Source of the DNA: a virus
Taxonomy: Duplodnaviria > Caudoviricetes
IMG/VR virus record: IMGVR_UViG_3300033121_002354
Span: 32,001 to 96,000 of that record
Strand: one strand, 5' to 3'
DNA length: 64,000 bases
Each line of letters starts with the position of its first letter. Positions within the stretch are counted from its first letter, which is position 1. A program made the translations under genes and the position numbers. This document shows positions 1-64,000 of the stretch, one piece after another. The notes under the pieces were generated by a model. That model ran no database searches. It was not told the DNA's origin and worked only from the letters and a program-made list of their open reading frames with translations.

Positions 1-2
1 TT

Positions 3-317
3 GAAAAACTGTCCTCTGAGTATGACCATACGTTTATGGTTTCACAAGAACCTGTAGCAAACGAAGTTTTAAGAGAAATGGATGACGTTATAGGAGAAGA
101 CAATCACTTCTACTGTACAGGAAAATCTTGGCACAATCCCATCATTTCTATTCTGGATGTCATTTGCAATGAAAAAAGCAGAGATACCAATTGGGGTAAA
201 AACATACCAGACACAGAAATAACCATCGCCGGTTTGAGAGGACAGGATCTAGAAAAAGTAGATGATACAATTAAAGACCTAAATCTAACAGACAAAATAC
301 AGGTAAAACTATTATGA
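3..317 (+). CDS. Hypothetical protein, 5'-truncated by the window edge
   Basis: Frame is open from position 3 through the 36..317 ORF; stop overlaps next start (ATGA). Confidence 0.6.
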   Translation, partial: EKLSSEYDHTFMVSQEPVANEVLREMDDVIGEDNHFYCTGKSWHNPIISILDVICNEKSRDTNWGKNIPDTEITIAGLRGQDLEKVDDTIKDLNLTDKIQVKLL

Positions 318-1720
318 TAGTACAAAGTGCAACCAACAGCACAATATATTTTGAAGACATAGATCTAAGCATCTTTCCAGAGACTAATACAAGCATTGAC
401 CAAATCACTCTTGCAAAGTCTTTGGGGTTGCAAAAATCAATAAAAGATGGTTTGCTGAAGGTTGTTAAATGGGACAAAAAGAATACCTTGGAGAAAGCAA
501 TAGTAAACAGTATCCGTCCCGTCACTAAACAAACAAAGAAGGATACCATCCATGTCGAAAATATGCCCCTAAAAGGCATTCCTGTTTGCATTAAAGGCAT
601 TTTCTACGAAGCTGGCGGATATGGCAAGGTAAATCGTTATTTAGCCAAAAGCTTAAAAGAACTTGGGTTTGTTGTGTCAATTGACCCAATTAAGGGACAA
701 AACCAATTAAACGAAGATGAGTTAACAGAAGTGATAGAAATGGAAGAGACAAAGCTTCCAAAAGACCACATCAAAATTGACAGTATTATTCCCTCCTTTA
801 CTGAAATGTCCAGTGGCAAACACAGAATAATCTATACAACGATTGAAGCACATAGTATTCCTGATAAATTTGCCCAAATTTGCGATAGCTACCAAACAAT
901 TATTGTTACATCTCCATTTGCAAAATCTGTGTTAGAGAAGAAGTTGCCTAATCGTGAAATTTTTGTAATACCCACAGGCGTAGATCCAGACTATTACAAC
1001 GAAAGTATACGTCCCATTCAATTCAACCCCCCATTAAAGAAATTTGTGTTTTTGTCAGTATTTGGATGGAGCTACCGAAAAGGATACGATTTATTATTCA
1101 AGAGTTACTTTAACGAGTTTTCTGCCGAAGATGACGTAAGTCTTTTAGTGTTAAGCAGATATATGCAAAGCACAAAGCCTGCATCCAAAAACAAGATACT
1201 TGAAGATATTGAAAATATTGCCAAAGGCATAAAAAACAGTGATGATTTACCGCATTTTCAGGTTGCTTCTAATATTTTTTCAGAGAAAAATCTGGCTAAA
1301 ATCTACAAAAGTTGTCATGCTTTTGTGCTTGTGTCTCGTGGCGAATCGACATGCTTGCCTCCTTGTGAAGCTTCGTTGTGTGGGTTGCCAGTTATCATGA
1401 CTGATTGTTGCGGGCAAAAAACGTGGCTTAATAACAAAAACTCTTATTTACTTCCTATTGATAAACTAGAAATGGTACAACCCGGAACAAGTTCGTTGCA
1501 TTATTGGGACAATGAACTTTTCCCATCCTTAAAAAGCAAAGAATGTATATCGAATTTGTCTACCATAATGAGACACGTATACACAAACTACGAAGAGGCA
1601 AAAAACAAGAACAAAAACCTTCAGAAGTTGCTACTGTCTAAATTCCAGTGGAAACATGCTGCATTACAAATGAAAGATGTACTTGAGGATATATGGAAAA
1701 AACGATTTTCGCAAACATAG
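314..1720 (+). CDS. Glycosyltransferase family 4 (GT-B fold)
   Basis: GGYG N-lobe motif, YTTIE, IPTGVD, FLSVFGWSYRKGYDLL, and E-x7-E motif SRGESTCLPPCEASLCGLPVI. Confidence 0.9.
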   Translation: MIVQSATNSTIYFEDIDLSIFPETNTSIDQITLAKSLGLQKSIKDGLLKVVKWDKKNTLEKAIVNSIRPVTKQTKKDTIHVENMPLKGIPVCIKGIFYEAGGYGKVNRYLAKSLKELGFVVSIDPIKGQNQLNEDELTEVIEMEETKLPKDHIKIDSIIPSFTEMSSGKHRIIYTTIEAHSIPDKFAQICDSYQTIIVTSPFAKSVLEKKLPNREIFVIPTGVDPDYYNESIRPIQFNPPLKKFVFLSVFGWSYRKGYDLLFKSYFNEFSAEDDVSLLVLSRYMQSTKPASKNKILEDIENIAKGIKNSDDLPHFQVASNIFSEKNLAKIYKSCHAFVLVSRGESTCLPPCEASLCGLPVIMTDCCGQKTWLNNKNSYLLPIDKLEMVQPGTSSLHYWDNELFPSLKSKECISNLSTIMRHVYTNYEEAKNKNKNLQKLLLSKFQWKHAALQMKDVLEDIWKKRFSQT

Positions 1721-2472
1721 TTTCCGAAGATAAATTCATTGTTTATCATGATGACGCGGCGTATGAAAATACGTTAGACAATCTAGATCAATATACGCAT
1801 GTACTTGTGTTTAAGAAGGTTATGTATTTAAAAGATTCACAATTTATATCTTTTATTAGTTCTTCGGTTTGTCCCAATACAAATGTTGACTATGTACCTG
1901 ACTTAAATACGTTGTTTGCTTTTTACGACCAAAAAATGAATAAGCTTTTTATTTGTGACAGATATGGCATTATTAACATTGAAATGTCTTCGGAAAACTG
2001 GATTACTAAATTACCAAAGTTTTTTGGATATGTGATATCAGCCGACAAACTAACTATTAATCAGTTTAAACTAATGTTGCAGAAAAAATGGGAGCCTGCA
2101 AAAGTCGCTCCAAAGGTAAATGCACCAAAACCAAAGCCAGAGAATTCTTCCAAAAAAGAGTATTTGCATACCAGACTTAGCGGCAAGATTAATGTCTTAT
2201 CCATAAAAAGAAAAGATGGAAGACCGCTAGAATTTGATGGAAAATATGATTTTGTGAACGTTAATGATTTGCCATCAAACTATATGACCAACAGGGAAAT
2301 TCTGAAGTTGTTTAAAGAGAAAAAGATAGAGTTAGTAGATGAGAATTATTACAGAACGCATAAAAATAAATATGTGAAACTAACTAACGAACTCATTATA
2401 AATAAGTCTGTAAGCAAGTACGATCCGGCACAATCACCTATAGCCGCAGAGATGGAAATAGACGGAGATTAG
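1693..2472 (+). CDS. Hypothetical protein
   Basis: 259-aa ORF overlapping the upstream GT; no recognisable motif. Confidence 0.7.
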   Translation: MEKTIFANIVSEDKFIVYHDDAAYENTLDNLDQYTHVLVFKKVMYLKDSQFISFISSSVCPNTNVDYVPDLNTLFAFYDQKMNKLFICDRYGIINIEMSSENWITKLPKFFGYVISADKLTINQFKLMLQKKWEPAKVAPKVNAPKPKPENSSKKEYLHTRLSGKINVLSIKRKDGRPLEFDGKYDFVNVNDLPSNYMTNREILKLFKEKKIELVDENYYRTHKNKYVKLTNELIINKSVSKYDPAQSPIAAEMEIDGD

Positions 2473-2478
2473 GTATAA

Positions 2479-3582
2479 TTGCATGTGCAGTGCAACTATC
2501 ACCTTTATCTTAATAACACTGGCTATTCTTGTTCATCCCAAGACTATTTAATAGCGATTTTACAAGCTAATCCCAGCTTGGATTTGAGAATAAAAATAAT
2601 TAACAACAGGATTTTGGGAGTTTCCCCAGAAAGAAATGATCTATTTTTAAAATTATCACAAAAGGAATTGTCAGAGGAACATGCATCAATTTATCACTGT
2701 ATTCCTACGGCATATCCAAAAGATGACAAAAGCAAGGTAAAAATAGGTTTCACTGTTTACGAAACCATTGATCCGCCCAAAGAATGGATACACGAAATGA
2801 ATAAGATGGATTTGATTATTACTCCATCTCATTTCAATAAAAATGTGTTTGTAACAGGGGGACTAAAAACAAAATGCGAAGTTGTGCCACACTGTTTCAA
2901 TCCTGCATTATTTAATGACGAAGTAAGGTGCAATGGCAGATATAACAAGTTTACTTTTCTATCTATGGGGACGTTTCGAAAGAGAAAGAATTTTGATCTT
3001 TTAATAAACGCATTTTATGATGGGTTCACTAACAAGGATAACGTGTGTCTTTTGATAAAGACTGATAAAGGCAAACAGATGGGGCATTTGGTTAATTCTA
3101 TTAAGGCAGATAATTACAAAAGTAAGGATACTGCTCCAATTTATGTGGATGATGAAATACTGGACTTTGAAGACATTCCATCTTTTATGAAGAAGGCAGA
3201 TGTATTTGTTTCACCTTCGGCTGGAGAGGGTTTTTGTCTGCCAAGTATGCATGCTTTGGCTCTCAATATTCCAATTATAGTCACAAAATATGGAGGAGCC
3301 TTAGAATACGCCAAACCAGAGTTTAGCACCTACTTTATTCCGTATGGATATACCAAAAAACCAGTTTTGGATGGCTTTCCTCAGTTTGCTAACAAAATAT
3401 GGCCCGACATTAAAGTGTCAGAAGTAAGAGACAAAATGCTGTTTGCCTATCATTCTTTATCAGCTCTACAAAAAATCACGAGAGATGGATACCAATTTGT
3501 ACATGACCACTTTAATTACAAAATTATTGGGCACAGATTTGTTAACGTAGTTGAGGAAACAATTAATGCACATATCTCTTAA
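2479..3582 (+). CDS. Glycosyltransferase family 4
   Basis: TGYS, FTVYET, TPSHFNK, VPHCFN, RKRKNFDLLINAF, SPSAGEGFCLPSMHALALNIPII; the second Glu of E-x7-E is replaced by His. TTG start. Confidence 0.88.
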   Translation: MHVQCNYHLYLNNTGYSCSSQDYLIAILQANPSLDLRIKIINNRILGVSPERNDLFLKLSQKELSEEHASIYHCIPTAYPKDDKSKVKIGFTVYETIDPPKEWIHEMNKMDLIITPSHFNKNVFVTGGLKTKCEVVPHCFNPALFNDEVRCNGRYNKFTFLSMGTFRKRKNFDLLINAFYDGFTNKDNVCLLIKTDKGKQMGHLVNSIKADNYKSKDTAPIYVDDEILDFEDIPSFMKKADVFVSPSAGEGFCLPSMHALALNIPIIVTKYGGALEYAKPEFSTYFIPYGYTKKPVLDGFPQFANKIWPDIKVSEVRDKMLFAYHSLSALQKITRDGYQFVHDHFNYKIIGHRFVNVVEETINAHIS

Positions 3583-4633
3583 TCCGCCAAGCGGTTTAGA
3601 TAATTCCTATTTTGATGTTGAATTCACTATAAATTTCGACAATTCTCTAAAACATAAACCGACAAAAATTAAGTTGTTCAACGAAATTCAACAGCTTAAC
3701 ATATTAGCCACGAATAATTGTGTAATTAGAAATAACGAAATTGTTTGTGATAAAACTCCATCAATTTTGTCTGGGTATATAAACCTTTTTAACGATGACA
3801 AAATGAACCAAAAACTGTCCACATATGTAAAAATGGCTATAAAATGTACAGTTGATGATCTAACCACTAAAGAAACTTTTACTAGCGACACAGTGTTTTA
3901 TAACGAAAGCTTTTCTGTAGATCAACAAATATTGCCATTTTCGTTAAAAGTCCCCGAAGAAACTGATTTTACCGAAGACATTTTGATCACTATTACTACA
4001 GACAAAGAAATGAAACTCCATTTACAACTAGAGTCTGCTCACAAAGAGTTTGATTTTCATGTAGTAACCAAGAATGGTACTACTGACATAAAAATTCCTA
4101 GAGAAATGATTTTTCATGAAATAATTACTGATGAAAGTGAAAAAATATCTTTTAACTATCTTAAGGAAAGCGGGATTACCCCTTTTAACACTGTAAATAG
4201 AAAAAAGATAAAAATCCCAAATTGCACAACCAAGGTAGTCAGCACAAATCTTGTGTTAAACCCACAAACTAGAAAAGGACCATTAGGCAACGATTTAGAC
4301 GAAACAGAATTTATTCTAAGTGACAGATATTTTGTTCCGGTTATCAAGGATTACACAAACCTGAAAACGCCTGTTAAAAACATAAAAACTATTTATGGCA
4401 ACATTTTTAAAAATGAGATCTTAGAAACACAAAATACCGATTTAATGCCAGAGCCAACAAAAAATAATACTAAGCCCATAATAAAGAGCGAAGATAGTTT
4501 CTTTAAACACGTTTTTAACACTTACAATTCAAAGTCGAGACAGGTTTCTCCTCAGCAAGCCTTAAAACTTGATAAACCCGACACACATACAGGAGACTGT
4601 GGATGCAAACGAAAAAAGACCCAATTGTCTTAA
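3566..4633 (+). CDS. Hypothetical beta-rich protein, possibly virion-associated
   Basis: ORF track start 3551 (TTG); ATG at 3566 has GAGG upstream. Ends in GDCGCKRKK. Confidence 0.7.
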   Translation: MHISLNPPSGLDNSYFDVEFTINFDNSLKHKPTKIKLFNEIQQLNILATNNCVIRNNEIVCDKTPSILSGYINLFNDDKMNQKLSTYVKMAIKCTVDDLTTKETFTSDTVFYNESFSVDQQILPFSLKVPEETDFTEDILITITTDKEMKLHLQLESAHKEFDFHVVTKNGTTDIKIPREMIFHEIITDESEKISFNYLKESGITPFNTVNRKKIKIPNCTTKVVSTNLVLNPQTRKGPLGNDLDETEFILSDRYFVPVIKDYTNLKTPVKNIKTIYGNIFKNEILETQNTDLMPEPTKNNTKPIIKSEDSFFKHVFNTYNSKSRQVSPQQALKLDKPDTHTGDCGCKRKKTQLS

Positions 4634-5457
4634 ATGAAACTCAAAAAACGTTGTTTGACAGATTGGCATCCGTAGCACCAGTTTATGCATATGGACCATA
4701 TCTACAAAACATTTTAAAGGGTCTCCCAAACAAGTATCAACCCGTATCTTTGAATCTGATTTCTCCTCAACGACTGGATGAAGAAACGTCGCAATTAATT
4801 GAAAGCAAGTTTTCTCCATTATTTTCTCCAGTCAAAAACGACAGCATGTATTTCTTTTATCACGAAGGCATAAACTTTGTGTGGCTTTTTATGCCAGATT
4901 TTAATCCAAATATCATAAACACTCAAAATGGTATTACAATAGACCAGGTGTTTTTAAACTTAAACACTTATTCTTTGTTGGACCCAACCAGTGCAGGCAT
5001 CTCTGATATAAAAAACGATCCAATCATTATAAGGACTACAGCAGCAAAAGATAAGTGGGACAACGATTTGGTTGCCAATATCCTTATTAAGATAAGTTAT
5101 TTCCAAAAAAGCGAAGTGTCAGAAGAAGATTTGAAAATTATAAATAATATAGACAACTTATCTATACCAGATCTATCAGTCATATTGTGGATGCCATACC
5201 CTTCTAATACTATAAGATTTTTGCTTAATAATACAAAAAATGGCATGAACACAATATTTGATTCATTGTTGCGTTTGGCTCCCAACCTAGAAGTTGCTGT
5301 TCCAGAAACAGTATCTCCTAAGCAGGTTTTTTCACCTAAAAATCTTAAATTATTAGATGTTTACATAGATTATTTTGAAAATCAAAAAGTAGCACTCAAA
5401 AATAATCACAGAGAAAAAACCTTGCTAAAAATTCTACTACATGGGGAAAAAGTTTGA
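4603..5457 (+). CDS. Degenerate CCA-adding enzyme / poly(A) polymerase head-domain homologue, probably inactive
   Basis: VYAYGPYLQNILKG resembles xYxVGGxVRDxLLG; GITIDQVFLNLNTYSLLDPTSAGISDIKNDPIIIRT resembles RDFTINAxxxxxxxxxLIDPxGGxxDLxxxxIR. Catalytic DxD and RRD are absent. Confidence 0.6.
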   Translation: MQTKKDPIVLNETQKTLFDRLASVAPVYAYGPYLQNILKGLPNKYQPVSLNLISPQRLDEETSQLIESKFSPLFSPVKNDSMYFFYHEGINFVWLFMPDFNPNIINTQNGITIDQVFLNLNTYSLLDPTSAGISDIKNDPIIIRTTAAKDKWDNDLVANILIKISYFQKSEVSEEDLKIINNIDNLSIPDLSVILWMPYPSNTIRFLLNNTKNGMNTIFDSLLRLAPNLEVAVPETVSPKQVFSPKNLKLLDVYIDYFENQKVALKNNHREKTLLKILLHGEKV

Positions 5458-8400
5458 GCTGCATAGACCAATGTACAGTTGGACAAATATGCACGCAAAC
5501 ATTTCCGCCCAAATGTTCTCCATTAGTTAATCAGTCGTGCATGTCATCGTGCCTGAGTTTGATACAAACTCCACCGCCAGGAACCGGTCCATTTGGACCG
5601 CCGCCAACTCCACCGAATACACCACCTCCACCTGCAGATTATTGCAGTGGCACATGCAACTGGGAAATTCCAACATGCCTAGACAATCCTTTTGATAGCA
5701 GCACAACAGGATCTTCAAGCACAGCCAGTTCGTGCGTAGCAGAAGAATGCAGTTCGGGCTGTTGTTGCTGTGATTCGCTTGTAGTTGCTGACATAATTAA
5801 ACCGCGTTGTTATGACAGAGTAACTGTTTCTTGCAACTCTGACGGAACAGCTACAGGTGGCCCAAATAGCGTGCCATTCCCGTTGAGTTGCGACAGTTGT
5901 TTCGAAGCGTGCGATTTAATAATTAATGATCCAAATGGGTGCAGCAAACTTTCTACACTTTCATGGTGGGATTTAGGAAATACCAGTTGCTCTTGCGAAT
6001 GTAAGAATTTATCTGTTGTTGATGGCTGCTTATTGCATTGTGCTTATTGCGGGAAATGCGATGCTGAAATCACTATACAGAATAGCCCATGTGAATATAA
6101 GCTAATAGTATCTCCAAGCTCTGACTGTTGCACAGACAACAAAAAAGAAACAGTACAGATAATATTTTTTAACGTGGGCAGTTATAACAATTCGGTTTCT
6201 GGACCAGATCCATTAGTTAAACCAGAAGAGATTCTTCTTTTTCAGCAAAAATTATCAGAACTTAGAACTATATGCACGAATAACGGGATAAACATTTATG
6301 GAGATAACGGTCTACAAGATGGCATAACTAAAGGCAGAGCTTTTTGTGATCCTGGTCCGTGCTGTCCAGATGCTATATATGCAAACGAAACAGAAGCTGC
6401 AGCTTATATAATGGGCAATTTGCAAGCCGTTGAACCACCACAAAGAATAGAAATTGTCATTCTTGTACACGGATTTATTTCAGATTCTTCACAAGATGCT
6501 TGTACAGACATAAACTGGCCTGGATATCCTTCTGACTTCTTTAAATGTCTAGAAACACATAATGCAAAAATATCCACTATTGAATTTAACCGGAATATGA
6601 CGGATTCGTATTTCTCTTCTTTACCGCAAAATGTTGGAGCTAATGAAAATTGTGGCTCTGGAACTATGGGATATCAAAATTGTCGCCCTTCCAGTTTCTG
6701 GCCATCTGACAAGGTAATTGGAAGCATTGCTGCGGGTCCAACAGAGGACCAGTATGATGAATTATGGGCATTAATTACTAGACAAAAACCAATTACTAGT
6801 TGCGACTGTATTGATTCAGAGCCAAAAGTTTTCACTTTTGATAAAAAAGATTGCTCCCCCCGCACTTTTGATGTATGCGGAACAACGATAGTCATTGACA
6901 CCGAAGATATAAACATGGTTTGTTGTGAAGATATCGGCTGTGAATGTTCACAGCCATGTTGTACACCACCACCAAATAGCTGTGCTTGTGGCACAAATTG
7001 CACGGAAGTTTGTAGTAATGGGACAAAACTTTTTCCAAGTTTGTCTGCTGCTATAGAAGCAGTATGGGGAGAATGCAAGTCAAATGCCATTAGCGAAGAT
7101 GATAATGGATGCATAAAAGTCAGAATGAACTCTAATATTGTACAGATTTGCAAAGCTGATATTGAAGCACAAGTAACAGCAGCTTGGTTAGAATGTGAAG
7201 AATGTACTGGTCCTGACTGCGGATCGTGTATCGGTCCAGATTGTCCGTGTCCACCTGGAAATTCTGATTGTAACGGTCCATGCACAGGACCAGATTGTCC
7301 TGATTGTCCCGAAGGAGATCCAGATTGTAATAACTGTACTGGTCCAGACTGCAATAATTGTGATGGGCCAGATTGCCCAGATTGTCCACCTGGAGATCCA
7401 GATTGCAACACCTGTATTGGTCCAGACTGTGATATACCAAATGGACCCGGACCAGATGATGATTGCATAGGGACCAATTGTGATGGTTCTGGTTCGAATC
7501 CTCCACCTAACTTAGTGTGTACTGCAGATGAAACAATCAGTCCGAATGACGACTGTTTTTCTGTTAGACATCCTGATGTTGTTGTTCTAAATAACGGAAT
7601 TGGATTGGTTGCTTTTGAAGATGATTCAGATCCTTCTGTCATAAAAATAAAGCAATTTAAAACAAGTATCGAAAACAAGGTGCAGGCAAACCGTACATTA
7701 AGATTTGGAAGATTACAAAATCCATCAAAATGGATTATTACACAATCTGGACTTTATAGGGTAAAACTTTACCTATATGAAAATATAAGCAATGTTCAGG
7801 TTGGAGATGGGATTTTCTTTTTCAACGGACCATTAGCCAAACAAGCGTTTATCTTGACCACTGTAAGCAGTGACTCTACTGGAGACTATTTAGAATTCAG
7901 TATCAATCCAACAAATGGTTTTGAGTTTAGTGGTAGCTATGAATCTAAAACAGATGACAGATATGATGTACAATGGATAACTTACGACCAGAATGACACA
8001 GGACTTATTGGAGACAGACCACTTCCGACTGGGGTCGAGGCAGATTTGGACGCCACAAAAGAAGATGTGGATTCAATACTTATATTGCCTCCCCATTACT
8101 TTGATGGCAAGAAAGTTCCAGTTGCATATCCAAGGATTACGAACAGCGATAACTACGATAATAATTCAGAAAATTCACAGTTTGTGTATGTTGCATATCA
8201 AGCCTTAGAAAATAAAACATGGAGAATATACTTAAGGCAACTTCGATTGTCAGAGTTTAAAAAGTCAGCAGATGTACTACTAACTTCTGACAACATTTCC
8301 AGTGTAACACCAGAAAATACAAACGAAATCGTTTGGACATGTAAGTCAACATGTATAAGTTATGATTGCGAATCAGAAACTAAAATTGCCACCATTACTT

Positions 8401-9671
8401 CGGTATGGACTGCAGCCACGACGGAAGGCATTGACATATACAATTGCGACTTAAGAAGTGGTGAAAACTTTTTCTGCAATCAATCATTTGAAAAAAACAA
8501 ATTAACCATTTTGGTTTCTCAGACAACAGTTTCTACAGAAAAATGTCCAACTTCTAAAAATCTTCAAAAATGGAACAGAGAAGATACAGTTTCTACGCCT
8601 GTACCAGAGTTTATTTCAGACACAGACCAAAACGAAATAAGCAATTGGGCAAATAGCCATTTCAATTTTGGCGTTACTTCAAGCGAAAATGTAACGATCA
8701 ACTCTTTAAGATGTCAACTTTTATATTCTCAGTCACAAACTGGTGGCTGGTGTACATTCAAAAATGAAATAATAGGTACTCTTAATCAATATAAGGGCTT
8801 GTATGTTTCTGATCCGATTTTAATATCGTCACCAAACCAAAACAGCATTCATCCCAAGATAAAAATAGACTATCTTAACAGGCTTTTTATTTCTTATTGT
8901 GAAGTTTCTGGAAATGATCAGGACATCATTGTAGTAGGTACAAATACTCCAGAAAATGTGTTGCCTATAGGTACTGATTTTAGGCGAAAAAGCGACTTTT
9001 TGGGATTTGATAGTGAATTCAAATTCTTTTATGACAAAACTGATTTCACTTATCGAAGAAGAGTTACTTTGGGTGGACTAAACCAATATCCTGATATGTG
9101 GATTGACCTAAACAATGTTGTGCATATAGTTTGGCAATCCAATGTTGATCTCGACTGGGAAATCTATTATGCAAATTCGGATGACGAGTTTACTCCAGAA
9201 AGAATAACAAAACAACAAAGCAAGTCTTTACGTCCCTCAATTACGGGGGATAACAGCGGCAATCTAGTCATTGTATGGCACGATGATAGGTTTGGTGTCT
9301 GGGAAATTATGGCAGCAGTCAAGCCAGGATCTCGTATTAGACCACTATACCAACAAAATGAATACATAGCCTCGATGATTAATAATTATCAACACACAAT
9401 AGATTATGTGCCTTTTACAATAACTAATGATACTGATTCAGTAATGTGTTTCACTGATTTATATGTTTCATTTTATCAAGATCGCACACTTACAATTGGA
9501 CCTTTGTTAACTGTACGTAAATCTGATTTTCCTTTTGCATTCTCTGTTGTTTCTAGTGATCCAACTTATCCTTCTGTGCCAGACAAAATTTGTTTGCAAC
9601 CGGGTGAGTCAATCAATTTGCAAATGACATTAACTCCAGAAATTTTTACTAGTGGAGTAATTAGTCCATGA
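5454..9671 (+). CDS. Large Cys-rich / beta-propeller protein (putative virion appendage component)
   Basis: N-terminal half extremely Cys-rich with a Pro tract and CxGPDC repeats. C-terminal half has propeller blades (NQYPDMWIDLNNVVHIVWQS, SLRPSITGDNSGNLVIVWHDDRFG-WEI). Paralogous to 9668+10945. Confidence 0.8.
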   Translation: MSCIDQCTVGQICTQTFPPKCSPLVNQSCMSSCLSLIQTPPPGTGPFGPPPTPPNTPPPPADYCSGTCNWEIPTCLDNPFDSSTTGSSSTASSCVAEECSSGCCCCDSLVVADIIKPRCYDRVTVSCNSDGTATGGPNSVPFPLSCDSCFEACDLIINDPNGCSKLSTLSWWDLGNTSCSCECKNLSVVDGCLLHCAYCGKCDAEITIQNSPCEYKLIVSPSSDCCTDNKKETVQIIFFNVGSYNNSVSGPDPLVKPEEILLFQQKLSELRTICTNNGINIYGDNGLQDGITKGRAFCDPGPCCPDAIYANETEAAAYIMGNLQAVEPPQRIEIVILVHGFISDSSQDACTDINWPGYPSDFFKCLETHNAKISTIEFNRNMTDSYFSSLPQNVGANENCGSGTMGYQNCRPSSFWPSDKVIGSIAAGPTEDQYDELWALITRQKPITSCDCIDSEPKVFTFDKKDCSPRTFDVCGTTIVIDTEDINMVCCEDIGCECSQPCCTPPPNSCACGTNCTEVCSNGTKLFPSLSAAIEAVWGECKSNAISEDDNGCIKVRMNSNIVQICKADIEAQVTAAWLECEECTGPDCGSCIGPDCPCPPGNSDCNGPCTGPDCPDCPEGDPDCNNCTGPDCNNCDGPDCPDCPPGDPDCNTCIGPDCDIPNGPGPDDDCIGTNCDGSGSNPPPNLVCTADETISPNDDCFSVRHPDVVVLNNGIGLVAFEDDSDPSVIKIKQFKTSIENKVQANRTLRFGRLQNPSKWIITQSGLYRVKLYLYENISNVQVGDGIFFFNGPLAKQAFILTTVSSDSTGDYLEFSINPTNGFEFSGSYESKTDDRYDVQWITYDQNDTGLIGDRPLPTGVEADLDATKEDVDSILILPPHYFDGKKVPVAYPRITNSDNYDNNSENSQFVYVAYQALENKTWRIYLRQLRLSEFKKSADVLLTSDNISSVTPENTNEIVWTCKSTCISYDCESETKIATITSVWTAATTEGIDIYNCDLRSGENFFCNQSFEKNKLTILVSQTTVSTEKCPTSKNLQKWNREDTVSTPVPEFISDTDQNEISNWANSHFNFGVTSSENVTINSLRCQLLYSQSQTGGWCTFKNEIIGTLNQYKGLYVSDPILISSPNQNSIHPKIKIDYLNRLFISYCEVSGNDQDIIVVGTNTPENVLPIGTDFRRKSDFLGFDSEFKFFYDKTDFTYRRRVTLGGLNQYPDMWIDLNNVVHIVWQSNVDLDWEIYYANSDDEFTPERITKQQSKSLRPSITGDNSGNLVIVWHDDRFGVWEIMAAVKPGSRIRPLYQQNEYIASMINNYQHTIDYVPFTITNDTDSVMCFTDLYVSFYQDRTLTIGPLLTVRKSDFPFAFSVVSSDPTYPSVPDKICLQPGESINLQMTLTPEIFTSGVISP
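7195..7490 (+). repeat. Intragenic tandem repeat encoding Cys-x-Gly-Pro-Asp-Cys / Pro-Asp-Cys units
   Basis: CTGPDC, CIGPDC, CTGPDC, CTGPDC, CDGPDC, CIGPDC plus PDCPxGDPDC twice; DNA unit ggtccagattg / ccagattg recurs. Confidence 0.9.
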
Positions 9672-10945
9672 CTAACATAACTACCACTACACAGTCAGGA
9701 TATGCTCCTTTAAGCGTTAGTTTTACTTTTACAACTAACAAAACTGTGTCTGCATCTTTATGGAATTTTGGAGATGGAGAAACAAGCACCGAAACCAATC
9801 CAACTCACTACTATACTTGTCCTGGCATTTATTCTGTGTCTCTAGTCATAAATTCAGGTACAGTTGATGAGGACAGCAGTTTTAAAAGCAATTTAATTAT
9901 CGTTTTACACCACAGTCCAACGATGCCAAATGAATCTTGTTGTTTAGGGCCATACGAAATTGATTGCATTGACTGTACATCTGGATCAGGTACTCAGTTT
10001 GTTGACTCAACAAAACTTTACAGAACGTGTAAAAATGTTTCATGTTCTAAAACCTGCCAAGAGATTTATGGCGATATCTACACAATCATAGATGATAATG
10101 ATAACTGTCCTTCTTGCAAGGAATGTTATTTAGAGCACAAAACAACATTAGGCAGAATTTATACAGTAATTCCATCTGCTTGTTCAGTATTTATAAGTGG
10201 ATATGACTTCTCACAGGACTGTGGAGAATGTCTAGGACAAGCTGAAGAGTTTTGTTTTAGTATGGATTTATGTGAACAAAACAGTTCATGTGCAACTATT
10301 TTCTCTTTTGATAATCACACTTTCTCAATTAGAGGTACTAAATCTACATGTACAGACGGATTTGATTGTGGAGATTGCTGGATAGCTCCTAATGCTTTCT
10401 CAGAGAGTGTTTTTGGAAACGTGCCATCAACATCGACCTGTATAGATGAAGAAGAAACAGCCACAACCACCACAGAGACCAGTCCAGACATTTTGTGGCA
10501 CAACATACCATCTGGGGATAGCGGAATAGGAGTTGATTGTAATGCTGAAAACGAAATAACATCAGCATCAGAAGCACAAAGTCAACAACATCCCGTTATT
10601 GACACAATGCCATCTGGCGATGCAATCATTGCATTCGAGGAACGAGTAGACGGAGCTATCAATAAAATATCTTTATCTGAAATAAAAACTACCGTAAAAA
10701 ATTCAGTGTTAGCTTGGAGATCTCATAGTGGTGGTACGCTGGTAAATCAAGGTTCTTTAAGTGGAATAATTACATTTAGAATATACGAAAAAGCAAAAGT
10801 AGAGGTTGGACACGGCATAGGATTTTTAAGTGGTCCATTGGCCGGAAAAACTTACGAAGTTCTTTCTGCTACACAGGTATGGGATGAAAACGATTTTTAT
10901 TGGGAAGTAACATTTAATTCTGACAACCCGTTAGGAGATTCATAA
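9668..10945 (+). CDS. PKD-domain, Cys-rich structural protein
   Basis: GYAPLSVSF...WNFGDGETSTETNPTHYYTCPGIYSVSL is a classic PKD domain. C-terminal part is paralogous to the central part of the 5454 protein. Confidence 0.85.
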   Translation: MTNITTTTQSGYAPLSVSFTFTTNKTVSASLWNFGDGETSTETNPTHYYTCPGIYSVSLVINSGTVDEDSSFKSNLIIVLHHSPTMPNESCCLGPYEIDCIDCTSGSGTQFVDSTKLYRTCKNVSCSKTCQEIYGDIYTIIDDNDNCPSCKECYLEHKTTLGRIYTVIPSACSVFISGYDFSQDCGECLGQAEEFCFSMDLCEQNSSCATIFSFDNHTFSIRGTKSTCTDGFDCGDCWIAPNAFSESVFGNVPSTSTCIDEEETATTTTETSPDILWHNIPSGDSGIGVDCNAENEITSASEAQSQQHPVIDTMPSGDAIIAFEERVDGAINKISLSEIKTTVKNSVLAWRSHSGGTLVNQGSLSGIITFRIYEKAKVEVGHGIGFLSGPLAGKTYEVLSATQVWDENDFYWEVTFNSDNPLGDS

Positions 10946-13900
10946 TATCTGATTTAATCGTAAATGCTGGTAACAACATAACTGTCGCTACGGGAGTTTT
11001 TACACGTACTGCAATTATTTCTCCTGTTAGTGGTACAACCGTTGTTTGGTCTCAACTTTATGGGCCAATCGTGCCCATTACGTCAGAGGACGAAACTCTT
11101 ACTGTTACTCTAAACGATGCAGGAACTTACAAATTTAGAGCAACAGTATCTTGTCCTGCTTGTACACCAGAATCAGCATTCAGTGATGTCGTTGTTACTG
11201 TTGTAGACAATCTGCTTACCGATGTAAGCATAACCGCAAGCAGTGAGTCGATTGACCTTCAAAGTACTACTGTTACTACGCTAACTGCGTCTGTCACCCC
11301 TTCGGCTACTGAGGTAGAAAAATGGGAATGGGTTGAAAGCAGCGGAAATCCAGAATATGTTTTAACCCAAACGCAAAAATCTAGTGATTCAATAATAGTT
11401 TCTTTTAAAGAACCTGGAATATACCAATTTGAAGTTTTTGCAACTTCAAGCGGAATAACTGTAAGTGGTGGCATATCTATTACAGTAAGCGGCAACTCGA
11501 TTACTGAATCGGTCAATCTTCCGTCTTTTCCAACTTCTGATAGCTTATATAATGTTAAGTACTTTGTTTTTGATCAGAATGACACAGGACTATTTGAGCC
11601 ATCAGACATAGACCTGTCAGATGTTTTAAATTTGCCTTTACACACTTACCAATACGGGAACAAGTCTGTTACTGCTCCATGTGCATACCCATCTGTTTGT
11701 ACTGCGAAGAATAACCTTTTAATGATAAACAACGAACAATATATTTTTGTTGTTTATCAAGCATTTGTACTTGGAAAGTGGCAAATTTATTTACGTCAAA
11801 TTCGAATATCAAAACTCGATCAAGAAAATCCAAGATATTTACCACCATATGATTTTGCAGATGGAAGTAGTCCATCTTTTCACTATCTTTCTGAATCACC
11901 ACAAACTATTGTGTATATTCCTGTGGCTTTTTACACAATAAACTTAGGTGACGAAATTATTACTCGCGTTATTTATGAAATGGAAATTGAAGACGGCAGA
12001 CTTGTACTAGAAAGGGATTTTAGCGGTAACGATCCAACATATTTGAACAGAGCAAGAGTTTTAATAAGTTACAGCGGAGACTTATCTTCTTATTGGATAA
12101 ATAACAAAAACACTTTCGCATTTACAAGCGAATTACCAAACCTTCATGGAGACAATATTGTACCACCATTTGATTTGATAAGCTCAATGATTTATGGAGT
12201 ACATCCAGTGCAAAGATTGGGGCAATTTAGTAAATGGGTGTTCTTCGCACAGGCCGGAGATCTGGTTTTTGATGATCCCAACGGGTATGGTTCTGGCGGC
12301 ACAAGTGTTACTCATCCAGTTTTAGTTGCCAAAAGTTCTGGACATTGCACTCGTCCTAAAACGTTTTTAAACGCAAATAACGAGCTAATGGTCGCATACG
12401 AAGACACTGCTAGCGGAATCCCTCAAATAAAAATAACAGGGACTGGAGATTTTTGTGGAGACAGTCTGTACGGACCAACCGGAAGTTATTTAACCAAATT
12501 TTTCCAGTCGTCTGACTTTAAATTTTCACATACAGTAACAAGAGAGGGGATCAACCAGGTTCCAGATATTTTTGTTGATGACTCAAATATAACTCACATG
12601 TGTTGGCAATCAAGTAAAGATGCGGATTGGGAAATTTATTATGCTAACAGCAAAGACTATTTCAATCCAGTTCGAATTACCAAATCAAAAGGAAGATCAA
12701 CGAATCCCAAACTGGCTGTAAATTCTCTTGGTATTTACATAACATACCATGATAACAGATTTGGTGAATATGAAATTTTGGTTTCAAAAAAGCTTCAAAA
12801 TCAACCAACTCCTCTTTTGCAACAAGAAGGATATTTGGCTTCACTAAGAAACGGTTATTCTCATTATATAAATACATTGGAGTTCATTGTAAAAAACACC
12901 AGAAACTATGATACTAATATTGGAATTAAACTAGAGTTCTATGATAATAGAGTGTTTTTTGGCTCAAGGACAGAAATTGTTTCAACAGCATTAAATCCAG
13001 ACAATTTTCAATTAACAGATGATTCGTTTGTGGTAGATTTTGCTACAGGCGTTTTTGTGGCTCCCGGTCATGCACGGAAAGTGCTGTTTGTTGTTGGAAA
13101 TTCTTCTTTCAATTTTAGTCCAAATCAAACATATTTTGTAAAAATTTCATTTGTTTTTCATGACGGCACTGAAGAAGTGTCAATACAGCCAATTAGTTTT
13201 TCGTGTACTACATGCAATATACCAGTAGAAAGTCGCTGGACAAGTTCGGCCTCTGGATATTCGGATATAAGAATTACAGATTCTGCAGGAAACAGCGTAA
13301 GACCAACAATCACCAGTCTAAAAAATGATACAATTCTTATACTGTGGGAAGACTTCAGATTCAGCAACGAAAGTCAAGTATTAGGGGCACTAATAGACGA
13401 CAGAAACGATATTTTAAAATCAAGCGGAAGTCAAAACTGGTTTGATTACAACTACAACATTAGTGGGCTACAACCAAATGTTACAAACGATTTATTTGGG
13501 CGTACCATTACCACTTACAGCAAAACAGGTACTTCTGCTGGTCAACTGCCAGTAACAACAGTTTCTTATAAGCTTTGTGATTTTATACAAGAAGCAACAG
13601 CTCCAAATCAAAATTCTAAAATTTGTGCAGTGCCTTTTTCTGACACACAAAATACGGAAGATTCCCAAATCTATAACTTGGCACGCATAAAAAGAGCAGA
13701 TATTAACTACTTTACCATAAACAATGATTCATCTTTTACGCCTGTTGTATCAAAACGAAATATTAACATAACACTAATTGGGTCGCCAGATTTGGTTGCT
13801 TACAGGGTAAAAAACGAAAATGATACTGTTTATGGTGAATGGATCAATTTTAGTCCAGAAATAAACAATTACACAACAGAATTTAAATGGGTTTTGTCTC

Positions 13901-14514
13901 CTAATTCTGGAAGCAAAACAGTATGTATACAAACAATTACTTATGCAGGCAAGACAACCCCCATAAGTATAAACGTCATAGCCGACTTTGTTAAGCAAGA
14001 ATACAGTATTGAAATCACTAAAGAAGATGACTCTTTATTTCCTGAATATAATGGTCGTTTTGTGGTTTCTCCATTAACAAGTGATAGTATAAAAGTAAAA
14101 GTAAAGATTTTTACTCAAAATGAGTTAACACAACCACCAGTTTTTGATGTTGTTCACCAAGGATTTGCTAATCTAGCTAACATAACGACAGAACTTGTAG
14201 ATAGTTCAGACTCTTTTGTTTATGTTGGATATTTTACTTTATACAAAGAAGATGGCAAGCTTTTCAAAGATGGTGTTGCTCAAATAGTTTTAAGATTTTT
14301 TGATACAACCGAAGTTAAAAAGTCTGCAATTCAAAAAGACAATTTTAACGTATTTTCTGATATTACACAAACAAACTCCACGGATGACTTAGAAGCATAC
14401 AGAAATCAAACCAGTAATTTGATAGGAATACAGCCTGACAGTCGATATTTGCTGGAAGATCCATATTTTGCCTTTGGTGATCCTTACTATATAAAGAAGG
14501 AGAACTTACAATAA
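10945..14514 (+). CDS. PKD-like x2 + beta-propeller + Ig-like structural protein (ORF track start 11071; frame open from ATA at 10945)
   Basis: Upstream extension ISDLIVNAGNNITV...VWSQLYGP completes the first PKD-like domain (GTYKFRATV; second domain GIYQFEVFA). Propeller blades paralogous to the 5454 protein. Confidence 0.8.
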   Translation: MSDLIVNAGNNITVATGVFTRTAIISPVSGTTVVWSQLYGPIVPITSEDETLTVTLNDAGTYKFRATVSCPACTPESAFSDVVVTVVDNLLTDVSITASSESIDLQSTTVTTLTASVTPSATEVEKWEWVESSGNPEYVLTQTQKSSDSIIVSFKEPGIYQFEVFATSSGITVSGGISITVSGNSITESVNLPSFPTSDSLYNVKYFVFDQNDTGLFEPSDIDLSDVLNLPLHTYQYGNKSVTAPCAYPSVCTAKNNLLMINNEQYIFVVYQAFVLGKWQIYLRQIRISKLDQENPRYLPPYDFADGSSPSFHYLSESPQTIVYIPVAFYTINLGDEIITRVIYEMEIEDGRLVLERDFSGNDPTYLNRARVLISYSGDLSSYWINNKNTFAFTSELPNLHGDNIVPPFDLISSMIYGVHPVQRLGQFSKWVFFAQAGDLVFDDPNGYGSGGTSVTHPVLVAKSSGHCTRPKTFLNANNELMVAYEDTASGIPQIKITGTGDFCGDSLYGPTGSYLTKFFQSSDFKFSHTVTREGINQVPDIFVDDSNITHMCWQSSKDADWEIYYANSKDYFNPVRITKSKGRSTNPKLAVNSLGIYITYHDNRFGEYEILVSKKLQNQPTPLLQQEGYLASLRNGYSHYINTLEFIVKNTRNYDTNIGIKLEFYDNRVFFGSRTEIVSTALNPDNFQLTDDSFVVDFATGVFVAPGHARKVLFVVGNSSFNFSPNQTYFVKISFVFHDGTEEVSIQPISFSCTTCNIPVESRWTSSASGYSDIRITDSAGNSVRPTITSLKNDTILILWEDFRFSNESQVLGALIDDRNDILKSSGSQNWFDYNYNISGLQPNVTNDLFGRTITTYSKTGTSAGQLPVTTVSYKLCDFIQEATAPNQNSKICAVPFSDTQNTEDSQIYNLARIKRADINYFTINNDSSFTPVVSKRNINITLIGSPDLVAYRVKNENDTVYGEWINFSPEINNYTTEFKWVLSPNSGSKTVCIQTITYAGKTTPISINVIADFVKQEYSIEITKEDDSLFPEYNGRFVVSPLTSDSIKVKVKIFTQNELTQPPVFDVVHQGFANLANITTELVDSSDSFVYVGYFTLYKEDGKLFKDGVAQIVLRFFDTTEVKKSAIQKDNFNVFSDITQTNSTDDLEAYRNQTSNLIGIQPDSRYLLEDPYFAFGDPYYIKKENLQ

Positions 14515-14541
14515 ATTTGTAAATAATAGCCTTCCATTGGA

Positions 14542-16140
14542 TTGTTTGTCGCAATGAACATTGTATACGCCCCCAATTTAGTTAGTCCATTAGGAAATGA
14601 AACTTTTAACTTTGGTCAAGTTAACATTTCTTGGAACGTCATTGATCCACCAACTTCCGTAGAAACAATTGAGTTAACCGATATTCATTACGAAATAGAA
14701 TATGCTGACGAATTCAAAGAAGAAAACACTGTATGGCACACCATCACAAAAAGAGTTCCAGGTACAAGCGATTCGTTTACTTGGACAGTCGGAAGAATGA
14801 TCAAGACAGAAAATGCCAGAATACGAATAAGGGCCAAGTCTGAAACACTTAATCAATTTTCAGAGTATAGCCAATCAGTAGAAAATTTTACTGTAAATAT
14901 TCACAAAATATCTCCACCTGCTATTATGGCACCAATTTCAGGCAAAAGCTATTCAGATTATGTAACGATTATAATTGATAATAGTCAAGTCATAAACACA
15001 TACAATCAGAAAACCTTGTACAATTTAGACTACTATTCTGAAAAAAATGGGATAGAGTGGACTTCAATCCTTTCTCATTTTTCTGCGGGTGTGAATGTTG
15101 TACGCTGGAACATTGATTCTCTTCCTGCTGGAGACGATTACCAGTTAAGACTTACAGTACACGATGACCAGAAATTGCAAACTGCCATAGTTATCGTTGA
15201 CAATATTAAAGTGTCCAACCCTGGATTATTCATCATAGATACAACTCCACCACAAGCAGTTATAGAATTAAGCGATTTTACATCTTTTGCTACCAACAAA
15301 CTAGACCATGTAATCAATGTCTACGCAGAAGACGCATCAACAGACATAAAATCGTTACAACTCAAGGAAACAAAAATAAGTTCATTGCTAACTCTCGGCC
15401 CCATAACAACTACAGACTCAACAGAAACTGACACAACGACTGATCCTTGTGATTTTAGTCCAATTCCTTCAGTTTCGTTTACTCCAAAAGTACCTTGGAC
15501 TTTTAAAGATGAAAGTGGGCAGAAAAAATTAGAAGCTTTGTTAGTTGATTATGCTGGCAACAAATCGTGTACAAAAGAAGACGAGGTTTTTATCCCGATA
15601 TATCGCGGGACCATAACCTTGACAGATGTTGTAGTAACAATAGAAACCGTATCAAAATTAACAGTCGCTAATGGGCAAACATCCTTGTCTAACATTGAAG
15701 TTGAATCTGCTTATGTAGGACGGTCAGATGGAGCTTTATTAAGACTTTCACCATCTCCTAAAGTGGCATATACTTTTAATGACGAAATTACGTCTATTGT
15801 GCTTTTTAACGAGCTTATTTTTGTTGCGACATACAACAATGATTTAGATGAAAGCAATTTATATTCATATACATATACACAAACTCCTACCCTAATTGAG
15901 ACATTTACAGATCAACAATCCAAAATAACTTCTATGTCCACTTTTAACAATGTGCTGTACATAGGCATGTCCAACGGAAAACTTGTGCAGTTTGACAATT
16001 CTTCTTTTTCGACAATTCACACTTTTGACAATTCGATAAAGGTGTTAAATGGAGATGAAAGGTATTTATATATAGGATTTTATACGAGCGATAATTTATA
16101 TACTTTTGACGGAACTAATTTTTATGAGTTAACGCTATGA
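14542..16140 (+). CDS. Ig/FN3-like + beta-propeller structural protein (start may be ATG 14554)
   Basis: LVSPLGNETF...ISW...YEIEY...ARIRIRA; IDTTPP...AEDAST...LVDYAGNKS Ig-like domain; C-terminal propeller blades (ITSMSTFNNVLYIG). Confidence 0.8.
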   Translation: MFVAMNIVYAPNLVSPLGNETFNFGQVNISWNVIDPPTSVETIELTDIHYEIEYADEFKEENTVWHTITKRVPGTSDSFTWTVGRMIKTENARIRIRAKSETLNQFSEYSQSVENFTVNIHKISPPAIMAPISGKSYSDYVTIIIDNSQVINTYNQKTLYNLDYYSEKNGIEWTSILSHFSAGVNVVRWNIDSLPAGDDYQLRLTVHDDQKLQTAIVIVDNIKVSNPGLFIIDTTPPQAVIELSDFTSFATNKLDHVINVYAEDASTDIKSLQLKETKISSLLTLGPITTTDSTETDTTTDPCDFSPIPSVSFTPKVPWTFKDESGQKKLEALLVDYAGNKSCTKEDEVFIPIYRGTITLTDVVVTIETVSKLTVANGQTSLSNIEVESAYVGRSDGALLRLSPSPKVAYTFNDEITSIVLFNELIFVATYNNDLDESNLYSYTYTQTPTLIETFTDQQSKITSMSTFNNVLYIGMSNGKLVQFDNSSFSTIHTFDNSIKVLNGDERYLYIGFYTSDNLYTFDGTNFYELTL

Positions 16141-17309
16141 TAGAATTTTATTACACTAGTCTTGTTGAAAAAAGTTCTCAGAGTACTCCATCAAACAGTA
16201 TTGGCGGACACATTAGTACCAATACTGTATACACAGAAAACGCTATAACTGCAGATGTACAAACTGATTCTGCAGATATTGCCCTGACTACTGCTCCCAC
16301 TAGCAGTGGATATGTCAATATTGACACAGAGGTTTTGTCATTTTCTTCATTCGAAAATACGCAATTAAGCGATTTATCTCGCGGCATAGGGACCGGAATA
16401 TTTCCTCATGACAATGGTAGTTCTGGTTATATTTTGAGTGTAGATAATTTGTTTGATGAAAAAAATAATTCTTTAGTCCAATATAGGTGTGTTGTATTAA
16501 AAAACACCTCAATTGCATTAAGTAGTCTTAAATTGTTCATGTTACAAGAAAATAGTAACAACCCACAAATTGATATAGGAATAGAAGTACCGAAACACCA
16601 AAAAATAACAGGAAGCATTACATCAATTACATCTAGTACTAGCATCAAAGATACATCACTCAATGGATTATATGAATCCGATTTTCTGTCTGGTTCGATA
16701 TTGACGATTTTAACCGGCACAGCAGCAGGACAATATGTTGTTATAGACACAAATAGCAGTGATGGCACAATCAACTTTTCTTCGGCTATTACAGGACTGA
16801 CTGTAGGCAATACATACAAAATTGATCCGGCTCCATCGCAAAGAATTATAAACGGCATAACACAACCTTCGTCAAATAGTGGGTTGTTTACAGGTTTTTC
16901 TGGTGATGGTGGGATTTTAGAACTTGATAACTTTTTAGAGGATTCGATTCTTTATATCTGGATAAAGAAAACTTTAACAGAGAACAAAAAAGCAGAAGGC
17001 AACACTTCTTCAACAATTTTGGCTGGTTATGTACCACAAGGAATTACGGTTGTCAGCGTTTCTATAACTGGAGCATTTGAATCTTTGTGGACATTTTCAG
17101 ATGCGGTTACAGTAGTTGATGCGAATGGTGGAGATTTTTATATTGATGCTGAAGTATCTCAAAGCATTACTGCGGTTAATAGTACGCAATTACAGATTGT
17201 CTTTTTTGATCCAGTTGAAGGGTTAACAACATGGACAATTACAGAATTGGCATCTGTAGTTGGTGTAAATAGTGACATTATTACTCCTCAGTCAGGAGCA
17301 ATAACATGA
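16137..17309 (+). CDS. Putative phage structural protein
   Basis: SIGGHIS...NLFD...YRCVVLKN...IWIKKT pattern of the kind seen in tailed-phage structural hypotheticals; Ser/Thr-rich. Confidence 0.65.
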   Translation: MIEFYYTSLVEKSSQSTPSNSIGGHISTNTVYTENAITADVQTDSADIALTTAPTSSGYVNIDTEVLSFSSFENTQLSDLSRGIGTGIFPHDNGSSGYILSVDNLFDEKNNSLVQYRCVVLKNTSIALSSLKLFMLQENSNNPQIDIGIEVPKHQKITGSITSITSSTSIKDTSLNGLYESDFLSGSILTILTGTAAGQYVVIDTNSSDGTINFSSAITGLTVGNTYKIDPAPSQRIINGITQPSSNSGLFTGFSGDGGILELDNFLEDSILYIWIKKTLTENKKAEGNTSSTILAGYVPQGITVVSVSITGAFESLWTFSDAVTVVDANGGDFYIDAEVSQSITAVNSTQLQIVFFDPVEGLTTWTITELASVVGVNSDIITPQSGAIT

Positions 17310-18340
17310 TATACATATCCAACTTATTAGGGCTTTGGCGTTTTAATAACAGCATGTCAGACGAAGCACTGAACAACGATTTTGTTCTAAACAATGACAA
17401 CTCTTCTTCACTGGGCATATCTGTTGCTGGCTCTTTTGACACAATTAGCAAATATGACATATTTAAAAGTAAAAATGTCAACACTAAAGCTCTTGTACTA
17501 GAAGATGTTTCTTATGAAGCTACTGATACTTTGATAAATGAAGATTTTACTATTGCTTTTTGGTATAAGTCTGAGACAGTTATTGGTTTCACAAGAAACA
17601 TAATCTCTAAAGATTTAGAAACAAAAACGGTCCCTATTATAGCAAAATCTGATAAGACGACCAATGATTTAAGTGAATCTGTTACAAATTGCTCTTTTTT
17701 TGTAATAGAAAGATCGCATTCTTCTACGGAAAATCAAATTGCTGTAGGAACAAGTTCTACAGGAACCAATATTGTATATGCTTATTCTTCTCCATACACT
17801 CCCGGAACTCACTTGGTACTTATAACATATGATTCTTCTAACAACAGGACAAGAATAGACATTGATGGCATTGAAGGAACTTGGACGAATACAGCAGAAT
17901 TAAATGTATCTACATCAACATTGAAAATAAATTCTATAAATCCAAACTATTTACACCATCAAGCAAGTGGATTAAGCAGAGCTATTTCTGAATTATATAT
18001 AAAAAAGGAAATTGCCAAAACACATGAGTCCAGCAGATTATATACATATGGCATAGATTATGTAGTTGACAAAACGTTGGCTCGAATGCAATTTGCTAGC
18101 TTTCCAATGCTTTTAACACAACCAAGTACAATTACTACAACCAGAATTATTGCAGAAGGAAGCAACATATATGCCGCCCGAAGTAATGGTGTCCTGTTAA
18201 AAGGAGCACAAAACTATTGGGACACAGAACTAACCTTTGATTCAAACAAGAAAAATACCCTTTTAAATAAAAGTGATACAGGTACAATATCCTTTGCTTC
18301 TGATGGAGTAACCGTAAATGGAGCGATAATAAGCATATAA
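17306..18340 (+). CDS. LamG / concanavalin-A-like domain protein
   Basis: LLGLWRFNNS, FTIAFWYK, HLVLITYD, RIDIDG, ISELYI. Confidence 0.7.
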   Translation: MIYISNLLGLWRFNNSMSDEALNNDFVLNNDNSSSLGISVAGSFDTISKYDIFKSKNVNTKALVLEDVSYEATDTLINEDFTIAFWYKSETVIGFTRNIISKDLETKTVPIIAKSDKTTNDLSESVTNCSFFVIERSHSSTENQIAVGTSSTGTNIVYAYSSPYTPGTHLVLITYDSSNNRTRIDIDGIEGTWTNTAELNVSTSTLKINSINPNYLHHQASGLSRAISELYIKKEIAKTHESSRLYTYGIDYVVDKTLARMQFASFPMLLTQPSTITTTRIIAEGSNIYAARSNGVLLKGAQNYWDTELTFDSNKKNTLLNKSDTGTISFASDGVTVNGAIISI

Positions 18341-21300
18341 TGTCTACTACAATCAATAATATAAGAATAAACAATGTAGATCCAGAGATCGTTGATGTAT
18401 ACACAAAATTGCATCCATTTTTCTCTTGGGATTTTGAGTCTAACGCTGCAAGTATTGCACAGCACGCTTTTGAAATAAAAATAGGTACATATAACAGATA
18501 TGTTGGTAGTGAGCTTTTTGAGGGGAATATAGTATCATCTGTTGTTGAATCTACTGTTTCTAGTTATGAATATACAAACTACGATCTGAAAAGGGGCACA
18601 ACTTATTACGGACAAGTTAGGGCATGGGATTCAGAATTCGTATTAGATGTTGATACCAGTCAAAACAGAAAACACCTTTCTAATTGGTTGACTTTTTCTT
18701 TCAAAGTTAATCAACTGCCATATGTTACCAACGCAAAGATATCACCAAGTCACCCATTTTCTTCCGAAGATTTATCGGTTTCATACAAATATATCGATGC
18801 CGATAGTCATGAGGAATTTGGCACAAAAATAAGATGGTATAAATTTGGTGTACTACAAGAGTCATTTAATGATCTTCAAACGCTTCCAAGTAAAAACATA
18901 ACCATTGGAGACACTTGGAGTGCAAAAATAATTCCTTTTGACGGTCTTGAATATGGAGTCCCTTCAGAAACAAACGCTGTAGAGATAGAGTCTTCTCCAG
19001 CAGAATTTACTACTCTCGAAATACTCCCCGCTGACCCAAACATTCACGATCTACTGAAAGTCAATTATGAATTTGATAATTCAAATCCATATCTCAATCC
19101 AGATAGCGTTATAGTAGATTTTGTGTGGTACGTTAACGACGTAGAACAAACGGAGACCGGACAAACTGTTAGATTGTCATTGGCAAAAGATGATGTCGTA
19201 AAAGCAAAACTAAAAATATCGTATTTAGGGTCTATTATTTCAGAATCCGAAACAGACGAAGTAACAATATCTGATGCTTCGTGGAAAATTTTTGATTTAA
19301 AAGTGAACGGTTATAAAGAGCCAATAGGTTTAACAGATTTAGCTCCTTTAGTGACATGGAAAGTATTTAAGTCGCAAGAAACATCAAAAGAGTTGCCAGC
19401 TTATTTCAGGCTTCTTATAACCAAAACTCCATCTTTGCAAACTCCCGTATTTGATACTGGAGCTATAGAATACACAACGAACTCTTATCAAATAGAAGAC
19501 CTTGATCGTGGACAAACATATTTCGTCCATGTTGGTGTTGGTGATACTAGCAGCGATCTATTGTATGAAACAATAGAAATTGTCACAAGTGGATCATCTT
19601 GGAAAGAGAACGTACTAAACAATGTTGGTTGGACTGTCGAGTTTAAATTTAAGTTAGTAGATTCAGCCGATACAAATTTTCAATCTGTCTCTATTCATGA
19701 CGGAACAAAGTTCTGTTTGCTTTCGCTGTACAAAAACAAAATCAAGTTCTTTTCCGTAGATGAATATGAGTATGACATTCCAACAGAAAATCCATTTACC
19801 GAATTTCAGGTCGTAAGAATCACAGGATTTAATAGCGATTGCCAATTGTATTTTAATAACAATTTAGCCCTCGATTTAAGTGGCAAACTAAATTCTTTAT
19901 CACAAGCAAAGAGACTAGAATTTGGAGATATGAATCCTGCCATTGCAACTTCTGGAGTTTGGAGCTTTTTTAGATATTCTACTTCTGGAGCATTCAACGT
20001 AGACACTCTTAGTGATGATAACGATTTTGATTTTTATGAAGTAGTAAACATTCAAAATGGCTCAATCGAAGATTTCAAGAACGGCTTTATCGCTTGGAAT
20101 CCAGATTCTTCGAGTGATTCCTCTGTAATATTTACTCTGAATGAAAATTCAAAAGAGGTAGTACTCCCAACTGTTAATCGCAATTTTTCTCCTATAACAT
20201 CCATTTTTATAGACAAAAACAACAACAAATATATAGCAAGTGCTAACGGCATAAGAGCACTGTATGGTTCCAAACATGAACCTGACTACTTTTTAGACAC
20301 AAGTTTGGGCACTCTGACCATATCGGACTTCGATGTAATTTCGAACATAGAAGAATCTGATCTAAGTGATGTTCAGTATTTTTCTAATGATTCTTTGTAT
20401 ATTGATACGACCGCAAGTAATATAAATGAATACGATCCATCATCTGTATCTCACACTATTCACTATTTGTCACAAAGAGCACCTGGACATAAGTGGTTTG
20501 ATAACGTAGATAACGCTAAGGGATGGCAAGTTGAGCTGACTTTTAATCTTTTAAAATTAGAACAGGAGCCATTCGTAGAAGATGATCTCACCAAGGATGG
20601 AGTGGGAATCTATATAAATGATGGAGCCCACCAAGAAACTATAACTTTTTCTCAAAATTCCATCACGTTACAAAATGCAAACATTTTTGTGAATGTGAAT
20701 GCAAGTCTAACTAGAGTTTACAGAATTGTTGGTCAAGGGAATAACATAAAAATATATCAACGACTTGCAAGTGTTTCTGCTGGAAACGAACAATTGCTGT
20801 TAGACGGGACTGGACTTTTTACAGAAACTGCTACACCGGCAGCAAACAGCAGAAAACCAAAAATGGCAGTTGACAGTGACAACAATTATCACGCTGTATG
20901 GGGAGATGATTCTGGCGGAAAAGGTTCAATTCTTTATTCTAAATTTAGTGGAGGTGAATGGGGAAAAACCGAAGTCGTAGTAGAATCTGCAGCATTTACT
21001 CTCAAAAATCCAGATATATATATAAACACCGACAATAACATCTATGTTGTTTACGAAGATTTGTCTTATAACCGTCCTGAAATAAGTGTGAGCATAAAAG
21101 ACACTGTAGGATGGAATCCAAAAATACGATTAACAAGCATAAATTCCAAGAAGAACGGGCCAAAAATTACCGGAGACAGTTTTGGGAATATTTATGTTGT
21201 ATGGGAAGATGACCGAAATGGACACTCTGAACTATTTTGTGCAATCCGCAACAAACAGTTGTTAGCTTGGAATTCTAGTGCTCAATTTGGGAATGATACA

Positions 21301-24300
21301 AATATTGTTAGTTACACTACTAAAGATTTAAACCTAAAGAATAAGTCTGTTGATTTCAGAAACCCATCGCTAGTTTTTGCTTATCCAAAAGTGTATGTTG
21401 CATTCGAAGCAGATTTTGGAGATTCATCAGCCATCTATGTAAGTACGTTTGACATATTGGCAAAAGATTGGTTTTCATCTGGATTTCCACAATTCAAAAC
21501 CGATGGAACATTATCTGGTACAGGAACTAGTATACTAGTAAGTGACCTAGAAAGAAATTGTGTTAAACCAGATATTACTACAGCAACAACCAGTCAAGTT
21601 GTGATAGTGTGGGAAGACAGAACAGAAAAAGTTGCACAAATATGGGGCAAAGCTTTATTTGTTGCAGATGACTCCGAATTAACGCCTGCCACACAAGTAA
21701 CTCACCGTTCTGTTTCGTGCAGAAATCCGGTAGTGTCATCCATTATTCCGAATGATTCTGTTTCTATCTTTTTTGAATCATACAACAAAATCGTTTCTTC
21801 GAATGAAGTTATAGACATAATAGGGACTGATGAAGGCACAAAAATTGATTACAACGAGCTTGGAGAAATATTCCACAGCTCTTACAATGGTGTATCAGGG
21901 ATATTTTTCGGCTCCGCTACAGGATTTGATGATGATGTAGTTTTAACCGGAAACGACAATAAAGCCTTTAATCCTGCAGCAGTCAAAAAGTCGGCTTCAA
22001 GCTCTTTCATTATTACATATGACTATTTTAAAAATAGTGGTGATACAACACTTGAGAGCAAAGAACATCCAGAATTTTATTTAATAGGTGATGCAACAGT
22101 TACAGACGACACTGGACTAAATTCTGTTTCTTTTGAAACAAATAGCACATCCACAGTTTCTATCCTTAATACAAAAGAATTTGCCATAGGCGATATATCT
22201 GATTCATTGTCTACCAAAATGCAAATCAAAAACTTAAAAATGTATTTTGGATATAGTGACAAGCCATTATCAGTACTTGCAATAAATGAATCTTCTGCAC
22301 CAACTTGGCCAGATGACAGAGTTTTCGATGTGTTTGCTGACGTAACTGGCGGAATTTTGTCAGGGACATTTTCTGGCTTAACCTATTTTAACACCAAAGA
22401 TTCGTCTATAAAGTTGATACCCCTTGAAACAGGCAAGACCAATTTCACTATTACAGCAATCAATTACTCTAAAAACGGAATATGGTTTGTTGGTACTGAT
22501 ACAGCGGTATACTTTTCAGTTGATGGTGGTCAAAATTGGTCAAGTCAGGCTTTGGACTACGTACAAGAAATTGCAATGGATAGCAATGGAAATGCTGTAG
22601 TTGTAACAGTTAGTGGCATTTACACTATTTCTATTAATATTGCTCAAAATACTGTTTCTTCGCTTACTCCTCGTATTTTGCGTACAAACCTAAGAACTGT
22701 TGCCGTTGATGAAAATGATATCATTTGGGCAGGAGGAGATGACGGATTAATAAGAATTGATGAAAACAATTCTGTCATTTCATTTAATTCTTCTAATGGG
22801 CTGTCTTCGAACCATGTTAACGACATAGTTATCGTCAATAAGGCAAACAGATTTATTGCAACCGCAAACGGCATAAATAAAATGAGCGGTTTTGCGTTTG
22901 AGGCGATAAACACGTCAACTCACGATATAGGAAGCAACAATATCCTTAGTTTGGCCTATAATTCAACAACTAAAAGTTTGTGGTTTTCTGCTCTAAATAA
23001 GTTGTACGAAATGACATTTAGAGATCCAGGAACAGACCGCATACCGGATGAAATAGAAGAATATGATACAGAAATATCTTTGAATGAATCATATGACAAA
23101 TCTACATATTTTATTTTAGATACAGACCTTCTTGTTTCAGATGGTACTACGCTAGAAATTAATTCAGAATCTTCAAAGGTGTACATCAACAAAAACTTGA
23201 TTGAGTTTGGCTACACCATTGATTCTAAGAATAAGTCAATAGTTTTTGATGCAGATATTAAGCCAGATGACATTGTAGAGATACAAATATCTAATAAACT
23301 GAAAGTGTTTAAGGATTTCGACCAGAACAAAATAGAGAAAGAAATTTCTGGAGAATACAAAACTGTCATTTCAAAGCTTGCTATCACTAGCCAAGGACAG
23401 CTTTTAGCTCTTTCAAATTCACAAAATTCTTCTCTTTTTGCTCACGCAGGCACAGCTAGCATTCCTTTTACAATTACGACCATTGACAGAGATAAACCAG
23501 CAGCCTGCTTACAACTAGTGGATCAACTTTCCAAAAGTAAGTTTAGATTCAAAGTTTTGGCTTCTGATGAAACAACCAATGTAGATAAAATGATTGTTTC
23601 AATCTATGACAATTTTACATCCGATGGAGAAACCCCGCTAGATTATGTGCCATACAGTCAGTTTGTCGTGCAAGATATAGGCGAAACACTAAACGAATTT
23701 TCTACTTCCTTGGATATCCCATCTACAGCAACAATAGGCACAAATGAATATAGCGTCGGCAAAGGAAAATTTCTAGCTACCCTAACATTTGGTCAAGTAA
23801 CTTATATATATGCCATTACTAGTAGTCCTGTAATAGTTTTCAGGATGAATACAGCAGAAGAAGTTTGGACCCCAATATGTGCAATCGCAAATGGTAGTAG
23901 CGATATTAAAGTGAACGCCGTTGAAACAGTCAGTAACGCCCTGTATATCATGACAGGAAGCAGTACTCAATCTAATAGGGGACAAATATATAAATGTGCT
24001 GATGGAGAAAACTTCATAACTGTTGGGACTATTGGCAACAATGCAAACTGTTTGACCGTAAGTCAGGACAATACAATATTTTTTGGTAACGATGCCGGTA
24101 CTATATATTCCTATACAAATGGGTCTTTGTCTCAATCTTATACAGGCATAGGGGCTACAATAAATTCTTTGGGAGTTATAGAAAACAGTCTAATTGCTGC
24201 TACTGGCAATTCTGGAAGACTTTATTTGATAAGCATGGAAACCGGAGATGTATCAATAATATATCAGTCTAAAGAAACTAATATATCAGATTTGTTAATA

Positions 24301-24459
24301 AGTGATACAATTTTCATTTCTGGGTCAGATTCCAGCATTGTTTATAGTAGTGACTTAAAGGATTTTTCATTCGAAAAAGACTATCAAAGTATTACAGGAA
24401 ACACTTTAAAACTTTATTCTGTTGACACAACCTCTGTTACAGATGTATTAGAGACATAA
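18340..24459 (+). CDS. Giant multidomain structural protein (FN3/Ig-like, LamG-like, several beta-propellers)
   Basis: 2039 aa. LKRGTTYYGQVRAWD FN3-like; SYKYIDADS...IRWYK...IIPFDGLEYG Ig-like; two GWxVE LamG-like units; VVWEDDRNGHSE blades; BNR motif SVDGGQNW; two-component-regulator-type propeller motif SNGLSSNHVNDI. Confidence 0.85.
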   Translation: MSTTINNIRINNVDPEIVDVYTKLHPFFSWDFESNAASIAQHAFEIKIGTYNRYVGSELFEGNIVSSVVESTVSSYEYTNYDLKRGTTYYGQVRAWDSEFVLDVDTSQNRKHLSNWLTFSFKVNQLPYVTNAKISPSHPFSSEDLSVSYKYIDADSHEEFGTKIRWYKFGVLQESFNDLQTLPSKNITIGDTWSAKIIPFDGLEYGVPSETNAVEIESSPAEFTTLEILPADPNIHDLLKVNYEFDNSNPYLNPDSVIVDFVWYVNDVEQTETGQTVRLSLAKDDVVKAKLKISYLGSIISESETDEVTISDASWKIFDLKVNGYKEPIGLTDLAPLVTWKVFKSQETSKELPAYFRLLITKTPSLQTPVFDTGAIEYTTNSYQIEDLDRGQTYFVHVGVGDTSSDLLYETIEIVTSGSSWKENVLNNVGWTVEFKFKLVDSADTNFQSVSIHDGTKFCLLSLYKNKIKFFSVDEYEYDIPTENPFTEFQVVRITGFNSDCQLYFNNNLALDLSGKLNSLSQAKRLEFGDMNPAIATSGVWSFFRYSTSGAFNVDTLSDDNDFDFYEVVNIQNGSIEDFKNGFIAWNPDSSSDSSVIFTLNENSKEVVLPTVNRNFSPITSIFIDKNNNKYIASANGIRALYGSKHEPDYFLDTSLGTLTISDFDVISNIEESDLSDVQYFSNDSLYIDTTASNINEYDPSSVSHTIHYLSQRAPGHKWFDNVDNAKGWQVELTFNLLKLEQEPFVEDDLTKDGVGIYINDGAHQETITFSQNSITLQNANIFVNVNASLTRVYRIVGQGNNIKIYQRLASVSAGNEQLLLDGTGLFTETATPAANSRKPKMAVDSDNNYHAVWGDDSGGKGSILYSKFSGGEWGKTEVVVESAAFTLKNPDIYINTDNNIYVVYEDLSYNRPEISVSIKDTVGWNPKIRLTSINSKKNGPKITGDSFGNIYVVWEDDRNGHSELFCAIRNKQLLAWNSSAQFGNDTNIVSYTTKDLNLKNKSVDFRNPSLVFAYPKVYVAFEADFGDSSAIYVSTFDILAKDWFSSGFPQFKTDGTLSGTGTSILVSDLERNCVKPDITTATTSQVVIVWEDRTEKVAQIWGKALFVADDSELTPATQVTHRSVSCRNPVVSSIIPNDSVSIFFESYNKIVSSNEVIDIIGTDEGTKIDYNELGEIFHSSYNGVSGIFFGSATGFDDDVVLTGNDNKAFNPAAVKKSASSSFIITYDYFKNSGDTTLESKEHPEFYLIGDATVTDDTGLNSVSFETNSTSTVSILNTKEFAIGDISDSLSTKMQIKNLKMYFGYSDKPLSVLAINESSAPTWPDDRVFDVFADVTGGILSGTFSGLTYFNTKDSSIKLIPLETGKTNFTITAINYSKNGIWFVGTDTAVYFSVDGGQNWSSQALDYVQEIAMDSNGNAVVVTVSGIYTISINIAQNTVSSLTPRILRTNLRTVAVDENDIIWAGGDDGLIRIDENNSVISFNSSNGLSSNHVNDIVIVNKANRFIATANGINKMSGFAFEAINTSTHDIGSNNILSLAYNSTTKSLWFSALNKLYEMTFRDPGTDRIPDEIEEYDTEISLNESYDKSTYFILDTDLLVSDGTTLEINSESSKVYINKNLIEFGYTIDSKNKSIVFDADIKPDDIVEIQISNKLKVFKDFDQNKIEKEISGEYKTVISKLAITSQGQLLALSNSQNSSLFAHAGTASIPFTITTIDRDKPAACLQLVDQLSKSKFRFKVLASDETTNVDKMIVSIYDNFTSDGETPLDYVPYSQFVVQDIGETLNEFSTSLDIPSTATIGTNEYSVGKGKFLATLTFGQVTYIYAITSSPVIVFRMNTAEEVWTPICAIANGSSDIKVNAVETVSNALYIMTGSSTQSNRGQIYKCADGENFITVGTIGNNANCLTVSQDNTIFFGNDAGTIYSYTNGSLSQSYTGIGATINSLGVIENSLIAATGNSGRLYLISMETGDVSIIYQSKETNISDLLISDTIFISGSDSSIVYSSDLKDFSFEKDYQSITGNTLKLYSVDTTSVTDVLET

Positions 24460-24460
24460 A

Positions 24461-25861
24461 ATGAGCAATACAACACTAATTAGTAACAAAAATTTATTGT
24501 TTAAGAAGACCGATAACGGTTGGGAATTGGTGTTGAAAAATGCCGAAACAATAAACGACGTAATTGATAACAAACTAAACACATTTGGTGGGCTATTTGT
24601 TATCTCTGACGGAAAAGTAATGAAGTGGTCCACTTTCGTTCCTAAAAAGAAAATTTACCTCAAAGTAAAAGATGAGGCTGGTAATGTTAGTGATATTTCT
24701 GATTGTTCTGTGGTAAGTCTTGACCTAAAATCAATTAAAGAATTCAGTCCAAGTTCCAGAATTCTTGACATTGATGAGTACGGCAATGTTGTTTACTCGT
24801 ATGATTCTCCAGAAGATAACACTTTTTATGGTGGAAACCTAATTGACACTGAAGTTGGAGTATATGAATCAGAAGTTTTTAACGGGACTAATGACCTGGT
24901 TTCTTGGAGAACTATTACTTGGACATCTGTAGAACCAGAAAACACAGAACTAAACCTTCAAATACGTTATGGTGACAGTACTGACGATATTTTGGACCAA
25001 GAATGGTCAAGCAATCTAGTAAAAGACATAGACGGATTTGTTGCAATAGATTATGTCCGCAAACAATTTATTCAATTTAGAGCAATTCTAAAATCACGAG
25101 TAAAAGATATAAGTCCGTCTTTGACCTCTGTTACAATAAAGAACTTGACTTCAAGGGCTACTCACTTTTTTACTACAAACTTTGTTCTTTCTTCAAGAGT
25201 TAAATCTGGACTTTTAACAGATAATCACGTAATACCAGTAAATGCAGATATCATATATGGCATAAATACAAAGAACAGTGTAGATTTTTCAGATTATCAA
25301 ATAATTGAACCAAACAGATTGTTTACCACGGATGCCAAACAATTTGGAAACAATCTAAGAATTGGAATAAAAATAATTTCTCCATCGTTGCCATTGCCAG
25401 TTTCAGAAGACCCATATAACAGCATAACACATGTTTGTAACATAGGTTTTAATTTTAAAAATGATACATCCAGTAACAAAACATATGACTTTAGAGTAAG
25501 GTTTTATAACGATGTAAACAGAACACAGTTAACGTATTCATTCTTCTCTGGAAACAACCAGACAGGATGGACATACGGAGTGAATTCCAATTTTCCAAGT
25601 ACTGGACTGCCTATTTCGGCAGGCAGTACAACTGCTGTTTCCTTTGTGCCCGGAAACACACTGGGATCACAGGTTTGGTATTTAGTAATAGATGCTTTTG
25701 ATGGTTCTGATTTTGGTACTGTGAATGACAACTCTTCATATGTATGTTCGAGTTGTACAGATTCTGAGTATGATCCTTATTGCTCTGAGCAACCCAAAGT
25801 AATGAACTTGGCAGTCGTTTTTACCCTGGATTCAGGAGAACAGGTGCAATTAAACATATGA
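24461..25861 (+). CDS. Structural protein continuing the domains of 18340..24459
   Basis: Starts with propeller-type strands, then KIYLKVKDEAGNVS; GVYESEVF...FIQFRAILKS...SPSLTSVTI beta-sandwich. Confidence 0.8.
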   Translation: MSNTTLISNKNLLFKKTDNGWELVLKNAETINDVIDNKLNTFGGLFVISDGKVMKWSTFVPKKKIYLKVKDEAGNVSDISDCSVVSLDLKSIKEFSPSSRILDIDEYGNVVYSYDSPEDNTFYGGNLIDTEVGVYESEVFNGTNDLVSWRTITWTSVEPENTELNLQIRYGDSTDDILDQEWSSNLVKDIDGFVAIDYVRKQFIQFRAILKSRVKDISPSLTSVTIKNLTSRATHFFTTNFVLSSRVKSGLLTDNHVIPVNADIIYGINTKNSVDFSDYQIIEPNRLFTTDAKQFGNNLRIGIKIISPSLPLPVSEDPYNSITHVCNIGFNFKNDTSSNKTYDFRVRFYNDVNRTQLTYSFFSGNNQTGWTYGVNSNFPSTGLPISAGSTTAVSFVPGNTLGSQVWYLVIDAFDGSDFGTVNDNSSYVCSSCTDSEYDPYCSEQPKVMNLAVVFTLDSGEQVQLNI

Positions 25862-26076
25862 ACTGGTTAAAGTTATCTCAAACACCAGTCGTTTTTTCTG
25901 GAACGTATCAACAGTGGAATGGTAGAGACGAAATTGGAGAATTAAGCGTTCATATAAATGGAAAACTATACAAATTTCTTCTTCATCCCTCAGAAAAAGC
26001 ACGATTTGAAACACTTTTAAGATACAACAAGGGTCGTGCATTAGCGTATTTGCGTCAGTTTGAAAGAACTCAATAA
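25858..26076 (+). CDS. Small hypothetical protein (MNWLKLSQ N-terminus)
   Basis: 72 aa; start overlaps upstream gene end, stop overlaps next start (TAATG). Confidence 0.65.
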   Translation: MNWLKLSQTPVVFSGTYQQWNGRDEIGELSVHINGKLYKFLLHPSEKARFETLLRYNKGRALAYLRQFERTQ

Positions 26077-29000
26077 TGCCCCTTTTTACCGAACAATACC
26101 ATTTGGCAAGTTTTCTCCAAGGAGATGTATATTCTAGTACCCTTGACGCTGCCAGAATGATTTGCTGTGATAACCAACTGTCTCTAATTAGTGACATAAT
26201 TCAAGATGGCGTAATTTCTGGCTGGGAAGTGTCTTCAGAGAATTTTCCAGTAATCACTGTTGCTCCCGGTTCGGGAATGGTAGATGGGTTTTTCGTATCT
26301 ACACAGAACTCTGTTAATTTCACGCTTGAATCTAATACTACATCATACGTATTAATAAAAAGAATTTCTGATCTTACGGTTGCAAATGGATGCGTAAGTG
26401 ACTTGTTACAAATCATTTACACCGATCTTACTGCTCCAGCCTCTCCTTCTGGATTGTCGGCTGTGAACAACTATCTAAACTCAAATGCTCCTTCAAATTC
26501 CATGATTATTGACCTGTCTTGGAATAGTAATTCAGAAACAGACTTTTCTCACTATAACATATATAGAAGTACTAACAATTCTGATTTTGATTTTGTCTCC
26601 GAATCTGAAAGCAGCACTTTTTCGGACTCTTTGTTACAAGAAGATACTACATATTATTACAAAGTGTCTTCGGTAGACACTAGCGGTAACGAGTCTTCTT
26701 TTTCTGCAGCCAGCGTAACCACTCCGATAACAACATTTTTGCCACCGAATCCAAAAAACGTAGTTATCTATCCATCAAATGAATCTATAAGTGTCTGTTG
26801 GGAAGAACCAGCAAACTTTTCTACGGATCTAATCTCGAACTATTTAATCACATATAGTCTTTTAGACACTGATAACTCTGTAATCTCCACCAAATCAATA
26901 TCGGTTAATTCAAGTGCTGTCTGTGAAAAAATAACATTGCTTGAAAATAATCATAAATACCTGATTACTTTATATACAGTTGATACTCAATCAAGACAGT
27001 CAACGGGGCTTACAAGTATTTCGATTCCAACAAATGGACTAAATGACCCCCAAAACGTTTTAGCGTCTAGCTCTGCAACAGAATCAGCAGCAAATGTAAA
27101 GCTCAGTCTTTCATGGACTCCACCAGGAGACGAGTACAGCACAAGCACAAACTTGAAATACAGAATATACACAACCATTGACAAATATGGAACAACCGAA
27201 TCACGCCCTGTAGAAACAACAATTGGGCAGACATCTATTGATTTAAGACTAATAAATTATAGTACTGGATACAGGTCTATTCCTGAGCAGTCTGTTGTTA
27301 CTACGAGAATAACAACTTTGCAGCTAGATGGGAAAGAAAGCAAAGGAATACTTGTAAGAACTAAAATAGGTAAGTACACTACCCCACAAAAAGTAAGGAA
27401 TCCAAATGCGTCTTTTGATTTGAAAAAAATTACTGTTACGTGGGGAAATAACTCTGACACTTACAAAGTAAAAGTAACAACATACAAAAAGCAAGCCAAT
27501 GAGCCTTACAGTGATTATGCGTTTGTTTCTGAGGTTGTATTGCAGAATACCAACGTATTTATTGTTGATACACCAGATCTAGATTTTACTTACAAATTTG
27601 TACTTACACCAATTGATAAATATGGCACAACTGGAGAAAGTTCATCTTTGACCATTGATATACCCGCAGCAACTGAACTGCAGGACATATTAGCACCAAA
27701 CAATTTTGTCGGTTCTGGTTTTGATGGCATTATAAATCTGAAATGGCAGCGTCCTACAGATGAAAACAATTTAATCACCAAATTTCTTGTGTATAGAGCA
27801 CAAGGAGAAGGAGTGTTGGACTTTGCAGAGTTTTCTCTAATAGATGAGCTGTCTCCTAATATAACTCACTATTCTGATTACGGTGTTGATCCCGACCAAA
27901 CATACACATATTTTATAGTTTCAGAAGATTTGTATGGAAGACAATCCTTAAATCCGTCAAATGGATATTACAACATAAATACAGTATCTGTTTCTGCCCC
28001 AATTAGTTCGGGACTAGAACCAGTTGTTGGACACGTATCTTTAGCAGGTAACGATATCGTTCTTGAATGGTCCAATTTGCCAGGTGAAACTTTTGATTCA
28101 TTTGAAATACTCCGCTCCATAGATAACAGAAATAGCTGGATATCTATAGCAACTGTAAACACCGAAGAGTTGACCACTGACTATTCTTATACAGATACCA
28201 ATATTGCCACAACAAATGGACAGAAATTTTATTATGTAATAAGAAAAATAAGTAACAATTCTTCAGTTGTTATTTCTGGAGATTTAACTGAAGAGAACAC
28301 TCTTTTAATAGCAACTGCGATTACAAGTGATTCTTCTGTCACTACCAACAACGATGTAAAAAGAAACTTGGCCAATCTTCATGATCCCATAATTGAAAAA
28401 ACTGATGCATCCCTTCTTCTTCATAGGCATGGTGGTAGCAAGTCATTTGATCCAGAAAAAGTTGATCTAAATTCAAGCTTGATAGTTACCGATTGGACAA
28501 CAACAGATGGAAAAACGTGGAAAACTACAGAAGATATTTCGGAAGGAGAAATATACGACCTTTCTGTAAACAGCGAATTTCCAACCGTAATTTATAAAGT
28601 GTTTTCAGATGAAAGCAAGATTTTGTTTGCTGATCCAATATCAACCACGAGCTTGTTGAAGTTAACAGTATATGGGATTAATGAGGTTTCCAATATACTG
28701 TCTGTTGACAAGTTTGACAATATACATGCAAGACAAATCGCTTTAGGGAGATTGACTCTTGATCAATTGCCAGATCTAGATCATAACGGGGTCACCAAAG
28801 AACCTATTTACCCAATTAGATCTACTCTTAAGATGTATGACACACACACTTATCAATCAAATGCATCAGATAAATTATTTGGTGATGCAACTACTTTTTT
28901 TGCTATTACTGATAAATCGGCAATTGTAGAGGAATTTCAAAGTTTCGATAATTCAACTGTCGGCACAACTGTTTTGTTTAACAATCCAGAAAACGACAGC

Positions 29001-32000
29001 TACACCATTGACAACATTGTTAGTGGATCTTCAGAAGTTACGGTAGAACAAGCATTTGATGGAGATAAATCTTATAAGGTAACAATAAAATTTAAGGATA
29101 CACAGCCCCAACGCTGGGTCAAATTAAACACCTCCGGTTTTAATCCTGTAGTAAATCTAAGCAAGCATCTTGGTTTCAGAATCATGGTGATGAGTGGGTC
29201 TTTTTATCTTGGCATTGGAGTTAGAAAATCAGAAAACGGAGAAACGACACCAGGAAGTGACGGAGGAATTACAAATTCCCAAGGAAAAATAGGGGATATA
29301 GAATTTGTTGGTGTTACGGAAGTAACAGAATATGGCGACCTTTTGGTCCCAAAAGGACAGTACTTGTTGTCTGAAAGACCCGGGTTCTGGAGAGATGTAC
29401 AATTTGATTTTACGGAAAACGTACATGCTTTTACTGGAGATGGAAATTTAAGCACTACAACTGGATATGCAACACTTGAACATCTAGCCATAACCGTTAA
29501 CACCGATGAAGAAATAGTGTTTTTTATAGACTCAATCGAGCAACGTTCAGATATTTTAGCCGGGTCAACAAGCAACGGGCTAATGACATCAGACAATTTT
29601 GGGCAAAGCTGGAGCGTTTTAAGATATACAGAAACGCCAATACACAAATTTTATAAAGCCTCAATTAATGGATTTTTGTGGGGAATTTCGTCCAAAAAGG
29701 TTTATTATTCGTCAAATACAGAACAATGGTTTGAAATCCCCGGCATTGAAAATGTTCACTTTGTTTATGACATCGTTGAAGACGTTGATGGCGATATGTT
29801 TGTTTCTACAGATAAGGGCGTCTTCATTTTAAGAACGGCAACATATTCGGCGTTTTTTGAATTGACAAAAACAAAATATGTAACTTCTTTGTCTTCTTCT
29901 ACTTATGCAATTTGGTATACATATCCATATGTGTATGTAAGTACTGATTTTGGTATTTTTAAGTCACAAGATAAGGGAGAAAAATGGACTGATTCTGGAT
30001 TTTTAAGTGATGATCCAGAACCAATTTTGCAAGTATCACTTCAAGACACAGATTTAATTGCTATAAGCGAAACATCGGTTTACAGAAAACTGTTAAACGA
30101 AAGTAAGTTTGTCTCATTGTCAAATATTACTGAAAGTATTGATACGGTTACATCTTTGTGGAAATTTGACCTTAAAAACAACTCTATATTTGTTTCTACA
30201 AATGATGGTATTTATACAAACGTACTTGATGTTTTGTTTGATCCTACGGTTTTAACGGCAGAATTTGATAGAGTGTTTCCAGAAACTGAAACAAACAATA
30301 TTCCTCAGCCTGCAACTGAAATAAAAAATATAAACAACAACCTATTTATTGCGACAGAAAACAAACTTTTTGTCTCTAATGATACAGTTAATTTAGTCAC
30401 AAATTATCAGTCTAAGGACAGTCCCAGATTTTTTGTAGATGGAAACGAAATAAAAACAAATTACACATATAGCTGTTTTAATAATGTGCTTTCTCTAAAG
30501 ATCGCTCCCGGTCTGCTATCAACAGTAGAGGGTGAACAACTACCAAGAAAGAAATATCAATCATCAACACAATGGGCTCAAAGAGATATTAATGCAGATG
30601 TATTAATTTATCTCAATGGAGTTCCAACTTGGATAGATTTTGCTTTTGACACAACCGATTTTACTCAGAAAGTACAAGATATATTAGACAATCTTTCTGG
30701 AAGTACGGAACCAGAATTGCGTGTCATACAAAGTGGGAACGTTATATTAACTCCCCTAGTAACAACCAAGACTGTTTCTCAGTTTTTGTCTGACTATAGC
30801 TATTTAATATCAACTAACGACAGCATGCCGGTTACAACGTTAAACGGGGCCAACAACACAAATAGGCAACCAAAAACAGTTGATGTATTTAGTATATTAA
30901 GTGTTTCTGATTTGGGTTATACATCTACGCTGTCTTCTTTGATCGACTTTGATTCATTTGTTAGAGCATTTGAAGGTGGATACCTAGAGTCAGAACTGCA
31001 GTCTAAATTATCTACTGCAAAATCAAACGGAGCCGGAACACAATATGATTTAGCAGTTAAAACTGTAATTGACAAATTAAATACTAAAACAAGTTACACA
31101 ATTGATACAAAAGCAGAGATCGAAACAGAGCTTGGTTTTAGTGCCAAAAACAGTACAGGAATAATCATTGATGCAAATCACGGATTGTTTGATTTTACTA
31201 CCTATTTATCAACTAACAAAACCTCGTTTAAAAAAGAAGACAAACTAACAGTATCTATATTCGGATGTACTATAAGCAACATAGGAATAAATTCTCACGA
31301 CCAAATCGAAGACGGTTTTGAGTTTGTAAACAGTGGAATGCATAGTAGCCTAACAGATGTTGTTACGGGCAACTTTATTAAAAACGGAATCTTCTTAGAT
31401 AGACAATTTGGAACACTGGAAGAGAATACTACCAGTTATATCAAAAGTTATTATAAAAGCATCTCTTCGGGGTCTTATGACGTTTTAAATTCTACTGTCG
31501 ATTATGCACTTGTATCTAGCAACAAAGAAGTAGAAATACCAGAAATAGTATTGAGTACACTATGGATTACAGACGAATACCTTGGAAACAGATTGTGGAT
31601 AGGAACAGATGTTGGTATTTTGGAGTACGAATTTGTTAGCGGCAGCCTTAATTACTCTAGACTTATCACAATAAATTCAGAATATGTGTACATAAATCAG
31701 CTTCTGCAACAAAACGATTCTATTCTTGTTTGTACAAACACGACCATTTTTGAAACATTTGATTTTGGGACAACATGGACCGAACTTAATACAAAAAACC
31801 TTCCTTCACAAATTAACAACATTGGAGTTGCCAATGGTACAATAATAGCTGCAACATCTGAAGGTTTGTGGTGGTCGCCAAGTGACCAATTCGGTTTTAG
31901 TAAAGCCGCCCTAACCACATCAAGCAGACTTGCTGGCCAAAACAAAATAGATAGCGAATTGGCTTTCATAGGGAACATAATTAATTTGGAGTGTAATAAT

Positions 32001-32495
32001 TTTTCTTTTGCTGAATCAGAATTAGAGATTTACATATCAAATAATGGGGCAAGCTTTTTTGGAGTCGGAGATTTAACACAAAGTACAGTAACCAATATAT
32101 CAAAGATGATATTTTTCAAAAAAATACTTTGGGTTGCCACAGATCAGGGTCTTTATTCTGATTCAGGTACTGTTTTTTCAGACAGAATTCAGTTTGCTCT
32201 TATACAAACATCTGACTCTTTCAGTACTTCACAATCTGCAATAAATGATTTAAGTACTGACGGGGAAATACTCTATGCAGCTCAAAGTGATGGAACCCTT
32301 CTATTTTTTAAGGACGATGCCTGGAACCGATTTGATACAAACCTGGGGACGTTGCAAAAAATACAGGTTATGAGCGATGGATATATAGCTTGTTTGGGGT
32401 ATAATACTGGGATCGTAGTTAACATAAACAGCCTGAACTCCGATTCTGAACCAACAAATCCTGTTACAGTAATTGATTTGGGAGCATGTACATAA
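26076..32495 (+). CDS. Giant FN3-repeat / BNR beta-propeller structural protein (tail-fibre/adhesin-like)
   Basis: 2139 aa. N-terminal DGVISGWEV...VAPGSG motif; several FN3 domains (LSWNSNSETDFSHYNIYRS...YYYKVSSVDTSGNES); HRH motif; BNR motifs SDNFGQSW, SQDKGEKW, TFDFGTTW. Confidence 0.85.
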   Translation: MPLFTEQYHLASFLQGDVYSSTLDAARMICCDNQLSLISDIIQDGVISGWEVSSENFPVITVAPGSGMVDGFFVSTQNSVNFTLESNTTSYVLIKRISDLTVANGCVSDLLQIIYTDLTAPASPSGLSAVNNYLNSNAPSNSMIIDLSWNSNSETDFSHYNIYRSTNNSDFDFVSESESSTFSDSLLQEDTTYYYKVSSVDTSGNESSFSAASVTTPITTFLPPNPKNVVIYPSNESISVCWEEPANFSTDLISNYLITYSLLDTDNSVISTKSISVNSSAVCEKITLLENNHKYLITLYTVDTQSRQSTGLTSISIPTNGLNDPQNVLASSSATESAANVKLSLSWTPPGDEYSTSTNLKYRIYTTIDKYGTTESRPVETTIGQTSIDLRLINYSTGYRSIPEQSVVTTRITTLQLDGKESKGILVRTKIGKYTTPQKVRNPNASFDLKKITVTWGNNSDTYKVKVTTYKKQANEPYSDYAFVSEVVLQNTNVFIVDTPDLDFTYKFVLTPIDKYGTTGESSSLTIDIPAATELQDILAPNNFVGSGFDGIINLKWQRPTDENNLITKFLVYRAQGEGVLDFAEFSLIDELSPNITHYSDYGVDPDQTYTYFIVSEDLYGRQSLNPSNGYYNINTVSVSAPISSGLEPVVGHVSLAGNDIVLEWSNLPGETFDSFEILRSIDNRNSWISIATVNTEELTTDYSYTDTNIATTNGQKFYYVIRKISNNSSVVISGDLTEENTLLIATAITSDSSVTTNNDVKRNLANLHDPIIEKTDASLLLHRHGGSKSFDPEKVDLNSSLIVTDWTTTDGKTWKTTEDISEGEIYDLSVNSEFPTVIYKVFSDESKILFADPISTTSLLKLTVYGINEVSNILSVDKFDNIHARQIALGRLTLDQLPDLDHNGVTKEPIYPIRSTLKMYDTHTYQSNASDKLFGDATTFFAITDKSAIVEEFQSFDNSTVGTTVLFNNPENDSYTIDNIVSGSSEVTVEQAFDGDKSYKVTIKFKDTQPQRWVKLNTSGFNPVVNLSKHLGFRIMVMSGSFYLGIGVRKSENGETTPGSDGGITNSQGKIGDIEFVGVTEVTEYGDLLVPKGQYLLSERPGFWRDVQFDFTENVHAFTGDGNLSTTTGYATLEHLAITVNTDEEIVFFIDSIEQRSDILAGSTSNGLMTSDNFGQSWSVLRYTETPIHKFYKASINGFLWGISSKKVYYSSNTEQWFEIPGIENVHFVYDIVEDVDGDMFVSTDKGVFILRTATYSAFFELTKTKYVTSLSSSTYAIWYTYPYVYVSTDFGIFKSQDKGEKWTDSGFLSDDPEPILQVSLQDTDLIAISETSVYRKLLNESKFVSLSNITESIDTVTSLWKFDLKNNSIFVSTNDGIYTNVLDVLFDPTVLTAEFDRVFPETETNNIPQPATEIKNINNNLFIATENKLFVSNDTVNLVTNYQSKDSPRFFVDGNEIKTNYTYSCFNNVLSLKIAPGLLSTVEGEQLPRKKYQSSTQWAQRDINADVLIYLNGVPTWIDFAFDTTDFTQKVQDILDNLSGSTEPELRVIQSGNVILTPLVTTKTVSQFLSDYSYLISTNDSMPVTTLNGANNTNRQPKTVDVFSILSVSDLGYTSTLSSLIDFDSFVRAFEGGYLESELQSKLSTAKSNGAGTQYDLAVKTVIDKLNTKTSYTIDTKAEIETELGFSAKNSTGIIIDANHGLFDFTTYLSTNKTSFKKEDKLTVSIFGCTISNIGINSHDQIEDGFEFVNSGMHSSLTDVVTGNFIKNGIFLDRQFGTLEENTTSYIKSYYKSISSGSYDVLNSTVDYALVSSNKEVEIPEIVLSTLWITDEYLGNRLWIGTDVGILEYEFVSGSLNYSRLITINSEYVYINQLLQQNDSILVCTNTTIFETFDFGTTWTELNTKNLPSQINNIGVANGTIIAATSEGLWWSPSDQFGFSKAALTTSSRLAGQNKIDSELAFIGNIINLECNNFSFAESELEIYISNNGASFFGVGDLTQSTVTNISKMIFFKKILWVATDQGLYSDSGTVFSDRIQFALIQTSDSFSTSQSAINDLSTDGEILYAAQSDGTLLFFKDDAWNRFDTNLGTLQKIQVMSDGYIACLGYNTGIVVNINSLNSDSEPTNPVTVIDLGACT

Positions 32496-34085
32496 TTGGC
32501 AAGAATTTCTAACCACAATAGTGATGTAATAACATTTTCAACTCTGCCCAAAACAGACAATTTGACTACTTTTACTATTTCGGTGTGGTTGTATCCAATG
32601 GGTACATTTGGTAGTGTTTTTCAAACCATTCTTTCTAAAAACTATTCTATTAATCTAAACAATATTATCATAAGAATAAATAGTGTGAATAAAAGCTTTT
32701 TAGTTTCCAGAGCAAGATCTGTTACTCAAGCAAATGCAGCTTCTGTTACTTCTATATATACTGAGCAGATGTGGGTTAATCTAATTGCCACAAGTGATGC
32801 AACAGGCAAACTAAGGCTGTACAGAGATGGTACTGAAGTGTCTTATTCTGCAAACAATACTGGATCTGGAAGTTTTGTAACTGATACAGGAAAACCACTT
32901 ACACTATTCAACAGAAGCATTACCGCAAACCCTTTTTTCGGTAAAATAGCAGAAGTAGGAATATGGAATCGGATTTTAACAACAGAAGAAAGAAAAAGGA
33001 TTGTAGTAGACAGGTGGAAACCATCAATAATTCCAGATGGCTTAGTATCTTATATACCGTTAACTGGTGATACACCAGAAAAAGAACTGGTTAGTGATTC
33101 AACTGCAATTTTATCTGGTACTGCAAGCACGGACCACGTTCCAGATGTGGTTTCGGAATTAAACAATTTTAGCACCTTTCCGTTGTCGGCACACAACTCT
33201 AATTATGGAAAAGGGGTAATTTGTTCACAAGTTATACCGAGTGTAAAAGACAAGGTTGCAAAGGTCTCTCTTTTTCTTTCATCCGAAAAAACAGACGGAA
33301 TCATAAGTGGAAATGATTCTTACACCGCATTTTCGTGTTTAAATTTTTATGAAACAAGCAATGAATCTTCTTGGACGATTTACAAAAATTCATCTAGTTA
33401 TAATGTGTTAAATACCGCTGACCAAGGATACCTAACCAACTCTCAAACGGTTTCTTTTTCAACCCAAGAAGACGTTTTTACGTCTTCTCCAAGTGTTACA
33501 TACAAAACCAGTCTGTCAGATGGCACCTTTGATGTGTGGTGTAGATGTGGGGGAACTGGGACTTTTTGGTATGCGTGGGATGGAGATGTTTTACCGTCCA
33601 AAATAACACTTACATCAACTATTAAATGGCAATTTCTTGGAAGAATTTCTAATGAAGAATCACAAACAAGAAACTTGGTTTTTTATCTTGGATCTGCAAA
33701 CTTGGAGTCAATAAAATTAGACGAGGTTTTTATATATCCAATAGGAAGTGACAGAAAAATAGACAGTTTGTCTTCCATTCAAAACGTTACAGGTGATTCA
33801 TATAATACTTTCGTAAGAGTAAGAAATTTATTAAACTCTGCCATACAGTCAATGCCAAATGGCGTAATTGAAAACTGTCATTTCTGGCTTCCATCTCACA
33901 AAATTAACACTCCTGAATGGTATAACTATTCAATTCCAGAAACACAATTCGATGAAGGATTAAGTATTGATTTTACAGTAATATCTGGTAGCAGTAATCA
34001 TCCACGCTGGTTGTATGCAACCACTAACGACAATGGTACGGCAATGTACTCAACTGATTGGGGCGTATCCTTTAATGAGCAGTAA
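32496..34085 (+). CDS. LamG-domain structural protein
   Basis: FTISVWLY, WVNLIAT, LRLYRDG, FFGKIAEVGIWNRILT form a LamG domain; C-terminal beta-sandwich. TTG start directly after the upstream TAA, same frame. Confidence 0.85.
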   Translation: MARISNHNSDVITFSTLPKTDNLTTFTISVWLYPMGTFGSVFQTILSKNYSINLNNIIIRINSVNKSFLVSRARSVTQANAASVTSIYTEQMWVNLIATSDATGKLRLYRDGTEVSYSANNTGSGSFVTDTGKPLTLFNRSITANPFFGKIAEVGIWNRILTTEERKRIVVDRWKPSIIPDGLVSYIPLTGDTPEKELVSDSTAILSGTASTDHVPDVVSELNNFSTFPLSAHNSNYGKGVICSQVIPSVKDKVAKVSLFLSSEKTDGIISGNDSYTAFSCLNFYETSNESSWTIYKNSSSYNVLNTADQGYLTNSQTVSFSTQEDVFTSSPSVTYKTSLSDGTFDVWCRCGGTGTFWYAWDGDVLPSKITLTSTIKWQFLGRISNEESQTRNLVFYLGSANLESIKLDEVFIYPIGSDRKIDSLSSIQNVTGDSYNTFVRVRNLLNSAIQSMPNGVIENCHFWLPSHKINTPEWYNYSIPETQFDEGLSIDFTVISGSSNHPRWLYATTNDNGTAMYSTDWGVSFNEQ

Positions 34086-37000
34086 ATGAAGTCTTTTGCC
34101 TATAAACTATTTAAATTTGATGACACAAATTCTGACACCGGTCTGCCAGACACAACCATTGTTTCAATACCTCCAAGCACCACAGAAACAATAGAAATAA
34201 CAGACTTTAATCATTCCAGTGCTGAATTTATTAACACAAGTATATCTTCTAATGGAGCTGTTTGTCTTTCCACAGACGAAAAGATTTTGTCAATCCTGTT
34301 AGACCAAAGCGGGTCTATGACGTGGAACGACTCAAAAAATGACAAATTAACACTTCTAAAATCAATAATTGAAAAAATAAAAAAAATCTATCCAGACAAG
34401 ATAAAGATAAATCTAGTAACAGTCAATGGTGAACAAATCGAAATTGAAACGGTTTTGTCATCTTTTGATTCGTTTTCTTCAATAAGTGATAACAATATTT
34501 TTGAAACAGTTCAAAAAAGTGTGTTTCAAAATAGTGTTTACAATCTTGGCGGAATTAGAGTTGTACGAAGAACAGATAGATACCCTGCCACGCCGCTAGA
34601 TGGACTAATTATAACAGACAGTATCATTGACCTTGTATTTGACACTGATTTAGTAAACGGAGAAACCTATTATTACACGATTTATACATATAATGAACAC
34701 GGGCATTTTTCGAATGGCATAAATCTAAAGGTGACGGCTGTAGATCCTGCATTTATAAAGGGAGTTGCAAGTTTTGATGCGGAAGTAAAAACTCTTTTTG
34801 GGCCAACTAGAGACGAAAGCCTTTTTTGTTCATTAATTTTCTCAGAACACGAATCAACTATTTTGTATGATTCTTCTGGAAATAAACACCATTTTTCTTT
34901 AACAAATGAAGAAAATAACACTTTCTGGGCCGGTTCTCCACTGAACGAAGACCCAAGCACAAGTGTTGGCGGGCTCCTTTTGAACGGTGGCTATCTTAAG
35001 AGCATCGAAAGCAACTCTGAATTTCAACTGTTGTCTGGAACTGAAAAAACGATAAATTTTTGGGCTAAAAGGTACTTAAATAGCAATACTTGCATCCTGT
35101 TTTCTGTAGAGAACAACACTAACTTTCAGTACAGAGTAAAACTAGTATCAAACAAGGTGGCTATACAAACAAGTGGTGGTACGTTTGTATCAAATGCTGT
35201 TGTTGGCATTGATTGGACTATGGTTACTCTTGTGTTTCAAGAAACCAGTCCTGTATCTTGCGATGTTTTCTTAAATGGGTTATATGATTCAACTGTAACC
35301 TTTTCTGTACCAGCAACATTGTCAAACACATATTGCTATGTTGGCGGATCAGCATTAGAAAACCTTTTTTACTATGGATCTGTAGGATCAATATCGTTCC
35401 ACAACACAGCAAGATCGACTATTTATATAGAAAATTTATATGATAATGAATCCCATAATTTTGTGTCTCCAATATTAAACACAGCAATAGAACCTGCAGA
35501 TAATGGGGAAAGAAGTGTTTTAATAAACTGGTTAATCCCAGACGAATATGAATTCGACAAAATAAAAATAACAAGACAAATTAACAGAACACCAAATTAT
35601 GTTGATGATGGAGATATTGTTGTTGATACAACAGTAACAAATGGGTCGTTTTCTTTTTTGGATTGCCACGATTTTATAAATGGAGCTAACTACTACTATA
35701 GGATTTTTACTCTTTTAAATGACGAAGTTTGTCACGTATCAAACGCCTTAGTTTCCAGTACCTTAATTCCTTTTCAAATTCAAAAAGATTTACTGGTCAC
35801 TGAACTAGAAATGCCAGTAACCACTCTAGTCCCTGGTGATAGACGAGTATTAATCAAATGGAATTCTCCAACAGATTCAAGAGTGGTCGGAACAAGAATT
35901 TATTACAACACAAAAGAGTATCCAAATATAGATGGTCAAACAAGTACATCTGTCTTGATCTTTGATAGTGTTGATGGCAGCACAAAATATGTACACAGAA
36001 ACATACCAAACGATATCAATTATTATTCTGTAATTTTCTATGATAAGTTTGGAAACATTTCTGCACAAGATCAAGTTAAAACACTTACTTCGAGCGACTT
36101 TGCAGATGTCATTTTTGATTCTGACGAAATAAGCGATTTACACATAGAACAAACCGCCTCTTCAGAGATTAAGTTGCAGTGGAAAAACCCAATTCTTGAA
36201 ACCAACTCCTTAGATTTGTGGTTTGGTGAAAGTGCTATTTTTTTAATCAACATAAAAAGCCTGAACGGGAACGAGATAACCACTTTACCACAACTAAAAT
36301 CAAACTTGACTACAAGTTTTGAAATAAGCACTTCTAACACTAGCACAAATGCATCTTTTGGTAATCTCGCCACTTTTGAAATAACTGATTTGGGCAATGG
36401 GCTTATTAAAGGAATAATAAGACACACAAATAACACTGCAACCTTAAATTCTCTAGCAAGTATCAAAGCTGATGTAGCAAATAATTTTGAAATTTTGGAC
36501 AGAAATTCAGATCTGGCCATTTTTAAGTGTTCTCTAAATTCTGTACTGGTTAATTTTAGTCAGCCACTTTCCATAGATATTGAGAATCTATTACAGTTAA
36601 AAGTACCAGCTCAAAACTTGACTACTGGCACAGAAACAACTACTGGAAGCAGAGTTTGCCCAGAAAGATTTTGTGAGTCTGTAACAGATACTACTCCAAA
36701 CACGTTTATTAGCGGTGGATATGCCAACCAAAGCCAGTCATACATTGCAAGAGTATATGTTTCATCTAAAAATCTTCCAGTACCAGATGGAACAATTGTA
36801 AACATTTCTCTTAAATTGACTGGTAAAAATACTACTCCTGTTTACACAAAAATACTAGAAGGTTCATATCAAACTGTTTCATCAAACATTGAACGTCTTG
36901 ATTCAAATGGTGTTTCAACAGGAATTTTTGAAAGACGAAGTTACGTCGATGTAGAAATGCAATCCCCAATTACAGAAGAAACAGTCGATATAATTGCAGC

Positions 37001-40000
37001 TTTTTCTCTGAACGGATTACAAGTCACTAAAAATCATACTGTTACTTGGCTAAATACGCTAAAAATGGAAGTCCACGCAAACAAACCAATGCCAGATGGT
37101 ATTGATAGTGTAGAACAGTTTGCAAATATCTATTTTGTAGATCCCGATGATCCCGAAAATATTGAAAAAAGAACTCCGGTAGTTGACGGGACCATAGTGC
37201 AGTGGAAATTAGAACAAGGATCTTTTGCAAAGGATAGACCATTCTATAGCACAGAGCCACTAGCTCAAAGAGTGGGTGGCGTTTATTCTTTGACCAAAAA
37301 TGGTACAGCAAGAAACGTTTTTTTTGGTCCAATCTCAAACATCAAAAGCAATGTAGTCACTTTTTCTTGTGCAAGCGGCGATGGAGGCACTTGCTGTGTT
37401 GGTGAAGAATACAAAGTTGTTGCCCAAATAGTATATAACGACAAAACATACAAAGCTGGACAGTGGATTGGATACGACTGCCAAGAAGCTCAATCTCTAA
37501 ACTTGTCTTCTAAAATTCTAATGACTGGAGATTCTGATACACTATCTGTATTCCCGCATTATTTAACATATGCTGATGGGGAAAGTTTAATACATTTAAA
37601 AGTAATTAGTGATCCAACAACTTCATCCGAATTTTATGCAGATTGCTTTATTGCATGTCTTAATAATTTAGGCATGCCAATATATACACTTCCTTGTAAT
37701 CAGTTATTACAAATTGATCCTGGAGAATTAGACACTCAAGCTATTTCTGAAGGACGTACTACAGAAGCTGGAATAGAAGTTTTGTGGGACGTTGTGTTTG
37801 ACGAAAATCCATATACAGGTGAAAAAACAATTGTTTCTTATGAGAGCTTATCTCCTTTTGATTTTGTAGACAACATATCACAATATATTGCTCTGGTTCC
37901 GGTTTCTGGAGCTACTACAGATATCTATTTAAGATGGAACAAATTTGTTGGAGACAACAATCCTGCAGAATGCAAAGAAAACAAAACAAATATAAGTGTT
38001 GCTACAATACTTAGCGAACTAGACGGTGGTTCAGGGCCTTGTGATTTTGTGCCGAAATGCCACGAACTAGATGCGTGCGGGATAAAAAAGAAAAAGAAAT
38101 ACAAAAATGTACAACCTGTTAACGTAACAACAACTTTGGTAGCAAACAATAAAACTGTAACATTAACAGGAGGCGGAACTTATGAAGAGGGAATACCTCC
38201 TGTATATGTTGGATTTAAAGAACCACTAGCCATTAACATTGTTGATATAAGAGTGAACGGCATTAATGGCAATAAGGTTCAAGACATTATTGTTGATGGG
38301 GTTACAAGACACACTTTTGTAGTTGAAGCTACTTTCGCTGGAAAGCCTGTTCCAAGCGGGACTCCAATCAATCTTGAAGTAGTGCCTGTATCTGGTGATA
38401 CTTCGTCCATAGTATTGTCTTCTTCAAAAGTTTATACACATTTAGTACACGATCCAATTTTTGATCCACTAGAAGAAGTGGATGCCAGAAGTTTGGCTTA
38501 TTTTGAAATAAATCCGCTTCCTAATGTAACCTTCTCTGCTTCGATCAAGGCGACATGTAACTATGACAAATTGGGTACTGTCAGCAGAAAGATGTCTGCG
38601 TCAGTGAAGCTATCTAACACAGCAAATACTCCATCTGATTGCGAAACCCCTCCTTGCGGGTCAACAAGCTCTAGCACTGGTTCTTCTACGAAACGAAAAG
38701 TAGTTTCTAACGAAGTTATTATTTACAGCACAATCAATGATGAGTATTCTTCAGAAAGCGGATTGCTGGATTTTAGATCTGGTCAATTTTCTTGGTTAGT
38801 GTCAAATTTGACATCAGATACTGGTCAAGTCCCTGATACATCAGGAAGCGTCCCAAATGAAACATCTGTTTATTTATTTGGTGGATGGGATGGAAACAAA
38901 ATACTTGCAAGCAGTGAAATATTTGATATTGCAACCCTAGAATCCACTTATACGTTTTCCATGATTACTCCAAGAGTACATGGAATGACACAAAAAATCG
39001 GAGACAACATTTATTGTATAGGCGGAATAGAGGTTGATAGTTTTGGCAATTTGCAAGTCTCCAGAAAAATAGAATCATTTAACATTGTTACCCAAAGATG
39101 GAATCCAACTCTGGCGACTATGCCTGCTGGAGTGTCTTTTGGTGTTTCAATGGTTCATAATGGATTTATATATGTACTTTCTGGTGTTCGCACAATTGTG
39201 AACAATTGTTGTTCTCCAGAAAGCTTAAATACTGATATTTACAAATACGATCCAACAACAGACACATGGAGCACTATATCAACAGACGAACCGACTTATA
39301 GTAGAATTTCTCCTTTCTCTGTAAGTCAAAATGGGACTTTATTGGTATACTCCGGCAGTACACCAAAAACAGATGCATTAATAGCTTCAGAGCTTAACGC
39401 CAGTGTGAGTAAGCAGTTAAACGAATTCAAAACAAGTTTGCTGTCCTCTTCTTATTACAAGAACCTTCCAGACGGAGATCTGGAATTGCTTATCGGAGAT
39501 ACACAGCAGAAAATTTTAGAAAACACTTTTACTTCACCATACTTTTATTTGTCTTCTGCTTATATATTTGATCCTGAAACTGAAACCGTTGTTGAATATG
39601 AAGTTCCTTGGAAAAACCTTCCAGCACTTAGAAGTCGTGGTTGCTCGATTGAAAGCGGAAACAATTTCTTTACCATTGGTGGATCAAACGTTAAGTCTTC
39701 TACCTCTAATAGAAATGAGAAAATAAATCTATCTACCAACGAGTACACTAAACTCAAAAATCTCCCAAGAGGAAGATGTAATTTTTCTGCACATTTATAC
39801 AATAATACTATTTACTTTTTTGGTGGGTTCACAAGCGGACACCAAGAAGGCTGGCTCTCAATTGATGCAAAAGTATATCCAACTTTTGCAGAAACCATAG
39901 GTAAGGAGTCTCCTTCGATTTCTGTGAATTTATACGATGATGGAGGAGAGTTAGTTACCGAAGAAGTAGAATTGCTTGTCAGAGGTCGAATTAATATCCC

Positions 40001-41465
40001 ATTTTTAACCCCCGCCCTTGGTGTAGACGCCGCAAAACAATCGGCAAATGCTATAGTTGCAAACTCAAATAATAATGCGTCACAGATACAGGCGATAATT
40101 GATACAATCAAAGATCCTAGCAGTGACCAATTTCAACTTAATGCTGTTGCAAAACTGGACCAAACACTGTCTTCTTTTCCTGTTTTGTTTAGCGAATCAA
40201 AAATAAAAACTTCAGGTACACATACAACATATTTACTGCCAAGAAGCGAAGACCCGTTCATGAACCTAAAAAGTGTAGCAGAAGATGTTTTGTCTTTAGG
40301 AATTTCAAAGATAAACGATTTATCCTTAACAACATCTGGCTCTACTTTAAGCAGTCAAATTTCCACTTTAGCAAATGCTTTAAGTGCTTACAAAAACAAG
40401 CCAATCGAAATTACTGCCAACCAGAGCAGAAAGCTTTATGATATAGAAATAGAAGTTACCGTTTTAAGTGATCAGCTTTTTGGGCAGACAATTTGTTCCA
40501 GTACGTTGACATCTTTAAACGCTTTTATACAAACCCTAGAACAAGCAATTAAAAAGATAAACGCCACACAATCTTTGTTGTCAACAAGCAGCAATCAAGG
40601 TACTTCCGTTTCTGATGTAGGTACTGTAACAGTAGATGCCACAAATTCTGATAGTAGTGGACAAAATGTTTATTCTAAATGTCTTTTGGGAATTACTCCT
40701 GAACCAAAACAGCAAAACACCTGTCCTGTTGTGACCTATTTTAATACTGTACCCTGGATTCCACAAACGAGAACAATTTTGGGTACAAATTCTTCTACTG
40801 CAGATGAGGTTTTAACAGAATTGCAGTCTTTAGAATACGATTCTCCTTTTGGGAGCAGTCAGATATTCGACGGAATAACACAAATAGCAAACCTGATAAC
40901 CTCAGAAGAAGTAAAAGACTTGAACAAGTATGTTTACATCTTTTCTGACACCGAAGAGAACTTGTCAAGCTCATCTCTTGATGACGCAGTTAACAACATA
41001 AATGCCGTAGATGGTCTTAATAAGACCCCAATCATTTTCAATGTTATCAATACTGCACTTCCAGCATCAATTGTTTCGGAAGCAACTTCGTCCCAATCAA
41101 TTACGGCAGAAACTTTGTCACAAAAGACAAATGGTCAGACAACGGTTTTGAATGATTCTAAATATATAAATGAAATTGCCGACTTGTCCATAAGGGCCAC
41201 TGGTGGTCTTGGACACGGTGTTTACAGGAGAGTAATTGATCTAGGCGAGCTTTCTTCAATATCAAAAATAACACCAGGCTTCTTTCTTCCGACCGACGCA
41301 ACCATTTCCATCCGCTTCAGGACAAGTACGGATGGGCAAAATTATTCCACTTGGACAAAGTTATACAAGAACGTTTCTAGTATAACAGTAGAGAATATTT
41401 TGTGCAGATTCATAGAAATAGAAGTTGTATTAAATACGGAATTTATTGATTTAAGTAGCTCATAA
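34086..41465 (+). CDS. Giant vWA / FN3 / LamG / Ig / Kelch structural protein
   Basis: 2459 aa. MIDAS motif LLDQSGSM; FN3-like YYYTIY / YYYRIF; LamG-like WTMVTLVF; Kelch repeats VYLFGGWDG, IYCIGG, IYVLSG, FFTIGG, IYFFGG; second vWA half YIFSDTEEN near the C-terminus. Confidence 0.85.
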   Translation: MKSFAYKLFKFDDTNSDTGLPDTTIVSIPPSTTETIEITDFNHSSAEFINTSISSNGAVCLSTDEKILSILLDQSGSMTWNDSKNDKLTLLKSIIEKIKKIYPDKIKINLVTVNGEQIEIETVLSSFDSFSSISDNNIFETVQKSVFQNSVYNLGGIRVVRRTDRYPATPLDGLIITDSIIDLVFDTDLVNGETYYYTIYTYNEHGHFSNGINLKVTAVDPAFIKGVASFDAEVKTLFGPTRDESLFCSLIFSEHESTILYDSSGNKHHFSLTNEENNTFWAGSPLNEDPSTSVGGLLLNGGYLKSIESNSEFQLLSGTEKTINFWAKRYLNSNTCILFSVENNTNFQYRVKLVSNKVAIQTSGGTFVSNAVVGIDWTMVTLVFQETSPVSCDVFLNGLYDSTVTFSVPATLSNTYCYVGGSALENLFYYGSVGSISFHNTARSTIYIENLYDNESHNFVSPILNTAIEPADNGERSVLINWLIPDEYEFDKIKITRQINRTPNYVDDGDIVVDTTVTNGSFSFLDCHDFINGANYYYRIFTLLNDEVCHVSNALVSSTLIPFQIQKDLLVTELEMPVTTLVPGDRRVLIKWNSPTDSRVVGTRIYYNTKEYPNIDGQTSTSVLIFDSVDGSTKYVHRNIPNDINYYSVIFYDKFGNISAQDQVKTLTSSDFADVIFDSDEISDLHIEQTASSEIKLQWKNPILETNSLDLWFGESAIFLINIKSLNGNEITTLPQLKSNLTTSFEISTSNTSTNASFGNLATFEITDLGNGLIKGIIRHTNNTATLNSLASIKADVANNFEILDRNSDLAIFKCSLNSVLVNFSQPLSIDIENLLQLKVPAQNLTTGTETTTGSRVCPERFCESVTDTTPNTFISGGYANQSQSYIARVYVSSKNLPVPDGTIVNISLKLTGKNTTPVYTKILEGSYQTVSSNIERLDSNGVSTGIFERRSYVDVEMQSPITEETVDIIAAFSLNGLQVTKNHTVTWLNTLKMEVHANKPMPDGIDSVEQFANIYFVDPDDPENIEKRTPVVDGTIVQWKLEQGSFAKDRPFYSTEPLAQRVGGVYSLTKNGTARNVFFGPISNIKSNVVTFSCASGDGGTCCVGEEYKVVAQIVYNDKTYKAGQWIGYDCQEAQSLNLSSKILMTGDSDTLSVFPHYLTYADGESLIHLKVISDPTTSSEFYADCFIACLNNLGMPIYTLPCNQLLQIDPGELDTQAISEGRTTEAGIEVLWDVVFDENPYTGEKTIVSYESLSPFDFVDNISQYIALVPVSGATTDIYLRWNKFVGDNNPAECKENKTNISVATILSELDGGSGPCDFVPKCHELDACGIKKKKKYKNVQPVNVTTTLVANNKTVTLTGGGTYEEGIPPVYVGFKEPLAINIVDIRVNGINGNKVQDIIVDGVTRHTFVVEATFAGKPVPSGTPINLEVVPVSGDTSSIVLSSSKVYTHLVHDPIFDPLEEVDARSLAYFEINPLPNVTFSASIKATCNYDKLGTVSRKMSASVKLSNTANTPSDCETPPCGSTSSSTGSSTKRKVVSNEVIIYSTINDEYSSESGLLDFRSGQFSWLVSNLTSDTGQVPDTSGSVPNETSVYLFGGWDGNKILASSEIFDIATLESTYTFSMITPRVHGMTQKIGDNIYCIGGIEVDSFGNLQVSRKIESFNIVTQRWNPTLATMPAGVSFGVSMVHNGFIYVLSGVRTIVNNCCSPESLNTDIYKYDPTTDTWSTISTDEPTYSRISPFSVSQNGTLLVYSGSTPKTDALIASELNASVSKQLNEFKTSLLSSSYYKNLPDGDLELLIGDTQQKILENTFTSPYFYLSSAYIFDPETETVVEYEVPWKNLPALRSRGCSIESGNNFFTIGGSNVKSSTSNRNEKINLSTNEYTKLKNLPRGRCNFSAHLYNNTIYFFGGFTSGHQEGWLSIDAKVYPTFAETIGKESPSISVNLYDDGGELVTEEVELLVRGRINIPFLTPALGVDAAKQSANAIVANSNNNASQIQAIIDTIKDPSSDQFQLNAVAKLDQTLSSFPVLFSESKIKTSGTHTTYLLPRSEDPFMNLKSVAEDVLSLGISKINDLSLTTSGSTLSSQISTLANALSAYKNKPIEITANQSRKLYDIEIEVTVLSDQLFGQTICSSTLTSLNAFIQTLEQAIKKINATQSLLSTSSNQGTSVSDVGTVTVDATNSDSSGQNVYSKCLLGITPEPKQQNTCPVVTYFNTVPWIPQTRTILGTNSSTADEVLTELQSLEYDSPFGSSQIFDGITQIANLITSEEVKDLNKYVYIFSDTEENLSSSSLDDAVNNINAVDGLNKTPIIFNVINTALPASIVSEATSSQSITAETLSQKTNGQTTVLNDSKYINEIADLSIRATGGLGHGVYRRVIDLGELSSISKITPGFFLPTDATISIRFRTSTDGQNYSTWTKLYKNVSSITVENILCRFIEIEVVLNTEFIDLSSS

Positions 41466-43135
41466 TGTTTTCAAGGCACTATTTTGCTCCACATTATTTC
41501 GCTCCACATTATTGGGCATCAAAAGGCTCAATAAATATTGTTTCTTATGGAACAATTCCGTGTTTTACCTCTTTATATATAGAAAAGTCTGCTGTTAGGG
41601 AAGATTGGCTTTTTTTAAATCCCATCACAACCGATGGAGCCGTTGAACAGGTTGAAGCGTCTTTAGCAATAAGTAAGCCGGAAGCAGCAACATCATTTTA
41701 TGGCATTTCTGCAAGTGACAGTTTTGCATCCAAAGACATGAGCACAAAAGAACGGCCTTTGTTGTTAGAATCACGAAAAACTTTTATGCTAAACAGAAGT
41801 AAAAACAGTGATTCCGTCGTAGCAGAGGAGCAGTTAACTACAACAAATGGTTTTGTTTTTAGTGCAGATTACGGCCCCTGGAACGGAATGAGCGAAATTG
41901 AAATAACAGAAACAGTAGATGGAGTAACAAGGACTTTAAGCACAAATGAATACAAAGTTATTCCATACAGTGGAAAAGTAGTCACTCAAAAAAGATACGC
42001 CCTGAATAAGACATTCAATATTTTTATTTCTGACACTGAAAGAATGAGAGTCGGCTTCTTTATTAAAAATCCTAGCACAACACAATCCATTACAATTGAG
42101 GGAGCTGGATACGTTTATACAACAAACAAAGAAAGACAACCAGCCCTAAGCCAAGTGGCACCCACTGCGTCACAAATAAAAATTTCTCCAAACGAGCCAA
42201 CCATAAATTCTGTTATGGCAATAAGTTATAAATACTTTGATTTGAACAGAAACGCAGAAAGCGGAACACTCATTCAGTGGTTTAAGAATGGAATACCCTT
42301 GTTTGAGATAAACAACAAACAATCATTTTCAAACACTGATTTGTTGCCTGTTAACAAATTAAAAAGTGGTGATACTATTTCTGCCATAGTTACTCCATCT
42401 GACGGCACTTCTTATGGAACCGCAAAAAATGCTCCACCTGTTAAAATAGCCGAAAGTCCACCGACACTAGAAGCTGCCAAAATAGTGCCAACTCGCAACG
42501 GAGTTGTTAACAGCGTTTTTGACACTTCGAGTGTTTTAACTGTTAGTTATCAGTTTTTATTGCCCGGCAGCACGAGCAGTAAAGAAAAGAATACAACTTT
42601 GGTATGGTTTGTAAATGGAGACATATTTAAGACTCAAACTTTTTCATTTAATGATCCGGTTTCTAAAAAAACACTCTACCCAGTTCCAACGGTTATAGGT
42701 AAAGATACGGATGGCAAGGACATAACTCAAGATGACAGTGCGGCATTTATCATTGGAAATCAGATTTACGTAGAAATAACACCGAAAACCAGCTCTAAAA
42801 CTGGAGAGCTTATCAGAACTGACACAATCACTTTAGTAAATTCAGTTCCTGTAATCAACGATGCCAGCATTAAGCAGGCAGCAGGAAATATAGACGTGTC
42901 TTATACAATAAGCGACGTAGATATAAACAGGGGCTCTGAAACCGATCAAACCGAGATACACTGGTTTGAGGCATTGTCGGGTGGAGCATTTACAGAACGT
43001 TCTGATTTGCTTTCCAAGCGATCTGTCCCCCTTTCTTCATTCACCAAGGGATCATCTGTGCGTGTTAAGTTTATTCCTTTTGATGGCATGTCATTTGGTA
43101 TAGAATTTACAACTGCGTCTATTTTAATAACATAA
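41465..43135 (+). CDS. Ig-like repeat structural protein with N-terminal HYFAP repeat
   Basis: SYKYFDLNRNAESGTLIQWFKNG...VTPSDGTSYG and similar units paralogous to those in 18340; region after the leader aligns with the 24461 protein. Confidence 0.8.
   Translation: MFSRHYFAPHYFAPHYWASKGSINIVSYGTIPCFTSLYIEKSAVREDWLFLNPITTDGAVEQVEASLAISKPEAATSFYGISASDSFASKDMSTKERPLLLESRKTFMLNRSKNSDSVVAEEQLTTTNGFVFSADYGPWNGMSEIEITETVDGVTRTLSTNEYKVIPYSGKVVTQKRYALNKTFNIFISDTERMRVGFFIKNPSTTQSITIEGAGYVYTTNKERQPALSQVAPTASQIKISPNEPTINSVMAISYKYFDLNRNAESGTLIQWFKNGIPLFEINNKQSFSNTDLLPVNKLKSGDTISAIVTPSDGTSYGTAKNAPPVKIAESPPTLEAAKIVPTRNGVVNSVFDTSSVLTVSYQFLLPGSTSSKEKNTTLVWFVNGDIFKTQTFSFNDPVSKKTLYPVPTVIGKDTDGKDITQDDSAAFIIGNQIYVEITPKTSSKTGELIRTDTITLVNSVPVINDASIKQAAGNIDVSYTISDVDINRGSETDQTEIHWFEALSGGAFTERSDLLSKRSVPLSSFTKGSSVRVKFIPFDGMSFGIEFTTASILIT
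41477..41515 (+). repeat. 15-bp tandem repeat (HYFAP-HYFAP-HYW)
   Basis: cactattttgctcca cattatttcgctcca cattattgg. Confidence 0.85.
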
Positions 43136-43973
43136 ATTCTGATTTTTTCATACCTGTAAACTTATATTGATAGCACTTTACTGGGTTGGGAAGCATAAAC
43201 TTAAATAAATCACCAATTGATTTGGATTCAATTCTAATCATATATTCTGAATATGATTTACGTTTATACACAACGATATGTGATTTGATATCTAATTTGT
43301 CTAATTTTTTAATAAGAATATTTTCTATCTCATTGTATAGAAATCCGTTTGTACAAAAAATTAATTCCGAACGATTATCTCTTTTTCTGTAACTTCCATC
43401 TCCTAAAAACCATAATAATGTTGATAATGGTGTAATTCTGACATCTTTTGGAATTATTTTAACTCCATTTGGATACCATCTTATTAATTGTGTATGTGTA
43501 TCTGGATGATATTTTGTAGTTCCAACATTACTAATACTAAAACCATTCTTTAGTCGTGGATCATAAACTTTCTTTTTGATAAATGTTGGATTATAACACT
43601 CAAATTCTTTCATTAAATAACGACAAAACTCTTCATGTTGAACCGTGCATCCATACGCACACCCAACAGAACTTGGCTTAATGTATCCATCACCAAGCAA
43701 AAATCCATCTATCCACTCTAAAAGATGTTCATTTAAAAATGAAACAGAATAATCACAGGAAGCTCTTAAGATGTTTTCTTCTATTTTGGATCTCGTTTTT
43801 ATCCCACAAGCTATAGCTCGACGGCGAACTTGAGACACATCCATTGAAAAATTATATTTTTCTTTAACTAACGCACAAATTTTTGGAAATGACAATTCCT
43901 TATTTATATAGTAATGATTAAAAAAATCAAGCGTGTATATCTCGTTAGCTATTTTAGAATGTTTTGCACCCAC
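43119..43973 (-). CDS. Free-standing two-motif LAGLIDADG homing endonuclease
   Basis: Motifs WIDGFLLGDGYI and LLWFLGDGSY, FCTNGF, C-terminal CYQYKF; N-terminal HTH-like segment. Confidence 0.9.
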   Translation of the reverse strand: MGAKHSKIANEIYTLDFFNHYYINKELSFPKICALVKEKYNFSMDVSQVRRRAIACGIKTRSKIEENILRASCDYSVSFLNEHLLEWIDGFLLGDGYIKPSSVGCAYGCTVQHEEFCRYLMKEFECYNPTFIKKKVYDPRLKNGFSISNVGTTKYHPDTHTQLIRWYPNGVKIIPKDVRITPLSTLLWFLGDGSYRKRDNRSELIFCTNGFLYNEIENILIKKLDKLDIKSHIVVYKRKSYSEYMIRIESKSIGDLFKFMLPNPVKCYQYKFTGMKKSEFMLLK

Positions 43974-44020
43974 ATATAGTTATGTGATATTTATGCACAA
44001 AATCCTATTGCAACTCTTCA

Positions 44021-44317
44021 TTATTTTTGTTTCTCCATTAAATCTGTCAAACAAATTGCTGCTACTACACTTCTCAATCCATTGCCATGAGGAGTATCGG
44101 GCACTCCCTGATTTTTCATCACTTGTTTAGCCTTTATTTTATAGCTATTAAATTCTGCCATTGAAATTTCAATAATTGCTGCCGAAGGCATTGTTTTATA
44201 TCTATTTAACAACTCATTTCTTGTTTTGCAATCAGTATTGCCTGATTTTTTCCACACATCAAAATCTTCCTCTGTTGGAATAATACACCCAATTTTACCT
44301 GCTGTTAATAATTTCAT
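44021..44317 (-). CDS. Hypothetical protein
   Basis: 98 aa; AGGAG Shine-Dalgarno just upstream (ctcct at 44323-44327 on the + strand). Confidence 0.7.
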   Translation of the reverse strand: MKLLTAGKIGCIIPTEEDFDVWKKSGNTDCKTRNELLNRYKTMPSAAIIEISMAEFNSYKIKAKQVMKNQGVPDTPHGNGLRSVVAAICLTDLMEKQK

Positions 44318-44410
44318 ATATTCTCCTATTTAGAGTTTATGCAAACAAAACTTGCACCAACAACGCTGCTGCTGACTGTTTGAAAAAATTCTTTTCTCGA
44401 ATTCACTTTG

Positions 44411-44421
44411 TTCCGTATAAT
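44411..44421 (+). promoter_or_regulatory. Putative promoter -10 element (TTCCGTATAAT), possibly driving a leaderless mRNA
   Basis: TATAAT 5 nt before the GTG at 44427; TTCCGTATAA recurs at 46923-46932. Confidence 0.45.
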
Positions 44422-44426
44422 TAAAT

Positions 44427-45164
44427 GTGGGCATCTATTCTCAACCACACGAACATACCGATATAGTTGTTCTAACCCATAACGGTTTAGAGTTTACTAA
44501 GTGCTGTATCCACAACATTCAAAAGCACACAAAAAACTATACCCTAATAGTTGTGGACAACGCCTCTTCAGATGATACGATAAAATATCTTAAAAAACAA
44601 GATGTTGTCCTGATAGAAAACAAAACAAATCGCGGTGTTGCTGGCGGAAGAAATGACGGACTTAAGTCTGGAACGTCAGAATTTTGTATATGTCTTGATA
44701 ATGATCAGTATGTCGGAGAAGATTGGTTAGAAGAGTTATTTACGTTTATTCACAAAGGATTTGATACGTGCGGAGTTGATGCTTGGCAAATGAACGAACC
44801 AACACATCCTAGAGCTTATATACCAAGAAAGCATTGTCAGTCAAAATATGATATTCCAACCTATATTGGGGGTGGTGGACACTTAATTAAAAGAAGCATT
44901 TTAGATGAGTTTAATTTTTTTGATGAGGTTTTCAATCCGTTTTATTACGAAGATTCAGATCTGTATTTCAAACTTCACAAAAAAGGCTATAAATCATTTT
45001 GGAATTCTAAGCACAAAATAAAGCACGTTGGTAACAGCACCGTCACTTCTTTTAGCCGCAGTCAACAATTTATTAAAACACATAAGATTTTTAAAGAGCG
45101 TTGGTTTCCATATTTTCCAGAACCTCTCACAATTTGTTGTGATATAGACAGAATTTTAGCATGA
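44427..45164 (+). CDS. Glycosyltransferase family 2 (GT-A fold)
   Basis: DIVVLTHN, IVVDNASSDDT, NRGVAGGRNDG, DxD motif LDND, FDEVF..YEDSDL. Confidence 0.92.
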   Translation: MGIYSQPHEHTDIVVLTHNGLEFTKCCIHNIQKHTKNYTLIVVDNASSDDTIKYLKKQDVVLIENKTNRGVAGGRNDGLKSGTSEFCICLDNDQYVGEDWLEELFTFIHKGFDTCGVDAWQMNEPTHPRAYIPRKHCQSKYDIPTYIGGGGHLIKRSILDEFNFFDEVFNPFYYEDSDLYFKLHKKGYKSFWNSKHKIKHVGNSTVTSFSRSQQFIKTHKIFKERWFPYFPEPLTICCDIDRILA

Positions 45165-46252
45165 AAATTGCAATCTGCACAAATTTTTACAGTCCAGCCA
45201 TTGGTGGCGGTGAAGAAGTTTCACGCAGAATAAGTGAGTATCTTGCCAGAAATAACACTGTTAAAGTTTTCACTAGGCAATTAAACGACCGCGAACATCG
45301 CAACGTTAATGGGGTTGAAATATCTGAATACAACCCTTTAATTCCGAATTCTTTCTTGAAATCAATCACTAAATTTAGTCCTGATTATGTTTTAATTTAT
45401 AGTGATGTTTTTGATTTTTTTATACAAACTCTTCAACTTAAAATCAAAACCATAATCTGCATGTGTGGCGGCAATCGAGTAGAAAAAAGAGATGAACAGA
45501 AACGTTTGCTAGAAAACATGGACTGTGTAAAACACATTGTTATACACTCAGAAAAAGAGCAGTGCTATAACTTGTTAAATGACTTAGGGTTAAAAGCTAC
45601 AATTATTCCAAACGGAATAGACCTTAGTGAATTTTCTGTAAATCCAAGCAAGTCTGATTTGTTAAGCAAATACAAAGATTACTTTTGGATTTTAAATATC
45701 TCTAATTTCTTCCCTGGAAAGAACCAGAATTTGTGTTTTGAGATAATCAAGAGAATCCCTGAATGCAAAAATTCGTTATATATTCAAATAGCCGCTAACA
45801 GCAGTTTCAATATTTGCAAACAAAATAAAGTGTTATGGGATGTGGCACAAGCAAAATATTCAAAATTAGGAATAAAATCAGTTTTGAAACAGGGGATAGG
45901 AAGAAAAGAAACAGTTGAATTTTTAAAGTGTTCAAACGCATTTCTTTTTACCAGCGAAAAAGAAGTTGGACCATTAGTAATTCTAGAGGCAATGGCTGCT
46001 GAAATACCTTGGGTGTCGGCTGACGTAGGAGAAGTGCCACTACTTCCTTCTGGCGGTTTTGTTGTGAGCACACCTAAAAATGATAAAAAATGTGTGATAT
46101 TTGATGAAAGGGTATTAGACAAAATGGCCGAAAAACTAAGTTATGCAATCAAGAATCCAACCGCAGGTTTTGATGGTCAAAATTTCATAAAGGGAAGAGA
46201 CTGGTCCAACATTCTGCCATATTATGAACGCTTATTTTTTAACGAACATTAA
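45161..46252 (+). CDS. Glycosyltransferase family 4
   Basis: MKIAI..FYSPAIGGGE, IIPNGID, KNQ, SEKEVGPLVILEAMAAEIPWVSADVG. Confidence 0.92.
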   Translation: MKIAICTNFYSPAIGGGEEVSRRISEYLARNNTVKVFTRQLNDREHRNVNGVEISEYNPLIPNSFLKSITKFSPDYVLIYSDVFDFFIQTLQLKIKTIICMCGGNRVEKRDEQKRLLENMDCVKHIVIHSEKEQCYNLLNDLGLKATIIPNGIDLSEFSVNPSKSDLLSKYKDYFWILNISNFFPGKNQNLCFEIIKRIPECKNSLYIQIAANSSFNICKQNKVLWDVAQAKYSKLGIKSVLKQGIGRKETVEFLKCSNAFLFTSEKEVGPLVILEAMAAEIPWVSADVGEVPLLPSGGFVVSTPKNDKKCVIFDERVLDKMAEKLSYAIKNPTAGFDGQNFIKGRDWSNILPYYERLFFNEH

Positions 46253-46919
46253 ACAGGGCACTTCACAAAATAATCTACGTTCACTTTTTAACTCCATAAA
46301 GAGACAAACTACAGAAATACCTGTGGCAATTATTTGTGAGAATAATGACGCAGAAATAAAGAAGATAGAAACATGCATAAAAGAAACCAAGATTGATGGG
46401 ACTTTGTTTGTAAACAACAATAATTTATATGAATCACAGTTTAAAAACATTGTCATCAAATCTTTAGAGACAGAAATTATCCTGATAACCACTGCAGAAT
46501 CAGTAAATTACAGTGACAGAGCAGAAAAAGAAATAACATTACTCACAAGCACAGATTTGAGCATTATTGGAAGTTCTGTAATATTTGGTACAACAGAATT
46601 TACCGTCCCACAATATTACATCGAATGTTATGATATGTTTTTTTATAAAAAAGAGGTATTTGTACACAGGGAAACCGTAGCTTACAAAGTGAAAGATTTT
46701 TTAGAAATAGGCGGCTACAATAAACAACCAACCACTCTTATAGATTTTGAAGTTTGGTGCAGATTTATGACACAAGGATACAAAGTAATGAACGTACAAA
46801 AACCACTAGTAAATACCAATGAAGTTGATTTTAACGCAAAAGAAGACGTAGAATCCATTTGGAAATCATTTTATTTCAGACAGTTACCTACACTCCCCTT
46901 GCCAAAAGAATATGTTTAA
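46224..46919 (+). CDS. Degenerate GT2-like protein
   Basis: LFNSIKRQT, SDRAEKE, FVHRETV..IGGYN..IDFEVWCR..NVQKPL match the GT2 C-terminal pattern; DxD is absent. Confidence 0.55.
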   Translation: MNAYFLTNIKQGTSQNNLRSLFNSIKRQTTEIPVAIICENNDAEIKKIETCIKETKIDGTLFVNNNNLYESQFKNIVIKSLETEIILITTAESVNYSDRAEKEITLLTSTDLSIIGSSVIFGTTEFTVPQYYIECYDMFFYKKEVFVHRETVAYKVKDFLEIGGYNKQPTTLIDFEVWCRFMTQGYKVMNVQKPLVNTNEVDFNAKEDVESIWKSFYFRQLPTLPLPKEYV

Positions 46920-46922
46920 ATT

Positions 46923-46948
46923 TTCCGTATAACAATATTTGTAAGGAG
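46923..46948 (+). promoter_or_regulatory. Putative promoter element TTCCGTATAA plus AAGGAG ribosome-binding site
   Basis: Same decamer as 44411-44420, in a short intergenic gap; AAGGAG at 46943-46948 precedes ATG 46956. Confidence 0.45.
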
Positions 46949-46955
46949 CTTATTC

Positions 46956-47390
46956 ATGTCAACAGATTTTAAGCTTGGAAAATACCTGCCACGTTGGGTA
47001 CTTGCTAAAATCTCGAAAAGAACGTGTTTTAGCTGCGGATTTAAGTTTAATAAATGTGATATCGTACAAGTTGGAATTCGTAAAACAAAAAATCCAGACG
47101 GAACAACCCAAGCTTCTTTGGCGGTCGAAACTTGGTGCAGTAATTGTAAAAAGGGCTCCATTACAACTTTTCCACAAGAACACTATAAGTCTTTTAGACA
47201 CCTGTTGTGTCTTCTTTTAAGCGAAATTCAGAAAAATGATAGAGCTGAAGCTGCACAAAAAAGAGCAAAAGAACTTAACGATTCCTTTCCACAGATAACC
47301 GAAAAAGACTTGGAAGATTTTAAAAAGGAATTGGAAAAAATGACAACACATAGTGAATTTCTTAACAAGTTAGGATTAAGCGATGATTGA
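46956..47390 (+). CDS. Zn-ribbon hypothetical protein
   Basis: CFSC...CSNC pair; good Shine-Dalgarno. Confidence 0.75.
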   Translation: MSTDFKLGKYLPRWVLAKISKRTCFSCGFKFNKCDIVQVGIRKTKNPDGTTQASLAVETWCSNCKKGSITTFPQEHYKSFRHLLCLLLSEIQKNDRAEAAQKRAKELNDSFPQITEKDLEDFKKELEKMTTHSEFLNKLGLSDD

Positions 47391-48507
47391 GTCTTTCTTT
47401 TTGGCTGGTCTTTTAGAAAAAACCGGAAAACTAAATTACCTGTCGGACTACGAAGTGAAAATAAGTCAAAACGGTCCAGAAGATGGTATTACGGTTGCCG
47501 GAAACCAAATAACCATTCACAAGCCAACTCTTTTGAGCAAAACTCTGTTCAATTTGAGCTATGCTCTACTAAGCAAAGACTTGCCAGATCAAGAAAAGAA
47601 TTATCTGTCCCTCTTTCTGTGGATAGAAATAAATGAATATCTTAATAAAGGCACTTTCTCAGAAAAACCACCAATATTAAGAGGCGGAAACGAGTTTTTA
47701 TCTACCGTTTTACCCATAAACAAAATATTCCAACCCATAACTGACCAAATTATAAAACTTTATCCAGTGTTACATATGAAATGTGCTTATACAGACCCCT
47801 GTAGAATAATAAATTCATTTTCCGAATTAAGCACCATAACACTCGAAAATGCAGTTCAAACAAAACTTCGGTCTATTCCTAACTCAAAATATCCTCTTAT
47901 TTTGTGTAATAACTCTGTTCAAAATCCTGCTGCTTGTGAATCCACTATATTCATAAAGCAACTGGAGCTAAATTTTGGAGAAGAAAAAACCCAAAGAATA
48001 TTGAAGCATTTATTATTGAACGAATTTGATATTTTACAAGCATTTGTGACAATATTGAACATTTGTTCCATAGATGGAATGCTTAATTATGTAGAAGAAT
48101 TTTTACAATGCATAAAAAGATATGTTAAGCTTAATGATGATGAAGCAGAACAATGTGTACAAATAACAACGCTTGTCTTCAACAATATTCCGTTTCTAAG
48201 CAATAAAGTTGCACAGTACACGAATCAGTCTGTCGAAAAACAATGGATGTGGTGGGGCACAATGGTGGGACTGACAGAAAAACAATTGGGCGGAAACCGA
48301 CACCAAAGACGAGATGCAACAGAAAACATGAAGCCAATTGAAGACAAACTAAAAGAGATGATCAAAATTTACGAACAAAAAACTGGAAAAAAAGACCTTT
48401 GTATTGAAGACTTACTAAAAGTGGTCCGGGAATACGACGAAAGCAAAACTATTGAACCAGGGCGTATTTACGAACGACTTTTAGGAGAAAATCGTATATG
48501 GCAGTAA
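47383..48507 (+). CDS. Hypothetical protein
   Basis: 374-aa ORF overlapping both neighbours. Confidence 0.75.
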   Translation: MIESFFLAGLLEKTGKLNYLSDYEVKISQNGPEDGITVAGNQITIHKPTLLSKTLFNLSYALLSKDLPDQEKNYLSLFLWIEINEYLNKGTFSEKPPILRGGNEFLSTVLPINKIFQPITDQIIKLYPVLHMKCAYTDPCRIINSFSELSTITLENAVQTKLRSIPNSKYPLILCNNSVQNPAACESTIFIKQLELNFGEEKTQRILKHLLLNEFDILQAFVTILNICSIDGMLNYVEEFLQCIKRYVKLNDDEAEQCVQITTLVFNNIPFLSNKVAQYTNQSVEKQWMWWGTMVGLTEKQLGGNRHQRRDATENMKPIEDKLKEMIKIYEQKTGKKDLCIEDLLKVVREYDESKTIEPGRIYERLLGENRIWQ

Positions 48508-48689
48508 ACCAAGATTATTTGAAGCAGGTCATAGATAAGGCGAGTTATGCCTATAACCTACTTCACTCTGGTAAAGATGTGCAATGCTTTTTTGCACTTC
48601 AAGGCTTGTTAACAATGCTGGAAAATTTAAAAACAATGGAGGCAGAAAATGTTTGTGAAACACAGCAGCCCAAAACAGGAACAAGTTGA
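48498..48689 (+). CDS. Small hypothetical protein
   Basis: AGGAG upstream; 63 aa. Confidence 0.55.
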   Translation: MAVNQDYLKQVIDKASYAYNLLHSGKDVQCFFALQGLLTMLENLKTMEAENVCETQQPKTGTS

Positions 48690-48846
48690 AGTCAGTAAAG
48701 AACTTCGAAAATGTTCCAATTGCGGAAAACCATATATGCCAACTTGTGGCAATTGTGGTTGCAGTTCTCTTTGTCCGTCCTGTAAACAAAGCAGCACTTC
48801 AATCAACGTTGACTCATTTAGCAAAACCCTAAAAGAACAAAAATAA
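48649..48846 (+). CDS. Small Cys-rich Zn-finger protein
   Basis: CSNC..CGNCGC..CPSC; GGAGG upstream. Confidence 0.6.
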   Translation: MFVKHSSPKQEQVEVSKELRKCSNCGKPYMPTCGNCGCSSLCPSCKQSSTSINVDSFSKTLKEQK

Positions 48847-48850
48847 GTAA

Positions 48851-51148
48851 ATGATCACATTAGTATTGGGCAATGTAGATACTCGTATTGTTGGCGAGAT
48901 ATCTGATGAGGAATATTATGACCTCAGAAGATATCTTTCTTTTCGTCCATCTGGTTTTCTTTTTCACCCCCTTTACAGAAAGAAAATGTGGGATGGATGG
49001 GCCAGACTTATTAAGAAGAATAAAGGCGGAATCACCTTTCCAAGCGGGCTTCTTTCTCTCGCAAAAGAAGGATTAACAGAGCTAAATATTCCATTTTGCG
49101 TAAAAGATGGTCGTACAAAACCACAACCAACTCTGGAAATAGAATTAAGCTCAAATATAGTTTTGCGTGATTATCAGGAGCTGATAAAAAATCACTCATG
49201 CAATACAGGAAGAGGTCTTATAGGACTAGCGACAGGCGGGGGAAAAACTGCAACCAGTGCAGCCTTGATTGCCGAACTTAAAGTGAAGCCATTTTTGTTT
49301 TTGGTGACTTCTATAGATCTCTTAGAACAAACAGTAGAAGCTTTCGAAAATTTCTTGGTGCAAAACGGCAAACCTGCAAAGATTGGCAGAGCCGGAAATG
49401 GCATTGTTGATTTACAAGATATTACCGTTATGACAGTACAAACAGCTATGAGAGCTTTAGGGAAGAAATACAAAAAATACGACTCTGAAAGCTCCGACAG
49501 AAAAGAGAACAATGGTGTCATAGCAAAATACCGCAAAGAACTAGTTCACTTTATGACAACATGTCAAGGGGTCATATGTGATGAATGTATAACTGGTGAT
49601 TCTATTGTGCTGACAAAAAATGGCCCACAACGAATGGACAAATTAAAAACAGGGCAGGAAGTGCAGAGTTTAAGTGGTAATAGTGTTGTATGGAAAAAAA
49701 TAACTCATTTTTATCGCAAAGGGAAGAAAAAGACATTCAAAGTCCTGCTGAACAACAACCAAAGCATTCGTTGCACAGCAGACCACTTAATCAGGACAAG
49801 CAAAGGCTGGAAACCGGCAGGTTCGCTAAAACAGAACGACCAGATTTTGTGTTCTGGGAACATGACAGTGGCGGATATGGAGACAGAACTGCATCATTCA
49901 GAACTTCATGCCATCCAGAATTATCACTTATCTATAACATTACTCACGTTAATGGCAAAAAACATCTCTCAGAACAGTGGTTGGACAGAATTGGAGCAAT
50001 CGGAATGGCATGGTGGGTTTGCGATGATGGAAGCAGATCAAAATCATCAATCAGACTTCATACAGAAGGGTACTCGCTGCAGGAAGTCGAGATCGCAGCA
50101 AGCTGGATATCACGTATATACGGAAAAGTTTCCATCTACAAATATAAACATAAAGAATACAGAACACTCGGTCTCGGAAAAACAGCAACCGATAGAGTTA
50201 TTACAGAAATCGCGGAATACGTTCCAAAATGTATGGAATATAAACTTTGCAAGTGTTAACTCGGTAGAACCTTGTGGCGAAGAAGAAGTTTTTGATATAT
50301 CGGTTGAAGACACTCATTGTTTTTTTGCAAATGGAATGCTTGTTCATAACTGTCAACATTGGAGAGCAGACCAGTGTCAAACTGTAACCAAAACTCTCGA
50401 AAATGCATATTACCGTTTTGGAGCTTCTGCCACCGCCTTCAGAGATGAAGGTGATGATATGGCTATTCAATCGTGCTTTGGTAAGTTTTTGTGCAATATA
50501 AAAGCATCTGAACTTATTGAAAAAGGATATCTTGTACAACCAACAATCAACATTGTTCACTATAAACCAAAATTTGTAAAAGGAAACACTTATCAAGAAA
50601 TATACAAAGAGTGCATTGTTGAGGATAAAAAGTACAATGCGTTGGTAGCAACCACAGCAAATAACTATATTAACCAAGGACGATCTGTCCTTATACTTGT
50701 ACAGCAAATTAATCACGGCGAATCTCTCGCCAAGATGATTCCTGGTGCTCTTTTTGTTTGTGGTGATAGTCCAAAAAAAGAGAGAACAGCAGCACTCAAA
50801 ATGCTGCATAGCAGGAAAATAAAATGCATTGTTAGTACATCAATATTTGATGAGGGCGTAGATATACGGTCGCTAGATACACTTTTAATGGCTGGCGGCG
50901 GAAAAGCAAAAACAAGAGCACTTCAACGTGTTGGCAGAGTATTAAGGATATTTGATGGGAAGAAAGATGCTATCGTGATAGACTTTAGTATTCATGTTGA
51001 ATATTTGTTAGGCCACGCAAAAGAAAGAGAAAAAATTTACAGGACAGAACCGTTGTTCAATATAGAACACATCCCAAATAAAAATGACCCACCAGAAGTT
51101 TGGGAAAATCTTGGATTTTCAAATCACAAAACTCAAAAGCTATTGTAG
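48851..51148 (+). CDS. SF2 DExH helicase (UvsW/ResIII-like) containing an intein
   Basis: LRDYQ Q-motif, ATGGGKT Walker A, DE|CQH Walker B after splicing, SATAFR motif III, EGVDI motif V, QRVGRVLR motif VI. Confidence 0.92.
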   Translation: MITLVLGNVDTRIVGEISDEEYYDLRRYLSFRPSGFLFHPLYRKKMWDGWARLIKKNKGGITFPSGLLSLAKEGLTELNIPFCVKDGRTKPQPTLEIELSSNIVLRDYQELIKNHSCNTGRGLIGLATGGGKTATSAALIAELKVKPFLFLVTSIDLLEQTVEAFENFLVQNGKPAKIGRAGNGIVDLQDITVMTVQTAMRALGKKYKKYDSESSDRKENNGVIAKYRKELVHFMTTCQGVICDECITGDSIVLTKNGPQRMDKLKTGQEVQSLSGNSVVWKKITHFYRKGKKKTFKVLLNNNQSIRCTADHLIRTSKGWKPAGSLKQNDQILCSGNMTVADMETELHHSELHAIQNYHLSITLLTLMAKNISQNSGWTELEQSEWHGGFAMMEADQNHQSDFIQKGTRCRKSRSQQAGYHVYTEKFPSTNINIKNTEHSVSEKQQPIELLQKSRNTFQNVWNINFASVNSVEPCGEEEVFDISVEDTHCFFANGMLVHNCQHWRADQCQTVTKTLENAYYRFGASATAFRDEGDDMAIQSCFGKFLCNIKASELIEKGYLVQPTINIVHYKPKFVKGNTYQEIYKECIVEDKKYNALVATTANNYINQGRSVLILVQQINHGESLAKMIPGALFVCGDSPKKERTAALKMLHSRKIKCIVSTSIFDEGVDIRSLDTLLMAGGGKAKTRALQRVGRVLRIFDGKKDAIVIDFSIHVEYLLGHAKEREKIYRTEPLFNIEHIPNKNDPPEVWENLGFSNHKTQKLL
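49586..50350 (+). mobile_element. Intein (255 aa) inserted in the helicase Walker B motif
   Basis: Block A CITGDSIVLT, block B IRCTADHLI, block F VFDISVEDTHCFFANG, block G VHN followed by +1 Cys. Confidence 0.93.
49690..50259 (+). CDS. LAGLIDADG-family endonuclease encoded out of frame inside the intein
   Basis: FRTSCHPEL..NGKK...MAWWVCDDGS...IRLHTEGYSLQEV...YVPKCMEYKL parallels the 43119 enzyme (HP..NGVK..WFLGDGS..FCTNGF..YQYKF). Only one LAGLIDADG motif is visible. Confidence 0.75.
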   Translation: MEKNNSFLSQREEKDIQSPAEQQPKHSLHSRPLNQDKQRLETGRFAKTERPDFVFWEHDSGGYGDRTASFRTSCHPELSLIYNITHVNGKKHLSEQWLDRIGAIGMAWWVCDDGSRSKSSIRLHTEGYSLQEVEIAASWISRIYGKVSIYKYKHKEYRTLGLGKTATDRVITEIAEYVPKCMEYKLCKC

Positions 51149-51157
51149 GTTCCTGTT

Positions 51158-52537
51158 ATGCCAATTCAATTTAAAACGAAGTTCAAATGGGACACCGAAA
51201 CTTCCCCGAACGAAACGTTCCAAAGACCACTGCACGAAGTAATTCAACTCATTCGCCACTTACCAAATCCATACATTGGTAATAAAAAGAAACTGTTGCG
51301 TTCACTTCATAACTTCATGCAGAACAACAACTTGAAATTTGACACCTTTCTTGATGCATTCACAGGAAGTGGAGTTGTCGGGTTGTTTATGAAAGCTATG
51401 GGTAAGCGAGTTATTGCCAATGATTTACTGGCTTGTTCATACTTAAATGCTGTTGCTCTAATAGAAAATTCTGGAACAACTTTGTCTCCAGATCAGATTG
51501 GATCTATTTTGAACAAAAATACGCTAGAAAGCGACTTTGTTCAAAAGAACTGGATGAGCACCTCAAACACGACTCAATTGCGTAGAAGATTTACTGAAAA
51601 TGAAGCTATCCAGTTAGATCACATTAGATCCAACATTAAAAACTTAAGCCAGTTTACCGCTCAAAGTATTGGATTAACAGCAAACAGTTTAGTGTGCATG
51701 AGAATGCCATTCGGTTTTGCTGATAGAAGCATTGATATTTACAACCACCGCAGAAAACAAATAGAAAAGTATGGAAAAGACTCAGGTAATCACGATAGAC
51801 GTATAGGAATTTATTACGATGACAATCTAGATCTTGATTTCAAGAAGTGGTTTCCAAAGTACGTAGGATCTATTAATAAAGCCGTCTTAAACAACTCACA
51901 GATTGTTAATGACGCAAAAATACAACATGCCTTGGCATTCTTCGGTATACAGAATTATTTGTATCACGAAGCATTTAAAGGCGGCAGATTGAACAACGGA
52001 CAAATACTGAAAAGGGTAGATACTCGCAAAGAACAAGATGGAGTGATGAGATTTACCCAAGAAGATGTTCAAAAGATGTCTTTTGCAGAATTAAGCTCTG
52101 TAGGAAAGTGCAGTTGTATTGCTACTAATTGTGACGTTATAGATCTGTTACAAAGCGGATTTGTAGACGTTGAATGTGGTTATTTTGATCCTCCATATGG
52201 TGGAAGTTCAAGTGATTACCTGTCAATGTATCAGTTTTTTGAAGAATTTATCTACGAAGAACAAATTGAAAATCTTCCCCATTTCAAATCTATGGATAGA
52301 TTTTCGAAGAAAACTGATTACGAAAAGAACTTTCTTGATCTGTTAGATGCTGCCAAGAACATTCCTATATGGGTGTTTTCATATAACGATAAGTCATGGC
52401 AGGGTTTAGAGCATATTATTTCCCTGATTAAAAAGTTTAGAGGCCATGTAGTTTCCGAAATTGTGGACTACAAATACAAATACAGAAGCAAAAATAACGC
52501 TGCGGGCAAAGAATATTTGATCGCGGCAACAGTATAA
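51158..52537 (+). CDS. DNA adenine methyltransferase (D12/Dam-like alpha class, M.FokI-type), orphan
   Basis: YIGNKKKL, FLDAFTGSGVVG, VIAND, YFDPPY, FSYN, KEYL. Confidence 0.88.
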   Translation: MPIQFKTKFKWDTETSPNETFQRPLHEVIQLIRHLPNPYIGNKKKLLRSLHNFMQNNNLKFDTFLDAFTGSGVVGLFMKAMGKRVIANDLLACSYLNAVALIENSGTTLSPDQIGSILNKNTLESDFVQKNWMSTSNTTQLRRRFTENEAIQLDHIRSNIKNLSQFTAQSIGLTANSLVCMRMPFGFADRSIDIYNHRRKQIEKYGKDSGNHDRRIGIYYDDNLDLDFKKWFPKYVGSINKAVLNNSQIVNDAKIQHALAFFGIQNYLYHEAFKGGRLNNGQILKRVDTRKEQDGVMRFTQEDVQKMSFAELSSVGKCSCIATNCDVIDLLQSGFVDVECGYFDPPYGGSSSDYLSMYQFFEEFIYEEQIENLPHFKSMDRFSKKTDYEKNFLDLLDAAKNIPIWVFSYNDKSWQGLEHIISLIKKFRGHVVSEIVDYKYKYRSKNNAAGKEYLIAATV

Positions 52538-52544
52538 TTTAAAC

Positions 52545-53040
52545 ACATATTCAAGGCTCTCCCACTTCCTTGTTGGAGCCGCGACGGCAATTTTACACCC
52601 AGAGATGGGAATGACCGAAACAAGGTGAACTATTTCGTCGAATGCCATCTATTCAATCGCTTTGGCATTTGCATTAGAGATTTAGTTCGAATAACTATTT
52701 TAGCGGTTGAAGTGTCATGTCGCTTTTACAAGAATGAGTCCATTGCCCTCCTTACGGATACGTGCTTAAAACTCAATAAGTATTAGTAGTGGCTCACAGG
52801 CGTGCTACCAGTTGTTATGGAAACCCTGACTGGATTAATAGACACGTCGTGGCAGGGGTCTGAGATTAGGTTAAAGCCATATGGTGAATAAGCACCCTGT
52901 TCTGCTTAATGCAGGATTGAATACCTAAAACTCATCGAAACGCTCAGCTTTATACTGCAGTTTCGTTAGAGAATGACCACTGGTAAAGTAAGTCTCTTTT
53001 TTGGGCCTTATTTTTTACCAGGGGTTACTTTCTCTACAAC
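52545..53040 (+). ncRNA. Candidate large structured non-coding RNA of unknown family
   Basis: ~560-bp gap without a credible ORF, GC-richer than its flanks, tiled with stems (see findings); G-U pairs favour the + strand; TATAAT at 52533-52538. Confidence 0.55.
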
Positions 53041-53099
53041 TCGCATTACCTGCAATCAGTAAATTTGACCCGTTGAACAATTTATCTTATATTTGACAC

Positions 53100-53552
53100 A
53101 TGAATTACGAACTATATACAGATGGGTCTTGCAACCCAAATCCAGGTGAAGGTGGTTGGGCGTTTATAATAGTAGAAGTAGATGAGCCAAGGTCTATCAA
53201 GTCAACTGGAAGTGGATACGAACCAGTATCTACTAACAACCGCATGGAAATGATGGCGTTAATAAAGGGACTTGAAAAGTACAACGAAATTAAAACTCCA
53301 GAAGATACTCTTACCGTAGTCACAGATAGTATGTACTTATTAAACGGAACAACCAGATGGTCTAAAAAGTGGTGCAAGAACAACTGGACACGTAAACCAA
53401 GTCTTAAAAACGTAGATTTGTGGAAACAAATAAGGATTCTGGACGACTTAACAAAGGGCGTTTTCAGAAAAGTAAAGGGACATGCCGGTGATTATTATAA
53501 TGAACAAGTAGACGTACTTGCAAAAGCATGTTGTAGTAAAAATATTTGCTGA
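53100..53552 (+). CDS. rnhA: Ribonuclease HI
   Basis: YTDGSC.PNPG.GGW, TNNRMEM, VTDSMY, KNVDLW, KVKGHAG..NEQVD: all catalytic acidic residues present. Confidence 0.95.
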   Translation: MNYELYTDGSCNPNPGEGGWAFIIVEVDEPRSIKSTGSGYEPVSTNNRMEMMALIKGLEKYNEIKTPEDTLTVVTDSMYLLNGTTRWSKKWCKNNWTRKPSLKNVDLWKQIRILDDLTKGVFRKVKGHAGDYYNEQVDVLAKACCSKNIC

Positions 53553-54442
53553 ACACGTCTTTTAGATCTTATCTTTATCTTACTATGGACGATAAAGAAC
53601 AGCTTATTCGGTATCTTGATCGAATAAACAAGAAAACTCCACAGACTCCCGTTCCAAACGACCAGCCCCAACAAAAAAGGTTGTTCACTGTATCAATTCT
53701 TAACGAAAAACCGTATGAGCTTGATTATCAACTGGTCAAGAGAAACAAGTTTCCACCAGACATTTCAAAGCTTTCAAAGTGGAACAATGCAGATTTTATT
53801 AAATACATTCTGTCAAAAACTAAAAACGTATTTATTGAAAGTACTCCAAGTAACAGTTTGCTGCTTAATCATTTAAGAAATAATCTGTCTAAATCAATAG
53901 GTTTTCACTTAGAAGATGAAACTCATGTATGTTCGAATCACGAATTAAAGGACTACATTGACTATTGGATCAATGTAGTATCCAGCAATAAGAAGACCAA
54001 TGTTGATTGGATGTGTAGTAAGAAATCGGTTAGACAATATGTGTCTAATTATTATGTTGCCTCAAATTACAAACAAACCTTAGAAGAACTTATATTGAGT
54101 GGAAAATTCGAAGATGCCTTATTGGAGCATGGGATAGTAAATTTCTACGAAAGAAGTATCAAGAAAAACAAAGTAAAGAAAACACTTACTATTCTCAAAG
54201 AGACAATAGACTCTTTGGATCAACAGCGGTTTTTGCAAGTTTTTAAACAACTTCTGAAATCTTATCCTTACAAAATAGAACAGAAGTTTAAAGTGAATTT
54301 TATTATAAGAGAGGCGATAACAAAGTTTGATCTGAAGAAGTGGTTTGACTGTGATTTTGATGGAAAATTGTTTAAGACAGAAGAAGAAATAGCACGTATA
54401 AATCAAAAGAAGAAAAGAGATTTAGGTGATCAATGGGTGTAA
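53546..54442 (+). CDS. Hypothetical basic protein (start may be ATG 53585)
   Basis: Long Lys-rich ORF between rnhA and the AAA ATPase. Confidence 0.7.
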   Translation: MLNTSFRSYLYLTMDDKEQLIRYLDRINKKTPQTPVPNDQPQQKRLFTVSILNEKPYELDYQLVKRNKFPPDISKLSKWNNADFIKYILSKTKNVFIESTPSNSLLLNHLRNNLSKSIGFHLEDETHVCSNHELKDYIDYWINVVSSNKKTNVDWMCSKKSVRQYVSNYYVASNYKQTLEELILSGKFEDALLEHGIVNFYERSIKKNKVKKTLTILKETIDSLDQQRFLQVFKQLLKSYPYKIEQKFKVNFIIREAITKFDLKKWFDCDFDGKLFKTEEEIARINQKKKRDLGDQWV

Positions 54443-56172
54443 AAAAAGTAACTTGTACTAGTGAAGAATTGGTAAAAATGCAGAATGAATTATTGTTAAT
54501 GGGCACCAGAGAAGTGTCCCAAGACATAATTGATTCTATTAAAAGCCGATATAAACTTTTATATCTGGTGTCCTCCGAAGAGGAACGTGTAGTACGTTTT
54601 ATACGTAGATTTTGTCAGTCTCAAAGTTATAACGGTTTTATATGGGATTGCTCTCGTGGTTTAAATGATATTATGACCATGAAGGCTCCATCAACTTCGA
54701 AGCTGGACGAAGAAGAATCTAGCCCAACAATATCAGAAGATATCACTGATCCGGCTATTGTATTAAATTACATTCTTGATTCCATATCGTGCAAATCTTA
54801 TTCCAATGGAAGAATATACATATTGCTGGACTTTGACCATTTTCTTCAATCAGAGCAGGGATATGTACTTGAAAGAAAATTGAAACAGTTTTCAAGATCA
54901 AGTGCAACTGATACGATAATCATTGTGTCACCTGAATACGTTTCAACTCCAGGGTTGGATAAAGAGGTGACAGTTGTTGACTTCCCATATCCATCCAAGG
55001 ATGAGATCAGAGCTGTACTGAATAAAGTAAAAGAAAAAGTTGCAGTAACTTATCCAGATATATTGAAGGCTGCCGTAGAAAACGAAGAAGAAATAATCTG
55101 GGCTGCTACCGGACTTACTTTGACTGAAGCGAGAAATGCTTTAGCAAAAACTGTAGTAAAAGACAAAAAGTTTACTACCACTACATTACTTCACGAAAAA
55201 GCACAAATCATAAGAAAATCACGTTTACTTGAATACTGCAATCCAGACATAACAATGGATGATGTTGGCGGTTTTACAGTATTAAAGAAATGGTTTGAAT
55301 CAAGGAAAAGCTCATTTACACAGGAAGCTTTAGACTTCGGTGTGCCGGTAGCTAAAGGAATTTTTTTGTGTGGTCCTCCAGGTTGCGGTAAATCTTTTAT
55401 CTGCAAGGCTTTAGCAAATTTCTATTCATTTCCACTTTTAAGAATGGATATGGGTGCAATGTTTGATAGTCATGTTGGGGCTTCTGAAAAAAGAATAAGA
55501 GAAGCCTTAAAAATTGCGGATGCATTAGCTCCTGCAATTTTGTACATTGATGAGATTGATAAAGGGGTTTCTGGAGGAAAAGGCAGTAATGATACAGATG
55601 GTGGGACGACGGCAAGAGTAATTGGAACGTTGCTGACATGGATGCAGGAAAAAACGAGTAAAGTATTTATTGTGGCAACTGCTAATAGTACGGCAACTAT
55701 TCCGGCAGAAATGTTAAGAGCTGGTCGTTTTGATGAAATCTTTTTTCTTGATCTGCCGCACATGGTTGAAAGAGCAGATATTGTTTCTAAATTGATTTTA
55801 AGAAAAAGAAGAGATCCTTCGAAGTTTGATTTGAATTTAATTGCTAAGTGTTCGGAAGGATATACTGGTGCTGAAATAGAAAAGGCCGTAGATAATGCTG
55901 TAATTTTCTGTTTTTCACAAAACAAGAAGGAGTTGACTACTGAAGATATTGTTAGGTCATTTGGTGAGTTTATTCCGTTATCAAAATCTCGATCTGCTGA
56001 AATTGAAACAATGAGGGCTTGGGCCAAAGATGGCAGAGCGATAATTGCCAACTCCGATGAGCCTGTTAAGAATTTGAAGGTCAAAAACTCACCAAAAATT
56101 GACAAACCTAATAGCGATCATAGAGTTGAAATAGACCTAGATGAGGACTGTGGTCCGTTAGACATGGAATAA
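54433..56172 (+). CDS. AAA+ ATPase, Ycf46-like
   Basis: SSEEERV N-terminal motif, YILLDFDHFL degenerate first module, DVGG..LKKW, GPPGCGKS, YIDEIDK, LLTWMQE, ATAN, LRAGRFDEIFFLDLP. Confidence 0.9.
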   Translation: MGVKKVTCTSEELVKMQNELLLMGTREVSQDIIDSIKSRYKLLYLVSSEEERVVRFIRRFCQSQSYNGFIWDCSRGLNDIMTMKAPSTSKLDEEESSPTISEDITDPAIVLNYILDSISCKSYSNGRIYILLDFDHFLQSEQGYVLERKLKQFSRSSATDTIIIVSPEYVSTPGLDKEVTVVDFPYPSKDEIRAVLNKVKEKVAVTYPDILKAAVENEEEIIWAATGLTLTEARNALAKTVVKDKKFTTTTLLHEKAQIIRKSRLLEYCNPDITMDDVGGFTVLKKWFESRKSSFTQEALDFGVPVAKGIFLCGPPGCGKSFICKALANFYSFPLLRMDMGAMFDSHVGASEKRIREALKIADALAPAILYIDEIDKGVSGGKGSNDTDGGTTARVIGTLLTWMQEKTSKVFIVATANSTATIPAEMLRAGRFDEIFFLDLPHMVERADIVSKLILRKRRDPSKFDLNLIAKCSEGYTGAEIEKAVDNAVIFCFSQNKKELTTEDIVRSFGEFIPLSKSRSAEIETMRAWAKDGRAIIANSDEPVKNLKVKNSPKIDKPNSDHRVEIDLDEDCGPLDME

Positions 56173-56176
56173 TAGT

Positions 56177-56965
56177 GTGAAAATACAAGATTACTATGAC
56201 AAAGCTGCCAACGAATGTAAGATATGTAACGGCAAGAAGTTAACAGTTACAGATGGCAAAAGTGTAATATGTCTATGTCAAAGGATGGCTCTTGCACGGT
56301 ACAGGTGGGAAGAAATCCCAATTAATGGTGTTTATCGTTCATTAGACTGGAAACATTTTGGGAACACTGGGAAACTCGTACTTCCAAAACATGTTTACGA
56401 GTCTGCACGAGCATCGGTTTTGGGTTATTGTTTCACGACTGCAAGTATAGGAGAATTAAAGAATTATCAAGCAAAACCTGAAAGTCTTAAAAAGATTGAG
56501 AATCTTACATTTAGAGTAGAAGTATCTAAACTGGTTGAGCGATGCAAGAATGGAGAAAATGTTGCCATTTTTGGTGACGAGCAAAGTGGCAAAACTTTTT
56601 TGGCTTCTTTAATTACCAGAGAGGCCATTCATACATCAGCATTCAAAAAAGAAATGCAAATAGAGTGGGTTCCTTTTTACAGGATTGCAGCAAAACTGGA
56701 ATGGGGGAAGATAGATCAAGAATTTGTGGATGACTTATCTTATTTTTGTGACTTTTTGATTATAGATGACGTTCATAACACATCTAAAACCTATAATCCT
56801 GTCAGCTTAGACAACATTATTGGAACCCGCTCATCTAACGATAAGGCAACTATATTAACTATACGTACAGGCACCAGTTTAAAAATGCTTGGCAATGAAA
56901 TACTCAAGTTGGTAAACAGTCCAAAAACTTTGCGAGTGTTTTTAACACAGGAATCACATGACTAA
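56177..56965 (+). CDS. DnaC/IstB-like helicase-loader ATPase
   Basis: N-terminal CKIC...CLC Zn motif, Walker A GDEQSGKT, Walker B FLIIDD, R..NDKATILT; directly upstream of dnaB. Confidence 0.75.
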   Translation: MKIQDYYDKAANECKICNGKKLTVTDGKSVICLCQRMALARYRWEEIPINGVYRSLDWKHFGNTGKLVLPKHVYESARASVLGYCFTTASIGELKNYQAKPESLKKIENLTFRVEVSKLVERCKNGENVAIFGDEQSGKTFLASLITREAIHTSAFKKEMQIEWVPFYRIAAKLEWGKIDQEFVDDLSYFCDFLIIDDVHNTSKTYNPVSLDNIIGTRSSNDKATILTIRTGTSLKMLGNEILKLVNSPKTLRVFLTQESHD

Positions 56966-58418
56966 CAAATTATTAATATCGGAACAAAAATTAATAAATT
57001 TAATGCTTAAAGATGATCGGGTTATTCAAGACCTTGTTTCTCGTAATATTACAGAAAACATGTTTTCTGAAGAACACGAGTTTTTGGTAAGGTCTATTTT
57101 TAAGCAATACATGACCACCTCCAAGACTTCAGTCACCAGACTATTAAGCAGAGATACGTATAGAGCCAACCTTATTGGCGTCAACATGGGAGACATGGCA
57201 TCTAAACTTACGGTTTATGACAGTTGCTCCTTTGAAGATGCAGAATTGGGTGATGTTGAATATTTAGTTAAAGACCTGATTAACGGTTTTGCATCTCGCA
57301 GGACCGCAGTTGTTTTAGCACAGTATAAAGAAACTCTTGAGAAAAAAGGGCATTACGAGGCTGCAGTAAATCTTAGAAAGAATCTTGATTTCACTTCTTT
57401 TAGCGTATCCAATAAAACATCAAAGCTTGTCTCTCTTAGAGATCCAGATTCCATCAAAGAGTATCTGAACGAAAAGAAAGAACAACGTACAAATCCAGCA
57501 AAATTAATAAAGACCGGAATAGACGAAATTGACAAAGTTATGCCTATTGGACCGGCCAAAGGTACTTTGACGTTATTTATATCACCACCTGGTTGTGGTA
57601 AAACCACAATAATGTTAAATATTGGCATTAATGTTACTAAAGCAAAGCACAATGTGTTATTTGTAACAATCGAAATGCCAGCTAACAGACTTATTGACCG
57701 AATAGCCTCTAATATAACGGGGATAGACTTTTCGAAAGTTAGTCAACCTGGATTGTTAAGTGAAGAAGAGTTTGCCGCGATTGAAAAAGCAATGACTGAT
57801 TGGCATAAAAACTATGCTGGAAACTTTTGCATGTTGGATACTGGCGGTGAAATTACTATCTCTATGTTACAAAGAGAGATAGAAGATCGCTTGATCAATT
57901 TCAAACCAGATATTCTTGTGGTTGACTATCTGAGTATTGTAAAACCTGATGATCAAGACAGCAGGCATGACCTTAAATTGGGTGAAATTGCCAAAGGTTT
58001 GCGGGCTATCGGGGCAAGATATGACTTAGGAGTTTTGTCTGCTGCACAGTTGGGACGTGATGCAATCCGCAGAATCAGAAAAGACAAAGACCAAATGATG
58101 GGTACAGATGACGTTAAAGATTCTCAAGAAGTGGCTGCGGATTGCGATTTCATATTTGGATTATTTCAAAGTGAAGATGGAGATAATAAGCTTCGAGGAC
58201 AAACCATTAAGTCACGTTATGGAAGATCGTTTAACAAATTCAATCTTTACTTCGACGGAAGTATATGCAAAATAGGCAATTATGAGATTGCTGGTATAGG
58301 TGACAGCAAATTTAAATTACCTGACAAGAGCATGTTAATAGATGACCAAACTTCAGATTTTTCTGCTGTAAACTTAAACAACGATGATGATGAAGAAGAC
58401 ACGTTTAATTTGGATTAA
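56958..58418 (+). CDS. dnaB: Replicative DNA helicase, DnaB family
   Basis: IKTGIDEID, SPPGCGKT, FVTIEM, LVVDYL, SAAQLGR, DSQEVAADCD, KSRYG. Confidence 0.92.
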   Translation: MTNKLLISEQKLINLMLKDDRVIQDLVSRNITENMFSEEHEFLVRSIFKQYMTTSKTSVTRLLSRDTYRANLIGVNMGDMASKLTVYDSCSFEDAELGDVEYLVKDLINGFASRRTAVVLAQYKETLEKKGHYEAAVNLRKNLDFTSFSVSNKTSKLVSLRDPDSIKEYLNEKKEQRTNPAKLIKTGIDEIDKVMPIGPAKGTLTLFISPPGCGKTTIMLNIGINVTKAKHNVLFVTIEMPANRLIDRIASNITGIDFSKVSQPGLLSEEEFAAIEKAMTDWHKNYAGNFCMLDTGGEITISMLQREIEDRLINFKPDILVVDYLSIVKPDDQDSRHDLKLGEIAKGLRAIGARYDLGVLSAAQLGRDAIRRIRKDKDQMMGTDDVKDSQEVAADCDFIFGLFQSEDGDNKLRGQTIKSRYGRSFNKFNLYFDGSICKIGNYEIAGIGDSKFKLPDKSMLIDDQTSDFSAVNLNNDDDEEDTFNLD

Positions 58419-58420
58419 TC

Positions 58421-59056
58421 ATGATAAGCAAGACACAGATTGAGTTGGCATTGCAAAACAAGAGTATCACTGATTATCTTGCTGCTCGTGGTTTTAGTCC
58501 TGAAACAACTACGGGAGTGAGATGGAAATATCTTTGTCCTTTTCCAGATCATCAAGAGACCAAACCAAGTTTTGTTGTTTTTAAAAATGAAGAGATAGAA
58601 AAGTTTTGGTGTTTTGGATGTAGTCGCGGCATTTCTCTTGTGCAACTCATGATGGGCTTGGAGGGGTTGACCTATCCACAAGCCCTGAAAAAGATTATCC
58701 CTGATTCTCAATTTACTAGTGATGATGAAATTAAGGCAATCTTATCACAAATAGAGAAGTTCAAGGATGATATAACGCCAGATGCAGATATAGGCACGCT
58801 ACTTATGAACATATCTAGGATGTGTTTAACTTACTCTCATAAAACCAATAACGATCCTAAAGAGGTGGCAATTTTAGACAGATTCTATTGTCAGCTTGAT
58901 AAAGATATTATAGATTTAAATATAGATAACCTTGAAAGATATCTGTTTGTCTTGCCCAAAATATTGTGCCAAAGAAAAGACATATATAAGCACAATAAAT
59001 TCTTGGAAAGAAAAAAGGAGTTTAAACATGAGAGCACCATCTCATTGGAAGCTTGA
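58421..59056 (+). CDS. CHC2 zinc-finger (DnaG N-terminal) protein lacking a TOPRIM domain
   Basis: CPFPDHQETKPSF...FWCFGC..G....LMMGLEGLTYPQAL; remaining ~110 aa look helical, with no primase catalytic motifs. Confidence 0.8.
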   Translation: MISKTQIELALQNKSITDYLAARGFSPETTTGVRWKYLCPFPDHQETKPSFVVFKNEEIEKFWCFGCSRGISLVQLMMGLEGLTYPQALKKIIPDSQFTSDDEIKAILSQIEKFKDDITPDADIGTLLMNISRMCLTYSHKTNNDPKEVAILDRFYCQLDKDIIDLNIDNLERYLFVLPKILCQRKDIYKHNKFLERKKEFKHESTISLEA

Positions 59057-59219
59057 TGACTTATACGAACACTGCTTAAGTGGACCTAAAGCTTCAAAAG
59101 GAGATAAGTGGTTTCCTGCTCGTCCATGTGGATTTTATTCTATTTGGAGCAGGATAAGAATTGCTTATTCAGTTTTTATTGGAAAATGTGATGCAGTTGA
59201 ATGGCCAGGTGATCAGTGA
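59028..59219 (+). CDS. Small phage hypothetical protein
   Basis: AAGGAG upstream of ATG 59028; WFPARP.G..S..RIRIAYSVFIGKCDA.EW. Confidence 0.65.
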   Translation: MRAPSHWKLDDLYEHCLSGPKASKGDKWFPARPCGFYSIWSRIRIAYSVFIGKCDAVEWPGDQ

Positions 59220-60316
59220 ATACGATTAAGTTAGGAAACTCTTTGTACTTAATGCAGCAGGACTTACAGAACAACAGTGTATCTGCTGTCATAACAGATC
59301 CACCATATGGGCTATCTTTACTTCAAGAGGAGTGGGATCAGTCACTTCCTTCTACAGAAATATGGCGGCAATGTTTTCGTGTTCTAAAGCCTGGTGGTTT
59401 TTGTGTGGCGTTTGGACATGTAAAAACATTTCACAGGCTTGCCTGCAACATAGAAGATGCAGGGTTTGTTTTGAAAGATTGTTTTTGTTGGGGATATGCT
59501 ACTGGTACTCCGTACAGTCTGGATTTGTCAAAAGCTTTTGATAAAAAACTAGGAATGGAACGTGAAGTTATAGCAACACGTGTTCATCCGACGTTAAAGA
59601 ACAAACCAAAAGTTAAATCGAGCAGATACCATGTTGAGAGTCTTAAAAGCGATGAAACTGCAGAGTCATGGGACATTACTGCACCTGCATCAGATGAAGC
59701 AAAAAAGTGGAATGGTTGGGGTACAGCACTAAAAACTGCTTGGGAGCCTATTCTGCTTTTTCAGAAACCACTAGAAGGAACTTACATAGAAAATGTAAAG
59801 AAATATAATATTGGCGGCATCAATATTGATGAATGTCGCATTCCGTATGCTTCAGAAGAAGACAAAAAGTCGCTGGAAACATTTCTTAATTTTGCTGGAA
59901 AAGATCACGGAAATTCTAAGTATAGGTCTTTTAATGGTAATGGGAAAAAGCAGGTCAATGTGCATCCAGACGGAAGATGGCCAGCAAATATGATGTGGTT
60001 AGATGAAATTTTTCCAGAATACGACCATATTTTTATGGTCCCTAAGCCTTCAAAGCACGAGAAGAGAGACTATAATGATCATCCTTCTGTTAAGCCTGTT
60101 CACTTAATGGAACGACTGATTAAGCTTGTAACTCCTAATCCTACAGTAGTTTGTGAAGATGTGATAGTATTAGATCCCTTTATGGGTTCTGGCGGGACAG
60201 GGGTTGCTTGCAAGAAATTAAATCGTACATTTTATGGGTACGAGTTGAGTCCTGAATACTATGAAATAGCTGTGCAAAGGTTTAACGAGAACACTAATAC
60301 AGAGTTGTTCAAATAA
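59216..60316 (+). CDS. DNA methyltransferase, N4-C/N6-A beta class, orphan
   Basis: ITDPPYG, RVLKPGG, LKTAWEPI, GRWPAN, HPSVKP, VLDPFMGSGGTG. Confidence 0.92.
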   Translation: MNTIKLGNSLYLMQQDLQNNSVSAVITDPPYGLSLLQEEWDQSLPSTEIWRQCFRVLKPGGFCVAFGHVKTFHRLACNIEDAGFVLKDCFCWGYATGTPYSLDLSKAFDKKLGMEREVIATRVHPTLKNKPKVKSSRYHVESLKSDETAESWDITAPASDEAKKWNGWGTALKTAWEPILLFQKPLEGTYIENVKKYNIGGINIDECRIPYASEEDKKSLETFLNFAGKDHGNSKYRSFNGNGKKQVNVHPDGRWPANMMWLDEIFPEYDHIFMVPKPSKHEKRDYNDHPSVKPVHLMERLIKLVTPNPTVVCEDVIVLDPFMGSGGTGVACKKLNRTFYGYELSPEYYEIAVQRFNENTNTELFK

Positions 60317-61083
60317 TGCAAGACAGCAATTTTTATTCTTTAACTCCACAGTATAAAAAGTTTGCACAGAGCAAAGACAAGTGCAAATCCTGTTATCTTT
60401 GTGACATATATAAACAAGTTGTTCAATCTGAAGGAAACGTAAAGAATCCTACTTTTATGATAATTGGTGAAGCTCCAGGTGCCGACGAAGTAGAACATAA
60501 AAGACCGTTTATAGGAAAATCTGGGCAGGAGCTTCGAAAGCATTTGCGGAGAATTGGGTTTAACAAGTCTAACACTTTGATAAGCAATGTTTTGCCATGT
60601 CGTCCTAAAGACAACAGGTTTCCATTTGATGCCAAAATATCGCGTAACTGTGCTAAAAAATGGTTGCTACAAGAAATAAAAATGGTTCAGCCCAAGCTCA
60701 TAATAACTTGTGGCTCCAAGGCAGCAGAAATAGTCAGAGAATTTCACGACAAAACACTTGTACTTGGTAAGTATCGTGGGATATTTGAGTTTATCAATGG
60801 ATCAAGATGGTGCATTTCTACATGGCACCCTTCTTATGTATTAAGGTGCAAAAACGATCCAGCCAAGGCTTCTATAGAAAAAGAGTTTATAGACGATTTG
60901 GAAAAAGCTTTTGATTATAATAGTTATATAACCAATAAAAAAGATAACACACAAAAAGTGTATTTTGCCAAAAAGAAAACTAACAACAGCTATGTTGTCA
61001 AGGATGAAACTTATTATACTTCCAACAATAAAGACACTTATAGTGTTAGTGAAAACTTTTTTACGCAGTATCCAACATGGTAG
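60316..61083 (+). CDS. udg: Uracil-DNA glycosylase family 4 (Fe-S cluster type)
   Basis: CKSCYLC, IGEAPGADE, RPFIGKSG, SNVLPCRP.DNR, TWHPSY. Confidence 0.9.
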   Translation: MQDSNFYSLTPQYKKFAQSKDKCKSCYLCDIYKQVVQSEGNVKNPTFMIIGEAPGADEVEHKRPFIGKSGQELRKHLRRIGFNKSNTLISNVLPCRPKDNRFPFDAKISRNCAKKWLLQEIKMVQPKLIITCGSKAAEIVREFHDKTLVLGKYRGIFEFINGSRWCISTWHPSYVLRCKNDPAKASIEKEFIDDLEKAFDYNSYITNKKDNTQKVYFAKKKTNNSYVVKDETYYTSNNKDTYSVSENFFTQYPTW

Positions 61084-61502
61084 AATTTGAAGACACAACA
61101 TTAATAGAATCGCAAGGGTTTTTTGATATCGTTCAGGAACTCATGGAAGTTCCAAAGTGGATGTTAAGGTCAAATGTGTATATTACTACTGCAGATGGTC
61201 AGTTTGGTTATGTAATTAATTTTTGGAATACCAAGAGAGTTATCATAGATGAAGTAATGCGTTCATTAATGGTGAATTCTCCAGCATCTGATTTGTCAGA
61301 ACTATCAAATTGGTGCGAGGAACACGGCTGGAACAAGCCAGAGCCATCACCAAGGTTGTTAGAAAATCCACGCCAATTTGATTTTTGGCAAAGGCAGTAT
61401 CAATCTGGTCTTGTAAATTCTGAAGAACTCGACCAGAGAGAAAGTGATTTTATGGAAAGAATAAAACCAAAGGAAACAAAAAATGCCAGTAAAGAGTTGT
61501 AA
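61077..61502 (+). CDS. Hypothetical protein
   Basis: 141-aa ORF overlapping both neighbours. Confidence 0.7.
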   Translation: MVEFEDTTLIESQGFFDIVQELMEVPKWMLRSNVYITTADGQFGYVINFWNTKRVIIDEVMRSLMVNSPASDLSELSNWCEEHGWNKPEPSPRLLENPRQFDFWQRQYQSGLVNSEELDQRESDFMERIKPKETKNASKEL

Positions 61503-62106
61503 CAAATTAACACGTTTCGAGTTTGAGTATGAGTCAGAATCGTCTAAGACAACGTACAATTTAGTGTATGTTGGGTCTTCGGAAGGCGAAGAAATATCTA
61601 TAACAGATGAAGAAGGTACAGAGGTAAACTTTGATTTTTCAATGCTTTGTGAAATTGTTGACTTAATTAGAGCAACCAAAAAAACGCAGAGCAACCTGAA
61701 TATTCCTTCTCCTACTGTTCAGGATTTTTCTACAGAGTCAGAAGTTGACAGGACTCAAAAACACGTTAGTGAAATAATGTCTAATTTTGATCCTTCATCT
61801 CCAGAGTTTGAATCACCTGGAATCATGAAGGGGCTTAATGGACTAGAGGTTGTAGGAGAACAAGAAGAAATAAACATAGAAGATCTGGACGAGGAAATCT
61901 CCTTAGACGATGACGAAGAAACCACTATAAAAACCACAAAATCGGGCGGACATAATGTAGTTGTTGCAAATCAAACTCCAGAAGAAGAGTTAAAAAAGAT
62001 TGCCGAAGAAAGGAAAAAGACACAACCGAAAAAGCCCGGTGCTAAGAAAATCAAGAAAATTGCAGAGTCTGAACCAAACGAAGATGACGAAGTAATAAAT
62101 CTTTAA
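61483..62106 (+). CDS. Acidic, largely low-complexity hypothetical protein
   Basis: Glu/Asp-rich with a Lys-rich C-terminal patch. Confidence 0.7.
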   Translation: MPVKSCNKLTRFEFEYESESSKTTYNLVYVGSSEGEEISITDEEGTEVNFDFSMLCEIVDLIRATKKTQSNLNIPSPTVQDFSTESEVDRTQKHVSEIMSNFDPSSPEFESPGIMKGLNGLEVVGEQEEINIEDLDEEISLDDDEETTIKTTKSGGHNVVVANQTPEEELKKIAEERKKTQPKKPGAKKIKKIAESEPNEDDEVINL

Positions 62107-62118
62107 AAGGAGATCAAT

Positions 62119-62301
62119 GTGCTACTTAACAAACAGGCCGTAAAAACCGCTATTCTGGAACGTTGGTGCAAACTTCGTGGTATAGAGATGACAAGGGTTT
62201 CATCTGAGTGTTACGAATATTTGGAAGCAAAGCTAATAAACACTATTGATAACGCCATAAAAACTCATCCTTCTATGGGTAAAACAATCAGGTTTCAGTA
62301 A
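62119..62301 (+). CDS. Putative histone-fold protein
   Basis: 60 aa; AAGGAG Shine-Dalgarno; L..QAVK..I...RVSSE....L...L...I..AI......KTI pattern. Confidence 0.55.
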   Translation: MLLNKQAVKTAILERWCKLRGIEMTRVSSECYEYLEAKLINTIDNAIKTHPSMGKTIRFQ

Positions 62302-62519
62302 TGGATTATCCTTGTGTAAAACTGGTATTGGCTAAGCAAATGCTTGGTCCAAACGGGATTATAGAACCATTGTGCAATTCGTGTACTCAAATTGATTGTA
62401 CTAATCCCATACGGAAGAAAACGGTTTCTATTTTAGGTGTCAACAAAGAGTGGCACCTGTTCATGGAAGGAACCAAAGCTTATCAAATAGTTGGCTGCGA
62501 AGGCTACATTAATGAATGA
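62301..62519 (+). CDS. Small Cys-containing hypothetical protein
   Basis: CNSCTQIDC...C; TAATG coupling to upstream gene. Confidence 0.65.
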   Translation: MDYPCVKLVLAKQMLGPNGIIEPLCNSCTQIDCTNPIRKKTVSILGVNKEWHLFMEGTKAYQIVGCEGYINE

Positions 62520-63360
62520 TGATTTCTATTCTTATATCACCAAGATTACAACTTATCCCGGTTCTAAAGTTGTAATGAGTAGTTTGTCTAAGTTGTGGAG
62601 TTATGCCCACGACGAAGCAACTAGACTAGAGCTAAAGAATTTATCAAAAGTGCATTTTGGAAGCAGGATATATGTTGATCCATCTTTTAATCCGGGTTTC
62701 GATTATGTTGTAAATAAATTTCCAGATGCTGATTTAAGTTCTATATCGGCTTTTTTAGTGCCTTCAGAGCACATGAACATTCTGGAGGTTCGTCACTGTG
62801 CAGGTTGTTATATTCCTAAGTTAAAGCTCATTTTGATAAAAGCGGGCAATACTTGGGGTGGTTCATCTAGTGAGATTGACCGATTATTTGATTTGTTTTC
62901 TATAAACGTTGCTATGGATGATGTATTTGTCCACGAATTGATACACGCAGTTTCACATGAATATGACAGACAAACCAGAAAGAACAAAGTATTAGAAGAA
63001 GAGTTTGCTTACAGTAATACGCTTGACTGGTTTTACGATAAAGGGTTAAATGACGAACAAATAATATCAAAGAATTTTTTGCCATTTTTAATTTCGGATG
63101 TGCTGGAAAAGGACAATAAGGAAATAGAAGACTCAATATTTTCTAGTAAAGCAATATACGCATCTTATTTAACAGGCAAAGAACGTCGTGCATCATTAGA
63201 GATGTTTGCTAACGAATATGTTACAGAGGTAGTGAACAGGGCAATAGATAAAGGAAAATCATTAATAAAAATGTATAAAAAGTATGGAAGAAATCAGTAT
63301 TACAATACAACATTGATTGATGATGACGAAAGCAGGTTTAGTAATTTAGATTTTTCATAA
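62512..63360 (+). CDS. HExxH-motif putative metallopeptidase
   Basis: AGCY...LILI...VFVHELIHAV...EEEFAY; ATG 62512 preferred over TTG 62491. Confidence 0.65.
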   Translation: MNDDFYSYITKITTYPGSKVVMSSLSKLWSYAHDEATRLELKNLSKVHFGSRIYVDPSFNPGFDYVVNKFPDADLSSISAFLVPSEHMNILEVRHCAGCYIPKLKLILIKAGNTWGGSSSEIDRLFDLFSINVAMDDVFVHELIHAVSHEYDRQTRKNKVLEEEFAYSNTLDWFYDKGLNDEQIISKNFLPFLISDVLEKDNKEIEDSIFSSKAIYASYLTGKERRASLEMFANEYVTEVVNRAIDKGKSLIKMYKKYGRNQYYNTTLIDDDESRFSNLDFS

Positions 63361-63363
63361 GTT

Positions 63364-63744
63364 ATGGCAATATACGAATACAAGTCTGTTAATGGTGGGT
63401 GCAAACAATGCTCTGATGTTTTTGAAGTAGTTCAAAGAATGTCAGATCCGCCATTACAGGTGTGTGACAAGTGTGGAAACCCTGTAGAACGAATACCTAG
63501 TTTATGTTCTATGAATATGGGTTTTCGAGAAGCCAATCAATACCCTGATGTTAAATATCATAAATATTGGAGAGACAGAAACGGTGTTAGGCACAAAGTA
63601 ACTCCTGCTGATGGTGATCATAAATCCCCAACGGTTTCCAGAAGGGTTACGGCTTCACCAGAACAAATTGCTGCTCGCAAAAAGAGAGATTACGAACAAA
63701 GTCGTAGAGATCTTGCACGTCGTTGTCGGCAAAAAAAGAACTGA
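63364..63744 (+). CDS. FmdB-family zinc-ribbon protein
   Basis: MAIYEY....CKQC..FEVVQRMSDPPLQVCDKCG.PVERI.S. Confidence 0.85.
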   Translation: MAIYEYKSVNGGCKQCSDVFEVVQRMSDPPLQVCDKCGNPVERIPSLCSMNMGFREANQYPDVKYHKYWRDRNGVRHKVTPADGDHKSPTVSRRVTASPEQIAARKKRDYEQSRRDLARRCRQKKN

Positions 63745-63780
63745 TTTGTATTTTCCTGAATCGTATTACATACTTTAGTA

Positions 63781-64000
63781 ATGAGATATATCAGAGTTAA
63801 AAAGATAACTCAAAAGCTGTGTGACACTATTGTCAATGAACAGCCTGCAGTCAAAGAAATTCTTACTCAAATCATGGCCCGCAATTTATATTGTTCAATG
63901 ATAGTAGAAGGAAAGAGTCAATACTGTGTTTTAGATAAGGTAAGAATTTTAGATGTCCTGAGTGACGGTTTTAAGTATGCCTCTTTCAGGGGCAACATTA
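63781..64000 (+). CDS. Hypothetical protein, 3'-truncated by the window edge
   Basis: Open frame MRYIRVKKITQKLCDTIVNEQPAVKE... to the end of the window. Confidence 0.55.
   Translation, partial: MRYIRVKKITQKLCDTIVNEQPAVKEILTQIMARNLYCSMIVEGKSQYCVLDKVRILDVLSDGFKYASFRGNI

What the first reader, a model, noticed from the sequence alone, without database searches (positions are those of the whole stretch)
5454..43135. Chain of giant genes whose boundaries fall inside protein domains (possible split-domain / donor-strand assembly system)
Seen: at five tight junctions (9668-9671 ATGA; 10943-10947 TAATA; 24457-24463 TAA-A-ATG; 34083-34088 TAA-ATG in frame; 41463-41467 TAATG) the upstream ORF stops mid-domain and the missing strand(s) appear in the next ORF. 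Four cases are supported by an intact paralogue within this window; 34083 rests on a recalled family pattern (see individual findings). The frame relations differ (-1, -1, +1, 0, -1) and each junction is a clean stop/start couple, which argues against one readthrough mechanism or random sequencing errors. In three cases the downstream gene begins with an extra module (PKD, PKD-PKD, HYFAP leader) before the complementing strand. Known analogy: donor-strand complementation in chaperone-usher pili. Inference: a >10,000-aa virion appendage is made as coupled pieces that lock together by completing each other's folds, and each cut opens a free N-terminus where new modules can be displayed.
Basis: partly seen in the sequence, partly recalled or inferred. 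Interest (0 to 1): 0.85.

Follow-up and report, generated by a model that had tools for sequence, protein, structure and literature searches.

The report
Giant phage genes split inside domains
In a fragment of an uncultured, very large phage, giant adhesin-like genes that related phages encode as single genes have been cut into adjacent, tightly coupled genes, at least twice inside a folded domain, so the pieces probably snap back together by sharing beta-strands; binding has only been modelled, not measured.

Summary
All five stop/start couples and their frame relations are real. A 60x contig, probably the source assembly, matches with no differences. The main cuts recur in diverged relatives, so they are not errors.

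Comparison with about 45 related huge-phage contigs gives the explanation. The window's lineage has undergone gene fission:
- G+H is one ORF in 23 relatives.
- B+C is one ORF in 13.
- K+L, with a J-like domain in front, is one ORF in 3.

The cuts sit as follows:
- G|H lies in a loop between two strands of a beta-propeller blade, and that propeller is itself inserted in an Ig-like domain. A modelled G-tail/H-head complex scored ipSAE 0.86 against 0.02 for the best control.
- K|L falls just before the last strand of a beta-sandwich that is intact in paralogue H.
- B|C interrupts a stretch that is contiguous in paralogue A. Whether it cuts a domain is unresolved.
- J|K is not shown to cut a domain.
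- A|B is different. A alone is truncated inside an Ig-like domain by a lineage-specific loss, and B does not convincingly supply the missing strands.

Readthrough and frameshifting are not supported. Virion location is not shown. This scan noted similar intra-domain splits in other phages (unchecked notes).

The parts
5454..9671 (+). Gene A (1405 aa). It is 56% identical to residues 1-1397 of the 2024-aa A18. It ends inside an Ig-like domain, lacking the last two strands and the CxxC.
9668..9671 (+). A|B couple, ATGA. Relatives have a further ~625 aa of A plus a 217-aa ORF here, so this is a window-specific deletion joint.
9668..10945 (+). Gene B (425 aa): PKD domain (residues 7-65), a Cys-rich part, and residues 291-420 resembling A 689-821.
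10943..10947 (+). B|C couple, TAATA. C has no canonical start codon here. AGGAG lies 7 nt upstream of ATA 10945, and the first ATG/GTG/TTG in frame is GTG at 11071, inside the first PKD domain.
10945..14514 (+). Gene C (1189 aa from 10945): two PKD-like domains (to about 11535), then residues 198-671 resembling A 833-1346 (propeller-like plus Ig-like), then a C-terminal unit.
18340..24459 (+). Gene G (2039 aa). Its last ~325 aa (23482-24456) hold the first strands of an Ig-like domain followed by most of an inserted beta-propeller.
24457..24463 (+). G|H couple, TAA-A-ATG. This is the fission site, in a variable loop between two strands of a propeller blade.
24461..24715 (+). H residues 1-85: the remaining propeller strands and the closing Ig strands (KKIYLKVKDEAGNVS...). 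In the model they contact G 1718-1757, 1808-1825 and 2023-2034.
24461..25861 (+). Gene H (466 aa). Residues 131-229 form an intact six-strand beta-sandwich, the paralogue of the K-end/L-start domain.
26076..32495 (+). Gene I (2139 aa). It is a single ORF here and is cut in two in several relatives.
32496..34085 (+). Gene J (529 aa): a Laminin_G_3 domain plus a conserved ~290-aa C-terminal domain that is fused to K in some distant relatives.
34086..41465 (+). Gene K (2459 aa): vWA-like start and Kelch propeller. The last ~83 aa (41214-41462) are a beta-sandwich that lacks its final strand.
41463..41467 (+). K|L couple, TAATG. This is the fission site, in the loop before the last strand of the sandwich.
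41465..43135 (+). Gene L (556 aa): a 29-aa HYFAP-repeat leader (41465-41551), then the candidate donor strand TIPCFTSLYIEK (41552-41587), then Ig-like repeats.
43119..43973 (-). LAGLIDADG homing-endonuclease gene overlapping the 3' end of L. It is the only mobile-element gene next to the cluster.

Best explanation
The region is an operon of giant modular lectin/adhesin-like proteins (Ig/PKD, LamG, Kelch- and BNR-type propellers, vWA) from a family of huge phages of roughly 0.5 Mb.

In most members of the family the same protein material is encoded in fewer, longer ORFs. In the window's lineage these ORFs were cut by separate fission events of different ages:
- G|H is the oldest. It is shared with 5 relatives at 53-66% identity.
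- B|C is shared with two relatives.
- K|L is shared with the closest relative only.
- J|K varies across the family.

Each cut lies in a loop that tolerates insertions and is marked by an overlapping or abutting stop/start.

Shown: the fissions themselves, their age, and for G|H and K|L their position inside a fold.

Inferred: the downstream piece is made by coupled translation next to the upstream one. Its N-terminal strands complete the unfinished propeller/Ig (G-H) or beta-sandwich (K-L). This rebuilds non-covalently the protein that relatives make as one chain. I regard this as largely tolerated (near-neutral) fission of very stable beta folds. A side effect is that new N-termini become places where modules are gained and lost.

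A|B is not such a joint. A lost its C-terminal ~625 aa and the following small gene.

The proteins are probably glycan-binding fibres of the virion (about even odds; not shown).
For: The boundaries are real:
- One 60x contig shows no differences.
- H-like proteins stand alone at 465-487 aa in 10 clusters.
- G|H takes the form of a 4-nt overlap, a 10-nt gap or a 1-nt overlap, and in L017 an extra 135-aa ORF sits between the two genes.
- L014 has a 78-aa ORF between K and L.

Fused orthologues:
- G+H is one ORF in 23 IMG/VR contigs of up to 548 kb.
- B+C is one ORF in 13 metagenome contigs, with no PKD domains between the parts.
- J-C-like+K+L is one ORF of ~3260 aa in L077, L078 and L079.

Polarity: on the H tree the six split forms are one clade (SH-aLRT 98), sister to the fused L052 (100). 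That is one change.

Position of the cuts:
- The G|H alignment runs unbroken through the cut in fused forms, between two blade strands.
- K-end plus L(30-) is collinear with H 132-278, E 0.0011 against 0.05-0.09 for the controls.
- In the H model, strand 220-229 belongs to the 131-229 sandwich.

Assembly: the modelled complex of G's last 350 aa with H 1-130 gave ipSAE 0.86, 0.88 and 0.86. The best of 3 controls gave 0.02. That mark was reached by 58 of 80 solved complexes and 2 of 110 mismatched pairs. There were ~290 contacts, at least 73% of contacts shared between runs, and partner pLDDT of at least 63. Because these are halves of a split gene with common folds, the pass may reflect likeness to single-chain propellers.

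Against suppression or readthrough: the 17 tRNAs include no suppressor.
Against: - Binding is modelled for one pair only and measured for none.
- Both AF2 monomer models are poor (mean pLDDT 49-50), so the domain status of the B|C site is open.
- K|L rests on three fused relatives at only 25-28% identity and on modest profile scores.
- The J-C/K fusion rests on a pairwise hhalign E of 0.002.
- The polarity of the change needs the root to lie outside the split clade.
- C has no canonical start codon, so B|C could be a decaying gene rather than a working joint.
- No structural genes are in the record, so 'fibre' is an inference from domain content.
Confidence: 0.7

Rival explanations
1. A purpose-built donor-strand assembly system. 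The cuts are selected because they let a >10,000-aa appendage be built from interlocking pieces and let new modules be displayed on the freed N-termini.
For: - Several cuts occur in one operon, and all are tightly coupled.
- N-terminal material after the cuts varies: C against C18 and C30, and the leaders of L and B18.
- G|H has been kept for a long time.
- The modelled G-H interface is strong.
Against: - The cuts arose at different times and most relatives do without them.
- One 'joint', A|B, is simply a truncation.
- Relatives cut G and I at other places, and the window has I in one piece. That looks like drift in where giant genes are cut.
- No dedicated assembly factor was found.
Confidence: 0.15
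2. Ordinary coupled gene boundaries lying at domain borders. Each product folds on its own, and the apparent complementarity is only paralogy between repeated modules.
For: - Stop/start overlaps are the rule throughout this operon, including at boundaries nobody questions (D|E, E|F, F|G).
- J-like proteins all end at one conserved point.
- The A-model region equivalent to the B|C cut is of low confidence and may be a linker.
Against: - In fused relatives the G|H cut lies between adjacent strands of one blade, only a few residues apart in L053 and L055.
- H 63-85 is an orphan pair of Ig strands with no earlier Ig strands in H.
- H 1-129 has pLDDT 25-49 when modelled alone (AF2). In the different model used for the complex with G, the whole H 1-130 piece had mean pLDDT 64-73.
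- K lacks the strand that H and the fused forms have.
Confidence: 0.08
3. Programmed recoding: frameshifting at the -1 and +1 couples and readthrough at the in-frame TAA produce the long fused proteins.
For: - I, J and K share one frame and are separated only by TAA.
- C has no start codon of its own, and its frame is open from 21 nt before B's stop.
Against: - Frame relation and spacing differ between relatives at every junction, and extra ORFs sit between G|H and K|L in some.
- J is replaced by unrelated genes in relatives.
- No suppressor tRNA was found.
- No slippery heptamer lies before B's stop (read from the sequence).
Confidence: 0.04
4. Assembly errors or recent pseudogenisation: the stops are artefacts or fresh disabling mutations.
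For: - A is truncated relative to every relative.
- C lacks a start codon.
- L076 shows that heavily fragmented versions of these genes exist.
Against: - The 60x contig shows no differences, and an independent strain shows no indels where covered.
- G|H, B|C and K|L recur in relatives at 50-66% identity, with both pieces intact.
Confidence: 0.03

Closest known systems
Split nozzle of Pseudomonas podophage A1002 (gp39 nozzle-rope plus gp42 nozzle-base; PMC13730344, PLoS Biol 2026)
   Same: Two phage proteins jointly rebuild a beta-propeller and a platform domain that related phages make as one chain. The missing blade strands of one are supplied by the other.
   Different: That case is a solved cryo-EM structure of one tail-hub protein. 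Here there are several cuts in giant adhesin-like genes of unknown location, one inside a propeller nested in an Ig domain, and the evidence is modelling and comparative only. There is no sequence relationship.
'Genes in pieces' in T4-like phages: Aeh1 nrdA-a/nrdA-b, split gene 43 of phages 25 and 44RR, T4 genes 39/60 (review PMC2988022)
   Same: A contiguous coding region of related phages is split into two polypeptides that must reassemble. Both pieces are retained.
   Different: Those splits are in enzymes and are tied to homing-endonuclease or other insertions at the break. No endonuclease domain was found in the small ORFs that sit at the breaks in relatives. The only one nearby lies downstream of L.
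Donor-strand complementation in chaperone-usher pili (established knowledge)
   Same: K|L has the same formal logic: a beta-sandwich lacking its last strand, and a strand at the N-terminus of the next subunit.
   Different: There is no chaperone or usher, no pilin fold and no secretion signal on these proteins. The incomplete fold arose by cutting a gene, not as a polymerisation device. G|H shares about one and a half propeller blades plus two Ig strands, far more than one strand.
Blade insertion into open propellers of nucleoporins (Sec13-Nup145C, Seh1-Nup85; my own knowledge, not checked here)
   Same: A propeller is closed by strands from a second chain.
   Different: Eukaryotic and unrelated. 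Those partners are not products of a recent fission of one gene.

Membership tests
Gene fission ('genes in pieces') of a single ancestral ORF | Orthologues in related genomes carry the two parts in one ORF, collinear across the cut | tested here: met
   G+H is fused in 23 loci, B+C in 13 and K+L in 3
Gene fission ('genes in pieces') of a single ancestral ORF | Both pieces are kept intact in diverged genomes that share the cut | tested here: met
   G|H occurs in 6 phages at 53-66% identity, B|C in 3 and K|L in 2
Gene fission ('genes in pieces') of a single ancestral ORF | The split state is derived | tested here: inconclusive
   The tree needs one change, and the split clade is sister to the fused L052. 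The root is midpoint only. The structural argument (a fold cannot be born in two chains) favours fission.
Gene fission ('genes in pieces') of a single ancestral ORF | The pieces reassemble | tested here: inconclusive
   Only G|H was modelled: ipSAE 0.86 against 0.02 for the best control. There is no measurement.
Homing-endonuclease-mediated gene splitting | An endonuclease gene sits at the break | tested here: not met
   There is no insert at the window's breaks. The small ORFs at the breaks in L017, L014 and L010 have no nuclease domain. The LAGLIDADG gene lies after L.
Chaperone-usher donor-strand system | Periplasmic chaperone and outer-membrane usher genes, pilin-fold subunits | tested here: not met
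   No such Pfam or PHROG families appear in the window's ORFs from 314 to 43973, or among the ORFs tested between 44427 and 63357
Chaperone-usher donor-strand system | A subunit fold lacks its last strand, which the N-terminal extension of the next subunit supplies | tested here: inconclusive
   K|L fits by alignment to H and to the fused forms. No complex was modelled.
Programmed frameshift or readthrough | A conserved recoding signal and frame relation across relatives | tested here: not met
   Spacing and frames differ, and some relatives have intervening ORFs. No suppressor tRNA was found.
Split-intein 'fractured genes' (PMC2677866) | Intein N- and C-fragments flank the break | tested here: not met
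   There are no intein or Hint hits in A-L. K ends and L begins without intein blocks.

The most novel reading that the evidence does not exclude
Intra-domain fission followed by strand-sharing reassembly is a recurrent, selected way in which huge phages build and remodel very long fibres. Each cut would create a non-covalent 'zip' joint whose new N-terminus is then used to add or swap binding modules, giving a natural modular split-protein system. Several cuts in one operon here would be one instance of a general rule. Unchecked notes from this scan describe similar cuts in other phages.
Probability: 0.2. Interest if true: 0.75.

Novelty: new variant of a known kind. Interest (0 to 1): 0.6.

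Why it matters
- It gives a clean natural series: the same giant proteins occur in one piece and in two pieces in related phages, with cuts inside a propeller blade and before the last strand of a beta-sandwich. This makes it directly testable how far beta-rich folds tolerate being encoded in trans, and whether coupled translation is needed.
- For annotation, it warns that 'truncated' domains at the ends of giant phage genes can be halves of a shared fold rather than errors.
- If the joints are strong, they are candidate natural parts for split-protein engineering.
- It also documents how gene boundaries drift in the largest phage genes.

Tried and rejected
- The search of protein representatives with B was swamped by PKD-rich proteins and gave nothing on B itself.
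- Single-protein scans of IMG/VR with B and H found only PKD matches or nothing. Profile scans were needed.
- B's non-PKD part found no further relatives in JGI metagenomes or IMG/VR.
- D found only one relative.
- PDB sequence searches with the H family and with A 641-1405 found nothing usable.
- PHROGs gave no informative family for the cluster proteins tested (pre-genes, B, C, D, E, F, H, J, L). The only rows were two marginal unknown-function matches.
- The AF2 monomer models of H and of A 680-1405 were poor, with mean pLDDT 49.6 and 49.1.
- Foldseek on the A model gave only generic five- to seven-bladed propellers at E around 1e-4, and on the H model nothing.
- The records behind the relatives' loci could not be searched further.
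- Tail sheath, baseplate J and terminase families were absent from the 113-kb record. The record is a 23%-complete fragment, so this says nothing about the phage.
- Run X2 holds only a small share of the stretch and was not used.
- Split inteins and a homing-endonuclease origin of the cuts were considered and found without support.
- A -1 slip from B into C was considered. No slippery site is present.
- Only one complex job was available, so K|L, B|C, J|K and A|B were not modelled as pairs.
Full report
**What the window is.** The window is bases 32001-96000 of a 113-kb IMG/VR virus record. The record is flagged 'provirus', and CheckV estimates it at 23% complete. The window's own proteins are also on record on a 176-kb contig, and the run that holds the window whole has contigs of up to 196 kb. 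The record carries 17 tRNA genes, none a suppressor. It also carries a DnaE-type polymerase, a DnaB-like helicase, a UvsX-like recombinase and methyltransferases. Relatives found later lie on contigs of 250-548 kb. I therefore read it as a piece of an uncultured huge phage of roughly half a megabase. The record holds no recognisable structural genes, but as a fragment this is uninformative.

**The operon.** From 4603 to 43135 all long ORFs are on the + strand and almost all abut or overlap. I call them:
- A 5454-9671
- B 9668-10945
- C 10945-14514
- D 14542-16140
- E 16137-17309
- F 17306-18340
- G 18340-24459
- H 24461-25861
- I 26076-32495
- J 32496-34085
- K 34086-41465
- L 41465-43135

Pfam finds PKD (B, C), an Ig-like domain (G), Laminin_G_3 (J), and Kelch propellers with a weak vWA match (K). 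PHROGs finds no informative family. Glycosyltransferase genes flank the cluster on both sides. Relatives carry a sulfotransferase gene inside it. None of the N-termini looks like a signal peptide (read).

**Check of the observation.** The five couples and their frame relations are exactly as described. A contig of run X3 at 60x depth, probably the source assembly, covers 5500-25400 without a single difference. A second strain, from a different study, differs only by substitutions where it is covered. Tight coupling is not special to the five junctions, since D|E, E|F, F|G and I|J look the same.

**G|H.**
- H-like proteins of 465-487 aa stand alone in ten clusters at 53-66% identity.
- In five related contigs a G of 2057-2122 aa is followed by H with a 4-nt overlap, a 10-nt gap or a 1-nt overlap. 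In L017 a 135-aa ORF lies between them. The boundary is therefore old and is not a recoding site.
- A profile scan of IMG/VR with the H family returned 25 loci. In all 23 informative ones G and H are one ORF, for example L052 3689-11977 (2763 aa), with G 5-2017 followed by H 3-432.
- The alignment runs straight through the cut. In L053 and L055 the two flanking beta-strands are only a few residues apart, while the window clade has a longer, variable loop carrying the stop and start.
- By motif, G 1715-1790 begins an Ig-like domain of the 'D-x-AGN-x-S' type, a propeller follows, H 1-57 continues the propeller, and H 62-77 (KKIYLKVKDEAGNVS) closes the Ig domain. D carries an uninterrupted copy of that Ig domain.
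- The one complex job went to G's last 350 aa plus H 1-130, each with its family alignment. It gave ipSAE 0.86, 0.88 and 0.86 against 0.02 for the best of three controls. That mark was reached by 58 of 80 solved complexes and 2 of 110 mismatched pairs. There were ~290 contacts, at least 73% agreement between runs, and partner pLDDT of at least 63.
- The contacts are the ones expected for one fold made from two chains. H 1-10 lies beside G's last strand, H 31-58 beside G's first blade, and H 63-85 beside G's Ig strands.
- These are halves of a split gene with common folds, so the pass may reflect likeness to single-chain propellers. It supports binding and does not show it.
- On a quick maximum-likelihood tree of the H parts, the six split forms are one clade (SH-aLRT 98), sister to the fused L052 (100). 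That is one change (midpoint root only).

**K|L.**
- The closest relative, L014, has K (2452 aa), a 78-aa ORF, then an L homologue that starts directly at the window's L residue ~30, without the HYFAP leader.
- Three distant relatives (L077, L078, L079) carry one ORF of ~3260 aa in which K 1-2451 is followed about 18 residues later by L 31-546.
- The K-like genes of L011, L013 and L016 are 3014-3040 aa, close to K+L (3015). This suggests they too are unsplit, but their ends were not fetched.
- K's last ~83 aa align with H 132-218. With L 30-92 appended, the alignment extends collinearly to H 278 (hhalign score 32, E 0.0011). K alone gives 19.6, L alone 21.4, and a control with another part of L 19.4.
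- In the otherwise poor H model, residues 131-229 form six strands at pLDDT 52-82, the sixth being 220-229. That sixth strand corresponds to TIPCFTSLYIEK of L and to the strand after a ~20-residue loop in the fused L077.
- So the cut lies just before the last strand of a beta-sandwich. This is the junction that most resembles donor-strand complementation. It was not modelled as a pair.

**B|C.**
- A 689-821 matches B 291-420, and A 833-937 matches C 198-293. C18 517-1009 matches A 818-1347 in one piece.
- In 13 metagenome contigs the B-like and C-like parts are one ORF with nothing between them, for example L022 14366-20545. They are split only in the window, in L020 (445 aa + 1476 aa) and in L030 (630 aa + 1789 aa).
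- The three split forms differ in what sits beside the cut. The window has two PKD domains at the start of C. L020 has 336 aa of Ig-like domains plus the PKDs. L030 has extra residues on both sides.
- The site is thus an insertion hot spot that also acquired a stop and restart.
- Whether it lies inside a domain is open. The AF2 model of A 680-1405 is unreliable there (pLDDT 25-39), although its confident parts resemble propellers.
- The window's C has no ATG/GTG/TTG before 11071, which lies inside its first PKD domain. An AGGAG lies 7 nt before ATA 10945, the same spacing as at two clear starts (4603, 17306), in a genome that otherwise rarely shows a Shine-Dalgarno sequence.

**J|K and I|J.**
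- In L014, J and K are in different frames with a 5-nt spacer. In other relatives J is replaced by a 298-aa protein, or by a sulfotransferase plus a 539-aa protein. The common frame of I, J and K is therefore coincidence.
- All J-like proteins share a ~290-aa C-terminal domain that ends at the same point, a few residues after S-T-D-x-G-x-x-F.
- In L053-L057 and L077-L079 the K-like ORF has a ~290-aa N-terminal extension that aligns with this J domain (hhalign E 0.002 over 233 columns). In L065-L075 K starts on its own.
- So this boundary also varies across the family. Nothing shows that it cuts a fold. The terminal motif reads as a complete hairpin, like internal copies in G and I.

**A|B.**
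- A18 (2024 aa) matches A 1-1400 at 56% and then continues for ~625 aa. L030 and every more distant relative do the same, and a small gene (217 aa in L020) follows before the B-like gene.
- Against A18, A30, C and C18, the window's A stops after the fifth or so strand of an Ig-like domain. It lacks '..TYF..' plus one more strand and a CxxC.
It scores only z 1.7 in B18, whose upstream partner A18 is complete.
- I read A|B as a lineage-specific loss. A short match between A's last residues (PEIFTSG) and B18's leader (PEIITSG; z 3.7) may be a recombination footprint, but the DNA gives no clear support.

**Mechanism.**
- Shown: several independent fissions of ancestrally longer ORFs, retained for long periods, with two lying inside folds.
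- Inferred: coupled translation delivers the downstream piece next to the upstream one, and the pieces co-fold.
- I favour tolerated fission over a purpose-built assembly system, for three reasons. Most relatives lack the cuts. Relatives cut G (near residue 695) and I elsewhere, while the window keeps I whole. One of the five 'joints' is simply a truncation.

**Comparison with known cases.**
- The closest solved precedent is the split nozzle of phage A1002, where gp39 supplies the blade strands missing from gp42 (PMC13730344).
- The general phenomenon of phage 'genes in pieces' that reassemble is known for nrdA, gene 43 and the T4 topoisomerase (PMC2988022). There it is linked to endonuclease insertions, for which I found no trace here.
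- Chaperone-usher pili share only the logic of a donated strand.
- This scan's own unchecked notes describe comparable intra-domain cuts in giant fibre genes of other phages. No look-alike of this DNA was noted elsewhere.

**Verdict.** This is a new variant of a known kind: recurrent intra-domain fission in the giant genes of a huge-phage family, with one joint modelled convincingly and none measured.

Noticed in passing
window 10924-11071: Gene C has no ATG/GTG/TTG at its start. B's stop overlaps ATA (TAATA), and AGGAG lies 7 nt upstream, the same spacing as at the clear starts 4603 and 17306. C may start at AUA. The relative L020 has TAA-C-ATG at this point and 336 more N-terminal residues.
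   Followed up: partly
L009 2077-3225 and 3225-5150 (G000 98077-101150): The DnaE-type DNA polymerase is encoded as two abutting ORFs. They match PHROG 405 positions 73-435 and 411-944. This is another gene in pieces in the same genome.
   Followed up: no
window 43119-43973 (-): A LAGLIDADG homing-endonuclease gene overlaps the last 17 nt of L on the opposite strand. The relative L014 has other genes there.
   Followed up: no
window 14400-14514; L020 16423-16998: C's last ~40 residues (..IGIQPD..EDPY.AFGDP..) correspond to the first 30 residues of a separate 191-aa ORF in L020. The same EDPY..FGDP motif ends A18. Gene ends therefore shift around this motif between relatives.
   Followed up: partly
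L076 (IMGVR_UViG_3300045125_000158): Here the G, H and I homologues are broken into many short ORFs in different frames. This could be a decaying copy, a poor assembly or another genetic code.
   Followed up: no
L065, L066, L068, L070-L073, L075; L053-L064: Relatives cut the same proteins elsewhere. G is split near residue 695 in one subclade, and I is split into two ORFs in another, while the window has both whole.
   Followed up: partly
L012/L013/L016 (18135-19184, 8139-9188, 18154-19221); window 314-3582 and 44427-46252: A sulfotransferase gene sits inside the giant-gene cluster of relatives, and glycosyltransferase genes flank it in all. This hints that the giant proteins are glycosylated or sulfated.
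   Followed up: no
window 41465-41551; L020 10651-10716: The N-terminal leaders after two cuts resemble each other in flavour: L has M-F-S-R-HYFAP-HYFAP-HYW, and B18 has M-K-Y-P-N-S-YFPAQF. Their function is unknown.
   Followed up: no
L017 9581-9988; L014 9768-10004; L010 11399-11626: Small ORFs of 135, 78 and 75 aa with no family sit exactly at or beside fission sites in relatives.
   Followed up: partly
window 48851-51148; L014 19070-21013; L020 1-243: The helicase gene carries an intein (Pfam hits on the L014 homologue). A glycosyltransferase in L020 carries an intein with a LAGLIDADG domain. This phage family is rich in selfish elements.
   Followed up: no

Follow-up and report, generated by a model that had tools for sequence, protein, structure and literature searches.

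Here, we report that a phage helicase gene carries an intein belonging, in our reading, to a widespread phage family whose homing endonuclease is encoded in the overlapping -1 frame. In the copy described here, this endonuclease is truncated and likely inactive, and the intein is probably still splicing-competent (probability of this reading as a whole, about 0.8). The DNA is a 64,000-nucleotide stretch of a Caudoviricetes virus (IMG/VR record IMGVR_UViG_3300033121_002354, positions 32,001 to 96,000), called the window below, and positions are counted from its first letter. Out-of-frame intein endonucleases have already been reported in preprints of 2025 and 2026, and the window holds a further case.

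Helicase intein and its overlapping frame

The locus contains the following features.

48851 to 51148, plus strand: UvsW-like SF2 DNA helicase gene, uninterrupted, 765 codons including the intein (open reading frame list, Pfam)
49586 to 50350, plus strand: class-1 intein of 255 amino acids in helicase motif II, between DE and CQH (Pfam Intein_splicing, catalytic residues)
49586 to 49852, plus strand: N-terminal splicing domain, blocks A and B, with block B Cys-Thr-x-x-His at 49772 to 49786 (conserved in the intein frame only)
49690 to 50259, plus strand: endonuclease remnant of 189 codons in the -1 frame, ATG to TAA (open reading frame list, Pfam LAGLIDADG_2, tblastn)
49771 to 49773, plus strand: vestigial family endonuclease start codon, TTG in the window (comparison with relatives)
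49849 to 49857, plus strand: junction of a 151-codon in-frame deletion (alignment of the window with relative L031 in both frames)
49859 to 50247, plus strand: intein-frame spacer of about 130 codons with no stop and no conserved peptide (frame scores across relatives)
49990 to 50034, plus strand: second LAGLIDADG motif, the only one left, GMAWWVCDDGS in the -1 frame (alignments A1, A3, and A4)
50248 to 50350, plus strand: C-terminal splicing region, blocks F and G, ending in VHN (conserved in the intein frame only)

The helicase frame matched Pfam families ResIII (1e-15), Helicase_C (6e-11), UvsW_N (5e-6), and Intein_splicing (69.6 bits; cut-off, 35.8), the last at 3e-18 for the full helicase and 3e-19 for the intein by itself. 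The intein begins with Cys1 at 49586 and ends in GMLVHN, its C-terminal Asn at 50350 being followed by a +1 Cys at 50351. The N-terminal nucleophile, the block B T-x-x-H (as C-T-A-D-H), and the His-Asn/+1 nucleophile arrangement are all class-1 features. Among 79 helicase homologues collected were intein-less forms of 490 to 520 amino acids with DECQH intact; the insertion site is common to the relatives, and empty alleles carry an uninterrupted DECQH or DECHH. The helicase frame of the window is continuous, not split into two host open reading frames by intein-frame stops as in fractured genes. We infer that the intein still splices, because its catalytic residues are intact and a working helicase is needed. 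An AF2 model of the precursor gave pLDDT values of about 65 to 86 for the N-terminal splicing domain and mostly 27 to 38 for the spacer (residues 338 to 462).

The original prediction, made from the letters alone, placed a LAGLIDADG-type domain in the -1 frame beneath this intein (49690 to 50259) and proposed profile searches of both frames. These agreed with it, both matches lying above their cut-offs: Intein_splicing (3e-19) in the intein frame and LAGLIDADG_2 (PF03161; 5.6e-14; 52.9 bits, cut-off 25) in the 189-amino-acid -1 frame. The -1 frame had also been described as open across the N-terminal splicing domain, which is incorrect; it opens only at 49684, 33 codons into the intein, and closes with TAA at 50257 to 50259. 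Its endonuclease-homologous stretch spans 49855 to 50247. The profile match covers the second half only (residues 64 to 157 on profile positions 62 to 156 of 168), in keeping with the original remark that a single LAGLIDADG motif is visible. This motif keeps the invariant G, A, and D-D-G (alignments A1, A3, and A4). Paired LAGLIDADG helices with two catalytic acids are present in Xanthomonas phage FoX3 and in loci L003 to L005 and L027 onwards, and absent from the window.

The 189-amino-acid product matched FoX3 in tblastn (2e-23) and was 55% identical across 128 amino acids to the endonuclease of L031, the closest full-length relative. At the nucleotide level, blastn against the phage collection returned only a 72-nt match in FoX3. 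A scan of viral contigs with the single window protein gave no matches, and the relatives surfaced when an alignment was used as the query. Along the DNA of the endonuclease frame in the window, stops are absent from the intein frame and number 7 to 8 in the third. When synonymous codons were shuffled, the probability of no intein-frame stop, given the endonuclease peptide, was 0.022 in the permutation version and 2e-4 when codons followed extein usage; that of no endonuclease-frame stop, given the intein-frame peptide, was 0.0015.

A family of out-of-frame endonucleases in phage helicases

At least 36 other phage loci (GC content, 25 to 66%), among them FoX3 (L001, the same record as L006), have stop-free intein and endonuclease frames and 1 to 41 stops in the third frame. 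The double openness and the -1 offset are common to the window, FoX3, L003, L004, and L005, and 32 of 38 metagenome loci (L027 to L058; GC content, 0.25 to 0.64) have the same layout, with no intein-frame stop and 9 to 41 stops in the third frame. Their endonuclease frames are free of stops, except for one each in L034 and L051. The original prediction had proposed such a stop count in same-site alleles and had named accumulating stops in the alternative frame as evidence against itself; across at least 36 loci, both frames hold none save those two. Shuffle P values of 1e-3 or lower were reached in full-length loci. In each of the five loci compared, exactly 103 nt separate the endonuclease domain, which ends in YKL, from the end of the intein.

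Conservation changes frame along the intein. BLOSUM sums favored the intein frame in the N-terminal splicing domain (1,411, versus 382 and 332 in the other frames) and in the C-terminal splicing region (865, versus 272 and 274), and the endonuclease frame in the spacer (3,687), where the intein frame scored 603, equal to the third-frame control of 609. The original description of some 130 stop-free intein-frame residues without a recognizable motif was accurate. Selection was measured by substitution counts at codon positions in place of classical dN/dS, because overlapping frames confound the latter and most pairs are highly diverged. Counts at intein-frame positions 1, 2, and 3 were 218, 139, and 450 in the N-terminal splicing region, 37, 55, and 181 in the C-terminal region, and 925, 2,097, and 1,112 in the spacer, where position 2 is the endonuclease wobble position. 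Substitutions concentrate at the wobble position of the endonuclease frame in the spacer and at that of the intein frame in the splicing regions. At the family level, the endonuclease frame is under purifying selection, and the spacer peptide is not. Judged by stops and substitutions in at least 37 loci, selection holds both frames open in the family, as the original prediction proposed; for the window copy, the relic named in its caveat is the better description, and openness there needs no selection. Encoding the endonuclease in an overlapping -1 frame would uncouple its expression from the intein polypeptide, a further predicted property that holds for the family (at least 37 loci, codon-position pattern). 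A chance open reading frame was rejected on the conserved double openness, the shuffle P values, and the frame-dependent substitutions. Frameshift decay from a canonical in-frame endonuclease was rejected on the conserved offset and the selection in the -1 frame.

Full-length relatives encode an I-SceI-like endonuclease of about 310 amino acids with two CxCGCG zinc-ribbon-like motifs. That of L031 spans LAGLIDADG_2 profile positions 2 to 164 of 168, and its AF2 model (pLDDT, 88) shows a predicted doubled alpha-beta-beta-alpha-beta-beta-alpha fold with I-WcaI and I-SceI as best PDB matches (E value, 3.5e-14; target TM score, 0.74; E-value range, 1e-13 to 1e-14). The endonuclease ATG of full-length relatives lies within intein block B. 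This start is present in 29 of 37 relatives, built as xxA plus TGY at the block B Cys, and occupies one position across differing amino acids and GC contents. Of 30 loci, 25 have A as the wobble base preceding that Cys, where the background frequency is 36% (nominal p, 1e-7). Inspection for Shine-Dalgarno sequences was uninformative in the window phage, because most of its genes have no clear one.

Split relatives occur in Pectobacterium phages Ymer, Koroua, Abuela, and Sabo and at loci L002, L016, L023, L059, and L062 to L064. No relative of the family endonuclease turned up among 185,579 prokaryote species genomes scanned by pattern. Among 5.8 billion proteins there were 19 protein clusters of it, mostly on contigs shorter than 3 kb, against dozens of encoding contigs; standard gene callers overlook out-of-frame intein endonucleases.

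State of the window copy and alternative readings

Relative to L031, the window copy lacks both CxCGCG motifs and, with the first LAGLIDADG helix, the catalytic acid which that helix carries. The original prediction had considered a relic of a frame-shifting deletion; the deletion is instead in frame (151 codons), because the frame offset is ancestral. Intein sizes at the helicase site are 406 to 410, 377, 348, 326, 267, 255, 241, 183, 175, 164, 129 to 149, and 0 amino acids. In the DNA comparison of deletion alleles, which covered four besides the window and left out the 241-amino-acid allele P0040, inteins of 326, 267, 183, and 175 amino acids each had a different in-frame deletion, and the endonuclease frame was open in all four. 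Openness is therefore the default outcome, and the open frame of the remnant needs no selection of its own. From these comparisons, the endonuclease open reading frame of the window most likely lost its activity in a recent truncation and survives as a remnant.

The family arrangement may work as follows. The helicase frame would be read straight through the stop-free, sequence-unconstrained, and probably disordered spacer, and the precursor would splice and restore DE-CQH in motif II, as the intact catalytic residues suggest. The endonuclease would be made separately from the internal ATG in block B, for which the conservation of that codon argues, its frame terminating shortly past the endonuclease domain. 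By analogy with its enzyme family, it would cut intein-less helicase alleles and so drive homing. In the window, the single in-frame deletion and the change of the ancestral ATG to TTG would have left an inactive remnant, an early phase of decay in the homing cycle. The helicase would tolerate only deletions in multiples of three that add no stop in its own frame, which would preserve the endonuclease frame too, and the deletion may be recent enough for no stop to have arisen since.

The truncated product could still be functional, as an I-CreI-like homodimerizing single-domain LAGLIDADG protein or as a DNA-binding or maturase-like factor, which we consider quite unlikely. Its second LAGLIDADG domain is complete, with D-D-G and all family-invariant residues of the preserved region retained; the frame is open, and the ATG at 49690, which coincides in position with the first ATG of the FoX3 endonuclease frame, makes translation possible. 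Its branch in the endonuclease tree is neither elongated nor accelerated. Intact residues, a normal branch, and the lack of a stop fit continued selection equally well, and since the tree and the position counts show no clear relaxation of the remnant, neither the date of the deletion nor inactivity is derivable from them; the evidence on purifying selection in the window's own lineage is not decisive. Against function, half of domain 1 and both zinc ribbons are gone, and with them the pseudo-dimer interface and one active-site acid; the conserved block B ATG is absent; and differing deletion alleles are just as open. Searches of viral contigs and protein clusters found no second locus with the same truncation. 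A wider reading, in which the family (at least 37 loci, GC content 25 to 66%, plus split siblings in cultured phages) is a large, ancient, and hitherto undescribed instance of true overprinting, with the start codon and possibly the ribosome-binding site inside catalytic block B, with continuous, split, and deletion forms interconverting, and with a remnant that might act as a single-domain LAGLIDADG protein, is speculative and unlikely as a whole.

Two further explanations concern the frame itself. Programmed -1 ribosomal frameshifting from the intein frame, in place of internal initiation, could yield the endonuclease as a fusion protein, which would suit the -1 offset from the intein and the overlap, seen in every member, with the final part of the N-terminal splicing domain. 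This route is very improbable given a start codon conserved at a single position with a selected wobble A, and given the same open reading frame standing free in the split forms Ymer, L016, and L023; no canonical slippery heptamer was seen by eye near the junction in the window. An endonuclease truly in frame, displaced by two compensating sequencing or assembly indels or by a recent pair of frameshifts, has nothing specific in its favor beyond a run of seven A at 49694 to 49700, the sole homopolymer near the start of the frame. The comparative data refute it, leaving it a negligible chance: the -1 offset and double openness recur in at least 36 independent assemblies, cultured phage FoX3 included, the wobble-position signal changes frame at the domain borders, and split relatives have the endonuclease as a separate open reading frame in the same -1 frame. 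We retain the reading of a truncated endonuclease, probably dead, within a putatively active intein, and annotation of the window should list one intact helicase gene, an intein predicted to splice, and a shortened endonuclease open reading frame that is probably dead.

Relation to known systems

Hidden out-of-frame homing endonuclease genes in inteins are not limited to actinophages and cyanobacterial dnaX but also form a large family in phage helicases. In this family, full-length forms, deletion derivatives, mini-inteins, and empty sites make up a natural series, with continuous and split versions, that suits tests of intein colonization by free-standing endonucleases, of split-intein origin, and of decay in the homing cycle.

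In non-canonical actinobacteriophage inteins, as in the helicase family, the endonuclease is a separate open reading frame overlapping a stop-free spacer, and invasion of the intein by a free-standing endonuclease gene has been proposed (Gosselin, Arsenault, Gogarten, bioRxiv 10.1101/2025.01.02.630785). The host genes of that set are those for DNA polymerase, minor capsid, terminase, and thymidylate synthase, and its endonucleases are LAGLIDADG or VSR-like when antisense and EndoVII-like in sense frame 3 (bioRxiv 10.1101/2025.01.02.630785); a sense -1 LAGLIDADG endonuclease in a helicase is absent from it. In fractured genes, a free-standing endonuclease gene lies between the two halves of a split intein (Dassa et al. 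2009, PMC2677866). Ymer, Koroua, Abuela, Sabo, L016, L023, L059, and L062 to L064 are of this type, with a homologous -1 endonuclease overlapping both halves, whereas the window intein frame is continuous, so that splicing would occur in cis. In the work of Dassa et al. (PMC2677866), the endonucleases are VSR-like and LAGLIDADG is not mentioned.

The full-length family endonuclease has its best structural matches in the monomeric, two-domain enzymes I-SceI and I-WcaI, with which it has Pfam PF03161 in common. They are intron encoded, whereas the family gene is nested in an intein and zinc-ribbon-like modules are added at the N terminus of its protein; of the two domains, the window copy keeps the second only.

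The cyanobacterial dnaX intein carries an out-of-frame LAGLIDADG homing endonuclease in a +2 open reading frame (Phillips, DeSimone, Gogarten, bioRxiv 10.64898/2026.09.14.751524). The helicase family differs in host gene (SF2/UvsW-like helicase motif II), in its phage hosts, and in an endonuclease with two N-terminal CxCGCG motifs and a start codon within block B; the window copy is, in addition, truncated. The likeness, drawn from layout, is that in both systems a sense-strand LAGLIDADG endonuclease lies in the +2 (equal to -1) frame between the splicing regions, over a disordered spacer, with frame-dependent selection and coexisting full, mini, and empty alleles.

Helicase intein and its overlapping endonuclease frame

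The window (G000:C1:32001-96000, from a 113-kb IMG/VR virus record) carries a UvsW-like helicase gene interrupted by an intein, with an endonuclease ORF in an overlapping frame.

48851-51148, helicase ORF, uninterrupted, 765 codons
49690-50259, endonuclease ORF, -1 frame relative to the intein frame, 189 aa, LAGLIDADG_2 (Pfam, 5.6e-14)
51158-52537, D12 adenine methyltransferase gene, next after the helicase and also 3' of it in related contigs

The helicase ORF matched ResIII, Helicase_C, UvsW_N, and Intein_splicing (3e-18; all Pfam). The intein starts with Cys at 49586, immediately after the motif II Asp-Glu, and ends with His-Asn at 50350, followed by Cys-Gln-His; intein-less helicase homologues read DECQH or DECHH at the insertion site. 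The original prediction placed a LAGLIDADG domain in the -1 frame over a stop-free intein frame, and HMM searches of both frames confirmed this, with the LAGLIDADG_2 match spanning only profile positions 62-156 of 168. Over the endonuclease ORF, stops number 0 in the intein frame versus 7-8 in the third frame. In shuffles of the window, the intein frame stayed open in 2.2% of trials when the endonuclease peptide was fixed and synonymous codons were permuted, and in 0.02% when codons were resampled with extein (host helicase) usage; with the intein-frame peptide fixed, the -1 frame stayed open in 0.15%. A 202-codon antisense ORF (50201-50809, minus strand) within the helicase C-extein and the intein end probably stays open by chance, opposite coding sequence.

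Relatives and selection by frame

Xanthomonas phage FoX3 encodes the same endonuclease (tblastn, 2e-23); its annotated helicase CDS is continuous, and the same -1 frame contains an ORF of 252 aa in which both LAGLIDADG motifs are present. RefSeq NC_055837.1 labels the feature that underlies the helicase-intein match "head morphogenesis", GenBank MT161383 labels it "putative DNA helicase", and the intein and the 252-aa ORF are unannotated in both records. Alignment-based scans yielded 24 IMG/VR and 38 metagenome loci, and the double open frame was found in FoX3 (L001, same record as L006), L003, L004, L005, and 32 of the 38 metagenome loci (L027-L058), at GC contents of 0.25 to 0.66. The stop-codon comparison of same-site alleles suggested by the original prediction found both frames kept open: in L027-L058, the intein frame has 0 stops over ~300 codons, and the endonuclease frame has none except one each in L034 and L051, with 9-41 third-frame stops (1-19 in the IMG/VR loci). 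Shuffle probabilities for full-length loci were 1e-3 to <5e-5, and the DEC...GD... start and ...HNC end, where locatable, always lay in the endonuclease +1 frame. Sequencing error was excluded as the cause of the frame offset because the same double open frame occurs in FoX3 and many other loci.

Among 5.8 billion proteins, only 19 clusters of this endonuclease were found, mostly from contigs of <3 kb, where, presumably, truncation of the helicase ORF leads gene callers to choose that of the endonuclease; long contigs systematically lack a call for the endonuclease gene. In L005 (1403-5521), a putative second intein, its endonuclease part in frame, lies near helicase motif VI (...GSGK|CLSGES...HN|SQTRALQRVGR); judging from ORF length alone (1,247-1,406 codons), we infer this insert also in L031, L034, L035, and L038. 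The window lacks it and reads GGGKAKTRALQRVGR.

Comparison of five divergent loci showed conservation of only the intein frame in the N-terminal (1411 versus 382 and 332 in the other frames) and C-terminal (865 versus 272 and 274) splicing regions, and of only the endonuclease frame in the spacer between them (3687, versus 603 for the intein frame, equal to the third-frame control at 609). In 15 closer pairs, substitutions concentrated at intein-frame third positions in the splicing regions (450/807 and 181/273) and at endonuclease-frame third positions in the spacer (2097/4134). Since substitutions and conservation in the spacer follow the endonuclease frame, the sole constraint on the spacer peptide is the absence of stops. 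The AF2 model of the window precursor (helicase domains ~90 or more; splicing regions, 58-86; spacer residues 338-462, mostly 27-38) agrees with this through its low spacer scores.

In the full-length endonuclease ORF (~310 codons), a pair of zinc-ribbon-like CxCGCG...GH motifs precedes two LAGLIDADG motifs. The ORF of L031, the closest full-length relative of the window, spans LAGLIDADG_2 positions 2-164 and was modeled by AF2 at pLDDT 88, with disorder at residues 1-21, in the overlap with the splicing domain. Its best structural matches, I-WcaI and I-SceI (E, 3.5e-14; target TM, 0.74), are intron-encoded monomers, so the closest matches are not intein domains. An endonuclease-frame ATG lies on the Cys codon of splicing block B (xxA TGY) in 29/37 loci (GTG in 3, TTG in 2). 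The wobble base before this Cys is A in 25/30 loci versus a 36% background, across Arg, Lys, Thr, Gln, Ile, Ser, Val, and Glu codons (nominal p, 1e-7, which overstates independence because the sequences are related). The endonuclease may thus be initiated internally at the block B ATG. From the endonuclease domain end to the intein end is exactly 103 nt (5/5 loci measured).

Truncation and state of the window copy

Alignment in both frames showed that the window lacks 151 codons relative to L031, with the end of the N-terminal splicing domain (...ILC) fused to the endonuclease middle (...WEH.SGGYGD...). The deletion took both zinc ribbons and, by comparison with the L031 secondary structure, the first beta-hairpins of domain 1; the first LAGLIDADG helix is gone as well, together with its acidic residue, bearing out the earlier caveat that only the second LAGLIDADG motif is visible. 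The family ATG is TTG in the window (49771), without a purine-rich stretch upstream.

Intein sizes at the helicase site were 406-410, 377, 348, 326, 267, 255 (window), 241, 183, 175, 164, and 129-149 aa, alongside empty sites; inteins of 406-410 aa (>20 proteins) gave no in-frame LAGLIDADG match (Pfam). Four truncated alleles read at the DNA level (L065-L068) each have their own distinct in-frame deletion, that of L066 being nearly complementary to the window's (domain 1 kept, domain 2 lost), and in 4/4 the endonuclease frame is open through to the conserved stop. Only multiple-of-three, stop-free deletions would keep the helicase alive, and these would leave the remnant frame open. As L065-L068 remain open despite different deletions, an open remnant is an expected by-product and not evidence of function.

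The window remnant shows no visible decay: every invariant residue within the retained part is kept, identity to L031 is 55% (splicing domain, 58%; exteins, 44-54%), its branch in the endonuclease tree is not long, and codon-position counts are only weakly shifted. The retained residues, unelongated branch, and identity similar to that of the splicing domain and exteins would suit either a recent deletion or a remnant still in use; its open frame carries no weight for function, L065-L068 being equally open, and we consider continued use unlikely. A recent deletion is favored (probability of roughly 0.8). The original prediction holds in part: the feature is real, but what remains of the endonuclease in the window is most likely dead, within a live intein, and the layout principle had already been described.

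Comparison with known systems

L008 (IMGVR_UViG_3300031998_000134, 1992-5621) reads as a distinct dual-coded intein: a continuous 1,209-codon ORF that looks like a terminase large subunit (0 stops at GC 0.51) is overlapped by an open frame of 455 codons with LAGLIDADG_2 (9.5e-24), a Cys-rich C-terminal part, and a tail rich in Lys and Arg. Its offset is not that of the helicase family, the host frame being endonuclease +2.

Split versions occur at the same helicase site in L002 (Pectobacterium phage Ymer, OP748252.2, 1341-4547), L016, L023, L059, and L062-L064. A stop ends the N-extein/N-intein ORF, the C-intein/C-extein ORF restarts at ATG, and a homologous two-motif LAGLIDADG gene with the CxCGCG motif overlaps both halves in the -1 frame; the annotation of Ymer treats the three parts as unrelated genes. 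The layout of these split relatives is the fractured-gene one described by Dassa et al. 2009 (PMC2677866), except that their endonuclease is a LAGLIDADG.

Out-of-frame intein endonucleases are not new in principle. In actinophages, LAGLIDADG and VSR-like forms were described in antisense and EndoVII-like forms in sense orientation (Gosselin et al. 2025, preprint, bioRxiv 10.1101/2025.01.02.630785), a LAGLIDADG in the +2 frame in a cyanobacterial dnaX intein (Phillips et al. 2026, preprint, bioRxiv 10.64898/2026.09.14.751524), and a hidden HNH in a related case (PMC11855218). New here are the host gene and family, the breadth of the family, the block B start codon, and the deletion series.

Follow-up and report, generated by a model that had tools for sequence, protein, structure and literature searches.

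A single significant hairpin in a lineage-specific non-coding gap ahead of RNase HI in a huge-phage replication region

A gap of 562 nt separates a DNA methyltransferase gene from the RNase HI gene (rnhA) in a 64,000-nt stretch of phage DNA, hereafter the window. Here, we find that this gap is non-coding, that its base composition is anomalous for the genome, that it contains a significant hairpin of 70 nt, and that the region is not conserved among related phages. We infer, at a probability of roughly one half, that the gap is a lineage-specific non-coding spacer that arose by gene rearrangement and carries a promoter together with a hairpin acting as punctuation or as an operator. A preliminary description of the same DNA had proposed a large phage non-coding RNA (ncRNA) or a structured cis-element; the second part of that proposal holds for the 70-nt hairpin (z −4.9), whereas the first finds no footing, as the body of the gap is at background stability and has no homologue among the phages searched.

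The window comes from an IMG/VR virus record of 113 kb, with an estimated completeness of 23% (CheckV). Relatives of the record include complete genomes of 476 and 488 kb, and it therefore belongs to a huge-phage clade. The gap (52538–53099) extends from the methyltransferase stop codon (TAA, 52535–52537) to the rnhA ATG at 53100. The upstream gene (51158–52537, + strand) encodes a D12-class N6-adenine DNA methyltransferase, as assigned by Pfam PF02086 and the alignment consensus of 144 homologues, and its C-terminus stops at the same residue as the homologues' ends. Downstream, RNase HI (53100–53552, + strand; Pfam PF00075, 1.3e-33; PHROG 531) is followed by the conserved protein p298 (53546–54442, + strand), which by synteny and a tblastn match to p279 of the related locus L021 (4.6e-8) is the orthologue of a gene of ~280–310 aa that lies directly 3' of the methyltransferase in relatives. 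An AAA+ ATPase, a DnaC-like loader, DnaB and a primase-like protein come next, and all genes of this region are on the + strand.

Two further observations concern the surrounding genes. The UvsW-like helicase at 48851–51148 contains an intein (Pfam Intein_splicing, residues 253–500); its orthologue in L018 is uninterrupted, and for L007 the fragmented tblastn match points to an insertion of ~1.4 kb at another site, between residues 112 and 140. Most gene starts in the window, for example those at 314, 24461, 48851 and 53100, have no recognisable Shine-Dalgarno sequence, which suggests a host with Shine-Dalgarno-independent initiation.

The gap had been described as the only long intergenic gap in the window; it is the longest, but others reach 343, 453 and 384 nt. 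What sets it apart is composition. Its G+C content is 0.41–0.42 (about 0.42–0.45 in the body), where the genome averages 0.36; no other non-tRNA gap is as high, the rest falling between 0.28 and 0.38. Among genome gaps, two tRNA arrays alone exceed it, at 0.44 and 0.46.

The gap is non-coding, whether read in the standard code or with recoding. TAA, TAG and TGA are each present in every one of the six frames. Recoding of a stop codon would thus leave no gene open, and a recoded gene was ruled out as a candidate. An 81-codon stop-free stretch continues in frame past the methyltransferase stop, but its codon-usage score is −0.11, as against 0.33 ± 0.12 for the real genes of this phage. This frame has no Pfam or PHROG match, and a comparison with 1.84 billion representative proteins returned one fragmentary match only (E 3e-4). 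No remnant of IF3, RNase H or other ORFs of the genome (paralogues including rnhA) was detectable in the gap; together with the lack of a family match, this ruled out a decayed gene.

Searches for known RNA families gave an equally empty result. Over the whole window, cmscan with Rfam 15 produced no match at gathering score, and at E ≤ 10 the interval 52300–53300 yielded five chance-level matches (E 0.9–8.8, 14–18 bits) to miRNA, snoRNA and BMV pseudoknot models. By Rfam 15 the gap is not a member of GOLLD, ROOL, OLE or HEARO, nor a group I/II intron, RNase P RNA, tmRNA, 6S RNA or riboswitch. ARAGORN detected no tRNA or tmRNA in the window, and the 17 tRNAs of the genome all lie outside it. 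The preliminary description had seen no tRNA, tmRNA, RNase P or group I/II signature, and these searches agree. Elsewhere in the record, between two tRNA arrays (L036:9358–9420, − strand), Rfam gave a weak additional tRNA-like match of 33 bits that ARAGORN did not report.

We compared the fold of the gap with dinucleotide shuffles and with the genome itself. The whole 562 nt folds on the + strand at −156.9 kcal/mol versus −134.0 ± 6.5 for shuffles (z −3.52; z −3.64 with a second independent shuffle set), while the − strand gives z −0.97 and −0.70 with the two sets. The + strand is thereby 18 kcal/mol more stable than the −, at equal shuffle means. As background, 30 windows of 562 nt were drawn at random from this genome; they are mostly coding and have a mean z of −0.91 (sd 1.16, minimum −2.92). 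In a genome-wide scan of 500-nt windows regressed on G+C, which covered one strand only, those over the gap rank 31st and 204th of 451.

The excess is not spread along the gap. In unbiased 150-nt sliding windows, 52900–53049 alone stands out (z −4.75); windows over the central body score z 0 to −2, the same as the flanking methyltransferase gene. Removal of the 3' hairpin and tail leaves a body of 427 nt with z −1.53 on the + strand, where 10 of 100 shuffles are equally stable, and z −0.11 on the −. Because −1.53 lies inside the genome background, the body is no more stable than ordinary sequence of this phage, and the hairpin at 52967–53036 supplies about two thirds of the excess stability of the whole gap. 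The claim that the region is more structured than chance thus stands for the hairpin and lapses for the body (52538–52966, + strand), a non-coding stretch with many predicted short helices, while the whole gap owes its score mostly to the hairpin. The region is one significant hairpin plus pairings that any sequence of that length and composition would offer.

Most of the helices listed in the preliminary description do recur in the minimum free energy (MFE) structure and partition function, with pair probabilities of 0.85–0.99, and many helices of the gap exceed 0.9. The retained ones are GGCUCU/GGAGCC, CCCA-GAGA-UGGG, CCAGUUG/UGACUGG, GGUG/CACC, UUCUGC/GCAGGA, CGAAAC/GUUUCG, the 70-nt hairpin and AAUGCCA/UGGCAUU, the last as a stem of 9 bp. 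Several others are absent from the MFE structure: TAGTT/AACTA, AGCGG/TCGCT, TTGCC/GGCAG and ACGTG/CACGT are displaced by other helices, and CGACGG, instead of pairing locally with CGUCG, pairs at long range with 53070–53075. This last pairing belongs to a predicted stem between 52582–52596 and 53059–53075 (both + strand), which in the partition function of the 562-nt fold has pair probabilities of 0.86–0.88 and would close the whole region; its 3' arm overlaps the −35-like hexamer of the promoter-like site discussed below. The mismatches had further been said to be mostly G-U on the + strand, as for an RNA from that strand. The counts do not show this, with 18 G-U pairs among 161 on the + strand and 14 among 158 on the −.

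Within the gap, only the hairpin at 52967–53036 is clearly non-random. This imperfect inverted repeat has a U-rich loop and 28 predicted pairs with probabilities of 0.86–0.98, and it is ~15 kcal/mol more stable than its shuffles, none of 200 being as stable. Its z-score is −4.87 on the + strand and −4.20 on the −; near-equal stability on both strands is as expected of a DNA inverted repeat. As modelled, it also has the properties of an RNase III-type site, namely an imperfect duplex of at least ~20 bp between cistrons on the mRNA strand. We rejected the hairpin as an intrinsic terminator, as it is followed by no U-tract but by CAACUCGC and no terminator was called; the scan found no terminator-like site anywhere in 52000–53600. 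Canonical terminators are used elsewhere in the genome (genome positions 230–310).

The most stable long gap of the record (z −6.1) lies outside the window, at the very start of the record (L036:1–526, genome 1–526). Two textbook intrinsic terminators are found in it, along with the palindrome TGTATATACA in five copies; this palindrome, probably a regulatory motif, shows no enrichment in the window.

Between the hairpin and rnhA, a promoter scan identified TTGACC-17-TATATT at 53065–53093 (+ strand), starting after 28 nt 3' of the hairpin and ending 6 nt before the ATG. The match is to consensus only, and the same bases also fit TTTG-N21-TAnnTTTG (53064–53095); neither consensus occurs more often than shuffles would predict. 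We regard it as a plausible promoter on sequence grounds. The 5' end of the gap offers less: a TATAAT noted there is present (52533–52538), but it overlaps the stop of the methyltransferase gene, lacks a −35 partner and is not among the sites that the promoter scan called. By the same scans, neither a promoter at the 5' end nor a terminator defines a transcript, and no − strand promoter was found within the gap.

To place the gap in its evolutionary context we used the methyltransferase, alone and as alignments, to retrieve 14 related loci from IMG/VR, JGI metagenomes and a GTDB MAG. Their common gene order is p374, UvsW-like helicase, methyltransferase, the p298 orthologue, IF3, AAA+, DnaC-like and DnaB. 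No gap follows the methyltransferase in ten of the 14 (L017, L022, L024–L031); in L018 and in L021/L020 it is followed by A+T-rich gaps of ~200 nt. A 500-nt gap at the same junction in L007 was considered as a counterpart and rejected, as it has no similarity and folds at z +1.25. By tblastn, none of the 14 loci has an RNase H at this position. In our phage, IF3 is absent from this junction and from the entire 113-kb record. The synteny across L007 and L017–L031 indicates that the gap and rnhA together are a lineage-specific rearrangement of a conserved module and not its conserved part.

Sequence searches with the gap agree. The check for homologues of the element came back empty: blastn found none among GenBank phages and no copy in the fetched related loci, BLAST found no copy in five related huge-phage records, and single-sequence covariance models of two parts (R1, 52733–52851; R2, 52859–53038) found no copy in those five records and 15 loci. 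In IMG/VR, an RNase H search recovered only genes of 35–42% identity that have no upstream gap, and an AAA+ search recovered no relatives; the methyltransferase and p298 have nothing related among GenBank phages. The closest methyltransferase relatives came from Logan assemblies (P0002, P0004 and P0006, at 59%, 55% and 50% identity).

The related loci show variation of their own. Between the p279 gene and the AAA+ ATPase, IF3 lies at L018:8371–8868, L021:1881–2372 and L007:7753–8236, and in L007 it is split into N- and C-domain ORFs. The AAA+ ATPase orthologue in L027, L028 and L030 (~8500–11600) is ~800–1000 aa long, and ~1.3 kb interrupts its tblastn match after residue 369, a pattern that suggests an intein or other insertion absent from our phage.

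L018 and L021 each have a strong inverted repeat of their own, different from the one here; it lies 35–45 nt ahead of the gene that comes next after the methyltransferase and scores z −3.3 to −4.4 whichever strand is folded. The group thus repeatedly shows a strong inverted repeat where the replisome block begins, as would suit an operator or a hairpin that serves processing or stabilisation.

We propose that the junction was rearranged in this phage, with rnhA gained, IF3 absent and 562 nt of G+C-richer non-coding DNA placed before rnhA. The functional part would most likely be the 3' end of the gap, where the hairpin is followed by the promoter-like site leading to rnhA and the replisome genes. 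The hairpin may act as transcriptional punctuation that sets the methyltransferase message apart from the replication operon, either in RNA, as an RNase III-type double-stranded processing site or 3'-end-stabilising site, or in DNA, as an operator for a dimeric regulator. The ~430-nt body would probably be a passive 3' untranslated tail and possibly a remnant of acquired DNA. Several findings count against a spacer. A G+C content above that of every other non-tRNA gap is what one would expect of RNA genes when a genome is A+T-rich, and the tRNA arrays of this one conform; the + strand folds better, with many confident pairs; and phages rarely keep 430 nt of useless DNA. Against the role given to the hairpin and promoter stand the missing U-tract in a genome that has canonical terminators and a promoter match not above chance.

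The reading that comes second is a large structured ncRNA of ~500 nt (~52555–53075) restricted to one lineage of the ~480-kb huge phages. In such a model the long-range stem would close a multi-branch core of 8–9 hairpin domains that might act in trans, the RNA being made from the + strand, either by processing of the 3' tail of the methyltransferase message or by transcription from an unrecognised promoter of its own, at the head of the replication operon and beside an acquired RNase HI. The whole-gap z-scores on the + strand only, the well-defined helices with their predicted closing stem, the G+C enrichment resembling that of the tRNA arrays and the lack of coding signal or of any Rfam claim all speak for it. 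Each sub-domain also folds better on the + strand than on the −, though the sub-domains were picked from the MFE structure, which biases their z-scores. The G+C content, strand bias and long-range stem are suggestive and not decisive, as coding windows elsewhere in the genome also reach 0.44–0.47 G+C. Against the model, most of the excess stability belongs to a single hairpin, the strands show no G-U asymmetry, neither promoter nor terminator delimits the element, and no search found a homologue of an element that sits outside the conserved module. We consider a large ncRNA unlikely: it is unsupported, yet compatible with the missing Rfam match, the elevated G+C and the + strand bias. If real, it would join the few large ornate RNAs known from phages, as a singleton from a ~480-kb clade without a cultured member.

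The remaining three readings are less likely than either a spacer or a large ncRNA. One is a cis-acting untranslated region, in which a folded leader in read-through transcripts would set mRNA stability or processing for rnhA and the replisome genes. The shared + orientation of the genes, the lack of a terminator between methyltransferase and rnhA, a structure directly 5' of rnhA and a hairpin resembling double-stranded processing sites would all suit it. Such a leader is nonetheless doubtful, as the predicted fold leaves the rnhA start codon and its surroundings unsequestered, 560 nt far exceeds known leaders, most of that length is not significantly structured, and relatives run the same operon without the gap.

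A replication origin is highly improbable. It would have a structured transcript hybridise to the template, be cut by the adjacent RNase HI and prime DNA synthesis in the manner of ColE1 RNA II, and it draws on a position inside the replication module directly before RNase HI, a length near that of RNA II and a G-C skew that steepens from about 48–54 kb onward. Both the gap and rnhA are missing at this place from relatives that share the replisome genes, and the gap has no direct repeats, iterons or A+T-rich unwinding stretch, no antisense promoter was found, and it lacks DnaA-box-like sites. Seven near-matches to the DnaA box, each with one mismatch, instead lie at 43264–44754 around a divergent 453-nt gap (43974–44426), where the cumulative G-C skew of the record also has a local minimum (about 44–48 kb); across the window as a whole, such sites are no more numerous than chance predicts. 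If skew and boxes are informative in this phage, this interval, ~8 kb upstream, may be a better origin candidate than the gap at 52538–53099.

A hidden small or recoded gene, either the 81-codon frame that shares the methyltransferase frame or a 53-aa GTG ORF at 52625–52786, is close to refuted by the stop codons in every frame, the poor codon usage and near-empty protein searches of the 81-codon frame, and the shared end point of the methyltransferase homologues.

Set against known systems, the gap first invites comparison with the GC-IGR approach, in which long, G+C-rich intergenic regions of A+T-rich genomes predict ncRNA (PMC5737381). At 562 nt and with the highest G+C of any non-tRNA gap of its genome, it resembles such candidates, which then need comparative support (PMC5737381). 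GOLLD, ROOL and OLE are large ornate ncRNAs of bacteria and phages (PMC12286853). The gap is like them in its ~500-nt length, phage location, predicted multi-branched fold and G+C content above its surroundings; unlike them, it has no cmscan match even at E ≤ 10, no homologues and a body of background stability, and whereas those families rest on deep alignments, this element has none. The analysis carries a caution: a sequence of 560 nt and 42% G+C can always be tiled with plausible helices, and here a respectable whole-region z-score derived mostly from one hairpin.

ColE1 RNA II is the primer of an R-loop-type origin. Like it, the gap is a non-coding region of ~550 nt, beside RNase HI in a replication module. 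It differs in having no antisense RNA I-type promoter or conserved origin features, in not being conserved among phages with the same replisome, and in that the DnaA-box-like sites and skew minimum lie ~8 kb upstream.

The R sites of phage T7 are intercistronic RNase III processing hairpins. The hairpin described here differs from them in that it spans ~70 nt with small bulges and without the typical T7 internal loop, its cleavage is putative, and, being just as stable in the form of a DNA inverted repeat, it could instead be an operator. It shares with them a long, imperfect duplex of ~28 bp between cistrons on the transcribed strand, with no U-tract, and a position where two functional gene blocks meet. 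In three members of this phage group a strong inverted repeat lies just before the first gene of the replisome block, which hints at a shared form of operon punctuation or control.
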